From assembly GCA_963664015.2 (NCBI GenBank), contig CAXXLF010000002.1, positions 1,632,001-1,696,000 of the forward strand: a DNA stretch of 64,000 nt, read 5' to 3'. Both the position numbers and the translations under genes were made by a program. Origin of the DNA: Candidatus Binatia bacterium (GTDB lineage Bacteria; Desulfobacterota; Binatia; UBA9968; CAXXLF01). This document shows, in pieces, positions 1 through 64,000 of the stretch. Position 1 is the stretch's first letter, and each line of letters starts with the position of its first letter. A model generated the notes under the pieces. The model did not search any database and was not told where the DNA came from. It saw nothing but the letters and a program-made list of their open reading frames with translations.

Positions 1-1
1 G

Positions 2-739
2 ATTGGCCGTGCCATTGCTCTTGGATTCGCTCGTGAGGGAGCCAAAGTCAGCATCTGCGCGCGGGGCGAAGCGGCCCTGGAAGAAACCGCTGACGCAATC
101 CGCCGCGAAGGGAATGGCGAGGTACTGGCGTTGAGTGCCGACGTAAGCCGCTCAGAGGACATTCAGAAATTCGTGTCCCAAACGGCCAATCAATTTGGAC
201 GCATCGACATCGTCGTAACCAATGCGGGGGGCCCCCCACCCGGTGAGTTCATGAAATTTACGGATACCGACTGGGAAAACGCCTTTCAGCTAAGTTTTTT
301 AAGTGCCATGCGGCTCACGCGCGAATCCGTCCCACACCTGCGCAAGGCCGGTGGTGGAAGGGTCATCAATATCAGCTCCTTTGCGGTGAAAGAGCCCATT
401 CCTGGTCTTGTGCTCTCCAATGCGATACGAAATGCGGTCATCGGCATGGCCAAGACCCTGTCTAGTGAACTGGCTAAAGACAAGATCTTGATTAACAATG
501 TTTGTCCGGGGAGAGTTGACACCGAACGGCACCGCAAGCTAAACGAAGACCGAGCCAAGCGCTGGGACCGCCCGCTGGATGAAGTTAACAACCAGATGAA
601 GGCGGAGGTTCCCCTGGGTCGCTACGGTGATCCAGCCGAGGTTGGGGACCTGGTGGTCTTCCTTGCCTCGGAACGGGCCAGTTATGTCACCGGAACAACT
701 ATTCAAATCGACGGCGGCTTAGTCAAAACTACTTTTTAG
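2..739 (+). CDS. SDR family oxidoreductase (3-oxoacyl-ACP reductase-like), 5' end truncated by window edge
   Basis: Frame open from position 2 (IGRAIALGFAREGAKV...); NAGGP, NISS, NNVCPG and TGTTIQIDGG motifs typical of classical SDRs. Confidence 0.9.
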   Translation: MGRAIALGFAREGAKVSICARGEAALEETADAIRREGNGEVLALSADVSRSEDIQKFVSQTANQFGRIDIVVTNAGGPPPGEFMKFTDTDWENAFQLSFLSAMRLTRESVPHLRKAGGGRVINISSFAVKEPIPGLVLSNAIRNAVIGMAKTLSSELAKDKILINNVCPGRVDTERHRKLNEDRAKRWDRPLDEVNNQMKAEVPLGRYGDPAEVGDLVVFLASERASYVTGTTIQIDGGLVKTTF

Positions 740-750
740 AGGTCTGAACT

Positions 751-1083
751 ATGGTACTCTATTTCCTTCAGTGGGACCTTCCCAATCAGAAAGCCAATCT
801 CACGATTTACGCCAACAAGGCGAAAAACGACTGGCTGCCTATGACCCTGGGGCACCCGGGCGTTCAGGAGATACGCAATTTCCGCAATCCATTGGAAATA
901 ACACCCCAGGTGGCGATCAGCATCGAGTTCGAGTCGATGGCTGCTTGGCGGAGTTTTATCGATTCACCGGATTACACTCGCATCATGCGAGAGTTAAGGA
1001 TCTTGGGTTGCCACAACTTCACCGCCCATCTCTGGGCCCCCTCCAGGTACTTTCCCGATTCGATTCGCCCCGAGCAGAAGTGA
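751..1083 (+). CDS. Hypothetical protein, possible dimeric alpha-beta barrel (DUF1330/EthD-like)
   Basis: 110-aa ORF 11 nt after the SDR stop; IEFESMAAWRSFIDSPDY resembles the EFxSxxAxxxFxxSPxY pattern of DUF1330/EthD-like proteins. Confidence 0.6.
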   Translation: MVLYFLQWDLPNQKANLTIYANKAKNDWLPMTLGHPGVQEIRNFRNPLEITPQVAISIEFESMAAWRSFIDSPDYTRIMRELRILGCHNFTAHLWAPSRYFPDSIRPEQK

Positions 1084-1228
1084 AGCCTCCACAGGTCTAC
1101 ACCCGTGGCACCCCTCCTTATCTTTGCCGGCTTTCGCCGATGCGTGTTCCTTTGCTCTTCAAGCCTCGGACGGTCCGAGCGGGCCATGGCATACTCCGAA
1201 GGCGGATAACAAATGATCGTCGCTGGGT

Positions 1229-1885
1229 TTAGCGGTATGACTTGACCCCGATCCGATCGCAATAACTTGCGACCGGACACTGAGAACATACTGGCGAGAT
1301 GGGACGACAGAGGTGTTGCCCGAAGGTAACCAATAGGTCGTTGTATTCGATCCAATACTTTTTCGGCAGCTTTTCTCTCAAGGCGAATTCGGTCTTCTCT
1401 GGATTTTTCGTTATGACGTAGCCCCAGCGGTTGGATATTCGATGCACATGGGTGTCCACGCAGATACCGGGCTTGCCAAAACCAAGCGTAACGACCAGAT
1501 TGGCGGTCTTTCGCCCTACCCCTTTGAACTCTAGCAGCTGATCGATGTCGTTGGGCACCTGCCCCGAATGTTTTTCAACTATAGTCCGACAGATCTCACG
1601 GATGTTCAAAGCTTTGACCCGATAGAAGCCCACCGGAAATATCGCTTTTTCAATGGTCTTGGCAGAAAGGTGTTGCATCTTTTGCGCGGTGTCGGCCAAG
1701 GCAAACAGCCGACGGCAGGCCTGGGAGGTTGTGTTGTCTTGAGTCCTGAGGCTCAAGATACAAGAGATCAGGATGTGAAAGGCGCTATGCCTGGATTCGG
1801 CCATGAGGGTGACGATGGGGGTGTCCCACCGGGGGACTTCCCGTCTCAGGATACGGATCGCTTGGTGAATTTCCCGGGATTTCAC
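1229..1885 (-). CDS. nth: Endonuclease III (HhH-GPD DNA glycosylase)
   Basis: HhH motif FKGVGRKTAN, VDTHVHRISNR, C-terminal Fe-S motif CRPISPVCSQCPVASYC. Confidence 0.95.
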   Translation of the reverse strand: MKSREIHQAIRILRREVPRWDTPIVTLMAESRHSAFHILISCILSLRTQDNTTSQACRRLFALADTAQKMQHLSAKTIEKAIFPVGFYRVKALNIREICRTIVEKHSGQVPNDIDQLLEFKGVGRKTANLVVTLGFGKPGICVDTHVHRISNRWGYVITKNPEKTEFALREKLPKKYWIEYNDLLVTFGQHLCRPISPVCSQCPVASYCDRIGVKSYR

Positions 1886-1980
1886 TAGTGTAGATTTTAC
1901 GGTCGTGATTCGATAGATTGGATTAAGAAACTCTTAACTACCACAGATCGGGTCCAGGCGGAACATTTTTTGACAACTCC

Positions 1981-2544
1981 ATGAAGATCGAAAAAGTATT
2001 GACAGCTCTTCAGTCACGTGAGCCCAAATACCTGAGCGGCGACCACTTCAGACCAGCCGCCGTACTGGTTCCTATTCAGGAACGGGAAGACGGTGACCAC
2101 ATCGTACTGACCCGAAGGGCGGAAGGACTCAACTCCCACGGTGGGCAGGTGGCCTTTCCCGGCGGTCGACTGGATCCCACGGATGCGGGTCCTCTAGCAG
2201 CGGCGCTCCGCGAGAGCCAGGAAGAGGTGGGAATCGACCCCCGGCATGTCCGCGTCCTTGGACAGTTGGACCAGGTCACGGCCTCTTCCAGCTTCCTGGT
2301 CACACCTTTTGTCGGGCTAATTCCCTTTCCCTACGACTTCACGTTGAATCCTAGCGAGACTACGGAGGTCTTTTCCGTACCCGTTTCGGCTCTCCTGGAC
2401 GCCGACATCATGAGCGTAGACACGAAACGGTACGGCGCCGGGCGGCCCATTTACCACTTCCAGTATCAACACTGGGACATCTGGGGCGCCACGGCAAAAG
2501 TGATCAAGCAATTCTTGGAACTAGCCTATGACCACAAAGTCTAA
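1981..2544 (+). CDS. Nudix hydrolase, CoA pyrophosphatase family
   Basis: AAVLVP, HGGQVAFPGG, Nudix box ALRESQEEVG, IWGATA. Confidence 0.9.
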   Translation: MKIEKVLTALQSREPKYLSGDHFRPAAVLVPIQEREDGDHIVLTRRAEGLNSHGGQVAFPGGRLDPTDAGPLAAALRESQEEVGIDPRHVRVLGQLDQVTASSSFLVTPFVGLIPFPYDFTLNPSETTEVFSVPVSALLDADIMSVDTKRYGAGRPIYHFQYQHWDIWGATAKVIKQFLELAYDHKV

Positions 2545-2549
2545 AACGA

Positions 2550-2770
2550 AGCCGCATAGCGCAGAGAGCAAAGCGTTAAAAATACTAACCGCAGATTTTC
2601 GCCGATTAACACGGATCTTTTCTGGCCGGTCCGGCCAGATCGAAACCCCTCTTATCTGCGAGTATCTGCGTAAAGCTGCGGTTGAAGAATCCGGATTCGA
2701 ATACTGTAAACTGGAGACTGAAAACTAAATACTTAACACTTCTTAGCTGAAGGCTGACAGCTGATGGCTA
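2550..2770. repeat. Composite intergenic repeat, locus A
   Basis: 10-mer-period arm TAACCGCAGATTTTCGCCGATTAACACGGAT (2586-2616), hairpin TCTGGCCGG-T-CCGGCCAGA (2621-2639), inverse arm ATCTGCGAGTATCTGCGTAAAGCTGCGGTT (2654-2683), palindrome GAATCCGGATTC, then heptamer runs; inverted copy at 7911-8088. Confidence 0.9.
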
Positions 2771-2854
2771 TTAGTCAGACATTAAGTGATTGACGGTGCG
2801 CCTTTCGCGGCGTGCCCTACATAACACATGCCCATGTTCGGGGTCAGAATAAAT

Positions 2855-3514
2855 TCACCCGCAAGTTGTTTCACAGCATGACCCAATAGGGATAACGTCG
2901 AGCCACACCTTGGGTTTCAACAGTGTACCCCCCTGCTTCAGCGCAGCCTCCAGTTCGCCCGGCCGGACGAACTTATTCCACCTCAGAGTGCCCTGGGGAA
3001 TCTTTCTCAGGATATTCTGAAACCCGATGCTAACGATAAACAAGGTCATCAGGGTTCGATTGATACCGCTAAATAGAAATATGCCGTTCGGCTTAAGCAT
3101 TCGGGCGATATTACGTGCGGCCACATGCAGTTCGGAGACGTGCTCCAATACGAACGAGGCAACCACCACATCAAAGGATTCATCGGGGAACCCAAGATTT
3201 TCCAGGGAGCCAACTTGGCAATCGATATTAATCCCAACTCGAGTAGCGTGTTACCTGGCGGTTTCAATGGCACCGGGTCGGACATCGATGCCCGTGACCA
3301 GCGCCCCTGCTCTCGAAAAGGTTTCCGAGAGAAGCCCACCACCGCAGCCGGCGTCAAGCAGTCGAGTCCCCTGAACTTTGTCTCCCACAGCGCGCATGAA
3401 AAGTCCGAGGGTTACAGGATGCATGGCGTGAAGGGAGATCAACGCCACCTTTTTGTCCCGCCAGGTTTCTTCTAGACGCCCATAGAGGTCGACGTTGCTG
3501 GCTTTTTCACTCAC
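2855..3514 (-). pseudogene. UbiG-like SAM-dependent O-methyltransferase with in-frame TAA
   Basis: GTG start after AAGGAG; motif I LLDAGCGGGLLSE; TAA at 3251-3253 then same frame continues HATRVG...FDVVVASFVLEHV...LKPNG...INRT...KFVRPGEL. Confidence 0.8.
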
Positions 3515-3857
3515 GGCGGTCTCCTTCCGAAAATGAACTTCCTTCGGCGGGCGGGTCAATAATACACTCGATCTTAAACTGGCTTGTCAAAGGCGCTTGG
3601 GGACCTATTTCCCAGCAGGTACGGTTATAATGGTGAATTACCAGCCACCGTTCCTCTAGGGCATGCATCAATATGCATGACTGTTCAGCGGGTGTCAAAT
3701 TTGCCTTGCCTGCTGAGGCGCGACACCTGCTGGGATTCCATCGGACGGGAGTGAAGACCGGCTGAGGGTCTAGACGGGAACACCGGGTTTCTATTATTTC
3801 ATTGGAGGTTTTATGATAATAATAACGAGGTAAATCCTTACCTGGGACAAAACTAAA

Positions 3858-5408
3858 TTGAGGAGTCATCCCATTACTTTCCTGCTTTCCCTGGCATGCG
3901 CGCTCCTCCTCGCTGTTCCATTCCTTTTTCCGATTCTATTCCCGTTGTCCTGGATTGCCTTGGTTCCCTTGTTCGTGTTGATTCAACCGGTGAATCTCCG
4001 TCAGGCGTTTCTCTTGGCCTGGTTGACTGGCGGGATAACGAACATCCTTGGTTTTTACTGGCTCAATCACACCATCGGGGTGTTCGGCGGATTTCCCCAC
4101 GGACTGAGTGAACTAATTTTTTTGGGGTTTGCCGCCTACGCAGGTCTTCCCATAGCCCTATTTGCGCTGCTCGTTCGGTTTTATGGTCTGGGAGTGTTCG
4201 GTCTGTTTCCTGCTCTGGCCTGGGTTACCATTGAGTTCTGGTTTCCCCAGCTGTTTCCCTGGCACATGGCCAATAGTCAGTCCGCCTTTCTTCCATTGAT
4301 TCAGTGGGCGGATATCGTTGGACCCTACGGAACAAGCTTCCTGCTCGTTTGGGTTAATACGCTTGTATTTAAAGTTGTTCACGCCAAACTTTCGCCTCAG
4401 TCCTCGCTATCCAAATCTTCCCAACGTGATTTAAAGGTGAGCGTACCGGAATGGGTTACCGTCGGAGTCTTGCTCGCGGCCGTTCTGGTCTATGGGTTCG
4501 TCAAGCTGGGAATTGTCGGTCGGCAAATGGCGACCGCCCCTTCGTTGGCGATTGCAACAGTACAGGGAGACATCGACATCCGTGTCAAAGGAAAGATCAC
4601 CTATCTGGAGAGCAATTTAAAAATATATAAGGAACTAACCGAAGAAATCAAAGCAGCGGATCTGATCATCTGGCCCGAATCTGCAGTGGAAGCTTGGCTC
4701 CCGGAAAATCTGAGACGGCTCCCGGAAAATATCCTGCCATCGCTACCCCCCGGTAACCCTTTCTTCCTTTTTGGTGCACGCAGCACGCGTGAAAACCCGG
4801 CCTCCCCAATTCCTACCTTCTTCAACAGCGCCTTTCTAGTAGACAAGGAGGGCAATGTGATCAACCACTACCACAAACAGGTATTGCTCGCTTTCGGCGA
4901 ATACATCCCGCTTCGTGCGGTCCTTTCCAAACTGCCAGGCATGCCTCCCATCGGCAAAGGGTTCACTCCCGGCAAGGGCCCCCGTGTACTTGATCTGTCC
5001 CCGACCATCAAGCTGGCTTCCCTCATCTGCTACGAGGACCTGATGCCCGGGCTGGCGCGCCGGTTTGTGGCCGGCAACCAGGCTAATCTGCTGATCAACC
5101 TCACCAACGATGGGTGGTTCGGCGACAGCGTTGCTCCCTGGCAGCATGCCAACCTGGCCAAGTGGCGGGCCATTGAAACAAGACGCACCCTGGTTCGCGC
5201 AACTAACGCAGGTCTCACTTCTATCATCAGCCCCAAGGGGGAAATCCTGAACACCCTTCCCCCCTTCTCCTCAGGGGTACTCACCGCTACCGTCCCACTC
5301 CTGCAAGGTGAAACGTTCTACGTTCGCTTTGGAGACTGGTTTATCTGGCTCGCAGCAGCAGCTCTCATCTGTTTTTTAATTGTTCGTCCGTGTGCCGCTC
5401 TTTTTTAG
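3858..5408 (+). CDS. lnt: Apolipoprotein N-acyltransferase
   Basis: N-terminal TM helices, WPESA, YHKQVLLAFGEYIP, ICYED, NLTNDGWFG, RAIET...RATNAG. Confidence 0.95.
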   Translation: MRSHPITFLLSLACALLLAVPFLFPILFPLSWIALVPLFVLIQPVNLRQAFLLAWLTGGITNILGFYWLNHTIGVFGGFPHGLSELIFLGFAAYAGLPIALFALLVRFYGLGVFGLFPALAWVTIEFWFPQLFPWHMANSQSAFLPLIQWADIVGPYGTSFLLVWVNTLVFKVVHAKLSPQSSLSKSSQRDLKVSVPEWVTVGVLLAAVLVYGFVKLGIVGRQMATAPSLAIATVQGDIDIRVKGKITYLESNLKIYKELTEEIKAADLIIWPESAVEAWLPENLRRLPENILPSLPPGNPFFLFGARSTRENPASPIPTFFNSAFLVDKEGNVINHYHKQVLLAFGEYIPLRAVLSKLPGMPPIGKGFTPGKGPRVLDLSPTIKLASLICYEDLMPGLARRFVAGNQANLLINLTNDGWFGDSVAPWQHANLAKWRAIETRRTLVRATNAGLTSIISPKGEILNTLPPFSSGVLTATVPLLQGETFYVRFGDWFIWLAAAALICFLIVRPCAALF

Positions 5409-6031
5409 GCGCCCTTGGCAGATATCGCCTTCTTGCTCGACAACAGACGGGAGCGTAGCCGACCCGCTGCCACAGCGATTCGATAACCCAACAGCAAGGC
5501 CAAGACCGCCGTGTATATCAAGGGCTCTTGAAGATCGGCCTTGACCAACCACAGATAATGGACCACCCCACCCAGGGCGGCCACGTAAATCAAGCGATGC
5601 AGCCACTGCCAGCAACGGCCACCAAGTCTTCTGATCATGCCGCTAGTAGAGGTCAGGGCCAGCGGAACAAGCAAGACAAAGCTTAAAAACCCCACCGTAA
5701 TGAAAGGGCGTTTCACTATATCCTTGAGGATCGCTATGATATCAAAGAACTGATCGAGCCAGATATAGGTGACAAAATGCAGGGAGACATAGAAAAAGGC
5801 GAACAGCCCCAGCATACGCCTGAACTTCATCAAATTCGGATAACTAAAAATACGACGCAGCGGCGTTATCCCCAGCGTCAGCGTAAGAAAAATTAGAGTC
5901 CACGTCCCGGTGGAGCGGGTGATGAATTCAATGGGGTTAGCACCCAGGCCATCGGTTGTTGCGAGCCAGCCCAGCCGAATCAGCGGGTAAAGACTGACGA
6001 GGAAAACAGCAACTTTGACGGTAGTGAGCAA
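5405..6031 (-). CDS. msrQ: Methionine sulfoxide reductase heme-binding membrane subunit
   Basis: GANPIEFITRSTG, RRMLGLFAFFY..LH, LALTS, WQWLHRLIY; downstream of msrP. Confidence 0.93.
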   Translation of the reverse strand: MLTTVKVAVFLVSLYPLIRLGWLATTDGLGANPIEFITRSTGTWTLIFLTLTLGITPLRRIFSYPNLMKFRRMLGLFAFFYVSLHFVTYIWLDQFFDIIAILKDIVKRPFITVGFLSFVLLVPLALTSTSGMIRRLGGRCWQWLHRLIYVAALGGVVHYLWLVKADLQEPLIYTAVLALLLGYRIAVAAGRLRSRLLSSKKAISAKGA

Positions 6032-6056
6032 ATACGCGGGCTCCCCTGGAATCTTC

Positions 6057-7019
6057 TTAATAGTAGGCTGCCAGGTTCATGCCCTTATAGAGACCGGCTA
6101 CTTGGTCGGCGTAACCGTTGAAGAGTAGCGTCTTGCGTTTGCGGAATTCTCCGATGCGACGTTCACGGACCTGGCTCCAGCGTGGATGGCTGACTTCCGG
6201 ATTTACATTGGAATAGAAACCATACTCCCGAGGGTTGGCCTTCATCCAAGCCGACTTGGGCTGCTTTTCCACGAAGCGGATGCTCACAATGGACTTGACG
6301 CTTTTGAAGCCGTATTTCCATGGGACCACCAACCGGATGGGGGCCCCGTTTTGGTTGGGCATGCTTTCCCCGTAGAGTCCCACCGCAAGGATGGCCAGAG
6401 GGTGGACCGCTTCATCCATTCGCAGACCCTCCACGTAGGGCCAATCCAGAACCCCGCGGTTCTGCCCGGGCATTTGATCGGGCTCGTGAAGGGTAGTCAA
6501 CTCGACAAATTTGGCCTTGGAGGTAGGCTCCACCTGCCGGATCAGGGCATTGAGTGGGAACCCCACCCAGGGGATCACCATGGACCAGGCCTCGACACAG
6601 CGCAAACGGTAGATGCGCTCCTCCAGAGGGGCTAATTTCATTAAATCATCAATGTCATAAACCTTTTCTCCCTTGACCTCACCGTCTACAACCACGGTCC
6701 AGGGTCGAGTGACCAGACTCTTTGCCATTTTTGCTGGTGAATACTTGTCCGTACCGAATTCATAGAAATTGTTGTACGTCGTAATATCCTTTACGGGGGT
6801 CCGTTTTTCATCCGTACTGAGGGGACTCTTGCTAATGCCTTCCAACTTGGTCCCAGCATGCGCCACCCCTGACTGGATCCCTATTTCGGGCACAACGAGC
6901 CCCGTGGCTACCGCGCCAGCCGTCAAGGAGGCATTGAGCATAAACTGCCGCCGGTTCAGATAAAGGCTCTTGTCGGTGATTTCACTACTCTTTATGTCAG
7001 CAGGACTCTTGATCAGCAT
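6057..7019 (-). CDS. msrP: Methionine sulfoxide reductase molybdopterin catalytic subunit
   Basis: Tat signal [48 protein letters not shown]. Confidence 0.96.
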
Positions 7020-7270
7020 AGATTCTCCCCCTATAGAATGGATCCGTGCACGGTTACCGATACACCCATCATGCCCTGAATCAAACCGTTTTTCAAACTC
7101 AAGGCAGGGCCCCGGCCCAGCATCCGCGGGTCCACGGGAATCCTTGCCCCCTGGAAATCATCATAGAGTAACTATAAATGTGATAAGTCTCCAAATAGTT
7201 CCCCATTGCCATCGGACAGCGGATAAATTCAGGCCATAGAAAGCAAAAAGAGACAGGGGCCACTCAATCC

Positions 7271-7858
7271 ATGTCGATTCATTCCGAAAGGTGTCAGGAA
7301 TGTAAGGCTCGGGTATACGAGCTGCTTACGGAGCTCTACGGCGCCTGTGAGGTAGGCCTCGCCTTCCCGTGGCCCTCGAGCCCTGAAGCCTATGGAGGAA
7401 ATGCAGCCGGAGATATCCTCCAGGTCGTCTTCAAGGGCCTTGGAAGACTGAGGGGTTATCACGACTTTATCAAGGCGCCCCAGATGCCGCCCTGCGATTT
7501 TTATTGTCCCCGGAGGAGCTTCATTGTGGAGTTCGACGAGAGTCAGCATTTTACCCGAGCCCGTCGAGTCACGCTGGAGTACTACCGCCCAGAAGTACCT
7601 GTGGGCTTCCCGGTGCCCCAATGGATCGCCCTCTGCGAGAGTATTGCAGCAGTCGATGACGATCCACCGGACCGGGACGAAAGGCGCGCTTGGTATGATA
7701 CGTTGAGAGATCTTTTACCCTGCATCCACGGCTTTAAGCCAACCGTACGTGTTTACTCGGAGGCCTTCCGCTGGTGCACGCTGCAAGCGAATTCCAAAAA
7801 CGACCTGGCAACGTTCCGATCTTTACTCACGGGCTTACCCGAACCAGCGGCGCCGTAG
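7271..7858 (+). CDS. Hypothetical protein with PD-(D/E)XK/Vsr-like nuclease signature
   Basis: PCDFY...FIVEFDESQHF resembles the D...E.D...H core of Vsr/DUF559-like endonucleases; RAWYDTLRD downstream. Confidence 0.55.
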   Translation: MSIHSERCQECKARVYELLTELYGACEVGLAFPWPSSPEAYGGNAAGDILQVVFKGLGRLRGYHDFIKAPQMPPCDFYCPRRSFIVEFDESQHFTRARRVTLEYYRPEVPVGFPVPQWIALCESIAAVDDDPPDRDERRAWYDTLRDLLPCIHGFKPTVRVYSEAFRWCTLQANSKNDLATFRSLLTGLPEPAAP

Positions 7859-7886
7859 CGTCGACTCCTGAGCTGGCGCTACGGCG
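7851..7886. terminator. GC-rich hairpin at the end of the nuclease-like gene (terminator or GTAG-type REP-like element)
   Basis: CGCCGTAGCG ... CGCTACGGCG perfect 10-bp inverted repeat; no clear U-tract. Confidence 0.4.
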
Positions 7887-7887
7887 G

Positions 7888-8215
7888 CAAAGCGCATGGC
7901 GTTCGGATTTTAGCTTTCAGCTGTCAGCGTTCAGCTAAGAAGTGTTGAGCGTTAAGTAATCAGTTCTCAGCATTCGGATCCGGATTCTTTCACCGCAAAT
8001 TTACGCAGATATTAGCAGATAAGAGAGGCTGCTATCTGACCGGACCGGTCAGAAAACATCCGCGTTAATCGGCGAAAATCTGCGGTTAATTGCTCTAAGG
8101 GTTTTCCTCTTAGCGCTTAGCTTTCTTACCGCCTACTGCTTGCTGCCGACTGTCTTACTGATTTGCGCTTTGCCGCTTCGTTCCCCCCTGTCTTTCTGAA
8201 CTCTGATCTCTGCCG
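7888..8215. repeat. Composite intergenic repeat, locus B
   Basis: 7911-8088 is the reverse complement of 2586-2770; about 8066-8159 is the reverse complement of 45760-45852; heptamer CTACTGC/CTGTCTT runs. Confidence 0.9.
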
Positions 8216-8230
8216 GTCCGCGCTTTGCAT

Positions 8231-9226
8231 TTACCGTGTCGAAATGACATCCGGGTTAAGCAGGTTGATGGGTTGTCCATCGAGGTAGGCCAGGATATTG
8301 GCGTAAGCGGCTTCGTAGCGTTCGCATAGGGTTTCAAAGGCCGCATACCCCCTATGGGAGCAAAGCACCACGTTGTCAAAACGACGCAGGGGATGATCGG
8401 CCGGCAATGGCTCTTCATCGTACACGTCGAGACCAGCGCCTGCGAGGCGACCAGTCTCGAGCGCGAGCATGAGCGCTGACTGAGACACGATGGGACCTCG
8501 GGAGGTGTTTATCAAAACTGCGCCTGGATTGACCAGCGAGATCTCCCGTTCACCAATCAAACCGCGAGTCTCGGGGCTAAGGCTCACGTGTACAGTCACG
8601 ACATCGGATTCTTGCAAGAGCTGGTCAAGGGAAACCCGCATCGCCCCGGCTTCGCGGGCCCTTTGATCGGTCAGAGTCTTGCCGGTAGCAACAATCCGGG
8701 TGCCAAAGGCTGCTACAAGCCGCGCGACCTCCCTGCCAATCCTACCTAAACCTATAACTCCCACGGTTTTCCCCTCCAGGACTCTGCCGGCAATGGCCGG
8801 CCAGCCACCCTGATGCATTCCCCGGTCGACCTCTGAGATCTTCCGATTGACACTCAAGATCAACCCCAATGTCAATTCAACCGTGGAAGTCGAGGCGCTC
8901 CCCCGGGTCACGGAAACCGCTATATTATGACGTGTGGCGGAGGGAAGATCGATATGCGCAATACCCCCACCGGTTTGTGAAATGAACTTGAGTGAAGGAA
9001 GCAGAGAGAACTCCCTTTCGCCGAACCGAGTTCGCTCACGGACAAGAACAACAGCATGAGCGTCCTTTAGTTGTTGGACCCGTTCCTCTTCCGTCGCCAG
9101 TCGTCCCTTCAATACCATAACATCGGCGCGCGCCTTCAGTTTTTCCAGAGAAGGGGCCTGCGAGGCCAGCTCTTCGTAGTCATCCATCACGACCACACGG
9201 AATCTTGAGCTTTGACTCTGTGCCAT
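8231..9226 (-). CDS. D-2-hydroxyacid dehydrogenase family protein
   Basis: ATG after AGGAGG; GVIGLGRIG, INTSRGPIV, GAGLDVYDEEP, SHRGY. Confidence 0.9.
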   Translation of the reverse strand: MAQSQSSRFRVVVMDDYEELASQAPSLEKLKARADVMVLKGRLATEEERVQQLKDAHAVVLVRERTRFGEREFSLLPSLKFISQTGGGIAHIDLPSATRHNIAVSVTRGSASTSTVELTLGLILSVNRKISEVDRGMHQGGWPAIAGRVLEGKTVGVIGLGRIGREVARLVAAFGTRIVATGKTLTDQRAREAGAMRVSLDQLLQESDVVTVHVSLSPETRGLIGEREISLVNPGAVLINTSRGPIVSQSALMLALETGRLAGAGLDVYDEEPLPADHPLRRFDNVVLCSHRGYAAFETLCERYEAAYANILAYLDGQPINLLNPDVISTR

Positions 9227-9386
9227 GGAACCTCCTGACAAAAGCATGCCCTGTGATTGCAAAGCGATCTGAACCCTTTAGCAGATCCGGGCTTGCGGAG
9301 ACAATCCTCAAACGGTGCCAACTCTTTCCCGAGACTACGGTTTAGGCTATCCTGACAATGCCCCACGCACTGTTTGGAGGATACCA

Positions 9387-9746
9387 ATGGCCGAGCTGAC
9401 GAATGAAACATGTGTTGCTTGCCGCGCCGATGCCCCTCGCGTAACCGAGAAAGAGGAAAAGCGGCTCAAACCCCAGGTACCAGAGTGGAAGCTCATTGGC
9501 GAGAATGGAATCCGCAAGTTAGATCGGACCTTTTCTTTCTCCAATTTCCTCAAGGCCCTGGCCTTTACGAATAAGATTGGTGAGCTGGCCGAATCCGAAG
9601 GCCACCATCCCCGAATCGTGACCGAGTGGGGCAAGGTAACCGTCACCTGGTGGACCCATAAAATCCGCGACCTGCACCATAACGATTTCATCATGGCGGC
9701 AAAAACCGATCACCTATACCAAAGGGAAACGGCAGATCGGGCCTAA
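9387..9746 (+). CDS. phhB: Pterin-4-alpha-carbinolamine dehydratase
   Basis: GGAGG RBS; [33 protein letters not shown]. Confidence 0.9.
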
Positions 9747-9932
9747 ACTTTCCATGCTCCCCGAATTCCGGCAAGATAATAGGAAGTTACCGGATGGGTT
9801 TGAGACGACCCTGTGGCCATCTAGCAATCCCTCTCAAGGAGAGACCCCATTCAGCTGAATTTACCCCTAACTCAAAACCCCAGCGGCAATAAGCCCACCA
9901 TTCAGGAGCTACTCCAGCGAGCCACCGGAGGC

Positions 9933-11363
9933 TTGAAGCTCGATCGCAGGAACGTCTTCAGACCCTCCATGGCCTACCAAGTCCTCCACGATCCCTTTTG
10001 GGTCTGGTGCGAGTATCACGCACCGCGCTCGGAGGCCGCAGACGAGACCACGCGTTACCAGAAAATGCGTATGCAGCAGGGGGTCGACTTTGAACACTCA
10101 TGGATCCAAAACAATTACCCTGACGCAGTAACCATTGAGCCGCCTTTTGGATTCGAAGCGTTGAGAAACACCATGCAGGCTATGCTGGCCGGGACTCCAG
10201 TCATTGCGCAGCCGCAGCTATGGGACCTGTCAGGAGAAAGCTACGGTAAGGCCGACCTCCTCATACGCAACGATTCCCAATCCTCTGATCTCGGCTCCTA
10301 TCACTACCGCCTGGTTGAAATTAAAAGGTCTAAGACTCTGCGTGACTACCACGTCATGCAAGCGGCCCTTTACAACCGAATGGTGGGACGTATTCAGGGA
10401 CGCACTCCCACGGAAATAACCGTGGTCCTGAAGACCGCAGAAGAAAGGGTCTCTTTTTCTGGCATCGAAAAAAAATTGGACGAAACCCTGGAAAAATGGA
10501 AAGCCCTGCGGGGTAACCAGTGGATCCCCGAGCCCAAAAGGCCCCCTGATGTCACAAGTTCGCCCTGGCGCCTCTACGGAAACAAATGGGTTGAATCGAA
10601 AAACGACCTGGTCCTACTGGCCGGTGTCGGTCGCAAGGAGCGTGAGCAGCTACATCATGCAGGAATCCAACGGGTGGACCAGCTCTGGAACCTGAAGCAC
10701 CAAGAGGTCACGGAAATCCTGGGCAACGCCCATGGCAGGTGCGCCTACTATGTCGCCCAGGCCTACAAGACAGGTGGCCCCATAGCAAAGCCCGGATCAA
10801 AATTGGCCATCCCCCGTTCCAGGCGGCACCTCTACTTTGATTTCGAGACCTCCGATGAGGTCCACCCCACAGAGCCTCCCCATGTTTACCTCATTGGGTG
10901 CTGGGACGCCGAGCGCGACCAGTTCGTAAAGTTCCTCGCCCGCGGCGTTAAAGATGAACCTAGGATCTTCAACGAGTTTTTTGATTACGTGGGTGACGTA
11001 GAGAGTTCCAGGCTTTACCACTGGAGCGATTTCGAAGTTCGGCAGATGCTGGGAGTCATGGAGCGTTGGCCCAACCTGGAAGGCGTGCTGCAACCGTTAA
11101 TCTCGTCTTGCGTCGACCTCAAGGATTCGATTCAGGCTGCTGTTTACCTGCCGGTGCCGACCTTCTCGATCAAATCCGTCGCTCCCGCGCTGGGGTTTCA
11201 CTGGCGCCAGAAAGGCTTCGGCGCGTTTGAATCCATGGCTGCCTACTGGGATTATCTCACCGGTGACGAAAACAACGAGATCGACAAGGTCATCCAATAC
11301 AATGAGGACGACTGCGTCGCTATGTGGCACGTCGACCAGGAGATCACGAAGCGATTCGCGTAA
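9933..11363 (+). CDS. TM0106-family RecB-like putative nuclease with C-terminal RNase H-like (YprB) domain
   Basis: GKADLL...VEIKRS...QAALY (PD-(D/E)XK), HhH-like GVG, YFDFET...YHWSDFE...VDL...SIKSVA...YNEDDC; start may be ATG 9969. Confidence 0.8.
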   Translation: MKLDRRNVFRPSMAYQVLHDPFWVWCEYHAPRSEAADETTRYQKMRMQQGVDFEHSWIQNNYPDAVTIEPPFGFEALRNTMQAMLAGTPVIAQPQLWDLSGESYGKADLLIRNDSQSSDLGSYHYRLVEIKRSKTLRDYHVMQAALYNRMVGRIQGRTPTEITVVLKTAEERVSFSGIEKKLDETLEKWKALRGNQWIPEPKRPPDVTSSPWRLYGNKWVESKNDLVLLAGVGRKEREQLHHAGIQRVDQLWNLKHQEVTEILGNAHGRCAYYVAQAYKTGGPIAKPGSKLAIPRSRRHLYFDFETSDEVHPTEPPHVYLIGCWDAERDQFVKFLARGVKDEPRIFNEFFDYVGDVESSRLYHWSDFEVRQMLGVMERWPNLEGVLQPLISSCVDLKDSIQAAVYLPVPTFSIKSVAPALGFHWRQKGFGAFESMAAYWDYLTGDENNEIDKVIQYNEDDCVAMWHVDQEITKRFA

Positions 11364-11485
11364 AGGGTCGACAGGGATGCATCTTGAAAACGATGCCTTT
11401 GACCTCGATTGGACCAATAGGGATCAGCCTTTGACGTTCCTCGACTGTACGTTTCATCCTTGCTAGTGCTGATTTATTGGACCGA

Positions 11486-12397
11486 TTAATGTCGGCTGGG
11501 GGTTAACACCTTCAGCTTGGTGTTAATAAACTGCTTGTGGGAAAAATCCAGCATGTAGGCGATCTTCCGAACCTCTTCGATCTCTTCATGGGAAGTCTTA
11601 CCCTCTGCATTCGTCATAGCAAATATCCCTTCGACCAATAGCTGGCGTTCTGGCATGCTCATGGTCGCTTTAACCTCCTGAACCAGACGGTGGAGGTCTA
11701 CCCGTTGTTCGACCGTTTCCAAGGCAATGTGGGAGACGGCTTCGACCATAGGTTGAGTGGCTCCCCAGATCTCATGGAGCACTTTATGCATGAACGCCTT
11801 TTCTTGAGGCAAGAATTCCTCGTCCACATAACCCACTCGACCCAATAGGGCGGCACTTAACGTCAGTTTTTTCAGTTTCGCCGGGGTTCCCTCTTTTTCA
11901 AGTCGCTCTGATCCCAGACGACGACGCAACCTAAAGAGAACGCGGTTACTAATAAAGTCATGGAGATCAGCCTCGCGGCCACTGTCGCCTGGGTCATGAC
12001 TTGAGCCACCGATCCTAAGAAGACTCTTTAATCCATCTAGATAAAAAGACGCACCTTTGCTCTCTGACACAACTCCCTTTAGATCCCGCAACCACTCTTT
12101 TTCTTTTGGGGACAAGTTGTCATCCGCTTGGAGAAGATCCTCCACGGCCTTAACGAGCATCTCCCTTTGACGTGGCCGACGGGCTCGTTGAAGGAAGCGT
12201 TGGATAATCCGTTTCATCTCCTCCACCCCCACCTTCTCCACTAGATACATCTCCACCTGAGCCCAGTCGTCCCCGCTCAGCTTAAAGCGCCGCACAAACT
12301 GCTTGATGAAGTTGATTTCCCCCTGGGTCACCTCTTCATCGGCCCAGGCAACACAGGCGAGGACCTTTAAAAGCTCTACTTCTGTCGGAGAAGCCAT
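11486..12397 (-). CDS. Tandem TerB-domain protein
   Basis: Two repeats of TerB-type motifs: VAWADEEVTQGE / ADDNLSPKE and VGYVDEEFLPQE / AEGKTSHEEIEEVRKIA. Confidence 0.75.
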   Translation of the reverse strand: MASPTEVELLKVLACVAWADEEVTQGEINFIKQFVRRFKLSGDDWAQVEMYLVEKVGVEEMKRIIQRFLQRARRPRQREMLVKAVEDLLQADDNLSPKEKEWLRDLKGVVSESKGASFYLDGLKSLLRIGGSSHDPGDSGREADLHDFISNRVLFRLRRRLGSERLEKEGTPAKLKKLTLSAALLGRVGYVDEEFLPQEKAFMHKVLHEIWGATQPMVEAVSHIALETVEQRVDLHRLVQEVKATMSMPERQLLVEGIFAMTNAEGKTSHEEIEEVRKIAYMLDFSHKQFINTKLKVLTPSRH

Positions 12398-12594
12398 ATT
12401 CTACCTTATCCTACTTTGCAACAGCCATCGACGCCCGACGCAGTTTCCCTTTTACCGCGCAGACGCTATCGCTTAGACAGAGATTCTCTCAAGGTGCCAT
12501 CTTCCAATCCAACGATCGCCCCAACGACGGCACATTAAAAAAGTTCAGACATCGTGTAAACTTATGTTATCCTAACCGCGCGAAACAGCAACCT

Positions 12595-13908
12595 ATGGAA
12601 GAACGTGTCCCTTTGAAGACATCGGAAAGATTACCCCTGCGCGTCCCTTTCTTTTACGGCTGGGTCATAGTGGCGTTGACCTTCCTGACGACCTTGAACG
12701 GCGCAGGGAACCGAGCAGCCCTCTCGCTATTGATCCACCCGCTGGAGCAGGAGTTTGGTTGGAGCCGCGCCTCCATCGCCTCGGCCGGTGCCATTAATCT
12801 CTTTTTGATGGGTGCCGCAGCGCCCTTCTTAGGCTGGTTGGTCGACCGCTTCGGTCCGCGAAAGATCATGTTCGTCGCGTTGACTCTCCTCATCGGCGGA
12901 GTCGCTACTACGACTCTGGTTCGAGAACCCTGGCAGCTAATCCTTGTCTGGGGGGTTATCGTCGGCCTTGGTGTTGGCGGCGCAGGCAGTGTCCTGGGAG
13001 CCGCAGTAGCCACCCGCTGGTTCATCGCGCGACGAGGCCTGACCATTGGAATCCTAAACAGCGCCCACTCAACCGGGTACCTGATCTTTTTGCCGATTTT
13101 GATGTCTGTGGTTGTCTACTCGGGCTGGCGTACCAGCCTGTTGGCCCTCGCCGCCATCTCCACGGGCCTATTACTATTGATCTGGCTCTGGATGAGCGAT
13201 GATCCCTCTGATATCGGTCTCCAACCCTACGGATTGGGAACAAAAACTAAAGCCGAGGCCCTAAGAGGCCCGGTGAGGAGCGTTTCGTCGGGTTCGTCCG
13301 GCGTCTCACTACTCGAGGCAGTCAGAAGTCCCATCCTCTGGTCACTCTGCGGCAGCTTCTTTATCTGCGGGGGCACTTCGGCTGGCTTGATCGGAACCCA
13401 CCTCATCCCACACGCTATCGACCGCGGCATTTCCCAGGTCACAGCGGCAACTACGGTGGGGGTCATGGGAGGTATGAATTTCGTCGGTACGGTTCTGTCC
13501 GGGTATCTGACCGACCGCATGGATCCGCGCAAGATTCTTGCTTTCGTCTATGCTTTGCGAGGCACCGCCTTGTTTATTCTGCCCTACGTCGATAACTTTC
13601 AAGGACTTTTCATCTTCGCCCTGATATACGGACTCGATTGGTTCGCTTCGGTTCCCCCCACCGTTGCCCTCGCCGGCGAAGCCTTCGGCAGACAGTCCAT
13701 CGGTAAAATGTACGGTTGGATCTTCTTCTCGCACCAACTCGGGGCTGCCCTTTCCGCAGCCGGAGCCGGCTACGCCTTTCAATATTTTGGCAGTTACGAA
13801 CCGGCATTTATTTTCGGCGGCGTCGTTGCTTTGGTGGCGGCGGTCATGGGTTTAACAGTGCCGCACGGAAATAGACGCAACGAAACCGTCGGGGAAAGAG
13901 CTGTTTAA
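12595..13908 (+). CDS. MFS transporter
   Basis: About 12 TM segments, motif A GWLVDRFGPRK and SGYLTDRMDPRK. Confidence 0.92.
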   Translation: MEERVPLKTSERLPLRVPFFYGWVIVALTFLTTLNGAGNRAALSLLIHPLEQEFGWSRASIASAGAINLFLMGAAAPFLGWLVDRFGPRKIMFVALTLLIGGVATTTLVREPWQLILVWGVIVGLGVGGAGSVLGAAVATRWFIARRGLTIGILNSAHSTGYLIFLPILMSVVVYSGWRTSLLALAAISTGLLLLIWLWMSDDPSDIGLQPYGLGTKTKAEALRGPVRSVSSGSSGVSLLEAVRSPILWSLCGSFFICGGTSAGLIGTHLIPHAIDRGISQVTAATTVGVMGGMNFVGTVLSGYLTDRMDPRKILAFVYALRGTALFILPYVDNFQGLFIFALIYGLDWFASVPPTVALAGEAFGRQSIGKMYGWIFFSHQLGAALSAAGAGYAFQYFGSYEPAFIFGGVVALVAAVMGLTVPHGNRRNETVGERAV

Positions 13909-14531
13909 CGAGCGGAGAGAAGACTGCGCAGATCGCGAGTGATCGTACCCGGGTCAGGAACGGCGCCGTGATAGACAAACCGCACGACGCCTTTCTTATC
14001 CACGAGCGCTGTCAGTAGCGTGTGATCCACCAGGCCACGGGCCTTTCTATCCACTTTTACACCGAATGCCTTCCACACAGGAGCAACCTTTGTGCGGTCT
14101 TCCGTAAGAAAGGACCACCTGGAAAAATCGACCCCATGCCGTTCACCATAGGACTTCAGCACGGGTGGTGTATCGACTTCGGGATCGGTGGTAATAGACA
14201 GAAAAAAGAGCCCGTCGCGTTCCCAGGTATCCAAGTCTTCCCCGACCGATTGCATGGCCGTGGTGATCAGCGGGCAAAGGTCAGGGCAAGTCGTATAGAT
14301 GAAGGTCACAAGGACGACCTTTCCCATCAGCCCACCGAAACGAAAGGCGTTGCCGTTGTGGTCCGTGAGCGAGGACTCGGGCACGGGGATACGAACCACC
14401 CGTCGCACGTTCTCTTTACTTCCCAAGTTCTGGGTCGAATGGTGAGCTGCCGCCTGCTGAAAAGCAGGGAATGCGTATCCAACGGCCAATGCCGTGACGG
14501 CCAGTATGGTCATCCATTGAGCGCGGTTCAT
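13905..14531 (-). CDS. SCO1/SenC family copper chaperone
   Basis: FIYTTCPDLCP (CxxxC), ITTDPEVDT, conserved His in VDHT. Confidence 0.92.
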   Translation of the reverse strand: MNRAQWMTILAVTALAVGYAFPAFQQAAAHHSTQNLGSKENVRRVVRIPVPESSLTDHNGNAFRFGGLMGKVVLVTFIYTTCPDLCPLITTAMQSVGEDLDTWERDGLFFLSITTDPEVDTPPVLKSYGERHGVDFSRWSFLTEDRTKVAPVWKAFGVKVDRKARGLVDHTLLTALVDKKGVVRFVYHGAVPDPGTITRDLRSLLSAR

Positions 14532-14965
14532 GATCCCTCGCCGTTGACCGACCGGTCGTAGTCATAGACGTACTGCCAGGGCACACTGCAGTGAGCCCAA
14601 ATGAGAGGCTCAAATTTTTCCCACCAGTCAACTTCACGTCCTTCCAGGCTCAGGATGCGTACAAAACGAACCATGTCTTGGATCTGCCAGTTTTCAAGGG
14701 CCGGACCGAAGGCGGGCATCACCCCGCGGCCTTGACGAATTACCCCCCGGATTTGGAATACGTTTTTCTTCTCTACGGTTTGCCGGAAGTCCGGAACCCG
14801 TACTGGTAAGGCATGGGCAACCGGACCGTCCCCTCGTCCGGTCGGACCATGGCAGCTCCAACATCGTTGGGCGTAGGTTAGCTGCATTTCTTCCTTGCGC
14901 AAACATCCGGCGACGAGAAATGATACGGCGCAAAGGATCAAAAGCCGGGATAAGAATATGGACAT
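14528..14965 (-). CDS. Monoheme c-type cytochrome, probable lipoprotein
   Basis: Lipobox-like LVAGC, CWSCHG, GDGP, MPAF distal Met; 4-nt overlap with the SCO gene. Confidence 0.85.
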   Translation of the reverse strand: MSIFLSRLLILCAVSFLVAGCLRKEEMQLTYAQRCWSCHGPTGRGDGPVAHALPVRVPDFRQTVEKKNVFQIRGVIRQGRGVMPAFGPALENWQIQDMVRFVRILSLEGREVDWWEKFEPLIWAHCSVPWQYVYDYDRSVNGEGS

Positions 14966-15252
14966 GGCTCTTTTCTCTCCTATCACACGCCCGAAACCCT
15001 TGCCAGCCTCACCCCTCCACACTGGTTTGACCTTATTGGTTTCTAAATCAATTGCAAATCGGATCCCGCCTACGGCTATGGCCTGTACCTAACACCCCGC
15101 CCATTCACTCCTCCGCCGGTCCCAACTGTTCTCCGGCCGAGCCCAACGAACGAAGGCGTAGCAACGCTACTCTGCCAACGCGTTTCGTCGCAACATTTAT
15201 TCCGATGGCTACTCGCCTCAAACCTCGAGAACCTTACCGAGACACAGGCCAC

Positions 15253-15311
15253 TTGACAGCACCCCCCCCCGCTTATATTATGCCTAAATGCATTATGTAA
15301 TTATACATAAT
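15253..15311 (+). promoter_or_regulatory. Sigma70-like promoter with C9 tract in spacer and downstream palindromic operator
   Basis: TTGACA 15253-15258, 17-nt spacer containing C9 (15262-15270), TATTAT 15276-15281; ATTATGTA-N4-TACATAAT at 15292-15311. Confidence 0.7.
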
Positions 15312-15327
15312 CCTATTTTACGTCAAC

Positions 15328-16476
15328 GTGGAGACGCCCATGCAAAACCCTTTCAGATTCGGTTCCGTGGTAACAGGCAATGATTTTGCCGACCGAAAGC
15401 GTGAGCAGGTGGAACTGGCCAAGGAGCTCGCCAGTGGACAGAACCTATTCTTGCTCTCGCCACGGCGCTTCGGTAAGACCTCGCTGATCTTCACGTTGCT
15501 CGATACGCTTCGTTCCCGTGGTATGCTGGTCGCCTATCTGGATGTGTTCAGGACGGCGACGCCGATGCAACTTCTTGAGTTGACCGCTCAGACCCTGCTT
15601 CGGGCGGCCGAGCCGAGGCCCGAGCGACTGCTTCGCCTCGCCATGGATCTTTTGGGTCGGCTTCGGCCGCAGGTGGGAACAGACTCGGAGGAAAACCCTA
15701 CGCTCACTCTCGACATCGGCACTTCGCCACGCAACCTGCTCGCCCTGCAGGAGGAAGTGCTGAGTCTACCTGAGCGGCTTGCTGAGAAGCGGAAAAAACA
15801 TCTCATCCTCTGTTTCGACGAGTTCCAGGAGATCCAGCGTTTTCCCGGCGGCAACCTTGAAAAGGCGATGCGTTCCCATTTTCAACAGCACCGTCATGTC
15901 AGTTATCTCTTTGCCGGTTCCAAAGAGAGCGCCCTAAGGGAGATGGCCACGCGGGAGCGTAGCCCATTTTATAAGTTCGGCCGCCTGGTCTCTCTTGGGC
16001 CCATTCCACAGGACGAGTTTGTGCCGTTTCTCCAATTGCACTTCAAGCGGGGGCGGTTAAGTGTGACCACCGAGGTTTTGGAAGCTGTACTGACCGCCGC
16101 GGACGATGTTCCTTATAATGTGCAGCGGCTATGTCACCAGCTATGGTCCGATAAGGCCGGAAGCGCCAAACGAGTTATAGAAAAAGACATCGGCGTCGCA
16201 CTCGCCGCCATTGTTGCGCAGGACACATCGTACTTCAGCGCCATATGGGACGGACTCTCACTGCATCAGCGCCAGGTCCTTCAGGCCATTACCCGGGCCG
16301 GAGGCCGCAATGTCTTCGCCAGCGAATTTCTGACGGCACACCGGCTGGGCTCCCACTCCTCCACGCAGACATCTCTTCGACAGTTGCTCAAGGAGCAAAT
16401 CGTTTTCAAGGTTGATGGAGAGTACCGGATTGCGGACGCCTTCTTCCGCGAATGGATCGGCAGCCGGCTTCCTTAA
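15328..16476 (+). CDS. AAA/archaeal-type ATPase with C-terminal winged helix
   Basis: NPFRFG...FADR, Walker A SPRRFGKTS, Walker B FDEFQ, AGS sensor, C-terminal YRIADAFFREW. Confidence 0.85.
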   Translation: METPMQNPFRFGSVVTGNDFADRKREQVELAKELASGQNLFLLSPRRFGKTSLIFTLLDTLRSRGMLVAYLDVFRTATPMQLLELTAQTLLRAAEPRPERLLRLAMDLLGRLRPQVGTDSEENPTLTLDIGTSPRNLLALQEEVLSLPERLAEKRKKHLILCFDEFQEIQRFPGGNLEKAMRSHFQQHRHVSYLFAGSKESALREMATRERSPFYKFGRLVSLGPIPQDEFVPFLQLHFKRGRLSVTTEVLEAVLTAADDVPYNVQRLCHQLWSDKAGSAKRVIEKDIGVALAAIVAQDTSYFSAIWDGLSLHQRQVLQAITRAGGRNVFASEFLTAHRLGSHSSTQTSLRQLLKEQIVFKVDGEYRIADAFFREWIGSRLP

Positions 16477-16525
16477 GTCCCGATAACCCTTTCTGTACAA
16501 AGATAATAGAGGACGATTAAAAAGG

Positions 16526-17903
16526 ATGGAACTCAAAAGGGAGTTGGGACGATTCGACGCAATGATGCTGATCGCCGGGAGCATGATCGGGATTGGTATT
16601 TTTGTCACCACGGGATTAATTGCACAGCAAGTCTCTTCTCCTGGACTCATCCTTTTAGTCTGGCTTATCGGCGGTCTCCTCGCCCTGGCCGGGGCACTCA
16701 GCCGTGCCGAACTCGGCGTTAGCCTGCCCTTCGCCGGTGGCGACTACGTCTACCTTAAAAGAGGCGTATGGTTCGCCGCTTGCTTTCTTGTCCGGGTGGG
16801 CTAGTTTTTTCGTTACCTTCTCGGGTTCCGCAGCCTCCCTGGCTGTCGGATTTACCCAGTACATCGCCTTTTTTCTCCCCGCCCTGGAGCGCGGGAAATC
16901 ACTGTCCAGTTTCGAGATGTTAGGATTTTTGTACCAGCTATCGCTGGCATCGATCTTTTCCATTGGAGTGATCCTGTTGCTCTCAGTCATTCAGGTCGTA
17001 GGAATCCGAGAGGGAAGTCGGGTTCAAAATCTCTTAACCCTATTAAAAATCGGAGCACTTCTCTGTATTGTCTTTCTTGGAGTCAGCTTGGGGAAGGGGA
17101 ACCTGAGCCACTTTTCCCCGTTCTTGGAATTCTCGCGGATCAATAGTTGGACGGTCCTTGGCACCGCCTTTATCCCCGTTATCTTCACCTACGCGGGATG
17201 GAATGCGGTGATCTATATGGCTGGCGAGGTGAAAACCCCGTCCAAGGATTTACCCCACTCTCTCCTCTGGGCCAACCTTTTGGTGATCGTCCTCTATCTG
17301 GCAGTCAATGGAGTCTACCTATACGCCGTGCCGACCGAAAACATGCACAGGGTAGTTCGTGTGGCCGAAGTGGCAACCACAGCTCTATTTGGTTACCAGG
17401 CTTCCGCGTGGATTACGGCAATCATTGCCCTGTCCATTCTGGGGGCCATGAATGCCATCATTATGACCGGCCCGCGGATTTACTATGCGATGGCGCGTGA
17501 TGGATTCTTTTTTCGTAGCCTGGCGCGGGTTCACCCCCGGTTTCACACCCCCAGCCGCGCCATCGCGCTACAAGCCCTTTGGGCCTCGGTCCTCGTCCTC
17601 ACAGGGACATTCGAGACCCTGTTAACTTATGTGAGCGTTATCATCGTCCTGTTTTCCGCGCTCACCGTGGGTTCGGTTCTGGTCTTGCGCTACCGGAGAC
17701 CGGAACTCACGCGCCCATACAAGATATGGGGCTACCCCTACGTCCCCGCTCTATTCATTCTCGCCCATCTGGGAATTGCCCTCGCCACCCTCTGGGAAAA
17801 ACCTATGGAGTCTTTCCTGGGCGCCGGTATCGTTTTCCTTGGAATTCCCGCTTATATCTACTGGTCGCGAACCCAACGGCACGAGCGGCCCTCGGGCCTT
17901 TGA
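16526..17903 (+). pseudogene. APC family amino acid permease, frameshifted
   Basis: N-part (GSMIGIGIF, AELG...AGGDYVYL) and C-part (KEAYG..., YAGWN...GEVKTP, PRIYYAMARDG) in different frames; one extra A in AAAA at 16757-16760. Confidence 0.8.
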
Positions 17904-18096
17904 CCCATCTCATCTATTGGCCGTAAACTCATTTAGTGTTATGAATAATTGACTAGAATCCAGGATATAGAGTTCAGAAGACAGATTTTCCCAAGAACAA
18001 CCCGACGATACACGTTTCAAGAGGCATGGGTTTTTATTCTCGATTCCGACACATCAAAGTTGAAATCTGTCTTCCCACTGAATCCCTCGAATCGCT

Positions 18097-18708
18097 ATGG
18101 CGATCAGAATCAATCGCGTTTATACCCGAACAGGTGACAAGGGCGTGACGGCCCTTGTGGGAGGCAAGCGGGTCCCCAAGGACTCTGCCCGGATCGAGGC
18201 CTATGGTACGGTCGACGAGCTCAACTCGGTTCTCGGCCTGGCGCGGGTCTTCAACGAAGAGCGGCTCACCGAGGGAGAGGCCCACCGATTTCTCGATCAG
18301 GTCCTGCGCGACATCCAGCAGGAGCTTTTTGACCTGGGCAGCGAACTGGCAACCCCACCGGAGGCAGCCCGAGAGGGGATGCCCCGTATGGGAGAGGAGC
18401 GGGTCAAGCGAATCGAAGAGATCATTGATCATTGCCAGCAGGGTCTTGAACCGCTCAATTCGTTTATCCTTCCGGGGGGCGGAAGGATCGCGGGCTATCT
18501 GCACCAGTGTCGAACGGTCTGCCGCCGAGCCGAGCGTGAGATCCTCCGATTGTCGCGCATCGAGGAGACAGGTGAATGGGCCATCAAGTATATCAACCGA
18601 CTGAGTGATCTCTTTTTCGTGCTCTCCCGCTGGGTGGGCAAGCATCTTGGGGAAAAAGAATACCTGTGGGAGAGAGGTCTGGAGCAGAAACCCACGAGGG
18701 AAAAATAG
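18097..18708 (+). CDS. PduO-type cob(I)alamin adenosyltransferase
   Basis: [42 protein letters not shown]. Confidence 0.93.
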
Positions 18709-18721
18709 CAGGGAGGCATCC

Positions 18722-19492
18722 ATGGAAGGTCTGAAGGGAAAGAAAGGCGTTATCTTTGGCGTTGCCAACGACAAAAGCATAGCGTGGGGAATTGCGCAGA
18801 TGCTGCACGAGGAAGGGGCGGAATTGGCCTTCACCTATGCCGGAGAAATCTTAGAGAAACGCGTCAGACCCCTGGCCGCAGGGGTAGGGTCCAATATCGT
18901 CCTTCCCTGCGACGTCACCAAGGACGACGAGATCGAGCCGGTTTTCAAGACCCTCAAAGAAAAATGGGGGGGTCTCGATTTTCTCGTTCATGCCATCGCC
19001 TATGCCAACAAGGAGGATCTCACCAATCCCTTTGTGAACACGAGCCGTGCGGGTTTTCATTTGGCGCTGGATATTAGCAGCTACTCCCTAGTCGCCTTGG
19101 CACGCCAAGCGGCTCCACTCATGGAGGGGCGTAAGGGGGCTATTCTAACGATGACCTATTTGGGTGCTGAAAAGGTTATTCCCAACTACAATGTGATGGG
19201 AGTGGCCAAGGCCGCCCTCGAAGCCAGTGTAAAGTATCTCGCCTATGACCTGGGCCCCAAGGGGACCCGAGTCAATGCCATCTCGGCGGGCCCCGTCCGA
19301 ACCCTTGCCGCTTCCGGGATCAGCGGATTCAAAGAGATGCTTCACTACAGCAGCGAGAGGGCTCCGTTGAAGAGAAACATCGATCAGGAGGAAGTGGGAC
19401 GAACGGCCCTCTACTTACTCAGCGACATGGCAAGCGCCGTGACCGGAGAAGTTCTCCATGTGGACGCCGGTTACAACATTATGGGAATGTGA
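18722..19492 (+). CDS. fabI: Enoyl-ACP reductase
   Basis: [37 protein letters not shown]; GGAGG RBS. Confidence 0.96.
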
Positions 19493-19519
19493 TCGGAAAT
19501 GCTGTCAGCCGAGCAAAGA

Positions 19520-19680
19520 AAGACAGTAAGCAGTTGGCAGTGAGCAGCCAGAAACCCGGAGCTGATAAGCTAGGTGCTCATAGCTAAACTTCCTCAGTCC
19601 TGTCTTACTGCTACCAGCTTGCTGTCTTTTTTAATCTGTTGCCCTGCTGCATACTGCCTACTGTAAGCTGTCTTACTGTT
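19520..19680. repeat. Composite intergenic repeat, locus C (inverted heptamer arms)
   Basis: AGACAGT AAGCAGT TGGCAGT GAGCAGC (19521-19548) followed by inverse arms CTGTCTTACTGC... and CTGCATACTGCCTACTGTAAGCTGTCTTACTG. Confidence 0.75.
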
Positions 19681-19698
19681 TTGCGAAAGGAGTCATCC

Positions 19699-20139
19699 AT
19701 GTCCATCAAAGAAATCGACCCCCAGGCGGCTTTCGAGATGCTCAAGTCAGGAAGCGGCTGTGTTTATATCGACGTTCGCACGGTACCCGAGTTCGAAGCC
19801 GGTCATCCGGAAGGCGCGGTCAATATCCCCATTGCCCTGCCCGATCCCGCCCGGGGCATGGCAATGAATGATCAATTCACTCAAGTGGTAGAAGCCCACT
19901 ACCCCAAGGAGATGACGATCCTCGTCGGGTGCCAGGCGGGCCCTCGTTCGACCGCAGCGGCACGTCTACTCGAACAGACAGGATTCCAAGATGTCTCAAA
20001 CGTCCGGGGAGGGTTTGGCGGCATGCGTGATCCTTCGGGGCAGATCATTGCCCCCGGTTGGTCCAGCCTGGGACTACCCGTGAGCCAGGACAACGGAGAG
20101 AACGTGAGTTACGCGTCCCTGACCGCCAAGGCAAAGTGA
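19699..20139 (+). CDS. Rhodanese-like domain protein
   Basis: AAGGAG RBS; IDVRTVPEFEAGHPEGAVNIP, active-site loop CQAGPRS, GGF. Confidence 0.9.
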   Translation: MSIKEIDPQAAFEMLKSGSGCVYIDVRTVPEFEAGHPEGAVNIPIALPDPARGMAMNDQFTQVVEAHYPKEMTILVGCQAGPRSTAAARLLEQTGFQDVSNVRGGFGGMRDPSGQIIAPGWSSLGLPVSQDNGENVSYASLTAKAK

Positions 20140-20807
20140 CCTCCCCTCTGTACTTCAAGCAAATCGAGATGGGGCCCATGCGGAATTTCGTCTATCTGCT
20201 TGGCTCAACCGAATCCCGCAAGACCGCAGTGGTGGACGCCGCATGGGACATCGGCGAGATCCTCCGCATCGCCGCCGAAGACGAGATGGAGATCACCCAC
20301 GCCTTCGTGACCCACTGTCACCCGGACCACATTGGCGGCGAATTCTCCGGCGTTCACATTCAAGGACTCACCGAGTTACTGGAGCAGGTAAAATCCAAAG
20401 TCGTGGTGCACAAGGCGGAAGCCGATTTCCTTTCTTTTCTAACGCCGACGGACACCATCAAGGTCGAGAGCGGTGATGTTATCGACATCGGCGGAGTCAG
20501 TATTAAACTCCTTCACACTCCCGGGCACACCCCTGGCTCCCAATGCTTTCTTATTGGAAACCGCCTGGTTTCTGGGGATACTCTGTTTATCGGTTCCTGC
20601 GGCCGGGTGGACTTTCCCGGAGGAAATGCCGAGGAGATGTACACTAGTTTAACCCAGAGGTTGATGGCTCTGCCCGATGAAACCGTTCTCTTCCCGGGGC
20701 ACAACTATGCCCAGCAGGAGGCATCCACAATAGGGGAACAGAAAAAGACCAATCCCTATCTTCAGTTTCAGTCATTAACTCAATTCCTCGCCGCAATGGG
20801 TTATTGA
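20136..20807 (+). CDS. Metallo-beta-lactamase fold hydrolase (glyoxalase II/persulfide dioxygenase-like)
   Basis: THCHPDH, HTPGHTPG, SGDTLF..CGR, PGHNY; GTGA overlap with rhodanese stop. Confidence 0.88.
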   Translation: MTSPLYFKQIEMGPMRNFVYLLGSTESRKTAVVDAAWDIGEILRIAAEDEMEITHAFVTHCHPDHIGGEFSGVHIQGLTELLEQVKSKVVVHKAEADFLSFLTPTDTIKVESGDVIDIGGVSIKLLHTPGHTPGSQCFLIGNRLVSGDTLFIGSCGRVDFPGGNAEEMYTSLTQRLMALPDETVLFPGHNYAQQEASTIGEQKKTNPYLQFQSLTQFLAAMGY

Positions 20808-20820
20808 TAATTTTAAAAAA

Positions 20821-20934
20821 ATGATCCTTGGCGTCGCCGGACACGTCAATGACACTATCGAAGAGCTTGAAACGGTACTGAAAATTAATCCAGACTTCAG
20901 ATCCCCCCGGGGAGAGCTCGACGGTCTGGCCTAA
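20821..20934 (+). pseudogene. TPR-repeat gene remnant
   Basis: Short ORF MILGVAGHVNDTIEELETVLKINPDFRSPRGEL resembles the second helix and turn of a TPR. Confidence 0.35.
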
Positions 20935-21261
20935 GTAAGGTGATCGACTAGAAACGCGCAGTTCCACTCCTGATCTTGGCTCCCGACACATTTTATTCCA
21001 AGACTAGATTTCTGCTCAGCTCTCCCATATACCACTAACAATCCATAATATTAGCCATTTACCCAGGACGCCCATCCGAATACGGCCAGGACTCCACTAC
21101 GAAGAGGAAGGGGGAGTATTGACCTTGCCGGATTTAAATTTTAGAATGCCGTTCTTAAAATTAAGCCTGGTTGGTCCGGGCTATTAGTCGGAATATTTCA
21201 TCAGAAAAACTAGTAATTTTACGAGTTCCCACAGCAGCCGTTTCGTCCTACAGTTCGGTGA

Positions 21262-22068
21262 AATGCCAAAAACAGTTTTGGCGATATCATTATGGTCCTG
21301 TTATTCGGGGCACTCGGCTGGTGCATGGTTCGCCTGGACTGGCAACGCCCCCCTCTGCTTCTAGGACTGGTGTTAGGGCACATTGCTGAAAGCAACTTTT
21401 TTATTTCTACCAAAATCTACGGTGCTTCCTGGCTCGCCCACCCCGGGGTCATAGTCATTATCGTTTTGATCCTTGCCGCCCTCCTATATCCAATGTTTCA
21501 GGCCTGGCAGAAAAGGCATCAGCAAGACGGGGAGTCACTCGATGAAGGCCCCGTGGCACCTACTGAAAGAACCGAGGAAGTCACTCCCGGAAGTCGTGCC
21601 ATATTCAGTGTTTTTTCCTTCGCCTTGGTCCTCGTTTTCATCTATGTACTGGCTGAGGCCTTCTTCGGATTCGGCGTCGAGACCGAGCAAGCGGCCCTTT
21701 TCCCTATAATGATTGGAATCCCGGGATTGGCACTGTCTCTTGTGGCCTTTGGAAAAGAGCTGACCCTTACCCATCGGGTAGTCCAGATTGAGGAAGGAGA
21801 ACCGGTTGAACCGAGTGTGGCTCGCCGGAGGATGGTTATGGGCATCGGCTGGGTCATGGGGTTTTTCGTTTTCATCTGGCTTTTGGGTTTTACCACCGCC
21901 AGTCTCGTTGCCACTTTTTCCTACCTCAAATTCGGGGCGGGCGAGAAATGGCCGATCACGGTAGTCCTAACGTTTTTTGCTTGGGTCTTTTTCTACGGTA
22001 TCTTCGACTACATGCTTCATCTCCCGTTTCCTCCAGGCGTGCTCTTTACCTGGTTGGGAATGGATTAA
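21262..22068 (+). pseudogene. Truncated TctA C-terminus fused to TctB (tripartite tricarboxylate transporter)
   Basis: NSFGDIIMVLLFGALGWCM...PPLLLGLVLGHIAESNF is TctA C-terminal-like; downstream half is TctB-like (LLGF...F...LHLPFPPG); in-frame TGA at 21259 upstream. Confidence 0.65.
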
Positions 22069-22140
22069 ATTCGTAAAAACTCCGGTTCAAAACCAATTCA
22101 AGCGGTAACCGACTCAACCGTTCATACTAATCATTGGATC

Positions 22141-23574
22141 ATGACCTGTATTGCACGTCTTCAGGTCTCAAACTATAATTCCATCTGCATGTATCTATCA
22201 TCGCTCTATATAGTGGCGCTGGCCTTTTTATTCACCGGATGCGGCTCTTCCCTGTCCAAGGCCGTACCGGGCTTCAAGTCCGTCACCATAGCAGACGAGA
22301 TAAAGATCGGCCGGCAATTTCGCCGGGATGCGAGGAAACACCTGCGGTTTATACACCAGCCAGAGATCGAAGTTTACGTTAATCAGATCGGTCGGCGGAT
22401 TCTCGCATTCATGGGACCCCAGCCCTATGAGTACCGCTTTTTCGTTGTAGAGAATCCGCAATTGAACGCCTTTGCCGTCCCCGCGGGTTCCATCTATATC
22501 CATTCGGGACTTATCCAGCGGGTTCGCAATACCGACGAACTCGCCTACGTCGTAGGACACGAGATCATTCACGTGAAGGGACGCCACATGGCTCGTCTCT
22601 CCGAACCCGATCCGATGAAATATATTGGACTACTGGGGGTCTTTCTGACGGCGGCGGGCCCTGAGGCAGGCGCCGCCGGAACCCTAGGGAGTGCCATCGC
22701 AACAACTAGTCGGCTCAGCTACACCCGTTCCCTGGAAAGGGAGGCTGACAATTTGGGGGTAAAGTACATGGCCGAAGCCGGCTTTGACCCCAACGGCTCC
22801 CTCAATTTTTTGAAGATCCTCGACGAGGAAAGGCTAATGAACCCTGCCGGTATTCCTCCTTACCTACTAACCCACCCCTTGTCCACGAATCGAATCGGTT
22901 CGGTTGAGGCTATGATTCGCTCTCTTCGACCCTTTCGTAAGAGCCGACACTCAACTGATCCCATCAAACGAATTCAGCTTTTGCTCCGGCTCAATACAGC
23001 TGAAGGATCCGGCGCGAGCGACAAGAATAGAAAACCGGGGAGTGAAGTGCCACAAGGTGCTGAGAATCTGCATCTGCGCGGGATAGAACACTTCACCAAG
23101 GGCCAATGGGCCGAGGCGAAGGAGATCTATCAAAGGGTCAGATATTTGGAGCCTGAGAGCCCGGGGTTGGACCGCGACCTGGGTCAGGTCTACACCCAAT
23201 TGGGGGAATATCCGCGCGCCCATGAAGCCTTTCATCGGGCCCTGACCCAGGATCCGAGAGAGCCTTTAAACTACTTCTACCTCGGTGAACTCTTTGAAAA
23301 GGAATCCCAATGGCGCGACGCCGCACGGGCCTACTCCCGGGCACTCGATTTACTCCCCTTGTGGGCCGAACCCGCACGACGACTGAGCGGTGTATACCGC
23401 AAGCTGAACCGTTTGGGAGATTCTTATTCTTATCTGGCTCGCTACCACCTGTCCCTGGACGCAGATCGGGAGGCCCTTAAAGCCCTGGATAAGGCTTCCA
23501 TGCAATACGACCCCTCTTCGCTTCAACGTCAGATGATTCAGGACGAGATGCAAGCCATCCGCGAGAGGGATTAG
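22141..23574 (+). CDS. M48 family metalloprotease with TPR repeats (BepA/YfgC-like)
   Basis: NAFAVPAG, HEIIH zinc motif, EREAD, YLLTHP, C-terminal TPRs; lipobox-like FTGC; start uncertain. Confidence 0.88.
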   Translation: MTCIARLQVSNYNSICMYLSSLYIVALAFLFTGCGSSLSKAVPGFKSVTIADEIKIGRQFRRDARKHLRFIHQPEIEVYVNQIGRRILAFMGPQPYEYRFFVVENPQLNAFAVPAGSIYIHSGLIQRVRNTDELAYVVGHEIIHVKGRHMARLSEPDPMKYIGLLGVFLTAAGPEAGAAGTLGSAIATTSRLSYTRSLEREADNLGVKYMAEAGFDPNGSLNFLKILDEERLMNPAGIPPYLLTHPLSTNRIGSVEAMIRSLRPFRKSRHSTDPIKRIQLLLRLNTAEGSGASDKNRKPGSEVPQGAENLHLRGIEHFTKGQWAEAKEIYQRVRYLEPESPGLDRDLGQVYTQLGEYPRAHEAFHRALTQDPREPLNYFYLGELFEKESQWRDAARAYSRALDLLPLWAEPARRLSGVYRKLNRLGDSYSYLARYHLSLDADREALKALDKASMQYDPSSLQRQMIQDEMQAIRERD

Positions 23575-23651
23575 AACAAGGCAACCTATCAACTTGGCAC
23601 GCAGTCGGCGGTGTTCCTCTCCCGAGTCCCGCTGTAACATAGGGTTACGGC

Positions 23652-26057
23652 TCAGTGGTAGAGTTCCAGTAACTCTACCATACCGAGGTTGCGCATCTGG
23701 CTAAAGATATAACGTTTGATCTCATCCACCGTATCCATTCGCAGGGCCTCACCGGCGATCTTCATAGCGGCCTGGTAAGATACGGAACGGATGACCTTCT
23801 TGGCTACGGGGATATACAGGGGCTCCATACTGAACTCCTCCAAGCCCATTCCTATCAGAAGTAGCGTCGCAAGAGGGTCTCCCGCCATTTCACCGCACAT
23901 GGCAATCGGCTTTCCTTCTTTCTTGGCCGCCTCAATGACCTGCATCAGGGCCGAAAGGACAGCGGGGTGAAGAGACTCATAGAGACTCGCCACCCTGCGA
24001 TTGCCCCGGTCTACCGCCAATAGGTACTGAATGAGATCGTTGGTCCCAATGCTAACGAAATCCACCTCACGGACCAGCCTGCCGATCAACTGAACCGCAG
24101 CCGGAACCTCAAGCATGATGCCTAATTCCATGTTCCGGTCAAAGGCGACACCTTCGACATCCAGTTCCTGCTTGACCTCGGTAAGGATTCCTTTCACCTT
24201 TGAAATCTCCTCAAGACCCGAGACCATAGGGATGAGCAAACGTACGGGACCCAGGGCTCCCACTTTTAGAATTGCCCGCAACTGGGTCTTGAAAATTCCC
24301 GATAGCTCAAGGGAAATCCGGATGGAGCGCAGACCGAGGAAGGGGTTCGGCTCCGCGACCGCCTTTTGCACATAGGGAGGATACTTATCAGCACCAACGT
24401 CAAGGGTTCGGATCGTGACTGGCATGCCACGCATCCCTTCCACCACTCGACGGTAAAGGGCGTACTGTTGATCTTCGCTAGGAAAGTCGTACTGGGCGAG
24501 AAAGGGGATTTCCGTTCGATAGAGCCCGATCCCCTGGGCCCCATGCTGGTGGGCAAAGGTTATATCGGTCAGTAGACCGACATTGGCGTAAAGGGAAACC
24601 CGATGACCGTCCACCGTTTCGGCGGGAAGATTCCGAATCTCATCGAGCTTGCGGCTGAAGGCAAGATAATCCCCTTCCAGACGCTCGTACTCTTGCAGGA
24701 CCTCCGTACTCGGGTTGACAAAGACAACACCCGAATTGCCGTCCACGATCAGGGAGGTGCCCGGTCGCACGTTTTCCAGTAGTCCGGTCACTCCGACGAC
24801 CGTCGGGATCTCAAAGGACTTGGCCAAAAGCGAGGCATGGGAGGTCACGCCACCGGTGGACAGTACAATACCACGCAGGTGATTTCCCTGAATGAGCGTG
24901 ACGTCCGCCGGTGATAGATCTTCCGCCACCAGAATTGCATCCTTGGGTAAAATGAGCGGTCTCCCCTTGGCCCCAGACAGATTATCCAATACCCGTTGCG
25001 CCGCGTCCCGCACATCCGCCCCCCGCTCCTTCAAGTAGCGGTCGCCAATTTGGGTAATGGTTTCAAGGTGCTTGAGGAATACCTGTGTCACGGCGTATTC
25101 GGCATTACAGTGGCCCTTACGGATTCGAGCTTCGATCTGACCATGTAACGCAGGATCATCGAGGATCAATCGGTGAACTTCGAAGATGGCTCCGGCCTCT
25201 TCACAAATCAGGTCGTTCATCTGGTATCTGAGCCTGATGACCTGATCAATGGCATGTTTAACCCCCTCCCGAAACCGCTCGATTTCTTTCTGAACGTTCC
25301 GTATTCGAACCCGTTTGACCAGACTCAACTCATTGCGCGCCGGCATGACATGAACGATCCCATAACCAAAACCCGGTGCCGCCGCAAGGCCGGTTAGTCG
25401 GGCGCGCCACTTTTGTCTTCCTCCCCGTCCACTCTTTTCCCGGCGTCTCTTCCCCTCATAGGTCCGAAGCCTCTTCAGGGCGTTTACCATACGTTTGCGG
25501 TAGTCCCTACGTTCCCGATCCTTGTCTTCCAGTGATTCGGCTAGCCGCGCTTGTATAATAATGCTCGAGACCTGACTGGCAATGGCCTTAAGCAAACGTA
25601 CCTCATCGGGCAAGAACTCACGCCGACGCGAAGTCTGAACGACCAGGACGCCAATAATAGCCCCCTTGTCAATGAGAGGACCTCCTAGAAAGGAATGGAA
25701 GCGTTCTTCGCCGGTTTCAGGGAAGTACTTGTAACGGGGGTGCGTCAAGGCGTCCGCTACGGCAAAGGGAGCCATTTGCTCGATCACCAGACCCGTCAAC
25801 CCCTCATGAATCCCCATGGAGACCTTCCCCACGGACTTCTGCTCCAGGCCCGTGGTTGCACAGAGAGTTAGTCGAGTCCCCTGTTCTTCCAATAGATAGA
25901 TGGAACAGACCTCCGTCTCCATGCGCTGGATAATGATTCCAACAATACTTCCTAGCGTTTCCTGCAGATCCTCCGAGTGACTGATTAGGGAACTAATATG
26001 CTCAAGGGTCTCCAGATGGGGAGCCGTCCGACTTGTGATTTTATTCATCTTCGACAT
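23652..26057 (-). CDS. ptsP: Phosphoenolpyruvate-protein phosphotransferase with N-terminal GAF (enzyme I Ntr)
   Basis: GAF domain (KYFPETGEERFHSFLG), TSHASL phospho-His, GLYRTE, EPNPFLGLR, SIGTNDLIQY, CGEMAGDP. Confidence 0.93.
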   Translation of the reverse strand: MSKMNKITSRTAPHLETLEHISSLISHSEDLQETLGSIVGIIIQRMETEVCSIYLLEEQGTRLTLCATTGLEQKSVGKVSMGIHEGLTGLVIEQMAPFAVADALTHPRYKYFPETGEERFHSFLGGPLIDKGAIIGVLVVQTSRRREFLPDEVRLLKAIASQVSSIIIQARLAESLEDKDRERRDYRKRMVNALKRLRTYEGKRRREKSGRGGRQKWRARLTGLAAAPGFGYGIVHVMPARNELSLVKRVRIRNVQKEIERFREGVKHAIDQVIRLRYQMNDLICEEAGAIFEVHRLILDDPALHGQIEARIRKGHCNAEYAVTQVFLKHLETITQIGDRYLKERGADVRDAAQRVLDNLSGAKGRPLILPKDAILVAEDLSPADVTLIQGNHLRGIVLSTGGVTSHASLLAKSFEIPTVVGVTGLLENVRPGTSLIVDGNSGVVFVNPSTEVLQEYERLEGDYLAFSRKLDEIRNLPAETVDGHRVSLYANVGLLTDITFAHQHGAQGIGLYRTEIPFLAQYDFPSEDQQYALYRRVVEGMRGMPVTIRTLDVGADKYPPYVQKAVAEPNPFLGLRSIRISLELSGIFKTQLRAILKVGALGPVRLLIPMVSGLEEISKVKGILTEVKQELDVEGVAFDRNMELGIMLEVPAAVQLIGRLVREVDFVSIGTNDLIQYLLAVDRGNRRVASLYESLHPAVLSALMQVIEAAKKEGKPIAMCGEMAGDPLATLLLIGMGLEEFSMEPLYIPVAKKVIRSVSYQAAMKIAGEALRMDTVDEIKRYIFSQMRNLGMVELLELYH

Positions 26058-26198
26058 TAGGAATGTATTGTATGCGAATCAATCGGCAAAATTCAATGGG
26101 CCCAAGGGAGCAGGCCTCCGTGGCCGGTTTGACCTCCCAGAGGGTAAATGCTAACAATCTGACTTCAGTCGCCGCCCATTGTACCATTTGAAGTCACT

Positions 26199-26747
26199 AT
26201 GGAAGAAGAAATCCGGTCCCTCCTAAAATCCATCGGTGAGGACCCCGATCGAGAGGGTCTACTGAAGACTCCCTTCAGGGTCGCCGAGTCACTTCGGTTC
26301 CTCACCCGGGGATATCAACAGAATCTGGACAAGGTGTTCAACGATGCCATGTTCACGGAAGACTATGAAGAGATGATTGTGCAGCGGGACATCGATTTTT
26401 TTTCGCTGTGTGAACATCACCTGCTTCCTTTTTTTGGCAGAGCGCACGTGGCCTATATCCCACAGCACAAGATCGTTGGTATTTCCAAGCTGGCACGCCT
26501 GGTCGACTACTACGCTCGCAGGCTTCAGGTCCAGGAACGCCTCACCAACCAGATCGCGACGACGATTATGGAGAAGCTCAACCCCCTTGGCGCTGGGGTC
26601 GTTGTCGAGGCTGAACATCTCTGCATGCGAATGCGGGGGGTGGAAAAACAGAATTCAATGATGATAACCAGCACCCTTTTGGGAGTCTTCAGAACTCACC
26701 AGGACACACGGGCCGAATTTATGAACCTCATCCGTCGAAGCACCTAA
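26199..26747 (+). CDS. folE: GTP cyclohydrolase I
   Basis: [40 protein letters not shown]. Confidence 0.97.
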
Positions 26748-26758
26748 CCTTCTATTCC

Positions 26759-28237
26759 ATGGAAATTCGTTTCAAGGATCAAGGTCCGGAAAAGCTTAAA
26801 ACTCACCTCTTGGCACTCCCCGTGCAGGAGCAGGGTTTGAAGGATCCGCTCCTCTTGCGCTTGGACCGCCACTTGAAAAAAAGCCTTTCCAAGCAAATTA
26901 CCCGCTGTAAATTCACAGGAACCGAGGGAAGCGCGTTGCTTCAACCCACGGGAGGCCAACTCCCGGCCACCCACGTTCTCCTCCTGGGCATGGGGAAGGA
27001 GCGTGATCAGGAAAACCATACATGGCGAAGGGCTGCTGCCCGCGCCGCAAAAGAAGCGGAAACGATCTGGGCCGAGGAGGTTGATTTCCTTCTGCCCTCT
27101 TTTGGCGATACTCAAAGGATCGTAGGACCCATTGCCCAAGGGGCCCTGATGTCCTCATACCATTTCAACAAATATCGATCCGATGACAGACGCTCTCTAC
27201 CCCTACGTTCTTTTAATCTGGTCAAGCCGGGCCTTCGCAAGACCTCACAGATGGAACGACAGGTGCGTCTAGCTCATCAACTCATAAAAGGCGTATTTCT
27301 CGCCCGCGATCTCGTGAATGAACCGCCCTCCAGGACCACTGCAAGTTATCTTGCAAAGCAGGCAGTAAAGCACTGCCGTGGACCCCGCATCAAGGTGGAA
27401 GTCTGGAACAAGAAAAAGATCCAATCGATGGGATTGGCCGGGCTCTTGGCAGTCAACCAGGGAAGCATAGAGGAACCCCGATTTATCATTATTCATTATC
27501 AACCCAGGGGGAAAGCCAGAAAGAAAGTGGCCCTGATCGGGAAGGGGATCACTTTTGATTCCGGGGGCCTTTCCTTGAAATCCTCCAAAGCGATGGAGAC
27601 GATGAAGCTGGACATGGCCGGTGCAGCTGCCGTCATCGGAGCCATGAGTGTTATAAGAGATCTGGACCCTCAGGTTCAAGTTACAGGATATATCCCAACC
27701 ACCGACAATCTACCCAGTGGGACAGCTCAAAAACCAGGCGATGTTATCCATTACCTCAATGGTAAAACCGTTGAAGTTCTCAATACCGATGCCGAAGGTA
27801 GATTGATCCTTGCCGACGCCCTAGCCCTTGCGGCCAGGGAGAATCCTGATTGCATGGTCAATCTAGCCACCCTTACAGGTGCCTGTATGGTCGCCCTGGG
27901 GAATGAAGTGGCGGGGATATTTGGCAACGATCAATTGCTAGTGGACAAGCTGATTCATGCGGGACGGGACGGCGGAGAAAAGCTCTGGCAGCTACCCCTG
28001 GTGAAGGAGTATCGAGAAGACATCAAGAGCAGTGTAGCGGACATCAAGAACGTGGGCGGTTCCTATGGGGGCGCCATCACTGCAGCCCTGTTCCTACAGG
28101 AATTCGTCGCGCGCCGCCCCTGGGCCCACTTGGATATTGCTGGGCCTGCCTTTTCGGACAAGGAAACCACCCTCACTTCCAGAGGTGGTACGGGTTTTGG
28201 AGTCCTAACGCTTCTCCATTTCCTATCAACCCTTTGA
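26759..28237 (+). CDS. pepA: Leucyl aminopeptidase (M17)
   Basis: GKGITFDSGG, MKLDMAG, NTDAEGRL, ATLTGA, HLDIAG. Confidence 0.95.
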   Translation: MEIRFKDQGPEKLKTHLLALPVQEQGLKDPLLLRLDRHLKKSLSKQITRCKFTGTEGSALLQPTGGQLPATHVLLLGMGKERDQENHTWRRAAARAAKEAETIWAEEVDFLLPSFGDTQRIVGPIAQGALMSSYHFNKYRSDDRRSLPLRSFNLVKPGLRKTSQMERQVRLAHQLIKGVFLARDLVNEPPSRTTASYLAKQAVKHCRGPRIKVEVWNKKKIQSMGLAGLLAVNQGSIEEPRFIIIHYQPRGKARKKVALIGKGITFDSGGLSLKSSKAMETMKLDMAGAAAVIGAMSVIRDLDPQVQVTGYIPTTDNLPSGTAQKPGDVIHYLNGKTVEVLNTDAEGRLILADALALAARENPDCMVNLATLTGACMVALGNEVAGIFGNDQLLVDKLIHAGRDGGEKLWQLPLVKEYREDIKSSVADIKNVGGSYGGAITAALFLQEFVARRPWAHLDIAGPAFSDKETTLTSRGGTGFGVLTLLHFLSTL

Positions 28238-28276
28238 GGACCGTTTCGGGAAAAATATTGGAGAAGGAGAGGATTT

Positions 28277-28603
28277 ATGGCTGAAATAACACAGATTGAA
28301 GACGCAAACTTCGACGCCGAGGTTGTCCATTCGCCCCTTCCGGTACTAGTGGATTTCTGGGCACCCTGGTGCGCACCCTGCCGCGCTCTCGCTCCCGTGA
28401 TTGAATCGCTGGCCGATGAATACCAGGGCAAGCTGAAATTTACCAAGCTCAATGTGGATGATAATACGGTTGCAGCATCGCGCTACGAGGTCCGGGCACT
28501 GCCCACCGTAATGATTTTCAAGGACGGCAACAAGAAGGAACAGATCGTGGGTGCCGTATCCAGCAGCAAGCTCCGCGACGCTATTGACAAGGCGCTTACC
28601 TAG
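28277..28603 (+). CDS. trxA: Thioredoxin
   Basis: DFWAPWCAPC. Confidence 0.95.
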   Translation: MAEITQIEDANFDAEVVHSPLPVLVDFWAPWCAPCRALAPVIESLADEYQGKLKFTKLNVDDNTVAASRYEVRALPTVMIFKDGNKKEQIVGAVSSSKLRDAIDKALT

Positions 28604-29703
28604 AACATAAACCGCCTCATATTGACGTTGATCAACAAGCCGACTGCGATCATTGTCGTGACCAGAGAAGACCCTCCGTAGGTCAAGAAGGGGAGTGGAA
28701 TCCCTACCACAGGGAGAAACCCGATGACCATGACTATATTGATGATTACCTGCCAACATAAAATGATTGTGGCGCCAAAGGCCAGCAAGGTTCCCAGTCG
28801 ATCCCTCGCCCGCGCAACAACTCGAAAACTAAAAACAATAAGAGCCAGATAAAGCCCCAATAGGACCAAGCATCCGAAGAAGCCCCATTCCTCAGCAAAG
28901 ACAGAAAAGATAAAATCCGTATGCTGTGCCGGCAAGAAGTCCAGGCGATTTTGCGACCCTTGGAGATACCCCTGGCCAAACCAACGACCAGAGCCGATAG
29001 CAATTTTAGACTGGATCGCGTGGTAGCCTGCTCCGAGAGGGTCAATATCCGGCGTAAGGAAGCTACGAATACGCGCCATCTGATATGGTTTTAAGAACTG
29101 CCACCCAATAGGTAGCAGCGCCACACCCACTGCACCCAGCAGGAGTAGAGGACCGACCCGGCGCACGGTTATAAAGATAATGGTAAAAAAAATTAACAGG
29201 TAAATCACTGCTGTCCCCAGATCCGGCTGCATCAGGATCATTACCAACAGAGGCACCGCCATTAAGGTTGGCAACCAGAGGTCACGCAGGCGGTAGCCCG
29301 CTGGGGGCTCATCGTACTGCAGTCTCTTTGCCAAGAGAAATACAACCACCAGTTTTGCCAACTCCGACGGCTGGAAGGAGACAATTCCGAAACTGAGCCA
29401 GCGCACAGACCCTCCGCTTCTAAACCCGACCAAGGGAACCAAGAGAAGGGAAAAAACGACAATGCCATAAAACACATATGAGAAACGTTCTATCCGGTGA
29501 TAGTCGACAGAAAAGCTCACGACCATGGCGATCAAACCGATTATTAACCAGTAGAGTTGCTTTATCGCCAGGTGGCCAAGCCCATTGCCCGAAAGGTCAC
29601 TGGTAGCGCTGTTTACGGTGAGGATGCCGATCAGAGCCAATCCAATAGACAGACCGAAAATGGACCAGTCGAAGTGTGAAATGACGCGCCGATCAATATG
29701 CAT
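28600..29703 (-). CDS. rodA: Rod shape-determining protein RodA
   Basis: FQPSELAK, QPDLGT, FLPAQHTDFIFS, GIPLPFLTYGGSS; follows PBP2. Confidence 0.95.
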   Translation of the reverse strand: MHIDRRVISHFDWSIFGLSIGLALIGILTVNSATSDLSGNGLGHLAIKQLYWLIIGLIAMVVSFSVDYHRIERFSYVFYGIVVFSLLLVPLVGFRSGGSVRWLSFGIVSFQPSELAKLVVVFLLAKRLQYDEPPAGYRLRDLWLPTLMAVPLLVMILMQPDLGTAVIYLLIFFTIIFITVRRVGPLLLLGAVGVALLPIGWQFLKPYQMARIRSFLTPDIDPLGAGYHAIQSKIAIGSGRWFGQGYLQGSQNRLDFLPAQHTDFIFSVFAEEWGFFGCLVLLGLYLALIVFSFRVVARARDRLGTLLAFGATIILCWQVIINIVMVIGFLPVVGIPLPFLTYGGSSLVTTMIAVGLLINVNMRRFMF

Positions 29704-29716
29704 GTTCAGTCTCTTC

Positions 29717-31579
29717 TCAACCCACCTTGGCCGCCTCATAGGTCGGCCGGACTTGCTGGCCCTTCAATGCCCAGTATTTCTCGATCAGCGCCTTCGCCAC
29801 CGGCGCAGCATCCGATCCGTGCCCACCATGCTCCAGTAAGACAACAACCACGATCTCCGGTCGCCCCACCGGGGCATAACCAACAAACCAGGCATGGTCC
29901 CGAACGGAATAGGGGAGGTCCTCGCTCTTGACGACTGCTCCTAACATTGCTGCAACCTGGGCCGTCCCGGTTTTTCCCGCAATCTGGATCAGCGACGATT
30001 GTGCCTTGATTCCTGTTCCCTCGTCACTATGAACCACATCTCTCAGTGCTCGATTCAAAACCGACAACGTCTTCTTCTGAATTGCCAGAGTGCCGATTTT
30101 CTCGGGCCCGTACTCTCGGATCAGCCTGCCGTCGAGAGATTCGATCTTACGTACAAACCAGGGCTGATTGAGGGTTCCCTTGTTGGCGATGGCTGCCATC
30201 AGGTTGGCGATTTGGACTGGTGTCACCGAAACGTAGCCCTGCCCGATGGCTACCGAGGGGGTTTCCCCGGGGTACCAGGGCTCTCCAAACCGTCTCTTCT
30301 TCCAACGGGAGTCGGGGATGAGACCGGCCTTTTCACCTTCCAAGGCAACACCGGTTTTTTTACCCAGTCCCAGCATGCGCGCATACCGGGCTATACGGTC
30401 GACTCCGAGCTGCTGTCCGATTTGATAGAAATAGACATCGCAGGACTCGACCAGTGCCTTGTGTAGATTGACCTCGCCATGGCCGGCGGCTTTCCAATCA
30501 CGAAAGACTCGGCCCCCAACGTCTAGGGAGCCATGGCAGGGAATAGTGGATTCGGGTCCAACCACTTTTTCCTCCAGGGCGGCGAAAGCCAAGACAATCT
30601 TGAAAATCGAGCCGGGGGGATAGACTCCCTGAATGGCCTTATTGTGGAGCGGTTTTGCCTTATCCCGAATGAGACGGTTCCATTCGGCGGTGGTGATGCC
30701 TCGGGCGAAGGCGTTGGGGTTGAAGGATGGAGTACTGACGAGCGCGCGGATGGCACTGGTTTGGGCATCCAGGATGACCACTGCCCCTGCTTTTCCCTTA
30801 AGGGCCTGATAAGCACTGCCCTGCAGTTCCTGGTCGATCGTGAGGAATATGCTGTGGCCAGGGATGTCTTTTCTTTGATCAATAATTCTAATCTTACGCC
30901 CCTGGGCATCGACCTCAATCTGCTGCCCTCCGTTCCGTCCGCGAAGGTACTCCTCCCATGTCTTTTCGAGACCGAACTGCCCGATTTCGTCGCCCATCTT
31001 ATATCCCTCGTCGCGCAGAGTTTTCAGCTGTACGGGGCCGATTTCACCCAGGTATCCAAGGAGATGGGCCGTTACCGATTGGCTCAAATAGTTACGCCTG
31101 GGACGAATTCTTAGCGACACCCCTGGGAGATCCATCTCATGGGTTTCCACCAGCACAACCGAGCGCCAATCGATGTCCTGCTTCAGTGTCACCTCTCTGA
31201 ACGGCCGGCGACGGCTATTTCTTCCCAATTCGGCGAGGAATTTTTGTTTGGGCACTTTGAGCAGACCGGCCAAGTAAGTCAGGGTCTCTCGCGGCTTTTT
31301 CGCATCCTCGGGCACGAACAGGAGGTCGAAGGAGGGCCTGCTATCCACTAGAAGCCTTCCTTGTTGGTCAAAAATCATTCCCCGAATCCCTGGGATTGTT
31401 TTGATTCGAATCCGGTTGTTTTTGGACAAGTCTGTAAATCGCTCTCCCTCGAGAATCTGCAGCACCCAAAGGCGCACCGCAATGAGAAAGAATACAGCCA
31501 CGACCCCAAGCATGAGCCGACGGGTACGCAAACGAAAAATCGGGTCTATGTCTGCCCTGGGCGAAGGAGGGAAGTTCAT
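29717..31579 (-). CDS. mrdA: Penicillin-binding protein 2
   Basis: SxxK (GSIFK), SCD, KTGTAQ; position in mre operon. Confidence 0.95.
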   Translation of the reverse strand: MNFPPSPRADIDPIFRLRTRRLMLGVVAVFFLIAVRLWVLQILEGERFTDLSKNNRIRIKTIPGIRGMIFDQQGRLLVDSRPSFDLLFVPEDAKKPRETLTYLAGLLKVPKQKFLAELGRNSRRRPFREVTLKQDIDWRSVVLVETHEMDLPGVSLRIRPRRNYLSQSVTAHLLGYLGEIGPVQLKTLRDEGYKMGDEIGQFGLEKTWEEYLRGRNGGQQIEVDAQGRKIRIIDQRKDIPGHSIFLTIDQELQGSAYQALKGKAGAVVILDAQTSAIRALVSTPSFNPNAFARGITTAEWNRLIRDKAKPLHNKAIQGVYPPGSIFKIVLAFAALEEKVVGPESTIPCHGSLDVGGRVFRDWKAAGHGEVNLHKALVESCDVYFYQIGQQLGVDRIARYARMLGLGKKTGVALEGEKAGLIPDSRWKKRRFGEPWYPGETPSVAIGQGYVSVTPVQIANLMAAIANKGTLNQPWFVRKIESLDGRLIREYGPEKIGTLAIQKKTLSVLNRALRDVVHSDEGTGIKAQSSLIQIAGKTGTAQVAAMLGAVVKSEDLPYSVRDHAWFVGYAPVGRPEIVVVVLLEHGGHGSDAAPVAKALIEKYWALKGQQVRPTYEAAKVG

Positions 31580-31587
31580 TGCTTCAC

Positions 31588-32091
31588 CTAGGAGACATTT
31601 CGAAGCGGCGCCAATCGATTCTCGGCCCAGCTTAGGAGAAAAAATATAACGGGAGCCAAAAAGGCTACCGATAGGGCCTCAAGAAAGATATATCTCAAGG
31701 CGCCTGACCACGCGTTTTGCGTGGTCAGGAAAATACTCCAAAGGATGACGATAGCACTCACTTTGACCCAGGAAGCTAAAAAGACGAGAGTAGCGGTAAA
31801 CAATGGGCTACGGATCCAGATATGGCGCGAGCTCAGATGCACAGAGAGAAACACCAGGGACAGGGCGAATGCGTTCACCCCAAGAATGGGACTGGAAAAA
31901 ACATCAACCGTGTAGCCCATGAAAAAGGCTCCGATTGCAGTGCTGACGGAGGGCCGACTGAGCGCCCAATAAACGCAGATGACCAGTGTCAAATCGGGCA
32001 CAACGGGACCTAAAGGCAGGAGGTGCAGGAGCGTGGTTTGCAGAAGTACACTGAGAAAAGCAACAAACAAAAACAGTACGAACAGTTTCAT
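31588..32091 (-). CDS. mreD: Rod shape-determining protein MreD
   Basis: Hydrophobic, PDL motif, G...D.FS..LG; between mreC and mrdA. Confidence 0.88.
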   Translation of the reverse strand: MKLFVLFLFVAFLSVLLQTTLLHLLPLGPVVPDLTLVICVYWALSRPSVSTAIGAFFMGYTVDVFSSPILGVNAFALSLVFLSVHLSSRHIWIRSPLFTATLVFLASWVKVSAIVILWSIFLTTQNAWSGALRYIFLEALSVAFLAPVIFFLLSWAENRLAPLRNVS

Positions 32092-32131
32092 CTAAGGCTC
32101 AATGAAAGCAGAAACCGGACCTGAGATCCTG

Positions 32132-32965
32132 TTAACCTTTTGTGGAATCATACTTCGCGGATACCACCAGGACCTCTTCGATTCGTGAGGGATCGATGGC
32201 CAGTTGCACCCCGACATCCTGGAAGAGGCCGTAATTTTTCTTTTGTACCCTGCTGACCTGGCCGACCAGCAGCCCCTTGGGGAATATCCCATCCAATCCT
32301 GAGGTTACCAATCGATCACCTTCATGAATTTCCTCATTCCTTGTGATGTACTTCATGACCGGGTCTTGCTCCAGAGAACCAGAAACGATTCCCCGGGCCC
32401 GAGTTCGCTGCACGATCACATCGACGCCGCTATTGTGGTCCGTCAAAAGTAAAACTTTCGCACTACTAGATGACACAGCCAGGACCTGCCCCACGATGCC
32501 ACCGGCAGAGACAACGGCCATTCCTTTACGAACTCCTGAATCAGATCCCTTGTTGATCGTTAAGCTTCGAGACCAGGTGCTAGCGCTGTTACCGATAACG
32601 GCAGCTGCAATGGCCTTTCGGAAGCCGCGCCCCTGGACGTTGAGTAAACTTTTCAGTCGAAAGTTTGTCGCTTTGGCTTCCCGAAGGCCTTCCATTTCCT
32701 GATGTAGCTCCTGGATTTGGTCTTTGAGCTGTTGGTTTTCGAGCCAAAGGCTGTCTAAAGTCCTAAAGCCATGCTGGATATCCTGCACCCCATTGGCCAC
32801 AGATGTCAGAGCCCTCTGGAAAGGCCGCATCGACTCCAGGAGAAGAGGGCCAATGGGATCTCTCTTTAAGTAGCCAGTAGCCACGGAACCGACGATAGAG
32901 ACGGAGACCAACAGGCAAAAGAACGAACTAAAGACAACCTGATGACTGCGAAAGAATGCGATCAC
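32132..32965 (-). CDS. mreC: Rod shape-determining protein MreC
   Basis: Coiled coil, INKGS..GV, TSGLDGIFPKGLLVG. Confidence 0.93.
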   Translation of the reverse strand: MIAFFRSHQVVFSSFFCLLVSVSIVGSVATGYLKRDPIGPLLLESMRPFQRALTSVANGVQDIQHGFRTLDSLWLENQQLKDQIQELHQEMEGLREAKATNFRLKSLLNVQGRGFRKAIAAAVIGNSASTWSRSLTINKGSDSGVRKGMAVVSAGGIVGQVLAVSSSSAKVLLLTDHNSGVDVIVQRTRARGIVSGSLEQDPVMKYITRNEEIHEGDRLVTSGLDGIFPKGLLVGQVSRVQKKNYGLFQDVGVQLAIDPSRIEEVLVVSAKYDSTKG

Positions 32966-33012
32966 GGATAGTTCTAATTTTTCTAATGTGGACCACTGGC
33001 GCCAGTTCGGGG

Positions 33013-34113
<1,101 letters not shown>

Positions 34114-34249
34114 TCAAGATAATGTATTATTTTGCTAAATTTCACCTGGGCCGCATATCCAGAGAAAGGGGGACCTCAGCGGTCCGCCATATCAATCTTA
34201 ACTCGTTCTTTGACTATGATGACGACCCATGATTTGCCTGGCCGGTCCT

Positions 34250-34450
34250 ACCGTACCGGGATTTTTATGGTAGAATAAAGTTTTCATGGGTTTACGCCCG
34301 TAGTATTCTTTTCTTCTTCGGCGGAATGCGCCGAAGCTGCCGACTACAGTCGGAGGGTTCGTCCATCGCATTCATCTATAGTCTTATGCGAAGGCGGAAA
34401 AACGGGTCGTCGGTGGTTACTTTAATTTCCTTCAATTCGATTGGTACCTT
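34250..34450. ncRNA. Candidate structured RNA (long irregular hairpin) between mreB and mlaC
   Basis: Nested complementary blocks around loop 34346-34347: CCGACT/AGTCGG, GAATGCG/CGCATTC, CCCGT/ACGGG, TAAAGT/ACTTTA, GTACC/GGTAC; family not recognised. Confidence 0.25.
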
Positions 34451-34496
34451 CGAACTCAGGTTGACACGTATGAACTTCGCTGATATACGCCCATCT

Positions 34497-35096
34497 GTGA
34501 AGCTTCTAACAACTGATTGGATTTCACTCACCATTTTTCTGTTCCTTTCACTACCCTATACGGTACACGCCGGAGGACCCACGGAGAGAATTCGTGTCGC
34601 TATCCACGAGGGGATTCAAGTTCTCAAACGGTCCAACAACGGAGGCAGAGTTGGGAGGCAGGAAACCGTCGAGCAGCTTAGGAAGATCGTTTATCCGCTT
34701 TTCGACTTTACCGATATGGCCAAGCGCTCCCTGGGTTCCCACTGGCGCCGGCGTACGCCGGAGGAGAAGCGGGAGTTTGTAAGCCTCTTCACCAATCTCT
34801 TGGAAATCAGCTATGCGGATCGAATCGATCAGTATAACGGTCAGACGGTGACGTTTACCCGCGAAGATGTCGACAATGATTACGCCATGGTCGAATCTAA
34901 GATTATAAATCCGAAAAATGAGAAATTCACAGTCGGTTACAAGCTCTCGCGTCGAGATGGCGACAGTTGGAAGATTTACGACGTCGTCGTAGAAAATATA
35001 AGTCTGGTGAATAACTACCGCTCTCAATTTCATCGCGTCATCGCCAATTCCTCTTTTTTAGATCTCATTGCCAAGATGAGAAAGAAGACCCAATAG
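34497..35096 (+). CDS. mlaC: MlaC/Ttg2D family phospholipid-binding periplasmic protein
   Basis: GTG start gives a signal peptide ending VHA; FDFTDMAKRSLG.HW, WKIYDVVVENISLVNNYRSQF. Confidence 0.88.
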   Translation: MKLLTTDWISLTIFLFLSLPYTVHAGGPTERIRVAIHEGIQVLKRSNNGGRVGRQETVEQLRKIVYPLFDFTDMAKRSLGSHWRRRTPEEKREFVSLFTNLLEISYADRIDQYNGQTVTFTREDVDNDYAMVESKIINPKNEKFTVGYKLSRRDGDSWKIYDVVVENISLVNNYRSQFHRVIANSSFLDLIAKMRKKTQ

Positions 35097-35106
35097 GGAA
35101 GTCCCC

Positions 35107-36309
35107 ATGGGCACTCGAATGAGCCGGGAAACTCTAAATCTGGTTCGTCTCTATGCACTTTCGCTTGTCATGAGCTTCGGGGTTGGAATGGTCTTTCCGA
35201 CCATCCCGGCACTGGCACAGTCCTTTGATGTTTCTCCCGGGCTTGCAGCACAATTTGTCACTGCACAGGCATTGGGAAGGGCGTTTTCTCTACTTCCCGG
35301 TGGGATCATCGTAGATCGTCTGGGCAGGCGGTTCGCAATGATTCTTGGGCCGGCCCTTGTCACCGTCGGTGCCTCCATCACCGCTGTCACTCCCTACTTC
35401 AGCCTGCTCCTGCTGGCCCAGTTCTTAGCCGGTGCCGGTGACAGTATCTGGATGATCGGCCGAGAGGTGTCGGGCATCGAGCTGACGCGGTCGGACCAGC
35501 GCGGTCGCGTCATGAGCGGTTTCATGGGCATCTCCTCAGCGGGTAACGCCATTGGCCCCGTCGCAGGCGGCGTCCTGACCGACTGGTTCGATTTTCGGGT
35601 CGTATTCTTTGCATACGCCTCCATGGCACTCATCGTGCTCCTTGTGTCTGCGGCGACCGCCAAAAAAGAAACCATCCATCGATCTCCAAAGGCTTCCGTA
35701 TTCCAGTTCGGCAAGATAAACGAAATTGATCCGTATTACCGCAGGACGTATTTGGTGCTAGTCTTCGCGACCTTTTGCATGATGCTTTACCGTACGACTC
35801 TAAACAGCATGCTGCCCCTTTATGTTGGAACCCATCTAGGTTATTCCACCACGCAGGTGGGAACGCTCTTCGGCGTCGCCGGGATCTTTGTTCTGATCAT
35901 GATCATTCCCGCAGGGATCATCACCGATACCATCGGGCGAAAGGCGGCCAGTGTTCCAAGCACAGCCCTCCCTGCGCTGGCTTTTGCCGCCTTTCCCTTT
36001 GTCGAAAGCATGTTCCCCCTGGCGTTACTCGCCGCTTTGATCGGGGCGGCGAATGGGCTTTCTCTCGGCTCCGTTGCCACCTCGACTTATGACATTATTC
36101 CGGAGGGTAAACGGGGCCATTTTCAGGGTCTTAGACGGACCATCGGCGAGTTGGGGGGTATCACCGGACCTATGCTGGGTGGGATTATCGCCAATAAACT
36201 GAACCCAGGTATGACCTTCCTTATCTATTCTCCCATGCTATTCCTCGCTGCCGGGTTTCTGGCCTTTGCGTCGCGTGAAACGCTACCCTCAAAGCGCCCG
36301 GCGAATTGA
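35107..36309 (+). CDS. MFS transporter
   Basis: GIIVDRLGRR, GIITDTIGRK, about 12 TM segments. Confidence 0.9.
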   Translation: MGTRMSRETLNLVRLYALSLVMSFGVGMVFPTIPALAQSFDVSPGLAAQFVTAQALGRAFSLLPGGIIVDRLGRRFAMILGPALVTVGASITAVTPYFSLLLLAQFLAGAGDSIWMIGREVSGIELTRSDQRGRVMSGFMGISSAGNAIGPVAGGVLTDWFDFRVVFFAYASMALIVLLVSAATAKKETIHRSPKASVFQFGKINEIDPYYRRTYLVLVFATFCMMLYRTTLNSMLPLYVGTHLGYSTTQVGTLFGVAGIFVLIMIIPAGIITDTIGRKAASVPSTALPALAFAAFPFVESMFPLALLAALIGAANGLSLGSVATSTYDIIPEGKRGHFQGLRRTIGELGGITGPMLGGIIANKLNPGMTFLIYSPMLFLAAGFLAFASRETLPSKRPAN

Positions 36310-36596
36310 ACTTACCGGGTGAGCGCCTGCCGCTTCCAAGACGACAATCCTCCAAGTGGGCAAGTCGGTTAATTTCCTCAATCGTTGATTACTTCCAATA
36401 GATAGATCTAGTGGCCAGTTGCCTTAAGAATATCCATGGGGATCATCCCAAAGGACACAGGGGATTATTTTTCCTGGTATGTTTATTTTGGATCGGGGTA
36501 TACTCGTACCTCCGGTCAGCTGGAGATGTGCCACATGGGCAACTCGCGCTTATCTAGATCGTGACCGAATCCTGTTCAGTCCATAGGAGGCACCAG

Positions 36597-37088
36597 GTGA
36601 AAGCCATCAACATCTTTGTCATGAGTTTAGCCCTCGCGCTGGTAGCAACCGCTTATTTCCAGGGAGGGAATCGACTCGAAGCAGGCTTCGCCGCAGCAGC
36701 TAAAATGTTTGTTTCCATACTCCCCGCATTGCTATGCGCCTTCCTGATTGCCGGATTCATGCGTGTTCTGTTACCCGAGACTGTAATTCAGAATTGGTTG
36801 GGTAAGGAGGCGGGATTCAAGGGTATCTTCGTCGGTTATATTGCCGGGGCACTGACCTTTGGTGGACCCTTTATAAGTTTCCCCCTCGCCGCGTCGCTCT
36901 ATTCAGGGGGCGCAAGCGTGGCAACGGTAACAGCCTACATCACCTCTTGGGCATTGTGGGGTGGGGGGATCGTATTTTATGAGCTTGCCATACTGGGCCC
37001 ACGGCTATTTACCATCCGCATCGTCTCGAGCCTCATCTTTCCCTTGGTGGCTGCTCTGACCGCCGGCTATCTATCCAAAGCGACCTGA
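36597..37088 (+). CDS. Small permease (DUF318/ArsP-like)
   Basis: AGGAGG RBS and GTG; NWLGKEAGFKG...GALTFGGPFISFPLAASL. Confidence 0.7.
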   Translation: MKAINIFVMSLALALVATAYFQGGNRLEAGFAAAAKMFVSILPALLCAFLIAGFMRVLLPETVIQNWLGKEAGFKGIFVGYIAGALTFGGPFISFPLAASLYSGGASVATVTAYITSWALWGGGIVFYELAILGPRLFTIRIVSSLIFPLVAALTAGYLSKAT

Positions 37089-37152
37089 AGTCGATTCGGC
37101 TGCCTATAGGATTCGAAGAAATTAGTTATCGCTGTCCAGCAAGCACGGTGGC

Positions 37153-37206
37153 TTGACATGCGCCCTCCAAAGACTAAAATAGACAATGACCGGTCAGTCG
37201 GTCATT
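37153..37206 (+). promoter_or_regulatory. Sigma70 promoter and TetR-type operator
   Basis: TTGACA 37153-37158, 16-nt spacer, TAAAAT 37175-37180; AATGACCG-N6-CGGTCATT at 37185-37206. Confidence 0.75.
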
Positions 37207-37235
37207 ATTAGAATACCACTAAAGAATGGGTATAT

Positions 37236-37838
37236 ATGTCTATTATCGTTGATAAAACAAAGAAACGGGTGGCTATCCTAAAAGCGGCGATGGTGGTTTT
37301 TTCCCGGGACGGATACCACCGGGCCAGGATAGAGGAGGTCGCCAAGGAGGCGGGTATCGGTAAAGGAACTGTCTACGAATACTTTCGTAGCAAGACCGAT
37401 CTCTTTCTGGACCTGCACGAACACATGGTCTCCGAACTGAAAGGCTTCTACCTAAAGGAACTCGCAGAAGTCCGGGAGCCGGATCTTCTATTGGAGCGTT
37501 TCATCAAGGTTGCCTTCGAAACCTTCCGCCTCTGGGAACCTTTCTTCCTCATCTTTTTTGATTTTTGGTCACAAGGGGGCCGGGGTGAGCATCAGGAACT
37601 CTTCCAGACACGTCTCAAGCAGGCCTACTCGCTTTCCCGCGAAGAAGTTGCCACCATAATTTCGGCCGGAGTCACCGCTGGGTCCTTCCGGCCGGTTGAC
37701 CCTCTGCTTACCTCGTCCCGTATTCTGGCCTGTCTGGACGGATTGGTCGTCCAATGGCTCTGCGACCGACAGGCCTTTGATCTGGATCGGATGCGAGATG
37801 AGCTGACGACCAGTGTCCTGAGGAGTTTACGTCCATGA
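37236..37838 (+). CDS. TetR/AcrR family transcriptional regulator
   Basis: HTH IEEVAKEAGIGKGTVYEYFRSK. Confidence 0.93.
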   Translation: MSIIVDKTKKRVAILKAAMVVFSRDGYHRARIEEVAKEAGIGKGTVYEYFRSKTDLFLDLHEHMVSELKGFYLKELAEVREPDLLLERFIKVAFETFRLWEPFFLIFFDFWSQGGRGEHQELFQTRLKQAYSLSREEVATIISAGVTAGSFRPVDPLLTSSRILACLDGLVVQWLCDRQAFDLDRMRDELTTSVLRSLRP

Positions 37839-39088
37839 GCCCGCGTAGAATCTCCCTTTACATCATTATGGGACTGGTCTTCAGCACAACGCTGATCGTC
37901 TATTTCATCCAGGCGGTGTCCGAACCTACCCAGCCCGAATCCGTACCGGTGCCGGTGCCGGTGGAGGTCGCCGCCATCAAGCCTACGCCTTTCACCTACA
38001 ACCTGGAAGCATTGGGAAGCCTTGCCCCTCTACGTGAGGCTGAGGTCAGTTCGCAAATTAGCGGTCCGATAATACAAGTTCCAGCGAATGTGGAATTAGG
38101 TGCCGCGGTGAAGCAAGGGGAGGTACTGGCAGAGATTGATCCGACCCCGTTTCGTATCGAAGTCACCTACCGGGAAGCGCAGGTCGCCAGGGCCAAGGCC
38201 GGGGTGCATGCGCGTGAAATCGAGATCGCCCGCCAGAGGTCCCTGATCCCCATCAACCTTGAGATGCTCCGCCTTGCTCAGGCAGAGCAGAATCGTTTGA
38301 AGGATCTACTCAAAAGAGAATTGATTGCACAGCAGGATCTCGAACGAACCGAACTTGCGATGCACAGGATAGAAGAGGTGCTGAACCGCACGGAAAGTGG
38401 GCTCCAGGAGGCCAAGGTCCAGCTCACCGTTGCCCAGGCCGAGCTGGCATCGGCTGAAGCCGAGTTGGCACGGGCAAAGAATTCTCTAGAACACACCCAG
38501 GTAAGAGCCCCCTTTGCAGGCGTGATCTCGGAAAAGCTGCTGAGACTGGGAGAGCAGGTCTCCCCCGGCAAAGTCCTCATACGATTGGCCGACCTGAGCG
38601 TGGTGAAACTCCTGATACGAGTCCCTCCGAACGACATCGACTTTCTACGTAATGACATGACAGCTGAAGTCCGCGTCGATGGGTCCTCCAAGCCGTTCAA
38701 TGGGAAGGTCGCCTACATCGGTCCCAGGGCGGACGATAAGACCAGAAGTTTCCCGGTGGAGATCCTGATCGAGAATCAGGGACCCGTGCAGCTTCTACCG
38801 GGGATGTTCGGACGGGCCAGTATGCCCGTGCATACCTACCCGGAAGCCATTCTGGTTCCTAGAGCCAGCGTCCTGACTCCCAGCGGTGATCCGATCGTTT
38901 ATGTCGTGGATGCCGATCGCAGGATAGCGCTACACAAACCCATCACCATTGGCCGGACCTTTGGTTCGCGGCACCTGGTCACAGACGGCCTTAAAACCGG
39001 AGATCTGCTCGTAGTGAGCGGGCACCCCCTACTCCGGAATAAGGCGGCGATCCGTATCGTGGGTGAGAGAGAACTCCAACAACCATGA
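37835..39088 (+). CDS. RND efflux membrane fusion protein
   Basis: N-terminal TM anchor, lipoyl-like halves (VKQGEVLAEID, VRAPFAGVI), long coiled coil, LLPGMFG. Confidence 0.9.
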   Translation: MSPRRISLYIIMGLVFSTTLIVYFIQAVSEPTQPESVPVPVPVEVAAIKPTPFTYNLEALGSLAPLREAEVSSQISGPIIQVPANVELGAAVKQGEVLAEIDPTPFRIEVTYREAQVARAKAGVHAREIEIARQRSLIPINLEMLRLAQAEQNRLKDLLKRELIAQQDLERTELAMHRIEEVLNRTESGLQEAKVQLTVAQAELASAEAELARAKNSLEHTQVRAPFAGVISEKLLRLGEQVSPGKVLIRLADLSVVKLLIRVPPNDIDFLRNDMTAEVRVDGSSKPFNGKVAYIGPRADDKTRSFPVEILIENQGPVQLLPGMFGRASMPVHTYPEAILVPRASVLTPSGDPIVYVVDADRRIALHKPITIGRTFGSRHLVTDGLKTGDLLVVSGHPLLRNKAAIRIVGERELQQP

Positions 39089-42000
39089 AGGGACTGGCCG
39101 AATTCTCAGTTAATAACCGGGTCATCGTGAATCTGCTGACCCTGCTTGTCATTGGCGCGGGGACATTGGCCTATTTCAGGATGCCTCGCGAGATGTTTCC
39201 CGAGTTTTCCCGGCAGGCTGTTCGAATCGTTACCGAATACAGAGGTGCCTCTCCAGAGGAGATGGAGCAACTCATTACTGCCAAGATCGAAGAAGAAGTC
39301 GCGCAGATCGACCACCTGGAGGAGTTACTGTCGGTTTCCCAAGAAGGCCGTTCCGAGATCCTGGTTAAGTTTCAACCGGATACGGCAATGAGCCAGGCCT
39401 TGAGTGACGTCCGTGGCGCCCTCGACAACGTCACCGAGCTACCAGACGAGGCCGAGAAACCCCGGGTCGGTGAGGTCAAATCCAGTTTCCCAGTGATGAC
39501 CGTCTCTCTGGCAGGAGACATCGACGAAGCGACCCTAAGGGACCTTGCCAAGGACCTACGAGACGACCTGCGACGGCTTCCCGGGGTAGGTGCCGTGCGT
39601 ATGCTGGGAATCCGCGAGCGGCAGATGTGGGTTGAGGTCGATCCGCAGCGTTTAGATCAGTATGGATTGAGCCTGGAGGATCTCAGGGTGGCCATTGCCA
39701 GCCACAACCGAAACGTACCGGGAGGCACGCTGAAGACCGCCCGCGGAGAAATCATCCTGAGAACTTTAGGCGAGGCCGAGGGAGTCCGCGACGTCGAGAG
39801 GGTAATCCTAAGGACCCAAGCGACCGGTTATCCCCTTACCGTCGGGGATGTAGCAAGGGTTCGGGAAACTTTCCAGGACGCCACAACCATGGGCCGATTT
39901 AAAGGTCAGCCGGCCATCAACCTGGTTGTAGTCAAGGAGCGGCAGGGCGATGCCATTGATATATCCGCACGGGTTCGAAACCTAGTCGAGGAACTTCGTC
40001 CACGCTTGCCGGAGACCGTGACCCTCGGCGTCTACAACGATTTTTCGATCTTTATCCGAAACCGGATCAATACCCTGCGCTGGAGTGGCGTGATCGGACT
40101 GCTTATCGTACTAGCAACCCTCTGGATTTTTGTGCGCACGCGAATTGCCTTGTTAACTGGCCTAGGAATTCCCTTCGCCATGCTGGGAGCCATCCTCTTA
40201 ATGTCCCTCTATGGGATCAGCATCAACATGATATCCCTCTTTAGTCTCATTCTAGTCCTCGGCCTACTGGTGGACGACGCCGTCATCGTGACCGAGAACG
40301 TCTATCGTTACGTGGAGGACGGGATGGACCCGCACCAAGCCGCTATCCGCGGAACATCGGAAGTGACATGGCCGGTAGTGGCCACCGTGCTCACTACGGT
40401 CTCCGCCTTTATCCCACTGGCGCTTCTCCCCGGTACTATGGGGGTCTTTCTGGGCCCTATTCCTCTGGTCGTGAGCTTTGCCTTGATAGCCTCCCTGTTT
40501 GAGGTCCTTCTGATCCTACCCTCGCACCTGAGCGATCTGATCACATCGGGCTACGCCCGCAAGGTCCGGCTCAAGGAACAGGCCTGGTTGACATGGATGC
40601 GTAAGACCTATGGTTCCATTCTTGCGCGGGCACTACGGTGGCGTTATGTAACAACGGTCCTTCTGCTCTGTATCACTATAGCCTTGATCGCCACAGCCTT
40701 TCACCGGATTCCTTTTGTCCTGTTCCGCGAGTTCGAATCCCCGCAGTTTTTCATCAATTTCGAAACCTCCACTGCGGCAAAAATCGAGGATACCCTGGAG
40801 GTGGCCAAGAAGGCGGAACAAGTCGTGCTCCGGTTACCGCGTAGTGAACTGAAATCGCTGGCAACCAACGTCGGGGTCACCTTTCTTGACGTACATCGGG
40901 CTGAACGGGGGCCCAATCAAGCTCAGCTAGTGGTAGAGTTGGAAGACGAGCGGCAACGCACCACGGAAGAAGTTATTGCCGAACTCCGCGAAGGCCTGGC
41001 CAAGATCCCGGGGATTACGAAGATCCAATTCCTCAAGCTCCAGGGCGGTCCCGTCGGTCCCGCCATTGAGACCCGTGTTGTCGGCGAAGAGATGAGTGTA
41101 CTGCGCAAGATATCGGAGATTCTAAAGAGCTTCCTGGAAAGGACTGCGGGCGTCCGTGACGTACGCGATGATTACACCGAGGGAAAGGAAGAGCTACAGA
41201 TCACCCTTCGGCCCGAGGCACGGGTGCTGGGGCTTGACTTGGGCGAGATCGCCCGTCAGGTGCAGCAGGGATTTCTCGGCGTGGAAGCCTCCACCATACA
41301 GCGACGTGACGAGGATGTGCCCATCCTGATCCGTTTTTCCGAGGCAGCACGAAGTAGTCTAGAGACCGTAGCCAACATGAAGCTCACCCTGGCCTCGGGG
41401 CAACGCGTCTTTCTTCGCGATGTTGCAATTTTGGATTCCGCAGTCGGCGCCAGTAAAATCCGCAGGGACGATCAGAAGCGGGCCATTACGGTCCTCGCCG
41501 ACGTGGACAATCGAAAGACCACTGTCTTTCAGGTTACCGAGCGACTGAAAAAGAGGTTCCGGGACATCGAGGCGCAGTTTCCCGGCTACCGTGTGATCGT
41601 CAAGGGGGAGAGGCAAGAGTTCGAGGAGTCAATCGCTTCATTGCCGCATATCTCGCTAATAGCCCTGTTTTTAATATATTTTATCCTTGGGTCTCTCTTC
41701 AAATCCTTCGTTCAGCCGCTGATCGTAATGGCCGCAATACCTTTTGCCGTGGACGGCGTGGTCATCGGCCATCTCATCATGGGAGAGCCGCTAAGTTTTC
41801 TCTCCATCATGGGCTTGATCGCCCTGGCAGGGGTGGTTGTCAATGATTCGCTGATACTGGTGGACTTCATTAACCGCTCCCGGAGCGAAGGGATGCCTAG
41901 AGACCAGGCGATTTTAACTTCCGGGATCGCCCGTCTGAGACCGATCCTACTCACGACGGTTACAACCGTGGGGGGACTCATCCCACTGGCATTTTTCTCC

Positions 42001-42180
42001 ACCGGGCAGGCCAAGTTTCTCTCCCCCATGGCTATCTCCGTGGTTTGGGGCCTCTCCTTCGCGACCGTCATAACACTCATTCTCATCCCCTGTCTCTACG
42101 CCATATTGGACGACCTGGCTCACCGTTTGAAACCCCTGTTGGTCCACCTCGGGCCCCCCCCCACCCCCACCAGCTCCTAA
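39085..42180 (+). CDS. RND efflux permease (AcrB/AcrD/AcrF family)
   Basis: 1031 aa; GLLVDDAVIVTEN, GVVVNDSLIL, RLRPILLTT. Confidence 0.95.
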   Translation: MKGLAEFSVNNRVIVNLLTLLVIGAGTLAYFRMPREMFPEFSRQAVRIVTEYRGASPEEMEQLITAKIEEEVAQIDHLEELLSVSQEGRSEILVKFQPDTAMSQALSDVRGALDNVTELPDEAEKPRVGEVKSSFPVMTVSLAGDIDEATLRDLAKDLRDDLRRLPGVGAVRMLGIRERQMWVEVDPQRLDQYGLSLEDLRVAIASHNRNVPGGTLKTARGEIILRTLGEAEGVRDVERVILRTQATGYPLTVGDVARVRETFQDATTMGRFKGQPAINLVVVKERQGDAIDISARVRNLVEELRPRLPETVTLGVYNDFSIFIRNRINTLRWSGVIGLLIVLATLWIFVRTRIALLTGLGIPFAMLGAILLMSLYGISINMISLFSLILVLGLLVDDAVIVTENVYRYVEDGMDPHQAAIRGTSEVTWPVVATVLTTVSAFIPLALLPGTMGVFLGPIPLVVSFALIASLFEVLLILPSHLSDLITSGYARKVRLKEQAWLTWMRKTYGSILARALRWRYVTTVLLLCITIALIATAFHRIPFVLFREFESPQFFINFETSTAAKIEDTLEVAKKAEQVVLRLPRSELKSLATNVGVTFLDVHRAERGPNQAQLVVELEDERQRTTEEVIAELREGLAKIPGITKIQFLKLQGGPVGPAIETRVVGEEMSVLRKISEILKSFLERTAGVRDVRDDYTEGKEELQITLRPEARVLGLDLGEIARQVQQGFLGVEASTIQRRDEDVPILIRFSEAARSSLETVANMKLTLASGQRVFLRDVAILDSAVGASKIRRDDQKRAITVLADVDNRKTTVFQVTERLKKRFRDIEAQFPGYRVIVKGERQEFEESIASLPHISLIALFLIYFILGSLFKSFVQPLIVMAAIPFAVDGVVIGHLIMGEPLSFLSIMGLIALAGVVVNDSLILVDFINRSRSEGMPRDQAILTSGIARLRPILLTTVTTVGGLIPLAFFSTGQAKFLSPMAISVVWGLSFATVITLILIPCLYAILDDLAHRLKPLLVHLGPPPTPTSS

Positions 42181-42204
42181 ATCAACCGGCACGGCCAAGC
42201 AGCC

Positions 42205-42660
42205 TGCATAAAAGCGCAAACCGCATGGCGCTTTGCGCAAAGCGTCATGACAATTAACGGCAGATTTTCGCTGATTATCGCAGATACGGATTCGGATATT
42301 TCACCGCAGAGATCGCAGAGAGCCGGAGGTAAGAGATCAGAAGTCAGAAATACTGTAAGCAGTATGCAGCAGAAACATTGCTAAGGACAGAATGCAATTA
42401 TTGTTTTGTTTGTCGGGAGACGACGACAAACAAAAAGGTGAGCACTTTTGCCCAATGGTCGTCTCCCGATTGGGCAAATATCCTTATCTTTACGAGCTTG
42501 GCGTCTTGGCGCGAAAATAGCTTTTCTTTGGTTATCTGTGGATATCTGCGTGTATCTGCGGTTAAAGAATCCGGATCCGAATACTGAGAACTAACAATCC
42601 GGACGCTATGCGGCCTGCGGTCCAGGCTGCCTACTGCAAACTGCCCACTGTCTTTCTCTT
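42205..42660. repeat. Composite intergenic repeat, locus D
   Basis: Opening arm 42255-42285 and closing arm 42534-42563 enclose a CGCAGAGA arm, heptamers, the twin hairpins 42404-42435 and 42447-42478, and a CTTGGCG arm; right flank AAGAATCCGGATCCGAATACTGAGAACT shared with A/B. Confidence 0.9.
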
Positions 42661-42723
42661 CCCCTCAGGGCTGACAACGTGGGGAGATTTGAGCTCCCCA
42701 CAGGATTGTGTATGATGGGCAAG

Positions 42724-42924
42724 ATGGATAAAATCGAACCCCTAAAAGATCACGTGGCGCTCGCCCGCTTCGCCCCGGGGGACAAGATCAGGTTTGGGGG
42801 CAAGACCTGCACCATTTGGAGCAAGACCACCCTCGCCTCCGGCGAGCCCGCCGTGGTCTTGCAGGGTGAAGGCAAACAGTTTGTCGTTCACGCCGCAGAG
42901 TTTCTCGAAGCGGTGAAAAACTAA
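42724..42924 (+). CDS. Small hypothetical protein (about 66 aa, beta-rich)
   Basis: Open frame ending 21 nt before the next gene; TATGAT 7 nt upstream of ATG. Confidence 0.55.
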   Translation: MDKIEPLKDHVALARFAPGDKIRFGGKTCTIWSKTTLASGEPAVVLQGEGKQFVVHAAEFLEAVKN

Positions 42925-42945
42925 GGTCTGAAAGACGAGGAAACC

Positions 42946-43938
42946 ATGGGACAAGTTCATCTGACACTAGCGTGCTGGGACTACGATCGAACCCGTCCCC
43001 TACAAGAGGGAAGGGCCCCCGTCGAAGGGGTTGATCTAACCTACTTACCCCTGCGGGTCGAAGAGACCTTTTGGCGCATGCTGCGCTATCAGGATTTTGA
43101 CGCCGCCGAGTTATCTATGGGGTCTTATCTAATGGCCCGGGATAAAGGACATCCCCGACTGATTGCCATTCCCGTGTTTCCGTCGCGGGCCTTTCGCCAT
43201 TCCTGCATCTATATCAATACGGGATCGGGCATCCATGATCCGAAAGACCTCGTGGGAAAGCGCGTTGGCGTGCCCGAGTATCAAATCACGATGGCGATCT
43301 GGGCGCGGGGGATTCTAGAGCATGAGTACGGGGTTAAACCGGAACAAATGAAGTGGTTCACCGGCGGCGAGGAGCAGCCCGGCCGGGTGGAAAAGCTCAG
43401 ACCGGATTTACCGAAGAACATCGACATTTGTGCGATTAGCCCGGAACAGACTCTCTCATCCATGTTGGAACGGGGAGAGATCGATGCCATGATTTCAGCC
43501 CACATACCTTCCCCTTTCGTACGGCGGTCGCCGAAGGTAGGCCGGCTGATTCCCAACTATCGCCAGGTCGAGGCCGACTACTTCCGCAAAACCGGCATCT
43601 TCCCGATCATGCACACGGTGGCACTACGCGAAGAGTTCTACGAGAAAAACCCCTGGGTGGCGCAGAGCCTGGTCAAGGCATTTGTCGAATCCATGCAGCT
43701 GTGCCAAGCATCCATGTACGAGTTCTCCGCTCTAAAGTATATGATGGCCTGGTCCATCGCTCAGATGGAGGAGGAAAGGGAACTCATGGGGGAAGATGCA
43801 TGGACCTATGGGCTGGAACCCAACCGGCATGTCTTGGAAACCCTTGTCCAGTATGCCCATGAACAGGGCCTGATCAAGAAGCGGCTGGAGGTAGGCGAAT
43901 TGTTTGCCCCCAATACCCTTGAGGATTTCAAGATTTGA
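42946..43938 (+). CDS. 4,5-dihydroxyphthalate decarboxylase-like / PBP2-fold protein
   Basis: LACWDYDRTRPL, FDAAELSM, AIPVFPSRAFRHS, VGVPEYQIT, TGIFPIMH. Confidence 0.82.
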   Translation: MGQVHLTLACWDYDRTRPLQEGRAPVEGVDLTYLPLRVEETFWRMLRYQDFDAAELSMGSYLMARDKGHPRLIAIPVFPSRAFRHSCIYINTGSGIHDPKDLVGKRVGVPEYQITMAIWARGILEHEYGVKPEQMKWFTGGEEQPGRVEKLRPDLPKNIDICAISPEQTLSSMLERGEIDAMISAHIPSPFVRRSPKVGRLIPNYRQVEADYFRKTGIFPIMHTVALREEFYEKNPWVAQSLVKAFVESMQLCQASMYEFSALKYMMAWSIAQMEEERELMGEDAWTYGLEPNRHVLETLVQYAHEQGLIKKRLEVGELFAPNTLEDFKI

Positions 43939-44009
43939 TCGCCGAGTGATCGCCAGACCCTTAATTCGGGTCAGGCGACAGTTCATTGGATTCAACAATT
44001 TAGGTAAAA

Positions 44010-44540
44010 ATGGCAGAAAATAAAGAAAACACCCCCGAGGAAATCAAGTGGTGGATTGAGCGCGGTCCCGTCAGGGAGAGAGAGAAAAAGAACGAGCCCC
44101 TCGGCGGGATTATCGAAAAGTGGGCTTATGAACTCCTTAAGGACTACAGCCAGGAGCAGGCCCTCAAGAGCGTTGCCGGCATCAATCAGCGGATTTTCAA
44201 GGACCTATCGGTAGCGCCCGGCGAATGGGGTTACCAGTCCCTCGATATTGGCAAATTCCACCCGGGCCGGCTGGCCAAGATCAAAGAAGTGCTCAAGCTA
44301 CCTCCCAACGCCAGGGCCCTGGTCATCGATGCTGCTTTTTCGGTGAGGATCCTCATCACCGGCGACCCCATCGGCGAGAGGGTCCTCGATCTCAACTTCA
44401 CCCCGCACCCTTCCATGGATTACTGGATCAAAGGCGAACTTGTGGAAGAACAGCTCTTTTCCGGCCTGGATCAGGCCTTGAGAAAACTGCGGCCGTTATT
44501 GAACCGCTACCTGGAGACTCCCCCAGAAGATCAGTATTAG
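44010..44540 (+). CDS. Hypothetical protein
   Basis: 176-aa ORF with typical codon usage; no recognised motif. Confidence 0.65.
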   Translation: MAENKENTPEEIKWWIERGPVREREKKNEPLGGIIEKWAYELLKDYSQEQALKSVAGINQRIFKDLSVAPGEWGYQSLDIGKFHPGRLAKIKEVLKLPPNARALVIDAAFSVRILITGDPIGERVLDLNFTPHPSMDYWIKGELVEEQLFSGLDQALRKLRPLLNRYLETPPEDQY

Positions 44541-44565
44541 CTATTGGGTATAATTAGACGAAAGT

Positions 44566-45705
44566 TTAAGCCTGCTGTTCCCGCGTTTCGGAACGTCGGT
44601 CATCCTTGGAACCCAACGGCACCGATGCGGTGACTTCCATACCGTACCCCGAAAGGGCAACGAGATTCTTGGGATTGTTGGTGAGCAGACGCATCTTTCG
44701 CACCCCCAGGTCTCTCAGGATCTGAGCGCCGATCCCATATTCCATGAAATCCCTATCATCCCCTTTCCTCCGATCCAGGGGCCCCATTTCTTTACCCTCA
44801 ACCTGTAGATACAGGATTACCCCCTTGCCCTCTTTGGCAATGATCTCCATGGAGCGGTGGATGACCCAGCGAGAATCGGGGGACGGAGAACCAGGAGAGG
44901 CAAGGCTTACCTCAAAAACGTCCCCGGCCACGTATTTGGACTGCACCCGCACCAGGGTTTCCTCATCGGGAGACAGCTCACCCTTGACCAGGGCCAGGTG
45001 CTCGCTGCCATCCACATGGGTGTTATAAACCACCGCGTCGACCACTCCTCCGGATCGAGTGGGAAGCTTAGCGGATGCGGCCCGGTAAACAAGACTGTCG
45101 CACTTGAGCCGGTACTGAATCAGATCGGGCACCGTACACAACTTCAACCCATGTTCCTCGGAAAAGGCCTCGAGATCGGGGAGCCGCGCCATCGTACCGT
45201 CATCCTTCATGACCTCGCAGATCACCCCGGACGGCTTCAAACCAGCCAAACGTGCCAGGTCCACGGACCCCTCGGTTTGACCGGCACGGACGAGGACACC
45301 GCCTTTCTTTGCCTGGAGCGGGAAGATATGCCCCGGGGTAACGATCTTACCTGCGTCCGCGGCATCGCCAATGGCGGCGAGAATGGTATAGGCCCGATCC
45401 GCCGCTGATATCCCTGTGGTGATGTTTTCCGCGGCATCGATGGTAATGGTAAAGGCCGTACCATAGGGGGAGGTATTATCGGCAACCATCATGGACAAGC
45501 CGAGCTTGGCTATATCTTCCTCGATCATGGGCAAGCAGATGAGACCCCGGCCATAGCGGGCCATAAAGTTGATGGCATCAGGGGTCACTTTCTCCGCTGC
45601 CATGCATAGATCCCCTTCGTTTTCACGGTTTTTGTCGTCCATCAGGACGACCATCCGGCCCTCGCGGATATCTTCGATAGCCTCTTCGATAGTCACTATT
45701 GCCAT
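44566..45705 (-). CDS. ribB: DHBP synthase with degenerate GTP cyclohydrolase II domain (RibBX-like)
   Basis: [34 protein letters not shown]; C-domain ends [12 protein letters not shown] but lacks the Zn-binding cysteines. Confidence 0.9.
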
Positions 45706-45754
45706 GGGAGTTCACTTTACCACGCCACCCCGGTACGTCAACAACGCCTGGGGG

Positions 45755-46135
45755 GGGAGAGTAAGACAGTAGGCCGTTTGCAGTAGGCAGTAAGAAAGCT
45801 AAGTGCTAGGAGGAGAGCCTTTAGAGCAATTAACCGCAGATTTTCGCTGATTATCGCAGATGCAGATTCGGATATCTCACCGCAGAGACGTTTTTCGACT
45901 GTGCACGGGACTGAGGGAAGAGTTTTTGCCCAATCGGGAGACGACGATTGGGCAAAAGGCCTCGCTTTCAAAAGCAGTATCTTTTTGTTTGTCGTCGTCT
46001 CCCGACAAACAAATAATATTTGTGTTCTGTTCTTAGCACTGTTCCTGCTGCCCATTGCATACTGCTTACTGTCTTTTGAATTGCTGCCTCCTGCCTACTG
46101 CCCACTATCTTAATTTCCGCGCAATGCGCTTTGCA
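45755..46135. repeat. Composite intergenic repeat, locus E
   Basis: Heptamer arm plus opening arm (45760-45861) matching B inverted and D direct; twin hairpins 45924-45957 and 45984-46013 inverted relative to D; inverse heptamer arms to about 46110. Confidence 0.9.
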
Positions 46136-46150
46136 CATGGTCGGTGTCAG

Positions 46151-46179
46151 TTGACCCTGTGGGTGCGCTCTACTATAGT
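46151..46179 (+). promoter_or_regulatory. Sigma70-like promoter of ispG (possibly leaderless)
   Basis: TTGACC-N17-TATAGT ending 6 nt before the GTG start. Confidence 0.6.
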
Positions 46180-46185
46180 TGAGGG

Positions 46186-47283
46186 GTGTTCGAACGGAGA
46201 ATAACTCGCCCGCTTGAAATCGGGAAGGTAAAAATCGGCGGTGCCGCGCCGATTCCGGTCCAGTCGATGACGAAGACGGACACTCGCGATGTGCAGGCGA
46301 CCGTGCATCAGATCTGGGCCCTGGAGGCCGCCGGTTGTGAGCTGATCAGAGTCGCGGTTCCCGTACGTGAGGCGGCCGAGCAGCTTGCCGAAATCAAACA
46401 AAAAATCCGCATCCCCCTGATCGCCGATATTCATTTCAATTACAAGCTGGCCCTCATCGCGCTGGAGCAAGGAGTCGACGGCTTGAGGCTCAATCCAGGA
46501 AACATTGGTGCCCGCCATCTGATCGAAGAGGTCGTCAAGCTCGCCTCCGAGCGCAGGGTCCCAATCCGCATCGGTGTTAACGGCGGTTCCCTCGAGAAGG
46601 ATCTTCTAAACAAGTATGGCGGCCCTACGGCTGAGGGAATGGTCGAGAGTGCCTTGCGGCATATTAGGATATTGGAAGACGTTGGCTACAACGAGATCAA
46701 GGTCTCTCTGAAGGCCTCGGATCCCATGATGATGATCCAGGCTTATCGCATGCTCGCAGACAAAACCGAATATCCGTTTCACCTTGGCGTGACCGAGGCC
46801 GGCACCCCCAGCATGGGGACCATCAAGTCCACCGTGGGGATCGGAACGCTTTTGGCGGAAGGAATCGGGGATACCATTCGGGTTTCTCTGGCAGCGGACC
46901 CGGTTGAGGAGATCCGTGTCGGCATTGAGATCCTCAAGGCCCTGGGCCTGCGTAAACACGGGTATACCTTTGTTGCCTGCCCCTCCTGTGGCCGCGCCGA
47001 TATCGACCTGGTAGCCCTGGCCAAGGAAGTGGAGCAGCGTATGTTGCCCTATAGCAATAAGGATATCCACGTGGCCGTCATGGGCTGTGAAGTGAACGGA
47101 CCGGGGGAGGCCCGGGGCGCGGATATCGGCGTGGCCGGCGGAAAAGGTATTGGTTTGATCTTTAAAAAAGGTCAAATCATTCGGAAGGTCCCTGAAGCGC
47201 AAATTGTGGAAACCCTGATGGAAGAGGTGGAAAATTTGGTGGCCGAGAAGGAGGCCGTAGGCCAAGCGGTTGACCAGGATTAG
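46186..47283 (+). CDS. ispG: (E)-4-hydroxy-3-methylbut-2-enyl-diphosphate synthase
   Basis: VQSMT, ADIHF, RLNPGNIG, HLGVTEAG, CPSCGR, MGCEVNGPGE. Confidence 0.97.
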   Translation: MFERRITRPLEIGKVKIGGAAPIPVQSMTKTDTRDVQATVHQIWALEAAGCELIRVAVPVREAAEQLAEIKQKIRIPLIADIHFNYKLALIALEQGVDGLRLNPGNIGARHLIEEVVKLASERRVPIRIGVNGGSLEKDLLNKYGGPTAEGMVESALRHIRILEDVGYNEIKVSLKASDPMMMIQAYRMLADKTEYPFHLGVTEAGTPSMGTIKSTVGIGTLLAEGIGDTIRVSLAADPVEEIRVGIEILKALGLRKHGYTFVACPSCGRADIDLVALAKEVEQRMLPYSNKDIHVAVMGCEVNGPGEARGADIGVAGGKGIGLIFKKGQIIRKVPEAQIVETLMEEVENLVAEKEAVGQAVDQD

Positions 47284-47325
47284 CTGCTTCATTGACTCAC
47301 TCAAGCCCCCGGCAAAATAGATCCC

Positions 47326-49050
47326 GTGCGCTGGAACACAACTTTTATCCCTACCCTTAAAGAGGACCCGGCGGATGCCGAAGTCGTCAGCCACAAGCTC
47401 CTGGTCCGTGCCGGAATGATCCGTCAGGTAACCCGCGGCGTGTACGACTATCTGCCCCTGGGCCTCAGGGTCATTCGCAAGACGGAGGCGATCGTACGAG
47501 AGGAAATGAATCGGGCTGGGGCCCAGGAGCTCCTGCTGCCTTTTACCTCGCCTGCCGAACTGTGGCGTGAGAGCGGTCGCTGGGACGTCTACGGTAAGGA
47601 GCTGCTTCGGCTCAAAGACCGCCATGAAAGGGACTTCTGCCTCGCACCGACTCATGAGGAGGTCATTACGGACCTGATCCGCCGAGAGGTGCGCTCCTAC
47701 CGGGAGCTCCCGTTTAACCTGTATCAGCTCCAGACCAAGTTTCGCGACGAAGTGCGCCCGCGCTTCGGCCTCATGCGGGGTCGCGAGTTCATCATGAAGG
47801 ACGCCTACAGCTTCCACGCGGATATGGACGACTGCCGCCGCGAGTATCAGAATATGTTCGAAACCTACAACCGGATCTTTAGCCGGTGTGGTTTAAAATT
47901 TCGCCCCGTAGAGGCGGATACGGGGGCCATCGGCGGAACCCTTTCCCATGAATTTCAGGTCCTGGCCGAATCCGGAGAAGACGCCCTGGTGACGTGCCAG
48001 AGTTGCAATTATGCGGCTAACGTTCAAACAGCGGAGAACCGGCACCTTCAGCCGGCGACACGGGGACAGGAAAAGACGACGCCTATTAAAAAGGTAAGTA
48101 CGCCGAGAAAGAAGAGCGTTCCCGACGTTGCTCGGTTTCTCAAGCTCCCCACCGACCGATTCATCAAGACCCTGATCTACAAAGTCGACGGGAAGGAACT
48201 GGTGGCCGTTTTGCTGCGCGGCGACCATGAGATGAACGAACTCAAATTACAGAAGTTCCTCGCGTGCGATGAAGTGTCACTCGCAGACGAAGGCGAGGTC
48301 CAGTCAAAGACCGGACTGGTTCCGGGTTTCCTGGGTCCAGTCGGTCTTAAACTAAAAATCGTAGCCGACCATGCAGTTGAGGGGATGCAAGGGGCAGTCA
48401 CCGGTGCCAACCAGGCCGATCACCATCTCGTCGAGGTCGATCAGGCAAGGGACTTTACGGTATCGGCCTATGCAGATCTCAGAACCGCCATGCCCGGCGA
48501 CGCCTGTCCCCGGTGCGACAGCGGTAAGCTCGAACGCTACCGGGGAATCGAAGTCGGGCAGATCTTTTACCTGGGGACCAAATACAGCGAGGTCATGAAG
48601 GCCAAGTTTCTCGACGCCGAGGGAAAAGAACGGCCTATCGAAATGGGCTGCTACGGGATCGGCATTACCCGTCTCATGGCCGCAGCCATTGAGCAGAACC
48701 ACGATGAGAACGGGATCATCTGGTCCATGCCCCTGGCTCCGTTTCAAGTTATCCTGCTTCCGATTAACTACAAAGACAAGGCCATCCAGGAGGCCGCGGA
48801 TACCCTATACAACGAATTGCTTGAAAAAGGGATCGAGGTTCTGCTGGATGACCGTGACGAGCGCCCTGGAGTCAAATTCAAGGACGCCGATCTCATCGGA
48901 ATCCCCCTACGCGTTACCATAGGGGCCAAAGGGCTGCAGAAGGGAAGTGTCGAGGTACGCCGTCGGTCCGTTGGAGAAACGACCGACGTTGCCCTGGCCG
49001 AAACCGTGGCCCAGATTCAATCCATGGTTGCCGAAGGCCTGAAGAGCTGA
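47326..49050 (+). CDS. proS: Proline--tRNA ligase with editing insertion
   Basis: LAPTHEE, KFRDEVRPRFGLMRGREF, GIEVGQIF, MGCYGIG, LDDRDERPGVKF. Confidence 0.97.
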   Translation: MRWNTTFIPTLKEDPADAEVVSHKLLVRAGMIRQVTRGVYDYLPLGLRVIRKTEAIVREEMNRAGAQELLLPFTSPAELWRESGRWDVYGKELLRLKDRHERDFCLAPTHEEVITDLIRREVRSYRELPFNLYQLQTKFRDEVRPRFGLMRGREFIMKDAYSFHADMDDCRREYQNMFETYNRIFSRCGLKFRPVEADTGAIGGTLSHEFQVLAESGEDALVTCQSCNYAANVQTAENRHLQPATRGQEKTTPIKKVSTPRKKSVPDVARFLKLPTDRFIKTLIYKVDGKELVAVLLRGDHEMNELKLQKFLACDEVSLADEGEVQSKTGLVPGFLGPVGLKLKIVADHAVEGMQGAVTGANQADHHLVEVDQARDFTVSAYADLRTAMPGDACPRCDSGKLERYRGIEVGQIFYLGTKYSEVMKAKFLDAEGKERPIEMGCYGIGITRLMAAAIEQNHDENGIIWSMPLAPFQVILLPINYKDKAIQEAADTLYNELLEKGIEVLLDDRDERPGVKFKDADLIGIPLRVTIGAKGLQKGSVEVRRRSVGETTDVALAETVAQIQSMVAEGLKS

Positions 49051-49054
49051 CGCG

Positions 49055-49819
49055 ATGGCCTCGAACCCAGATGCCGTCGTGTTGCCTGTTTCAATGAAGG
49101 AAAAACTGATCCTGGCCTTGGACGTCGACGATCTGGAACCGGTCAAACGGCTCGTCGGCTTACTATCCGGCCAGGTAGAGTTGTTCAAGATCGGCAAGCA
49201 GCTATTCGTCCATGCCGGCCCGTCTGTAGTCAAGCTCATCCGTGACCAGGGCGGCGAAGTCTTCCTGGATCTCAAATTTCACGATATTCCCAACACCGTG
49301 TCCAAGGCCGCCGTCGAGGCCACCCGCCTCGGCGTGAGGATGTTTAATCTCCACGCCTCGGGCGGTCTGGAGATGATGCGCCAGACCGTTGAGGCCGTGC
49401 ATGATATCGGCAGCAAGGCAAAGCTCCGTCGTCCCATCCTCTTAGGAGTAACCGTTCTAACCAGTCTCGACCAGGAGGACCTCACCCGGATAGGCGTAAC
49501 GGCAAAGGTTACCGATCAAGTCGTGCGACTGGCGACCCTATGCCAGGAAGCGGGGATGGACGGCGTAGTGGCATCGCCCCGAGAGGTCAGTTTGATCCGC
49601 TCCGCCTGCGGCCCTCGCTTCACGATCGTTTGCCCCGGCATTCGCCCTCAAGGCAAGGCGCAGGCCGATCAAAAAAGGGTGATGACGCCAGGAGAGGCCA
49701 TTCGCACCGGTGCAGATTATATCGTCGTCGGCCGTCCCATCACGGAGGCGAAAGATCCGCTGGCGGCATCCAGAGAGATCGTCGCGGAAATGGTACAGGC
49801 CGCCAATACGGACCATTGA
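49055..49819 (+). CDS. pyrF: Orotidine-5'-phosphate decarboxylase
   Basis: LALD, FLDLKFHDIPNT, VTVLTS, PGIRP, VVGRPI; start may be ATG 49094. Confidence 0.96.
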   Translation: MASNPDAVVLPVSMKEKLILALDVDDLEPVKRLVGLLSGQVELFKIGKQLFVHAGPSVVKLIRDQGGEVFLDLKFHDIPNTVSKAAVEATRLGVRMFNLHASGGLEMMRQTVEAVHDIGSKAKLRRPILLGVTVLTSLDQEDLTRIGVTAKVTDQVVRLATLCQEAGMDGVVASPREVSLIRSACGPRFTIVCPGIRPQGKAQADQKRVMTPGEAIRTGADYIVVGRPITEAKDPLAASREIVAEMVQAANTDH

Positions 49820-49841
49820 GGCACGGACCAGTGAAATAATC

Positions 49842-50732
49842 ATGAAGCCGACGGGATTCTATACATTACTCGGCTTGGTATTTTCCCTGTTCATTATCCC
49901 CACTATCGTTCTCGCCCAAGGGGTAAAAGAAGATAGGGTGAAGCGAGGCCAGTATATTTTTGCCCTGGCCGGCGGCTGCGCCTGCCACACGATGCCTGAA
50001 AAGACCCCGCATGCGGGGGGACGAAAGTTTCCCGTTCCCCTGGGGACAGCCTACTCCACCAACATAACTCAGGACAAAGAGACCGGGCTTGGCAACTGGT
50101 CGGATGAGGAAATTCTTAACGCTATGGTCAAGGGGATCCGCCCCAACGGGCAGAGGGTGCTGCCCTTGATGCCCTACGAGGCCTACTCGGGTATGGCGGA
50201 AGAGGACCTGAGGGCCCTGATCGCCTATATGAAGACGCTAAAGCCGGTGCGCAAAAAATCACCGCCAGCGAAGTTTCAGGTCCCATTCATACGCTCTTTG
50301 ATGACCCCCATGTGGCTCAAACTCTTCGCCCACTTCTCGACACCCCCTAAGCAAGCGCCCAAAAGCGGAATCAAAAGGGGCAAGTACCTGGTCGATCACG
50401 TGGCCCTTTGCGGCGACTGCCATACACCTCGAAAATCCTTGGGGGTACCGAACCGTTCCCTCTACCTCGCAGGCGCCGAGTCGGGTCCTCTGGGAGAAGA
50501 CGTACCCAACATTACACCCGACGAAAATACCGGCATTAAAGACTGGAGCCGTGACCAGATCGCCGACCTTCTCATCAAGGGAACCAAACCGGACGGGGAT
50601 GAAGTTCAGGGCCTCATGGACGAGGTCATCTGGGGAACGCCTCTCGGCTACAAGGACATGAACCGCCAGGATGCTTTAGCCATTGCCGATTACCTGAAGT
50701 CCATCCCACCCATCGTCAACGAGATCAATTAG
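49842..50732 (+). CDS. Diheme c-type cytochrome (gluconate/alcohol dehydrogenase cytochrome subunit-like)
   Basis: Signal peptide, RGQY..CACHT, NITQDKETGLG, RGKYL..CGDCHT, PNITPD. Confidence 0.88.
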   Translation: MKPTGFYTLLGLVFSLFIIPTIVLAQGVKEDRVKRGQYIFALAGGCACHTMPEKTPHAGGRKFPVPLGTAYSTNITQDKETGLGNWSDEEILNAMVKGIRPNGQRVLPLMPYEAYSGMAEEDLRALIAYMKTLKPVRKKSPPAKFQVPFIRSLMTPMWLKLFAHFSTPPKQAPKSGIKRGKYLVDHVALCGDCHTPRKSLGVPNRSLYLAGAESGPLGEDVPNITPDENTGIKDWSRDQIADLLIKGTKPDGDEVQGLMDEVIWGTPLGYKDMNRQDALAIADYLKSIPPIVNEIN

Positions 50733-50769
50733 AACCTAAGATCAAAGCAGACAAATACCTCCTTAGGAA

Positions 50770-51165
50770 CCTAACCGCAGATTTTCGCTGATTATCGCAG
50801 ACGGGAACACAGCAAAGCGCTAAGACAGGGCTATTACTGCGGGACAACTGACAGAAGGAAGACAGTTTGCAGTAGGCAGTAAGAAAGCTATGCGCTAAGA
50901 GTAAGGCAGTTTCAAAACTCAAAACCCTAAATCCGAAATAAATTTAAATAACAGAATACCTAATCTCAAAACTACAGAATTAAATAGGGTAGGGCTTTGG
51001 TAATTTTAATTTTGATATTGCTTAGAGTTTCGGATTTGGGATTTGGTGCTTTGGATTTAGAATTTATTATTTAGTCTGCGGATATCTGCATAAATCTGAG
51101 GTTAAATGTCTTCACTCTTTGCCCCTTGCTGCCTACTGTCTTACTCTTCCCCTCAGCGCTTTGCA
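50770..51165. repeat. Composite intergenic repeat, locus F
   Basis: Opening arm 50772-50801 and closing arm 51074-51103 enclose a CAGTAGG arm and an AT-rich inverted heptamer pair (AAATCCG-type about 50915-50965, CGGATTT-type about 51025-51065). Confidence 0.88.
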
Positions 51166-51169
51166 GCGG

Positions 51170-52990
51170 TTAGCCGAGCTGCTGCGACCCGCGGTGAAAC
51201 TGCATCAAATATAGCTCTCGATACAACCCCTCCTGCCCCACCAACTCATTATGGGTTCCCTGCTGCACAACCTGCCCGCGTTCGACGACAAACAGCCTGT
51301 CCGCATTCCGTATGGTCGAGAGACGATGCGCAATGACAAAGGAGGTTCGCCCGCTCAAGAGGCGTTTTAACACGGCCTGAATGAGTGCCTCCGTTCGGGT
51401 ATCGATGCTAGCCGTGGCCTCATCCAGGACGAGGATACGCGGGTTTGCCAAGACGACCCGTGCCAGGGCCATGAGTTGCCGCTGACCCTGGGAGAAATTC
51501 TGCCCACGTTCGAACACCCGGGTAGCGTATCGCTCCGGCAAAGGGAAGATGAAATCATGTGCGCTTGCCTGCCTAGCAGCCTCCATCACCTCTTCATCGG
51601 TCGCATCCAAGCGGCCAAAACGAATGTTGTCTGCGATAGTGCCGGTAAATAAAAATGGGTCCTGTGGGACGACGCCAATCTGGCACCGCAGGGATGATTG
51701 GGTCACCTCCCGGATGTCGGTGCCATCGATCAGTATCCGTCCCTCACTCACATCGTAAAACCGGCTGATCAAACTGGAGATGGAAGTCTTACCGGCACCC
51801 GTGGGCCCTACCAATGCGATCGTTTGCCCCGGTTCCACTGTAAAGGAAATATCTTGAAGAACCGGCACCCCATTGCGATAACTGAAATTGACCTGATCGA
51901 ACTCAACCTTGCCTTTGATTTGGGACATGGGCCTGGCATCGGGACGGTCATCCACCTCCACCGGCGTGTCCAGCAACTCAAAGATCTTCTCACCTGCTGC
52001 CATGGACTGCTGGAAGAGAGTGTAGATCGTGCTGAGTTCCCGTATGGGTTGAAAAAACCGTGTCACGTAGGTTAGAAACGCCACCACAACGCCTACGGTG
52101 ATCTCACCAGCAAGCACGGAAGCGGCACCAAACCAAAGCACCGTTGCCGTTGCCAGCATGGCGATTACCTCCACCACCGGCGGGAAGGCGCTGGATAAGG
52201 TCACAGCCCACAGATTTGCTTGAAGGTTCGCAAGGTTAACCTGGTCGAACCGATTCTGACTCACCTGTTCACGGGCAAAGGCCTGGACCACCCGGACACC
52301 GGAAATGCTCTCCTGAAGACTCGCCGCCACCTGAGCAATGGTCTCCCTGGTACGCAGATAAGCCCCTCGCACACGATGGGCAAAGACCAGGGTCACAATC
52401 ACCATGACCGGTGAGAGTGCAAAGGTGTAAAGCGCAAGCTTGGGGCTCATGGTGAGCATGATCACGACGATGCCTACAATAACCAAAAGGTCAGCCACCA
52501 GGTCGACGAACCCATGGGTCATCAACTCCTGCAATACCGTCACGTCGTTGATAATTCGCGACATGGTCACACCCGATTTGTGCCGGTCGTGATAGCCCAA
52601 GGGGAGCCGGTTGATCTTCTGGAATAGCTGGTCGCGTATCCGCTTCAACACCCGTTGAGTGACCGAGGCCATGGTGTAGGATTCACCTGCCTGCGAGCCC
52701 CAAGCGATGAGCAAGGTTAGCAAGAAACCGATGCAGACCATGGAAAGGCCGGCCATGTCTTGCTGTGCCACCAAATAGTCATCAATGGCGACTTTCAGCA
52801 GGTAAGGACCAATGAGGTGCATGCCGGCGGTAATGCTGACCAGGATCATGGCCCCAATCACGTTAATCCGGTATGGTTTTAGATATTCGAGCAGTCGCTT
52901 GACCACCTGGGGGTTGAAGGCTCTTCCTCTGGTCCGTCTTCCGGTACCGTTGGAATGCCACATCCACCCTCCGCCTCCTTGCGCGACCAT
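51170..52990 (-). CDS. ABC exporter, fused permease/ATPase (heterodimer subunit 2)
   Basis: GPTGAGKT, FSQGQRQ, LDEATA, AHRLST. Confidence 0.94.
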   Translation of the reverse strand: MVAQGGGGWMWHSNGTGRRTRGRAFNPQVVKRLLEYLKPYRINVIGAMILVSITAGMHLIGPYLLKVAIDDYLVAQQDMAGLSMVCIGFLLTLLIAWGSQAGESYTMASVTQRVLKRIRDQLFQKINRLPLGYHDRHKSGVTMSRIINDVTVLQELMTHGFVDLVADLLVIVGIVVIMLTMSPKLALYTFALSPVMVIVTLVFAHRVRGAYLRTRETIAQVAASLQESISGVRVVQAFAREQVSQNRFDQVNLANLQANLWAVTLSSAFPPVVEVIAMLATATVLWFGAASVLAGEITVGVVVAFLTYVTRFFQPIRELSTIYTLFQQSMAAGEKIFELLDTPVEVDDRPDARPMSQIKGKVEFDQVNFSYRNGVPVLQDISFTVEPGQTIALVGPTGAGKTSISSLISRFYDVSEGRILIDGTDIREVTQSSLRCQIGVVPQDPFLFTGTIADNIRFGRLDATDEEVMEAARQASAHDFIFPLPERYATRVFERGQNFSQGQRQLMALARVVLANPRILVLDEATASIDTRTEALIQAVLKRLLSGRTSFVIAHRLSTIRNADRLFVVERGQVVQQGTHNELVGQEGLYRELYLMQFHRGSQQLG

Positions 52991-54811
52991 TTAACTCTGC
53001 CCCCCTATCCGCGGCTGCTCATAGGCCGGTAGGCCCAAGCCCGACCTGTCCAGGAGCTGAATCTGGACAATTTCGTTGTAGATGCTGTTATGCTCTAGCA
53101 ACTCGGCGTGGGTCCCCTGGCCCATTATCTCCCCACGATCCAGGACGATGATCTTATGAGCGTGCTGAACCGTGCTAACACGCTGAGCGATTATAAAGGT
53201 CGTCCGATCTTTCATAAGGATGTCCATGGCGTCGCGGATCAGGGCTTCCGTTTCGGTATCCACCGCAGAGGTAAAGTCATCAAGAATGAGGACTCGAGGA
53301 TCCAGCAGAAGTGCTCGCGCAATGGAAATGCGCTGTTTTTGACCGCCGGACAGCGTGACTCCTCGCTCACCCACAGTGGTGTCGTATCCTTCGGGGAACC
53401 CGCAGATGAACTCATGGGCCCGAGCCGCCTTTGCCATGCTGATGATCTCGTCTTGAGTGGCCTCGGGAACTCCAAAGGCGATGTTCTCGCGGATCGTGCC
53501 CGTGAAAAGGGTGGTGTCTTGCATTACAATGCCTATCTGGCGCCTGAGCGAGAGGAGTTGAAGGTCTCGGACATCGTGACCGTCGACGAGTACACGACCC
53601 TCTGTCACGTCGTAGAATCGGGGGATGAGGTTGACAATGGTGGATTTACCGGACCCCGTGGTCCCCAACAGGGCCACGATCTCACCGGGACTCACTTTGA
53701 AGCTCACGTCTCGAAGCACCGGCACACCCGGGTAATACGTGCAGGATACCTTTTGGAACTCCACCATCTCCTTGATAGCAGGCAAAGGAGAGGCATTTGG
53801 TTTGTCTTCCACGTCCACCGGTGCATCCAAGACCTCAAAGACCCTCTCTCCTGCTGCAATTGCCCGTGAAGTCTGTCCGATAAGAAATCCAAGGCGGCGC
53901 ACAGGCCGGACCATCAGCAGAAGGTAGGTATTAAACGCCACGAGCTGTCCCACGGAGAGTTCCCCACCGATAACCAGAGTTCCTCCAAACCAGAGCACGA
54001 CCAACGTACTCAGGTTGGCAAACACGTCCATCAAGGGATTGGAATAGGACTGAACCTTTGCCGCCGCCAGGTACTGCCCGAGTAGCAGCTCGTTTTGATG
54101 TTCAAACTTTTCAATCTGGTCCTCTTCACGGGCAAAGGCTTTGACGACCCTGGCACCGGCCAGGTTCTCCTGGACAATGGTCGCCAGAACGGCCAGTTCC
54201 TCCTGTGCCTTGCGAAAGAGGGGGCGAACCCTGTGACCATACTGGGAGGCAGCGTGGGACAAAAAGGGGAGCGTTACGAGAGATGCCGCGGCCAATTTCC
54301 AGTTCATGCTAAAGAGCACAATACCTATGCCCAACCCTATGAACACAAAATGGGCCATTTGAATGAGTGCCCGACTGGTGAAGTGGCGAAGTTGGTCCAC
54401 ATCGCTAGTGGCTCGCGACATGAGCTGGCCGGTTTGTGCCCGGTCATGCCAGCTAAAGGAGAGTCGTTGGAGGTGGCGAGAGATCTGGCTGCGAAGATCA
54501 TAAGCGATCCCCTGGGCACTGTAGGCCCCCAAATAGCCCTGCCCGAAATGGAAGAAACCCTTGACCACGGTGAGACCGACGATGAGGGAAACATGCCACG
54601 CGATGAGGCTCATGGAGTCCACCCCAGCAGCGCAATGGGCGGGGACACCACGGGCTCCCACCCCCACCCTGAGCCCACAATCAATGATCTGGCGAATCAT
54701 GTAGGGTATGGAGAGTTCCACCGACGCAACCACAAGCAGACAGATATAAGCTGCCAGTGTCGCAAGCCAGTACTTGCGAAAGTAACCCAGAATTCGAAGA
54801 ATCGTACCCAT
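52991..54811 (-). CDS. ABC exporter, fused permease/ATPase (heterodimer subunit 1, degenerate site)
   Basis: GTTGSGKS, LSGGQKQR, LDDFTS and AQRVST (degenerate Walker B/H-loop). Confidence 0.94.
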   Translation of the reverse strand: MGTILRILGYFRKYWLATLAAYICLLVVASVELSIPYMIRQIIDCGLRVGVGARGVPAHCAAGVDSMSLIAWHVSLIVGLTVVKGFFHFGQGYLGAYSAQGIAYDLRSQISRHLQRLSFSWHDRAQTGQLMSRATSDVDQLRHFTSRALIQMAHFVFIGLGIGIVLFSMNWKLAAASLVTLPFLSHAASQYGHRVRPLFRKAQEELAVLATIVQENLAGARVVKAFAREEDQIEKFEHQNELLLGQYLAAAKVQSYSNPLMDVFANLSTLVVLWFGGTLVIGGELSVGQLVAFNTYLLLMVRPVRRLGFLIGQTSRAIAAGERVFEVLDAPVDVEDKPNASPLPAIKEMVEFQKVSCTYYPGVPVLRDVSFKVSPGEIVALLGTTGSGKSTIVNLIPRFYDVTEGRVLVDGHDVRDLQLLSLRRQIGIVMQDTTLFTGTIRENIAFGVPEATQDEIISMAKAARAHEFICGFPEGYDTTVGERGVTLSGGQKQRISIARALLLDPRVLILDDFTSAVDTETEALIRDAMDILMKDRTTFIIAQRVSTVQHAHKIIVLDRGEIMGQGTHAELLEHNSIYNEIVQIQLLDRSGLGLPAYEQPRIGGQS

Positions 54812-54817
54812 AGCTGT

Positions 54818-55291
54818 CTAGCGACGTTGGCGGGATCGCCCCCCAACTGCCGAGCGTTCCTCACCTTCGTCGGCCCGTGGGTCCACTGGGAGGGAATCGC
54901 CGGTCAGACCGGCGTAGTCGTTGAGTAAACGCTGGGTGCGAATCATCTGTCTTTTCAGATGGTAGGCCCGACGTTGAAGGAGCTCGCGGCCAGGGTCGGT
55001 GATCTTGTAGTAACGTCGCGCCGGCCCCGACTTCTGGGTTGACCACTTGGAGCGAATAGCACCCGATTCCTCCATCGATCGGAGGACCTTGTAGACCACC
55101 CCCGGCTCCGTGGCTCGCTTAAAACCATAGTCGGCAAGCGTCTTCATGAGGTCGTACCCATAGGAGGGTTCGCGCAGCAATTCCAAGAGCAGGAAGGCCT
55201 CCAGGTTACGCCCAATGGTTCCCGACGGATCACGGGAGCCTGTTCGTGGGGCGGTGGAAAGTCGATGTTGCAGACTAGATGTTTTTTTCAT
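54818..55291 (-). CDS. PadR family transcriptional regulator
   Basis: SYGYDL, PGVVYKVLRSMEESG, GPARRYYKITDPG. Confidence 0.9.
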   Translation of the reverse strand: MKKTSSLQHRLSTAPRTGSRDPSGTIGRNLEAFLLLELLREPSYGYDLMKTLADYGFKRATEPGVVYKVLRSMEESGAIRSKWSTQKSGPARRYYKITDPGRELLQRRAYHLKRQMIRTQRLLNDYAGLTGDSLPVDPRADEGEERSAVGGRSRQRR

Positions 55292-55292
55292 T

Positions 55293-55306
55293 TAGATTGA
55301 AATCTA
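55293..55306. promoter_or_regulatory. Palindromic operator upstream of padR
   Basis: TAGATT-GA-AATCTA immediately before the start codon, overlapping a candidate -10 (TTGCAT-N17-TAGATT on the minus strand). Confidence 0.55.
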
Positions 55307-55428
55307 CTCTATGGATTTTCCCGATGCAACTTTCTCACCGTGGTGGAACCGACCCAAGCTACCGGTTTAGTTGACCCCAGCGTTTTTTTGTGTGTATACT
55401 GCCTTCTTTAAATTTACGGATCTCCGCG

Positions 55429-55815
55429 ATGTTATTCAAATTTGCCAACGTATTAGTCTTTTTGGTGATTGCCGCCGGCTTCGTCGGCATCAATCTGCTC
55501 ATCGGGCGTATTTTACGGCCATCCAATCCCCAACCCCGCAAGCTATCAACCTATGAGTGCGGCGAACCCGCGGCGGGAAGCGCGTGGATGAATTTCAACG
55601 CTCGTTTTTACATCATCGCCCTGATTTTCATTATCTTTGAAGTTGAGATTGCCTTTATCTTTCCCGTTGCTACTGTCTTCAGACAATGGATTGAAAACGG
55701 TCACGGAATTTACGCCTTAGTCCATGTTTTCCTATTCGTATTCATCCTTCTCCTGGGACTCGTTTATGCGTGGAGAAAAGGAGATCTGGAATGGGTGAGA
55801 AAGCTGAGTACTTGA
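55429..55815 (+). CDS. nuoA: NADH-quinone oxidoreductase subunit A
   Basis: [31 protein letters not shown]. Confidence 0.93.
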
Positions 55816-55831
55816 GGGCCAGGGCGATTCC

Positions 55832-56338
55832 ATGGATGCCAGTGATATCTACCAACGCTTAACACAGCAATTTGCAGGAGATGTTTCCGATTTCAACGGC
55901 GAGGCCCTGGACCCGTATTTTAGCGTAAAGGCCTCGTCCATTGTGACGGTTTGCACCTATTTACGGGACGAATCCGACTTGAATTTCGAGGTCCTGTCCG
56001 ACCTCACGGCCTTGGACCTGCCCAAGGAAAACAAATTCCAGGTTGTCTATCACCTCTATTCCTATCCGCACCATCATCAGAGCGTTCTCAAGGTCGACCT
56101 TCCCAGAGAAGAGGCCCGTATCGTAACCGTTGAAGGGGTGTGGAAGGCCGCCAATTGGCTGGAACGTGAGGTTTTTGATCTGTTTGGCATTTTTTTCGAG
56201 GGCCACAGTGATCTCAGGAGGATCATGCTCCCCGAGGATTGGGTCGGACATCCGCTGCGCAAAGACTACGTGGAGCAGGAAGAGTACGATGGGATCAGCA
56301 CCCAACGGGAGCCTTTGGTCCCAGGGGTTTTGCGCTAG
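55832..56338 (+). CDS. nuoC: NADH-quinone oxidoreductase subunit C
   Basis: ANWLEREVFDLFGI.F.GH.DLRRI, GHPLRKDY. Confidence 0.94.
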   Translation: MDASDIYQRLTQQFAGDVSDFNGEALDPYFSVKASSIVTVCTYLRDESDLNFEVLSDLTALDLPKENKFQVVYHLYSYPHHHQSVLKVDLPREEARIVTVEGVWKAANWLEREVFDLFGIFFEGHSDLRRIMLPEDWVGHPLRKDYVEQEEYDGISTQREPLVPGVLR

Positions 56339-56355
56339 AGAGGAAACGTCACGTA

Positions 56356-57498
56356 ATGGACGATACCAAGCAAATTGAGCCGGAATCCTTTCAAACCGAG
56401 GATATGATCATCAATGTGGGCCCCCAGCACCCCAGCACTCATGGCGTTCTCCGCTTTGTGGTCAGGACCGACGGTGAGGTTATTCGCGAGGCGACACCCG
56501 ATGTGGGCTACTTGCACCGATCCATAGAAAAGATCGGTGAGAAGGTAACCTGGCATGGGTACGTCCCTTATACGGACCGGGCCGATTACCTTGCGGCCAT
56601 GTTCGCCAATCAAGGCTTTTGCATGGCGGCGGAGCGGCTGGGAAACGTCCAGGTCGTCAGGCGCGGCGAGTTCTGTCGGGTTATCGCATGTGAACTCAAT
56701 CGTATCGCCAGCCATCTTATCGCCGTAGGCACCTTTGGTCAGGATATTGGCGCCATTACGCCCTTCATCCACGCCCTCCGCGAGCGAGAAAGCATCAACA
56801 ATTTGATGGAGGAGATTTGCGGCGCCAGACTCACCTATAATTACCTGAGAATCGGTGGGGTGGGATACGACATCAAGCCCGAGACCTGCGATCGCATCAC
56901 CGCATTTATCGACCACTTCGTACCCATCGTCGACGAGTACAACCGCCTGCTCTCAAACAATAAGATCTTCGTCGAGCGGCTGGTCAACGTGGCAGTGATT
57001 ACCCGTGAGGACGCCATGCAGTACAACATCGTCGGGCCTAACCTGCGCGCCTGCGGTATCCAATGGGATATCCGACGGGACATTCCTTATTCCGTATACC
57101 CTGAGCTTGAATTTGACGTTCCCGTGGGTACCGGTGAGAAGGGCACATTAGGGGACTGTTTCGACCGCTATATGGTGCGCATCTTGGAGATGATCGAAAG
57201 CTGCAAGATCCTAAAGCAGTGTCTGAAGATGCTACCCAAGGGTCCAGTCATCTCAAAAGTTCCAATCCGGTTCAGGCCGCCTGCAGGGGAGGCCTATAGC
57301 CGGGTCGAGGCGCCCCGGGGTGATATGGGTTTCTATGTGACCAGCGACGGAACCGAGTATCCTTATCGAGTACGCATCCGGACCGGCTCCTTTACCTCTA
57401 TGGGACTCATCGGCAAACTCAGTCGCGGGATCATGCTGGCTGACCTGATCGCCCTGATCGCCAGCCTGGACGTGGATGCGCCGGAGATCGATCGTTAG
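56356..57498 (+). CDS. nuoD: NADH-quinone oxidoreductase subunit D
   Basis: GPQHPSTHGVLR, GYLHR, DRADY, EAPRG, EIDR; no NiFe CxxC motifs. Confidence 0.95.
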   Translation: MDDTKQIEPESFQTEDMIINVGPQHPSTHGVLRFVVRTDGEVIREATPDVGYLHRSIEKIGEKVTWHGYVPYTDRADYLAAMFANQGFCMAAERLGNVQVVRRGEFCRVIACELNRIASHLIAVGTFGQDIGAITPFIHALRERESINNLMEEICGARLTYNYLRIGGVGYDIKPETCDRITAFIDHFVPIVDEYNRLLSNNKIFVERLVNVAVITREDAMQYNIVGPNLRACGIQWDIRRDIPYSVYPELEFDVPVGTGEKGTLGDCFDRYMVRILEMIESCKILKQCLKMLPKGPVISKVPIRFRPPAGEAYSRVEAPRGDMGFYVTSDGTEYPYRVRIRTGSFTSMGLIGKLSRGIMLADLIALIASLDVDAPEIDR

Positions 57499-57510
57499 AG
57501 ACACCAGACC

Positions 57511-58698
57511 ATGCAATCCCTTGCGGACCAATTATTCGAAGCCGGATACCTCCCGGGAATATCGCGCGAATTCGTTTACGCCGCGGTCATACTTCTTGTC
57601 GCTATCTCCGTGCTCTCCGTTTTTGTCGCCCCCCTCGCTGGAGTGACCAGCTGGTTGGAACGAAGGGTTTGGGCCAGGATCCAATCCCGCATCGGTCCCA
57701 ACCGGGTGGGCCCCCAGGGTATACTCCAATGGCTTGCCGACGGGATCAAAAATCTGCTGAAAGAGGACCTGATTCCCGCGGCGGCGGATCGAAAACTCTT
57801 TGCCCTCGCTCCCTACGTGGTCTTTATGGGATTCTTTGCCACCTTCGTGGTTATCCCCTTCGGTAGCCAACTGATCGTTGCGGACCTGAACATTGGTATC
57901 CTTTACATATTGGCCGTCACGTCGCTCGTCGTTGTCGGGATACTTATGGCCGGCTGGTCATCTAACAACAAGTGGTCGCTCCTTGGAGGCATGCGCTCCG
58001 CTGCGCAGATTGTCAGCTACGAGATTCCCGCCGGTCTTTCGGTTTTGACCATAATCTTTATTACCGGGACTCTCAGCATGCAGGGCATCATTGGCCGACA
58101 GGGCTGGGCCCCCTGGGATTGGTTTCTCTTCTACAGCCCCTTTACCTTCATAGCCTTTTTCCTCTTCTTTACCGCAGCCCTGGCCGAGGGCAACCGTACG
58201 CCCTTTGATATCCCGGAGGCCGAGTCCGAGTTGGTTGCGGGGTACGTGACCGAATACAGCGGGATGCGATTTCTCTTCTTCTTCTTTGCCGAATGGGGGA
58301 ATCTCTACGTGATCGGCGCCGTGGCCACCACTCTCTTCCTTGGCGGGTGGCAAATTCCACCCTTATTCGAGAACGTTTTTATAAATGGGCTGCTGGAGTT
58401 CGTTGTCTTTTTCCTCAAGGCTTATCTGTGGGTTTTCGTCGCCATGTGGATTCGAGGAACTCTGCCACGGGTGCGGGTTGATCAGCTCATGTCTATGTGC
58501 TGGAAATACATGGTGCCGTTGTCTTTTATTTGCCTATTTGGAACCGCGACCTTCTTAGTGATTTGGCCCGCGGGAAACCGCTGGATCAGCATGCTCATGT
58601 TCGTTCTGGGACTCCTAATCCTGGCGCGCTTTTGCTGGCGCGTAAGATTCCAGATTCGCCACGCCCGGCCGGATCTCTATTTTAATCCGTTCATTTAA
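57511..58698 (+). CDS. nuoH: NADH-quinone oxidoreductase subunit H
   Basis: ERRVWARIQSRIGPNRVG, RTPFDIPEAESEL, TLPRVRVDQL. Confidence 0.95.
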   Translation: MQSLADQLFEAGYLPGISREFVYAAVILLVAISVLSVFVAPLAGVTSWLERRVWARIQSRIGPNRVGPQGILQWLADGIKNLLKEDLIPAAADRKLFALAPYVVFMGFFATFVVIPFGSQLIVADLNIGILYILAVTSLVVVGILMAGWSSNNKWSLLGGMRSAAQIVSYEIPAGLSVLTIIFITGTLSMQGIIGRQGWAPWDWFLFYSPFTFIAFFLFFTAALAEGNRTPFDIPEAESELVAGYVTEYSGMRFLFFFFAEWGNLYVIGAVATTLFLGGWQIPPLFENVFINGLLEFVVFFLKAYLWVFVAMWIRGTLPRVRVDQLMSMCWKYMVPLSFICLFGTATFLVIWPAGNRWISMLMFVLGLLILARFCWRVRFQIRHARPDLYFNPFI

Positions 58699-58722
58699 GA
58701 TATAGGGTCGAGGTCGTAGGTT

Positions 58723-59286
58723 ATGAGTACACTGACTGCATACGTCAACAATATCGCCGAAACAATCACATCGGTTTTTGAAGGGATGTCCATCACCTTT
58801 TCGCACCTTGTCCGCCGTCCCTCGACGATTCAGTATCCGGACCGTATTCCCCAGCAAATCCAGGACACCCTGCCTTTAAGATACCGGGGCATCCTGGAGG
58901 TCGACATGGATATTTGTACGGGATGTCTAGCCTGCGAACGGATATGCCCGATCACCTGCATCGCTATCGGCATTGATATGGACAAGGAGACCCGGCAACG
59001 GAGCTTCAGCCAATTTGATATCGACATGTGTAAGTGCATGTACTGCGGACTGTGCTCCGAGTCCTGTCCGACGGGAGCCATACGCCACAGCCAGGAATTC
59101 GAAGGGGCAAGTCATAACCCGGCGGGGTTGGTGCGTCGCTTCGTGACCGAGCCGGTCTCTCTGTACAAGCCCAAGAAGGGCGGAGAGACCGAACCCAAGA
59201 TGATCGCAAAGGTAGAGACTGGGAAAATGTATATGGACGAGCTAGCCACTCCGGATGCGGGGGGGAAAGGCTCCGAGGAGAGGTAG
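58723..59286 (+). CDS. nuoI: NADH-quinone oxidoreductase subunit I
   Basis: TIQYP, CTGCLACERICP and CMYCGLCSESCP. Confidence 0.93.
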   Translation: MSTLTAYVNNIAETITSVFEGMSITFSHLVRRPSTIQYPDRIPQQIQDTLPLRYRGILEVDMDICTGCLACERICPITCIAIGIDMDKETRQRSFSQFDIDMCKCMYCGLCSESCPTGAIRHSQEFEGASHNPAGLVRRFVTEPVSLYKPKKGGETEPKMIAKVETGKMYMDELATPDAGGKGSEER

Positions 59287-59315
59287 GTGACAACCGGCAC
59301 TGCGGGTTCTATACC

Positions 59316-59378
59316 GGTCCGTCGTACCGTAGTTCCTTAACGCATCCTCCCATCGTCGACCCTACGGACCTACGGACT
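59316..59378. repeat. Short inverted 8-mer-period repeat between nuoI and nuoJ (locus H)
   Basis: GTCCGTCGTACCGTAG versus CTACGGACCTACGGAC (13/16 complementary). Confidence 0.5.
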
Positions 59379-59417
59379 TGCAGTCCTTGGGGTCCCCCGA
59401 AAAGTGAGAGAAGCTCT

Positions 59418-59924
59418 ATGGATATTTCAATCAGCACGGCCATTTTTTATTTGGTCGCCTTCGTTACGATAGTTTCTGCGGCGGGTGTGGCCTTTTCATC
59501 CAACATTGTGCACTCGGCCTTCTCCCTGGTCGGAACTTTCGGCGGTGTGGCCACCCTATACGTCTTTCTGGGAGCCGATTTCGTCGCCGGCGTCCAAATC
59601 TTGATTTATGTCGGCGGGATTTTGGTTCTAATCCTCTTCGCAGTCATGTTAACTCACAGGATCAGTGAGATCGAGATCAGCAACCGTGCCGTGGGAAGAA
59701 TCCCCGCTTTCATCCTATGCGGGGGCCTGCTCGCCTTACTCGTTACGACTATCCGGGAAACTCCATGGCTCACTGCCGCGAAACCATCCCATGAGCCGAC
59801 CACCTCCCGGATCGGAGACCTCTTCCTGCAACAGTATCTCCTTCCCTTTGAGCTGGCATCGATTGTACTGCTGGTTGCTTTGATTGGAGCCGTTGTCATC
59901 GCCAGGAAAGAGATTAAAGAGTAG
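59418..59924 (+). CDS. nuoJ: NADH-quinone oxidoreductase subunit J
   Basis: QILIYVGGILVLILFAVML, YLLPFELAS. Confidence 0.94.
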   Translation: MDISISTAIFYLVAFVTIVSAAGVAFSSNIVHSAFSLVGTFGGVATLYVFLGADFVAGVQILIYVGGILVLILFAVMLTHRISEIEISNRAVGRIPAFILCGGLLALLVTTIRETPWLTAAKPSHEPTTSRIGDLFLQQYLLPFELASIVLLVALIGAVVIARKEIKE

Positions 59925-59934
59925 GGGAAAATCC

Positions 59935-60243
59935 ATGGCTATTGGACTGACCCATTATCTCGTGATTGGCGCCATCCTCTTTAGCCTGGGCCTCTTCACG
60001 GTCCTGACCCGGCGCAATGCCATCAGTGTGCTCATGGGGGTCGAGTTGATTTTGAATTCAGCCAATGTCAATTACGTCGCGTTTTCCCACTTCAGCAGCG
60101 GTCGGCTCGACGGCCAGATCTATGCACTTTTTGTGATCATGTTGGCGGCGGCAGAAGCTGCCGTGGGGTTGGCCATTGTCTTAGCCATCTACCAGCTTTT
60201 CCATTCCATTGATGTGAGGGCGGCCCAAACACTCAAAGATTAG
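59935..60243 (+). CDS. nuoK: NADH-quinone oxidoreductase subunit K
   Basis: RRN...GVELILN, AAAEAAVGLA. Confidence 0.94.
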   Translation: MAIGLTHYLVIGAILFSLGLFTVLTRRNAISVLMGVELILNSANVNYVAFSHFSSGRLDGQIYALFVIMLAAAEAAVGLAIVLAIYQLFHSIDVRAAQTLKD

Positions 60244-60277
60244 GAGAACATGGTTAGGGACTAGGCCAACAAGAACG

Positions 60278-60475
60278 ATTCGCGCAAAGACTCCGTCAGA
60301 GGACGGATCACCCCCCGCCTTAGGCGGGTCCGCCTCAGCAGGACCGGGCTGAGCAAAGAACACCAAGGTTTAGTAATATTACAAAATTCGAAACTTAGAA
60401 TCCGAAACAAACATGACAAATTCCAAAATTATAAGATCCTCAATCCAAAATCTAAAATCAAACACCTAAATTCTA
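60278..60475. repeat. Composite intergenic repeat, locus G (inside nuo operon)
   Basis: CGCGCAAAGAC...GCAAAGAACACCAAG arm interrupted by mini-hairpins TCCGTC-AGAG-GACGGA (60292-60307) and CCCGCC-TTA-GGCGGG (60314-60328); then AAATTCG/AATCCGA/AATCCAA/AATCTAA heptamers. Confidence 0.75.
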
Positions 60476-60544
60476 GGCAAAGAGATATGAAATTTTCACA
60501 AGTTGTTCTGTTGAACATACCATTAGCAAGAATCTAGAAGCGCT

Positions 60545-62590
60545 ATGGAACATCCCACAGCTGTAGGATACCTTTATTGGATTGTGCTTTTCCCGTTGTT
60601 GGGAGCCGCCATCAATGGATTGGCCGGGGCCAAACTACAAAAGCACATGGGTAAAGGCGTCATCAGTTTTATCGCCTGTACACCCGTCTGCCTCTCCTTC
60701 CTTGTGTCGCTTTGGGCCTTTGTCCACCTCGCCAGCCTGGAACCGGAGAAGCGCTTTCTCATCGACAAGCTCTACACCTGGATCTCGCTGGACGCGCTGA
60801 AAGTGGACGTGGCCTTTTGGCTGGACCCCTTATCTGCCGTCATGATCCTTGTGGTTACGGGAATCGGTGGGCTCATCCACTTCTACTCCATCGGCTACAT
60901 GCATGACGACGATTCGTACTGGCGCTACTTTGCCTTTTTGAATCTCTTTACCTTTTCCATGCTCCTGCTAGTGCTGGGCGACAACCTCCTATTAATGTTT
61001 ATCGGTTGGGAAGGGGTGGGACTTTGCTCCTATGCCCTGATCGGTTTCTGGTACCGCGACCATGCCAACACGTCGGCTGGCAACAAGGCCTTCATTGTTA
61101 ACCGGGTGGGGGATTTCGGCTTTCTGCTTGGGATCTTTCTGATCTTTTGGTCCCTGTCGGATGCCGGCCACGGTACCGTGATCTTCCGAGAAATCGTGAA
61201 GTTCGCCCCCCTGCTCGAGCAGAAAGAGATTTGGGGCATCGGCGTTGTGACCCTCGCCACCTTGTTTCTCTTTGTCGGGGCCACAGGAAAGTCCGCACAG
61301 ATCCCCCTATTCGTCTGGCTCCCCGATGCCATGCAAGGGCCCACCCCGGTCAGTGCTTTAATCCACGCCGCGACCATGGTCACCGCCGGCGTCTATATGA
61401 TCGCCCGACTCAACGTCCTGTTTTCCATGGCTCCATTTACCCTGACAGTGGTGGCCGGGATTGGTGCCGCCACGGCCCTGTTTGCCGCCACGATTGCGGT
61501 CACCCAACACGACATCAAACGGGTCCTGGCCTATTCCACCATCAGCCAGCTCGGATACATGTTTCTGGCCGCCGGTGTGGGTGCTTATGGCGCCGCCGTG
61601 TTTCACCTGATGACTCACGCCTTTTTTAAGGCCTGTCTCTTTTTAGGTTCAGGCAGCGTGATTCACTCCCTCGGTGGCGAGCAGGATATGAGAAAAATGG
61701 GCGGGCTCAGAACCTACATGCCAACCACTTTCTGGACTTTTGCCGTATCTGTTCTTGCCATCAGTGGCGCGCCTCTAACCGCCGGTTTCTTTTCCAAAGA
61801 CGAGATCCTATGGCGCGCCTTCACCAGCTCCCATGGATCCATATTCCTTTGGGGTGTCGGCATCGTTACCGCCGGACTCACAGCCTTCTATATGTTTCGC
61901 CAGTTGTTTTTGGTCTTTTTCGGCGAGTGTCGTGTGGATCTCCAGGCCCGGGCGCACCTTCACGAATCCCCCAAGGTCATGACCGTGCCATTGGTCATCC
62001 TGGCCATTGGGGCCCTGCTTGTGGGTTGGATAGGTCTCCCCGCCATCTTTGGCGGCAGCCTTTTCGAGCACTGGCTCGAGCCCGTAACCGGCGGTCACGG
62101 TGACGATCATCACGGTTCCGCGGCCCTGGAATGGGGATTGATGCTCTTTTCTGTAGCCGTCGCCGCGACGGGGGTTTTCCTCGCCTATATCCTCTATTAC
62201 CGGCACAAAATCGATCCCGAGCGTTTTTCCTCGTTCGCCTGGGGTCTTCCCCACCGGGTGCTCCTCAACAAATACTACGTCGATGAGCTCTACTCCTTTG
62301 TCTTTATCAAAGGGGCCCTGCTGTTGGCCCGTATGGGAGCCTGGTTTGACCGGGCCATCATCGACTTCATCGTCGACGGTATCGCCAAAACCACGGCCTT
62401 TATTGCCTGGATCAACGGTCTATTCGACCACTATATCATCGACGGTATCGTCAATGTGATCGCCAATGGTACTTTTGCATTCGGGGATCGGTTTCGAAGG
62501 ATTCAGACGGGGAACATCAATAGCTACCTCTACGTCATTCTCGGTACCGTGGTGCTTGCCATGTACGTCAAATGGCGTTACTGGAGCTAA
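60545..62590 (+). CDS. nuoL: NADH-quinone oxidoreductase subunit L
   Basis: GWEGVG, NRVGD, GKSAQIPLFVWLPDAMQGPTPVSALIHAATMV, THAFFKA. Confidence 0.96.
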   Translation: MEHPTAVGYLYWIVLFPLLGAAINGLAGAKLQKHMGKGVISFIACTPVCLSFLVSLWAFVHLASLEPEKRFLIDKLYTWISLDALKVDVAFWLDPLSAVMILVVTGIGGLIHFYSIGYMHDDDSYWRYFAFLNLFTFSMLLLVLGDNLLLMFIGWEGVGLCSYALIGFWYRDHANTSAGNKAFIVNRVGDFGFLLGIFLIFWSLSDAGHGTVIFREIVKFAPLLEQKEIWGIGVVTLATLFLFVGATGKSAQIPLFVWLPDAMQGPTPVSALIHAATMVTAGVYMIARLNVLFSMAPFTLTVVAGIGAATALFAATIAVTQHDIKRVLAYSTISQLGYMFLAAGVGAYGAAVFHLMTHAFFKACLFLGSGSVIHSLGGEQDMRKMGGLRTYMPTTFWTFAVSVLAISGAPLTAGFFSKDEILWRAFTSSHGSIFLWGVGIVTAGLTAFYMFRQLFLVFFGECRVDLQARAHLHESPKVMTVPLVILAIGALLVGWIGLPAIFGGSLFEHWLEPVTGGHGDDHHGSAALEWGLMLFSVAVAATGVFLAYILYYRHKIDPERFSSFAWGLPHRVLLNKYYVDELYSFVFIKGALLLARMGAWFDRAIIDFIVDGIAKTTAFIAWINGLFDHYIIDGIVNVIANGTFAFGDRFRRIQTGNINSYLYVILGTVVLAMYVKWRYWS

Positions 62591-62612
62591 GTTGCATAGG
62601 AGATTTTGAAAG

Positions 62613-64000
62613 ATGACAGACAATGTTCTCTCCCAAATGGTTTTCTTCCCCTTGTTGGGAGCCGTGGTGATTCTTTTTTTGCCGTCCAGCCGCCCCAACC
62701 TGATTCGGTGGGTCGCCGCTGCCGCAACGGTACCGCCCTTATTACTAGCCGGGTGGCTTTTCGCAAACTTTGACCGCACGGTCCCGGGCATACAGTTCGT
62801 TGAAAAAGCTTCCTGGATCCCTGCTTATAATATTGAATACTTTGTTGGCGTTGACGGGATCAGCATTTCTATGGTGCTCCTGACCGCGCTGATCTCTTTT
62901 ATTTGCATCTTTGCCTCCTGGGGTATCGATAAGGCCGTCAAAGGCTATTTTGCCCTTTTCCTACTACTGGACATGGGGATGATGGGGGTTTTTGTCTCCC
63001 TGGACTTCTTTCTTTTCTACATCTTTTGGGAAGTGATGCTGCTGCCCATGTATTTCCTCATCGGGATCTGGGGTGGGCCGAGGCGAGAATATGCCGCCAT
63101 CAAGTTCTTTCTATACACCTTGTTCGGTAGTGTCCTCATGCTACTGGCGATTTTAGCCCTCTACTTCACCAGCGACCCCCACACCTTCGACATGACTCAA
63201 CTAATTGCCCAGAACGACAAATACAGCCTGACTGTTCTCTCAATCTGGCCGTTCAATCTGTGGGGCTGGAGCTTCCAACATCTCGTTTGGATGGCGCTCT
63301 TCATCGGTTTTGCCATCAAGATTCCCGCTTTCCCTTTTCATACCTGGCTTCCAGACGCCCACGTCGAGGCACCGACTGCCATTTCCGTAATCTTGGCCGG
63401 CGTTCTCCTTAAAATGGGTGCCTACGGAATCCTGCGGATTAACTTCCCCATGCTTCCCGCGGCCACGGCGGATCTGGCTTTTTATTTCCTCGGCGCGCTG
63501 GGTGTATGGAACATTATCTATGGAGCCCTGTGCGCCATGGCACAGAAGGACTTGAAGAAACTCATCGCCTATTCCAGCGTCAGTCACATGGGCTACGTAA
63601 TGCTCGGGATGGCGAGTTTCACGTCTCACGGGATCAATGGTGCGGTCCTGCAGATGTTCAATCACGGAACCATCACCGCCATGCTCTTCCTCCTCGTGGG
63701 TGTGATCTACGATCGGGCTCATCACAGGGATATCGACGGTTTCGGCGGACTGGCAGCCTCCATGCCGTTGTACACGGGGGTTACCGCACTTGCCTTTTTT
63801 GCCTCCATGGGGCTTCCCGGTTTGTCCGGATTCATCTCCGAGGTTCTCGTTCTATTGGGGGCCTGGCAAAATTATCCGATTCTCGCCATTCTGGGGGCGA
63901 GCGGCGTGATCCTGACGGCGGGGTACCTCCTATGGACGATACAGCGGGTCTTTCTGGGCCAGCCCAATGAGAAATATCAGGGCATAGCGGAAATCAATGG
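62613..64000 (+). CDS. nuoM: NADH-quinone oxidoreductase subunit M, 3' end truncated by window edge
   Basis: Read manually: MTDNVLSQMVFFPLLG...GVDGIS...FWEVMLLPMYFLIGIWG...PFHTWLPDAHVEAPT...LKMG.YG...AYSSVSHMG. Confidence 0.93.
   Translation, partial: MTDNVLSQMVFFPLLGAVVILFLPSSRPNLIRWVAAAATVPPLLLAGWLFANFDRTVPGIQFVEKASWIPAYNIEYFVGVDGISISMVLLTALISFICIFASWGIDKAVKGYFALFLLLDMGMMGVFVSLDFFLFYIFWEVMLLPMYFLIGIWGGPRREYAAIKFFLYTLFGSVLMLLAILALYFTSDPHTFDMTQLIAQNDKYSLTVLSIWPFNLWGWSFQHLVWMALFIGFAIKIPAFPFHTWLPDAHVEAPTAISVILAGVLLKMGAYGILRINFPMLPAATADLAFYFLGALGVWNIIYGALCAMAQKDLKKLIAYSSVSHMGYVMLGMASFTSHGINGAVLQMFNHGTITAMLFLLVGVIYDRAHHRDIDGFGGLAASMPLYTGVTALAFFASMGLPGLSGFISEVLVLLGAWQNYPILAILGASGVILTAGYLLWTIQRVFLGQPNEKYQGIAEIN

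Follow-up and report, generated by a model that had tools for sequence, protein, structure and literature searches.

Spacers and the question they raise

Spacers in a Candidatus Binatia genome carry short degenerate repeats set as inverted arms, and the 64,000-nt stretch of DNA analysed here (the window) raises the question of what these repeats are and how they came to lie there. An initial annotation, made from the letters of the window, had read eight such spacers (A to H) as empty or non-autonomous units of a mobile or recombination system that targets its own kind. We consider it probable that the spacers hold periodic-arm hairpin cassettes of one family that lack the gene, perhaps non-autonomous copies or relics. 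A full cassette would have a small gene at its centre and, around it, inverted arms in layers; the arms would be short degenerate tandem repeats whose purine- or G-rich version points inward on both strands. We did not find this architecture described in the literature, and it connects two widespread proteins, both of unknown function, with a single type of repeat cassette that is apparently undescribed.

Modular elements in the window and the genome

One vocabulary had been ascribed to all eight spacers, and pairwise comparison recovered common modules in six of them, A to F (> and <, module orientation; z, long-hairpin folding):

2586 to 2770, unstranded: element A, CGCAGAT> arm, CCGGCC core hairpin, CGCAGAT< arm, midA>, AGCTGAC> heptamer arm (nhmmer module map, 1634586-1634770; inverted match to B of 165 nt, 80% complementary; z = -2.5)
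7911 to 8159, unstranded: element B, AGCTGAC< midA< CGCAGAT> CCGGCC< CGCAGAT< CAGTAGG<, that is, A mirrored plus a CCTACTG closing arm (sequence matches, module map)
19517 to 19685, unstranded: element C, fabI-rhodanese spacer, CAGTAAG/CAGTTGG opening arm and CCTACTG closing arm
42205 to 42660, unstranded: element D, GCGCAAAG arm, CGCAGAT>, GGATTCGG>, CGCAGAGA units, hpA, hpB, CTTGGCG units, CGCAGAT<, midA>, CCTACTG closing arm (module map; z = -5.2; collinear with L362, a gene-bearing cassette in genome G004)
45760 to 46112, unstranded: element E, ribBA-ispG divergent spacer, CAGTAGG> AGCTAAG> CGCAGAT> GGATTCGG> hpB< hpA< CAGTAGG< CAGTAGG<, with no closing CGCAGAT arm (z = -6.2)
50772 to 51165, unstranded: element F, convergent spacer, CGCAGAT>, CAGTAGG>, AAATCCG/TTTGGGA arm pair, closing ATCTGMG arm, CCTACTG arm (z = -4.2)

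The arms are genuine, non-coding degenerate tandem repeats with inverted pairing and an onion-like layering, in keeping with the pairs within pairs described at the outset. TRF placed 10-mers at 42260, 42525, 45835 and 50776 and 7-mers at 7908, 45767, 46084 and 51028, where they had been annotated. Other shared stretches include 103 nt between B and E (86%), 62 nt between D and E (94%), and a 33-nt hairpin of D and E (100% complementary).

Across the 3.5-Mb genome, profiles built from the window gave 153 module matches at 73 loci, for which the module map revealed a common and consistent layer order. The earlier remark that arms are absent from coding sequence agrees with 152 of the 153 matches, as judged against a crude ORF model (ORFs of at least 150 aa). 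By nhmmer, matches (non-coding in brackets) numbered 51 (51) for CGCAGAT, 21 (20) for CAGTAGG, 17 (17) for AGCTGAC, 16 (16) for hpA, 14 (14) for hpB, 14 (14) for midA and 13 (13) for GGATTCGG. Arm units were also enriched beyond chance, with seven matches to AACCGCAGATTT at up to one mismatch (0.32 expected) and 23 to GCAGTAGGCAGT at up to two mismatches (2.96 expected), counts reached by 0 of 100 shuffles each.

The claim that opening arms are answered by reverse-complement closing arms stood in part: loci with two CGCAGAT arms were convergent in 9 of 9 cases, but 33 of the 51 CGCAGAT arms had no profile-detected partner, an overestimate because the profile missed the closing arm of F. A blind test of pairing at the level of arrays gave only a weak positive signal (of 85 neighbouring arrays, 14 were inverted-similar, versus ~5.6% of random pairs), and its alignment version was nearly flat. 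Pairwise identities disclosed no recent copies within the genome; the best was ~94% over 62 nt, and most pairs fell at 75–90%. In the module map the core takes the place of the simpler CCGGCC core and does not interrupt it, and deletion and recombination of one composite ancestor would explain the regularity of the layers as well as nested insertion does.

The two remaining spacers lie between nuo genes:

59316 to 59378, plus strand: H, nuoI-nuoJ spacer, CCTACGGA x2.1, conserved orthologous spacer
60282 to 60365, unstranded: part of G, nuoK-nuoL spacer, CGCAAAGA 9-mer arm interrupted by a palindromic element of 61 nt (60292-60352)
60366 to 60475, plus strand: rest of G, AAATCC-rich nuoL leader conserved in G002 and G004, probably outside the repeat family

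Spacer G is repeat-like only in its CGCAAAGA arm and the 61-nt insert, which sits between two arm units, is missing from the G002 ortholog, and belongs to a palindromic family with five loci in the genome; no target duplication was seen at the insert. TRF found an 8-mer at 59361 in spacer H. We rejected H as a family member: sequence and profile searches found no match to it elsewhere in the genome, and its orthologous spacer is conserved, at 131, 122 and 122 nt in three genomes.

Gene-bearing counterparts in relatives

A locus of the sister genus (G004 L362) has the order CAGTAGG> CGCAGAT> CGCAGAGA> hpA [GxxExxY] hpB <CGCAGAGA (closing CCTCTGCG arm), and this order encloses the GxxExxY gene region; the gene itself (TIGR04256, PF13366 PD-(D/E)XK nuclease family) lies exactly between hpA and hpB. 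Element D aligns collinearly with L362 to either side of this gene (79%, 97% and 91% identity), and its hpA and hpB are 10 nt apart, as against 476 nt in L362:

42405 to 42437, plus strand: hpA hairpin in D, 13-bp stem and 8-nt loop GGAGACGA, 97% identical to L362 607-639
42444 to 42482, plus strand: hpB hairpin in D, 13-bp stem whose loop TCGTCTCC is complementary to that of hpA

A second G004 cassette, CGCAGAT> GxxExxY CGCAGAT<, holds an intact gene of 132 aa (PF13366, E = 1.9e-40). Profile searches of the window's own genome (97% complete) returned 0 matches to TIGR04256 and 0 to PF13366, which extends genome-wide the earlier statement that no GxxExxY gene is here. With the same arm order enclosing this gene in G004, the description of the spacers as empty or non-autonomous units was largely right.

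The initial annotation had mentioned similar periodic flanks around genes of both families in other genomes, and this link holds. Inverted periodic flanks were present at 37 of 38 TIGR04256 loci (8-10-mers) and 53 of 58 TIGR02436 loci (mostly 7-mers) in our order and phylum samples, counts that come from kin and are non-independent. The inverted flank score exceeded the maximum of 20 shuffles at 24 of 24 TIGR04256 loci in the phylum sample and 13 of 14 in the order sample, and at 27 of 31 and 26 of 27 TIGR02436 loci in the two samples. Array density was 4.5–4.7 per kb beside TIGR02436 and 3.2 per kb beside TIGR04256, compared with 0.6–0.95 per kb elsewhere in the loci. Periods of 7, 14, 21 or 28 accounted for 79 of 127 arrays at TIGR02436 loci, and periods of 8-10 for 73 of 81 at TIGR04256 loci; the window uses both the 8-10-mer and the 7-mer vocabulary. 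Its genome has three TIGR02436 genes, whose arms share little sequence with the window modules.

Strain and genus comparisons

Three polymorphisms in closing arms were found among strains:

42543 to 42552, unstranded: element D, one exact 10-nt unit missing in a contig of run X7
46084 to 46090, unstranded: element E, one exact 7-nt unit missing in a contig of run X5
51128, unstranded: element F, one extra CTGCCTA unit in contigs of runs X5 and X7

Each of these clearest strain-level indels is exactly one unit (10 nt lost in D, 7 nt lost in E and 7 nt gained in F), as expected from slippage, and the element sites are identical at ~3% strain divergence. The one RNA run in this comparison did not cover the elements. 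Orthologous spacers compared across genera were not invariant, and their occupancy differs: the nuoK-nuoL spacer measures 301, 667 and 146 nt in three genomes and the F spacer 437, 225 and 247 nt, its modules differing from genome to genome, G002 and G004 included. The ortholog of C in G004 is occupied too (AGCTGAC, GCAAAG and CAGTGGG units). Target duplications were looked for, and none was seen. Modules are well conserved across genera: G004 matches the 64-nt left half at up to 90% identity and a 33-nt stretch at 100%, and hpA-hpB has a mean column identity of 78% over 26 copies from 3 genomes; neighbouring proteins share only ~60–90% identity.

Proposed origin of the cassettes

In the explanation that we favour, one vocabulary of 8-10-nt units (CGCAGAT, CGCAGAG, CGCAAAG, CACGAAG) with the hpA/hpB pair would surround GxxExxY genes (TIGR04256, PD-(D/E)XK nuclease superfamily), and a second of 7-nt units (CAGTAGG, AGCTGAC and many others) would flank four-helix-bundle genes (TIGR02436, the 23S-rRNA intervening-sequence / Avd-like family). 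The window's genome would have lost GxxExxY and kept the shells, nested and only intergenic. Cassettes may spread in the form of DNA hairpins, through cut-and-repair or copy-in where hairpins or cruciforms form, with the encoded nuclease-family protein as the likely driver. Existing arms or hairpin loops would be preferred landing sites, which would produce nesting, and the shells might have been retained because a spacer can tolerate a long hairpin or even gain slightly from it. Dispersed copies, genus-level differences in occupancy and one clean 61-nt insertion are consistent with the mobile or recombination system first proposed; on the other side, the genome has yielded no recent copies, target duplications or transposase, and the strains share the element sites. 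Profile searches of the genome returned no match to RVT_1, DDE_Tnp_1, TnpB or PDDEXK_3 and only a sub-threshold match to Y1_Tnp. Nesting, and the single insertion between two arm units, suggest that the system may target its own kind. A table row in PMC3424549 gives the function of PF13366 as 'Unknown', and the family appears to lack a demonstrated activity, which would count against a nuclease-driven reading.

High conservation of the modules across genera could alternatively reflect a host function. Structured spacers may have been kept by selection as processing sites (e.g., for RNase III), transcript stabilisers, terminators, insulators or protein-binding sites, with the small genes as later arrivals in hairpins that were already there, much as intervening sequences come to lie at rRNA helix tips. 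Some stem changes are indeed compensatory (nine pairs changed on both sides versus 1.6 in shuffles; 0 of 500 shuffles reach nine), the elements remain stable from strain to strain, several genera carry modules, albeit different ones, in the same orthologous spacers (C, F, nuoK-nuoL), and convergent spacers are mildly in excess (30% of occupied spacers versus 19% of spacer base pairs); a passage of PMC2670836 proposes an effect on transcript stability for the hairpins of cyanobacterial 7-bp (STRR heptamer) repeats. We nonetheless regard a host role as unlikely, given that convergent, divergent and same-strand spacers are all occupied (21, 12 and 38), as had been noted, that hpA-oriented folds show no strand preference (7 of 19 more stable on one strand) and module orientation is independent of flanking-gene direction, that no Rfam family matches the elements, and that the sequence 3' of the hairpin stems has no terminator-like T run. 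In addition, one 0.5-Mb region holds 39 of the 73 loci, which a general regulatory role does not predict.

The palindromic units might instead move as single-stranded hairpins through the genome's single Y1 (HUH)-like protein, in the manner of REP/BIME or REPIN systems. The BIME-like mosaic architecture, the clean insertion at 60292-60352, which lacks a target duplication as HUH-type movement expects, and the position of two of the five palindromic-family loci, in opposite orientation ~0.8 and 3.3 kb either side of the only Y1-like ORF, all fit this scenario. It becomes quite improbable in view of the ORF itself, which falls below the Pfam cut-offs for Y1_Tnp (21-22.4 bits vs 23) and Bac_DnaA_C and reads H-L-Q at the HUH position in translation; moreover, housekeeping genes separate it from the flanking repeats, CGCAGAT-type modules do not cluster around it, and the gene inside cognate cassettes is of the PD-(D/E)XK family, not Y1. 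We give still less credence to arms that arose and grew where they now lie, through replication slippage and hairpin-associated template switching, with convergent similarity between loci. Whole-unit strain indels and a huge unit diversity (56 different heptamer units among intergenic arrays) are in keeping with such growth, and slippage may diversify arms, but it cannot yield composite stretches of 60-165 nt with the same module order and 80-100% identity between loci and genera, which contradict a local origin for the common modules. Hardly credible, finally, are integron-type attC sites or cassette remnants: the imperfect palindromes are ~100 nt long and some CGCAGAT arms start ACTTAAC and end GTTAAGT, which fits the attC core-site pattern, yet the bases 5' of TTAAC vary between copies and are mostly off-pattern, and the elements stand one at a time among housekeeping genes instead of forming cassette arrays.

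Relation to known systems

Like MITEs with autonomous parents, the gene-less cassettes are short, non-coding, multi-copy and intergenic with inverted ends, and have a longer same-ended relative that bears a gene (here L362). Unlike in MITEs, the ends are layered degenerate 7-10-nt tandem arrays instead of one terminal inverted repeat, target duplications were not seen, and the enclosed gene encodes a 132-aa PD-(D/E)XK-family protein, not a known transposase. BIMEs are mosaics of intergenic palindromic units, and the elements share with REP/BIME and REPIN-RAYT systems (for the latter, Bertels and Rainey 2011, PMC3116915) this make-up, their conservation within a lineage and a hairpin-forming doublet as the likely unit. 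However, the units here are periodic arrays, the cognate genes encode GxxExxY and four-helix-bundle proteins, and no RAYT was found above the family threshold.

Intervening sequences of 23S rRNA encode a TIGR02436/PF05635 protein, according to a passage of PMC10053308. They likewise hold a small gene of this family within long-stem inverted repeats, whereas the window elements are gene-less and lie between protein-coding genes. We know of no published intervening-sequence description that includes a periodic arm make-up. The 23S rRNA of the window's genome is 3013 nt long against a 2925-position model and has no large insertion. Small dispersed repeats insert into other repeats. These and the cyanobacterial STRR (Elhai et al. 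2008, cited in PMC5861425, for the former; PMC2670836 for the latter) are also tandem, hairpin-capable 7-bp spacer units of unknown function; the cassettes differ in lineage and unit sequences and in including 8-10-mers and explicit nesting, and their demonstrated link to two gene families may be a further difference from STRR.

A gene-bearing counterpart in a sister genus

The initial annotation took the elements in spacers A to H of the window to be empty or non-autonomous units, and collinear alignment with a genome of a sister genus (G004) identifies D (42205-42660) and E (45760-46112) as a G004 cassette without its gene. That genome has four matches to TIGR04256, the GxxExxY protein (PF13366) of the PD-(D/E)XK nuclease family, and its locus L362 holds two of the units that we call GxxExxY periodic-arm cassettes; this name, like that of the four-helix-bundle cassettes built around TIGR02436 (PF05635/S23, Avd-like), is a working name and not that of a published family.

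Cassettes at locus L362 of G004 (> opening arm, < closing, reverse-complement arm; hpA and hpB, hairpins)
Cassette 1, start: CAGTAGG> CGCAGAT> CGCAGAGA units, hpA at 607-639
Cassette 1, remainder: GxxExxY reading frame region at about 709-1066, hpB at 1116-1147, closing CCTCTGCG arm
Cassette 2: CGCAGAT> GGATTCGG> hpA> CGCAGAT>, intact 132-aa ORF at 2251-2649, CGCAGAT<

Because its family match is limited to positions 28-114, the gene of cassette 1 may be a damaged copy. The 132-aa ORF of cassette 2 matches PF13366 at E = 1.9e-40 and retains the GxxExxY and D...ExK motifs in translation; no solved structure matches the G004 GxxExxY protein by sequence. Element D is collinear with cassette 1 on either side of the gene (79%, 97% and 91% identity), E is likewise collinear in reverse orientation, and the distance between hpA and hpB is 10 nt in D versus 476 nt in L362. 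Given this collinearity and the close spacing of the two hairpins, the window elements are the same cassette minus the gene. A gene position bracketed by hpA and hpB is seen in L362 only, one gene-bearing locus of one genome, with no gene between the hairpins of D and E. As the whole genome to which the window belongs (G000) contains no TIGR04256 or PF13366 match, its elements are gene-less derivatives, the gene having been lost here, and not full members of the GxxExxY cassettes. L362 and its neighbours, at about 1,070,000-1,085,000 of contig C6 in G004, form a local nest of cassettes, with at least seven CGCAGAT-composite matches and two GxxExxY genes within 15 kb.

Anatomy and setting of the window elements

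The G000 assembly comprises 3.51 Mb in two contigs (C1 and C2) at 53.5% G+C, with 97% completeness by marker genes, and the window corresponds to C2:1632001-1696000. The closest named loci by IspG come from Candidatus Binatia and Deltaproteobacteria MAGs at 79-84% protein identity, and scans of metagenomes and genome collections returned no strain-level locus by this protein (nearest 86% and 84% protein identity). The window elements lie between protein-coding, ordinary housekeeping genes.

Neighbours of the spacers and repeat arrays called by TRF
Spacer A: CoA pyrophosphatase (Nudix-family) gene and UbiG-like fragment
Spacer B: 2-hydroxyacid dehydrogenase
Spacer C: fabI and rhodanese
Spacer D: RND permease and SsuA-like protein
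Spacer E: ribBA and ispG
Spacer F (50772-51165): 340-aa protein and MsbA-like ABC transporter
Spacer H (59316-59378): nuoI-nuoJ
Spacer G (60278-60475): nuoK-nuoL
10-mer arrays: 42260, 42525, 45835, 50776
7-mer arrays: 7908, 45767, 46084, 51028
8-mer array: 59361

The tandem units claimed for these spacers are visible on reading all eight, and TRF calls them as well. Their common vocabulary was likewise borne out by a repeat comparison, in which A, B, C, D, E and F are connected by long shared stretches, including 165 nt at 80% complementarity between A and B, 103 nt at 86% between B and E, 62 nt at 94% between D and E, and a 33-nt hairpin of D that is 100% complementary to its copy in E. Two diagnostic 12-mers stand 8- to 20-fold above shuffled expectation, their observed counts being reached by 0 of 100 shuffles, and long-hairpin folds gave z-scores of -5.2 (D), -6.2 (E), -4.2 (F) and -2.5 (A). 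The window shares with GxxExxY cassettes the inverted, degenerate, purine-rich arms of 8-10 nt (CGCAGAT, CGCAGAG, CGCAAAG, CACGAAG), while its CAGTAGG/CCTACTG arms, found in C, E and F, are of the inverted heptamer type of TIGR02436 cassettes, G-rich strand inward.

No Rfam family reached its gathering threshold in the window, and a permissive scan of 42150-46200 gave a single chance-level match inside ribBA. An RNA strand asymmetry, in which CGCAGAGA/CTTGGCG arms pair on one strand only via G:U, was considered and rejected, as whole-locus folds have no preferred strand (7/19). A 105-aa ORF at 45738-46055 on the minus strand, wholly within element E, is almost certainly spurious.

Genome-wide distribution and module order

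BLAST searches with the eight spacers found 58 loci in G000, with spacer H matching only itself and spacer C matching three. Three rounds of iteration raised the count from 58 to 85, 115 and 136 loci; this lack of convergence indicates that the window displays only part of the vocabulary, and we therefore give no total copy number. A 12-mer census was discarded as a repeat measure because it was too noisy. Module profiles built from window seeds were searched against G000, and matches were classed as non-coding relative to a crude gene model of ORFs of at least 150 aa.

Module profile matches in G000
CGCAGAT arm: 51 matches, 51 non-coding
CAGTAGG: 21 matches, 20 non-coding
AGCTGAC: 17 matches, 17 non-coding
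hpA: 16 matches, 16 non-coding
hpB: 14 matches, 14 non-coding
midA: 14 matches, 14 non-coding
GGATTCGG: 13 matches, 13 non-coding

The statement that the units never occur in coding sequence thus holds for nearly all matches, one of the 21 for CAGTAGG being the exception, and convergent and divergent spacers are both used, as had been proposed (tandem 38, convergent 21, divergent 12). A single module order runs from outside to inside across 73 loci: CAGTAGG or AGCTGAC-midA, then CGCAGAT, then GGATTCGG and CGCAGAGA, and finally a core, formed in some loci by a small CCGGCC hairpin and in others by the hpA-hpB pair. The claim that arms are paired in inverted orientation was sustained in part; in each of the nine loci that contain two CGCAGAT arms the arms converge, but 33 arms have no detected partner, and inverted-partner tests at the level of arrays were weak. 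An oriented alignment of the 51 CGCAGAT arms has a sharp start at TTAACCGCAGAT, adjoined by a few recurring outer and inner contexts, with some flanks unique; the boundaries of CGCAGAT-type units are fuzzy.

Period-7 and period-14 arrays, called by TRF at score 30 with background noise present, are 61% and 66% intergenic in a genome that is 17% non-coding, and comprise 56 different heptamer units. Across G000 palindromic spacers in general, a polarity was not significant, the left arm being more G-rich in 58 of 98. The segment C2:1.25-1.75 Mb, which contains the window, holds 39 of the 73 module loci around a sign change of GC skew and gene-strand bias; it is likely a replication origin or terminus, or a rearranged zone, and dnaA lies on the other contig (C1:111,447). 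The repeat-rich C1:431-451 kb was rejected as a mobile island, housekeeping genes being found there.

Periodic arms flank two gene families in relatives

G000 encodes three TIGR02436 genes, all on C1 and none in the window, and heptamer arrays bracket all three. Two have in-frame stops (C1:357,741-358,004 and C1:444,440-444,760; TGA and TAG), as do several copies in relatives, and these may be decaying genes. Flanks were scored as positive when the inverted score between the 290 nt upstream and downstream exceeded the maximum of 20 shuffles.

Periodic flanks of TIGR02436 and TIGR04256 genes
TIGR02436, order plus own genome: inverted 27/31, direct 12/31, array on at least one side 29/31
TIGR02436, phylum (3 of 30 loci dropped for short flanks): inverted 26/27, direct 6/27, array on at least one side 26/27
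TIGR04256, phylum: inverted 24/24, direct 14/24, array on at least one side 23/24
TIGR04256, order: inverted 13/14, array on at least one side 13/14

The initial annotation had linked periodic flanks to both genes, and we found them inverted in 53/58 TIGR02436 loci and 37/38 TIGR04256 loci, counts that are taken over relatives and are not independent of one another. Units on opposite sides of a gene are reverse complements, and the unit sequence varies by locus. Repeat period separates the two kinds of locus: periods of 7, 14, 21 or 28 make up 79 of 127 arrays near TIGR02436, and periods of 8-10 make up 73 of 81 near TIGR04256. The units at TIGR04256 loci match words of the window (CGCAGAG, CGCAAAG, CGCAGAT, CGCCAAG, CACGAAG), and the CAGTAGG profile derived from the window matches an arm at a single TIGR02436 gene among the 29 loci searched (E = 0.0014). 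At TIGR02436 loci (L194-L222, L296-L325) arrays on both sides of the gene have a fixed polarity, the G-rich strand pointing inward in 76 of the 97, or in 24 of 31 when counted per locus; G-minus-C polarity at TIGR04256 loci was not significant (21/33).

Among the 151 genomes of the phylum sample, 82 contain TIGR02436 and 44 contain TIGR04256. The density of period-7 arrays was uninformative, being 30-40 per Mb (TRF score 30) in family f3, which has neither gene, and in the samples of f1 and f2 alike. A role for heptamer arms as a 'three-frame stop barrier' was rejected, the excess of stops on the inward strand being slight (44 vs 30 arrays, p = 0.13); all three frames are closed in 28 vs 17 of 88 arrays, with the inward strand higher.

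Orthologous spacers, hairpin conservation and strain variation

The comparison of orthologous spacers proposed by the initial annotation was made with syntenic blocks taken from G004 and a further relative, G002.

Spacer lengths (nt)
H: G000 131, G004 122, G002 122
C: G000 146, G004 160, G002 -
F: G000 437, G004 225, G002 247
G: G000 301, G004 667, G002 146

Spacer H had been counted as a family member; it is conserved as an orthologous spacer in all three genomes and so is not a repeat element. Turnover between genera is evident in spacer F, which holds three different module sets in the three genomes, and the nuoK-nuoL spacer (G) of G004 contains three CTTCGTG/CACGAAG hairpins together with CGCAGAT and hpA. 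In G000, compared with G002, a 61-nt palindromic unit (60292-60352), present at five loci in the genome, is inserted exactly between two CGCAAAGA arm units; this sole insertion with a clear empty ortholog has no target-site duplication.

The modules themselves are conserved among relatives. Within the order, those of D occur in 4/4 other genomes of the same family, 9/18 of a second family and 0/18 of a third, and, with 40 candidates scored per genome, the 64-nt left half (CGCAGAT-GGATTCGG-CGCAGAGA) is matched at least 31 times in G002 and at least 44 times in G004, with identities reaching 90%. A search of 150 further genomes from the phylum did not find the hpA-hpB unit. Among 26 aligned hpA-hpB copies from three genomes, every hairpin consists of a 13-bp stem closed by an 8-nt loop, the loops of hpA and hpB are mutually complementary, and the linker between the hairpins is variable. 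Changes on both sides of the stems were found in 9 pairs vs 1.6 in shuffles (reached by 0/500), with about 59 of 883 cells in the alignment unpaired, which supports a real but modest maintenance of the stems. In the genus of G001 (L240-L242), hpB lies ahead of hpA by about 85 nt, the opposite of the order in G000, G002 and G004, so the hairpins can also serve as outer arms around other sequence.

For comparison among strains, we used assembled contigs, not raw reads, from three DNA runs over 41500-61000. Elements occupy the same sites in strains up to about 3% diverged, and one contig of run X7 spans 42194-44281 with element D in place. The arms slip by whole units; in the clearest indels within them, 10 nt are missing at 42543, 7 nt are missing at 46084 and CTGCCTA is added at 51128, each an exact unit. 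Further small indels lie at 42612-42615, 45840-45975 and 51177, and short-read contigs break within D and E. One RNA run (X13) placed only 30 contigs, and none of those listed overlaps an element.

Relation to known systems and possible origins

Of the known kinds of element that come closest, namely MITEs, REP/BIME/REPIN mosaics, the STRR heptamer hairpins of cyanobacteria and the intervening sequences of 23S rRNA, none brings together arms that are layered and periodic, a repeat period specific to each of two genes, and this cargo. Unlike a MITE, the insertion at 60292-60352 lacks a duplicated target when set against G002. A gene-bearing relative exists in G004, its protein being from a family without demonstrated transposase activity. 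The REPIN-RAYT and REP-BIME systems differ in that no cognate Y1 (RAYT) gene flanked by repeats was found above threshold: the only Y1_Tnp match in G000 scores 22.4 and 21 bits at a cut-off of 23. It belongs to a 245-aa ORF (C1:435,530-436,811; minus strand of L094, 507-1788) whose matches to Y1_Tnp and the DnaA C-terminus both fall below threshold; it has H-L-Q in place of HUH and is followed by a NusG paralogue. On either side of this region, at 0.8 and 3.3 kb, lie two of the five copies of the 61-nt palindrome, in opposite orientation. In contrast to 23S rRNA intervening sequences, the window elements lie between protein-coding genes and not in an rRNA helix, and the G000 23S gene has no large insertion. 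The integron attC core pattern fits only some copies of the CGCAGAT arm.

The probable explanation is that the cassettes move between sites as hairpin units of DNA, with the enclosed PD-(D/E)XK-family protein as driver and existing hairpins as landing sites; in the heptamer type the four-helix-bundle protein would play some part. Avd, a relative of the latter protein, is described in one account as a nucleic-acid-handling accessory of retroelements (PMC10053308). Against active mobility in G000 count the stability of element sites among strains, the lack of near-identical element copies, the lack of a target duplication and the lack of a transposase-like partner; reverse transcriptase, TnpB, IS4-type DDE and PDDEXK_3 have no match in this genome. 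Recombination between arms fits the regularity of the layers, and the way in which one core replaces another, as well as nested insertion does, and a host function of the hairpins is possible and would explain their conservation across genera. Joining the two gene families in a single account, one could tentatively regard GxxExxY and the Avd-like four-helix-bundle protein as the machinery of a widespread but undescribed class of mobile cassettes that target hairpins, a reading that we consider doubtful. Under such a mobile-cassette reading, each cassette would have periodic purine-inward inverted arms, either brought along or built up through slippage of units, and would insert into hairpins already present, at their loops or arms, thereby accounting for both nesting and rRNA helix tips; 23S rRNA intervening sequences would be one member noticed already, and gene-less shells would remain and could outlive the gene in a lineage, as in G000.

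To our knowledge, the small proteins TIGR02436 and TIGR04256, both very common, have no known role beyond diversity-generating retroelements and rRNA intervening sequences. Nearly all gene copies examined here lie within inverted periodic arms, with a repeat period particular to each family, and spacers of housekeeping operons contain shells of these cassettes that lack the gene; taken together, these features replace 'hypothetical protein' annotations by a concrete model, open to testing, of a cassette that is selfish or structural. Literature searches found nothing on TIGR02436, no description of flanks under GxxExxY, PDDEXK_3, PF13366 or TIGR04256, and no such architecture under intervening-sequence protein, PF05635, S23, STRR or SDR. 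We thus found no description of the cassette architecture in the papers open to searching; a prior note in supplements or curated family texts is possible. The function of PF13366 is given as 'Unknown' in a table (PMC3424549). For annotation, the shells produce spurious ORFs (such as that at 45738-46055), break short-read assemblies and cause spacer length to differ among relatives.

Other features of the G000 assembly

Dinucleotide microsatellites, (AC)n and (AG)n, form 158 arrays of up to 259 nt, 9 kb in all. Every array lies in C2:1-148,145, outside the window, with none elsewhere, which is unusual for a bacterium; this segment may mark foreign DNA, a chimeric join or an artefact of assembly. 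The stretches C1:953-11,595 and C2:153,252-163,893 are both rich in multi-copy 12-mers, which suggests that they are mutual copies. The putatively duplicated stretch at the start of C1 was rejected as an rRNA operon, no Rfam family being present there, and its counterpart at C2:153,252-163,893 adjoins the microsatellite-rich segment.

Follow-up and report, generated by a model that had tools for sequence, protein, structure and literature searches.

How can the same short, regularly spaced repeats close off different DNA at different places in one bacterial genome? This question is raised by element D, which lies with elements A, B, E and F (Table 1) in the stretch of DNA that we analyzed, here called the window: 64,000 nt (C2:1632001-1696000) of a 3.51-Mb genome that is assembled in two contigs, C1 and C2, with 53.5% G+C. 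A sequence-only reading of the window had proposed that constant terminal arms enclose exchangeable cargo, as a cassette or a MITE would. The observation behind this proposal holds. The opening arm is present in all five elements for which it was claimed, with at most one mismatch (0 matches in 100 shuffles), the closing arm in all four (A, B, D and F), with one to three mismatches, and the interiors that these arms enclose are different. On the opposite strand, the closing-arm pattern also matches every one of the five opening arms, which makes the two arms reverse complements of one motif. This motif is 30 nt long and has a sharp TTAACC end, followed by three CGCAGAT heptamers at a period of 10 nt.

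Table 1. Elements, arms and inner modules, by position in the window
Feature	Position	Strand	Description
Element A	2586..2683	+	opening arm 2586-2615; closing arm 2654-2683; small GC hairpin in 38-nt interior
22-nt module beside A	2684-2705	+	common to A, B and D
Element B	7991..8088	-	built as A; opening arm 8059-8088, closing arm 7991-8020; 38-nt interior
Element D	42255..42564	+	opening arm 42255-42284; 249-nt interior; closing arm 42534-42564
D, link	42285-42303	+	between opening arm and CGCAGAG array
D, CGCAGAG array	42304-42329	+	nested inside the arms
D, first hairpin	42405-42434	+	TTTGTTTGTCG stem
D, second hairpin	42447-42478	+	TTTGCCCAAT stem; loop is the reverse complement of the first hairpin's loop
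Module AAGAATCCGGATCCGAATACTG	42565..42586	+	just outside D closing arm; also beside A and B
Element E	45763..46075	-	D-type interior in opposite orientation; one CGCAGAT arm, 45831-45860
E, hairpins	45925-45956 and 45984-46013	-	D-type twin hairpins
E, outer inverted arms	45763-45796 and 46042-46075		CAGTAGG/CAGTAAG word family, boxing E
Element F	50772..51103	+	arms 50772-50801 and 51074-51103; 272-nt interior
F, inner palindrome	50913-50970 against 51028-51068		heptamers of other words

The heptamer CGCAGAT by itself is not over-represented in the genome (416 exact copies compared to about 455 expected), while its near-match pairs number 86 at the 10-nt spacing and roughly 15 at other spacings. 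Scanning for three units at this period returned 61 candidates, 52 of which have a ACCGCAGAT-like start; one of these was dropped as a chance match (five mismatches, inside a long gene), which left 51 arms at 38 intergenic sites. Crude ORF calls cover 83-85% of the genome, and 46 of the 52 triple-heptamer candidates lie outside them. Five of the six that lie within an ORF fall in frames of roughly 100-145 aa that run through the repeat itself. Twelve pairs of arms converge at a distance of 500 nt or less, no pair is divergent or tandem, and the remaining arms are solo. None of 2000 strand shuffles reached 12 pairs, and random placement gave a mean of 0.37. The arms are therefore not distributed independently of one another; an independent distribution was what the sequence-only reading had named as refuting its proposal. 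All arm sites lie between protein-coding genes, in tandem (23), convergent (9) and divergent (6) contexts, and this occurrence in every gene context led us to reject a reading of the arms as terminators. Searches with the arm pattern in viral contigs and with Rfam in the window, at the gathering threshold, gave 0 matches each, and Tandem Repeats Finder reported a single row, with a 10-nt period in element E.

Aligning 36 arms on their first unit shows that conservation begins abruptly at TT, two bases before AACC, and weakens inward. Heptamer positions carry 1.1-1.9 bits, except at base 4 of the middle unit, which is variable (0.6), and at the final base of the third unit (0.7). At positions that played no part in selecting the arms, the outer TT carries 1.6-1.8 bits, the first spacer (TTW) 1.1-1.5 and the second spacer 0.5-0.7. 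Heptamer identity is 0.77 within an element compared to 0.78 between elements. Spacer identity is 0.30 within a pair compared to 0.45 between pairs, and 4965 of 5000 permutations gave a value at least as high as the observed one. Spacers are thus less alike within a pair, so each element tends to carry two different arm types, roughly TTTT-CGCYGAT-TAW and TTTA-CGCAGAT-other, the spacers of which do not pair. Two unlike arm types per element resemble the left and right ends of a transposon. Phased binding of a protein to the arms would fit several of these results, namely that the heptamers are conserved and the spacers are not, that the spacers of a pair are non-complementary, and that the heptamer word co-varies with the clade of a nuclease described below.

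The enclosed DNA is itself modular. The A/B type has four paired copies in the genome, with a small GC hairpin as interior, and the D type has seven paired copies and several one-armed copies, with a nested palindrome. The order of modules in the D type is arm, GGATTCGG link, three CGCAGAG units and hairpin, then about 10-25 nt, a second hairpin, inverse CGCAGAG units and arm. The stems of the twin hairpins are unlike (TTTGTTTGTCG, TTTGCCCAATCG), while their loops are mutually reverse complementary; of the 14 exact loop motifs found genome-wide, 12 are no more than 600 nt from an arm. In D and one further copy, the central hairpin pair is flipped relative to the other copies. The 22-nt module has six matches in the genome, five of them within 600 nt of an arm, and the repeat in A, B and D extends about 22 nt past the closing arm (AAGAATCCGGATYCGAATACTG), so the repeated unit does not always stop with its closing arm. 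Protein-coding interiors, for which the sequence-only reading had suggested a genome-wide search, amount to one: the arm pair at C2:1167693-1168144, outside the window, encloses a small ORF for a SHOCT-domain membrane protein, the stop codon of which abuts the arm. Other heptamer families (CAGTAAG/CAGTAGG, CTGACAG, GGATTTG) make palindromes or runs of their own in neighboring spacers, and sites of such families in the window are 19516-19632, 2740-2780, 7900-7950, 45763-46075 and 50913-51068.

Folded as single-stranded DNA, elements A, B, D and F each form a long, imperfect hairpin that is closed by the arms (A, -22.9 kcal/mol and z -4.8, with none of 200 shuffles as good; B, -24.1 kcal/mol, z -6.3; D, -52.6 kcal/mol, z -4.6; F, z -4.2), and no shuffle folds as well. 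That all four paired elements fold so much better than shuffles could point to an element acting at the RNA level, in which transcribed arms would form a stem cut by RNase III, as in the intervening sequences (IVS) of 23S rRNA, and gene-less copies would process, stabilize or terminate the RNA of the flanking genes. The orientation of the arms agrees with this, since the outer side is toward a gene 3' end in 24 of the 35 arms within 150 nt of a gene, as does the precedent of IVS, which the relevant part of one report describes as cut by RNase III and as enclosing a small ORF with a 28-bp terminal stem (PMC4990558). We nevertheless consider an RNA-level element unlikely: the stems are 7-bp helices interrupted by unpaired spacers, six of the 38 sites lie between divergent genes, no T runs follow the hairpins, and no Rfam family matches. 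The IVS protein, PF05635, was considered separately as cargo and rejected, because none of the three PF05635 genes in the genome has CGCAGAT arms. These three genes, on C1, are flanked by other heptamer runs, of the CTCTGAC type.

Comparison with genomes of the same family provides a potential explanation for the interiors of D and E. Our genome, at 97% completeness, has no match to the GxxExxY nuclease family (PF13366/TIGR04256). Among its relatives, G124 has five PF13366 matches and G121, G122 and G123 have none. In G124, a cassette with a broken gene (locus L183) runs from a CGCAGAT arm through three CGCAGAG units and the TTTGTTTGTCG hairpin to the GxxExxY gene, followed by the TTTGCCCAAT hairpin and three CGCAGAG units in inverse orientation. 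Each of these modules aligns with D and E, where only the gene, about 500 bp, is missing. The next cassette in G124 contains an intact gene of 132 aa (L185:5351-5749; TIGR04256, 144.6 bits), with CGCAGAT arms directly at both sides. Gene order places one of these cassettes in a spacer that is shared with our genome: G124 has prmA-rsmE-cassette-RDD-cassette, our genome has prmA-rsmE-element-RDD, in which the element is a gene-less D-type copy with a flipped interior (C2:1904161-1904494), and the rsmE-RDD spacer of G122 is 254 bp long and holds closing-arm remnants only.

These alignments show D and E to be homologous to a gene-bearing nuclease cassette. Because the GxxExxY gene is absent from our genome and present in G124 with the same modules, the copies in the window are derivatives rather than full members of the cassette family. 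The cassette behavior proposed from the window alone is thereby supported: G124 has a GxxExxY gene within the same arms and inner modules, once at an orthologous spacer, and in our genome they surround different non-coding interiors and, in one case, the SHOCT gene. D looks like a CGCAGAG-type cassette that lies inside CGCAGAT arms, and its counterpart gene in G124 belongs to the nuclease clade with arm words ending in G, described in the next paragraph. Arm copies with two or fewer mismatches number 52 in our genome, 3 in G121, 58 in G122, 0 in G123 and 178 in G124, while a control with the pattern reversed found 0. Exact arms do not make up an appreciably lower share in genomes without the gene (12 of 52 in ours and 10 of 58 in G122, compared to 46 of 178 in G124), so there is no sign of decay. 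This persistence of arms in our genome and G122, where the nuclease gene is absent, counts against derivation from a nuclease cassette.

PF13366, which the relevant part of one survey lists with function unknown and multiple transfers (PMC3424549), is carried by 39 of 121 genomes of the phylum, in up to nine copies per genome, and its presence varies within genera. We fetched 30 loci, of which 25 are full length. At 22 of these 25 GxxExxY loci, the flanking inverted repeat scores above all 50 shuffles, and the repeats are mostly three-unit heptamer arrays with words that include CACAGAG, CACGGAA, ACAGGAT, CGCAGAG and CGCAGAT. We built a tree of 32 nucleases, from the 30 loci fetched and three of G124 but without L163, where no motif-bearing gene was found; it has two clades with support of 98/97. 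The arm words, which were read by eye, end in G in 16 of 16 cases in one clade and in 0 of 16 in the other. Sister nuclease genes from different host families have the same arm words, and the three nuclease lineages of G124 each have a word of their own. The split between words corresponds to one change on the tree and shows that gene and arms travel as a unit, which co-inheritance alone, with no recognition of the arms by the nuclease, could explain. Many GxxExxY genes end on the closing arm, with its first triplet as their stop codon (loci L139, L141, L144, L157, L162, L181), and at L157 the reading frame begins within the opening arm. The catalytic D...ExK and GxxExxY residues are invariant in 16 of 16 nuclease sequences. 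A structural model of the nuclease has a pLDDT of 93.7 and a fold that matches generic PD-(D/E)XK proteins only (best TM 0.57 for a Cas4 and 0.44 for Hjc resolvases), and searching the Protein Data Bank with the sequence of the G124 nuclease returned 0 matches. A specific reading as a Holliday-junction resolvase is not supported, because the fold search gave no more than this generic assignment.

We hypothesize that the elements are gene-less, non-autonomous derivatives of a palindrome-bounded cassette for a GxxExxY nuclease (TIGR04256, PD-(D/E)XK fold), and we regard this as probably correct, with considerable room for doubt. The gene may have been deleted from a full cassette or may have been inserted into an empty palindrome. 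In the mechanism that we propose, each cassette end would present three heptamers one helical turn apart behind the fixed TTAACC terminus, and the cassette's own nuclease, or a multimer of it, would recognize these heptamers as phased sites. Cassette and empty copies would spread at the DNA level with the nuclease acting in trans, as REPINs do with RAYT. We infer both the binding and the mode of spread from the conservation of words next to free spacers, from the evolution of gene and arms as one unit, and from the REPIN/RAYT-like design. Every GxxExxY gene would then have been lost from our genome, which would leave its 38 sites as orphans. The orphans would now change by slippage of units (10-nt and 7-nt indels), by flipping of the interior between inverted arms, by internal deletion and by nesting of one array family inside another, and these proposed processes could explain how the same ends come to hold different interiors.

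Differences of single units are seen among strains. A strain that is about 3% diverged keeps D, with a closing arm (42543) that lacks exactly one 10-nt unit, and public contigs have a 7-nt loss and a 7-nt gain in the heptamer arrays at 46084 and 51128. The contigs of four public runs break at the elements, the joints listed derive from other repeat copies, and no joint that skips an element was seen among them. No RNA run was listed among the public runs that contain the region. Neither an empty site nor a target duplication nor an excision joint was seen in contigs, which counts against derivation from a mobile cassette. The outer TTAA is part of the palindrome and is inseparable from any target duplication.

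In the nearest genomes, the genes flanking D are only about 73% identical and gene order is not conserved across D. No arm is present in the spacer downstream of the AcrB orthologue of G121, G122 or G124, but the neighboring genes are different there. In G121, gcpE directly follows the AcrB orthologue, while the window has 3.9 kb between them (42181-46185), made up of D, three genes including ribBA, and E. In this one comparison, then, the gap between AcrB and gcpE holds D and E, so the border of the rearrangement coincides with repeats.

The position of the arms in the genome raises a different explanation, in which they are arrays for a host DNA-binding protein with a role in the chromosome, unrelated to the nuclease. 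Thirty of the 38 arm sites lie within C2:1.35-2.15 Mb, a 0.8-Mb stretch that includes the window. Since both the minimum of the cumulative GC skew (at about 1.74 Mb) and the point where gene strand bias switches fall within it, this stretch may hold the replication origin; dnaA is located elsewhere (C1:111756). Besides this clustering, the spacing of units by one helical turn, the conserved words with variable spacers and the retention of arms in genomes that lack the nuclease would all be expected of such arrays. However, the number of arm copies varies between 0 and 178 across five genomes of a single family, the word follows the nuclease clade, and no candidate host protein was identified, and we consider arrays of this kind distinctly improbable.

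Arms of the same sequence occur far outside the family. In a set of species-representative genomes, the exact 20-nt arm is present at at least 126 loci, compared to about nine chance matches expected by simple arithmetic. The record titles among the matches listed name at least nine phyla, with titles that include Bacteroidota, Verrucomicrobiota, Planctomycetota, Acidobacteriota and Chloroflexota as well as Desulfobacterota, Binatia, Alphaproteobacteria and Poribacteria. Among the 126 matches listed, 53 have the full three-unit profile and 23 a convergent partner, and these loci adjoin unrelated housekeeping genes. We scanned 170 of 193 candidate ORFs beside the external arms, in flanks of only 300-600 nt and at loci other than L110. 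The 150 ORFs from loci L005-L076 have no match to PF13366 or PF05635, and the 20 from L077-L127 include PF13366 genes enclosed by arms at L085 and L088. A GxxExxY gene is thus confirmed at only two of the 126 external loci listed, to which L110 is similar by eye, and this low number counts against a nuclease cassette as the source of the arms.

The same scan bears on the other half of the original proposal, an ordinary MITE moved by a DDE transposase with arm-matching ends and, for example, a TA or TTAA target duplication. The elements do have the outward form of one, with terminal inverted repeats, small size, many intergenic copies and TTAA at both outer ends. None of the 170 ORFs (150 from L005-L076, 20 from L077-L127), though, matches a transposase family, and the gene-bearing relative has a nuclease instead of a transposase. 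The only Y1 transposase-like match in our genome is sub-threshold and has no flanking arms. The only arm pair more than 500 nt apart encloses a gene for a thiamine-pyrophosphate enzyme; this sole pair looks like two solo arms, and a composite transposon built on long-range arm pairs was rejected for that reason. With no transposase carrying these arms, no contig that skips an element and no target duplication separable from the palindrome, MITE-type transposition finds no support here, and we consider an ordinary MITE highly improbable.

Returning to the nuclease, a broader version of the cassette model is possible, which we put forward tentatively and think rather doubtful. Here, GxxExxY nucleases with phased-heptamer arms would form a large, undescribed class of transposase-free mobile cassettes, in which the nuclease reads the three same-face heptamers of each arm and cuts the extruded hairpin or cruciform, and in which cassettes prefer the tips of other palindromes as targets. 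Such a preference would account for the nested arrays seen here and for related cassettes at helix tips of 23S rRNA. If this version were true, much of the unexplained excess of heptamers between bacterial genes would be cassette debris.

Even in the narrower form, a nuclease family of 130 residues and unknown function is bracketed by arms of this design at most loci examined. If the nuclease reads the arms, this would amount to DNA spreading without a transposase, and would explain what a widespread orphan protein family does and where much of the repetitive DNA between bacterial genes comes from. For assembly and annotation, the elements already matter: contigs of public runs break at them and spurious ORFs run through them. 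Searches of the main texts of PMC open-access papers and bioRxiv turned up no account of GxxExxY cassettes or of their arms.

Among known systems, REPIN/RAYT is alike in its short palindromic intergenic repeats, which occur as inverted doublets in many copies, and in a small gene that is bracketed by repeats and outnumbered by gene-less copies, according to the relevant parts of two reports (PMC3116915, PMC8266576). The enzymes differ, as the cassette encodes a PD-(D/E)XK nuclease fold and RAYT is an HUH Y1 transposase, and our genome lacks any enzyme gene. The repeats differ as well. A REP is a single GC-rich hairpin, the GTAG or CGTC tag of which is conserved according to part of one report (PMC3733652), whereas each arm has three phased heptamers and begins with TTAACC, followed by CGCAGAT units. 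No RAYT gene flanked by arms was found in our genome, where the single PF01797 match (22.4 bits compared to a cut-off of 23) is unflanked; the sub-threshold Y1-transposase-like N-terminus belongs to a 252-aa frame (C1:436524-436766).

The IVS of 23S rRNA share a few-hundred-base unit in which a terminal inverted-repeat stem of about 28 bp surrounds a small ORF, and the IVS of Coxiella burnetii is treated as sporadic and selfish in the pertinent section of the same report (PMC4990558). An IVS, however, is described there as lying in an rRNA helix, carrying S23p (PF05635) and being excised from the RNA through RNase III. Our elements occupy spacers between genes, and none of the three PF05635 genes in our genome is accompanied by CGCAGAT arms.

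The STRR heptamers of cyanobacteria are contiguous tandem heptamers with a period of 7, and differ in this from the arms, with their period of 10 nt. Calothrix repeats are mentioned in part of a report on the heptameric intergenic repeats of Xanthomonas and Nostoc (PMC4692102). The repeats of that report are, in its relevant part, intergenic 7-base arrays in which the number of units varies between relatives, as here, and often form convergent pairs, at 70-75 per Xanthomonas genome (PMC4692102). They are nevertheless contiguous 7-nt tandem repeats that the same part interprets as G-quadruplex formers (PMC4692102), while the arms here have a 10-nt period with a 3-nt spacer, three units each and a fixed terminus. 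With MITEs, the elements share terminal inverted repeats, a length below 600 bp, non-coding content and multiple copies, and they differ in having neither a transposase-bearing parent nor a demonstrable target-site duplication. Of the features of GxxExxY cassettes, the elements have the inverted arms of about three phased short units; the enclosed TIGR04256/PF13366 gene is absent here and present in G124.

Taken together, REPIN/RAYT, the 23S rRNA IVS, the Xanthomonas heptamers and MITEs are the closest systems, and a defining feature of each fails here. What our comparison adds is an orthologous spacer that holds a gene-bearing copy in one genome and a gene-less copy in another genome of the same bacterial family, together with the anatomy of twin hairpins and nested arrays, the two arm types, and the link between arm word and nuclease clade.
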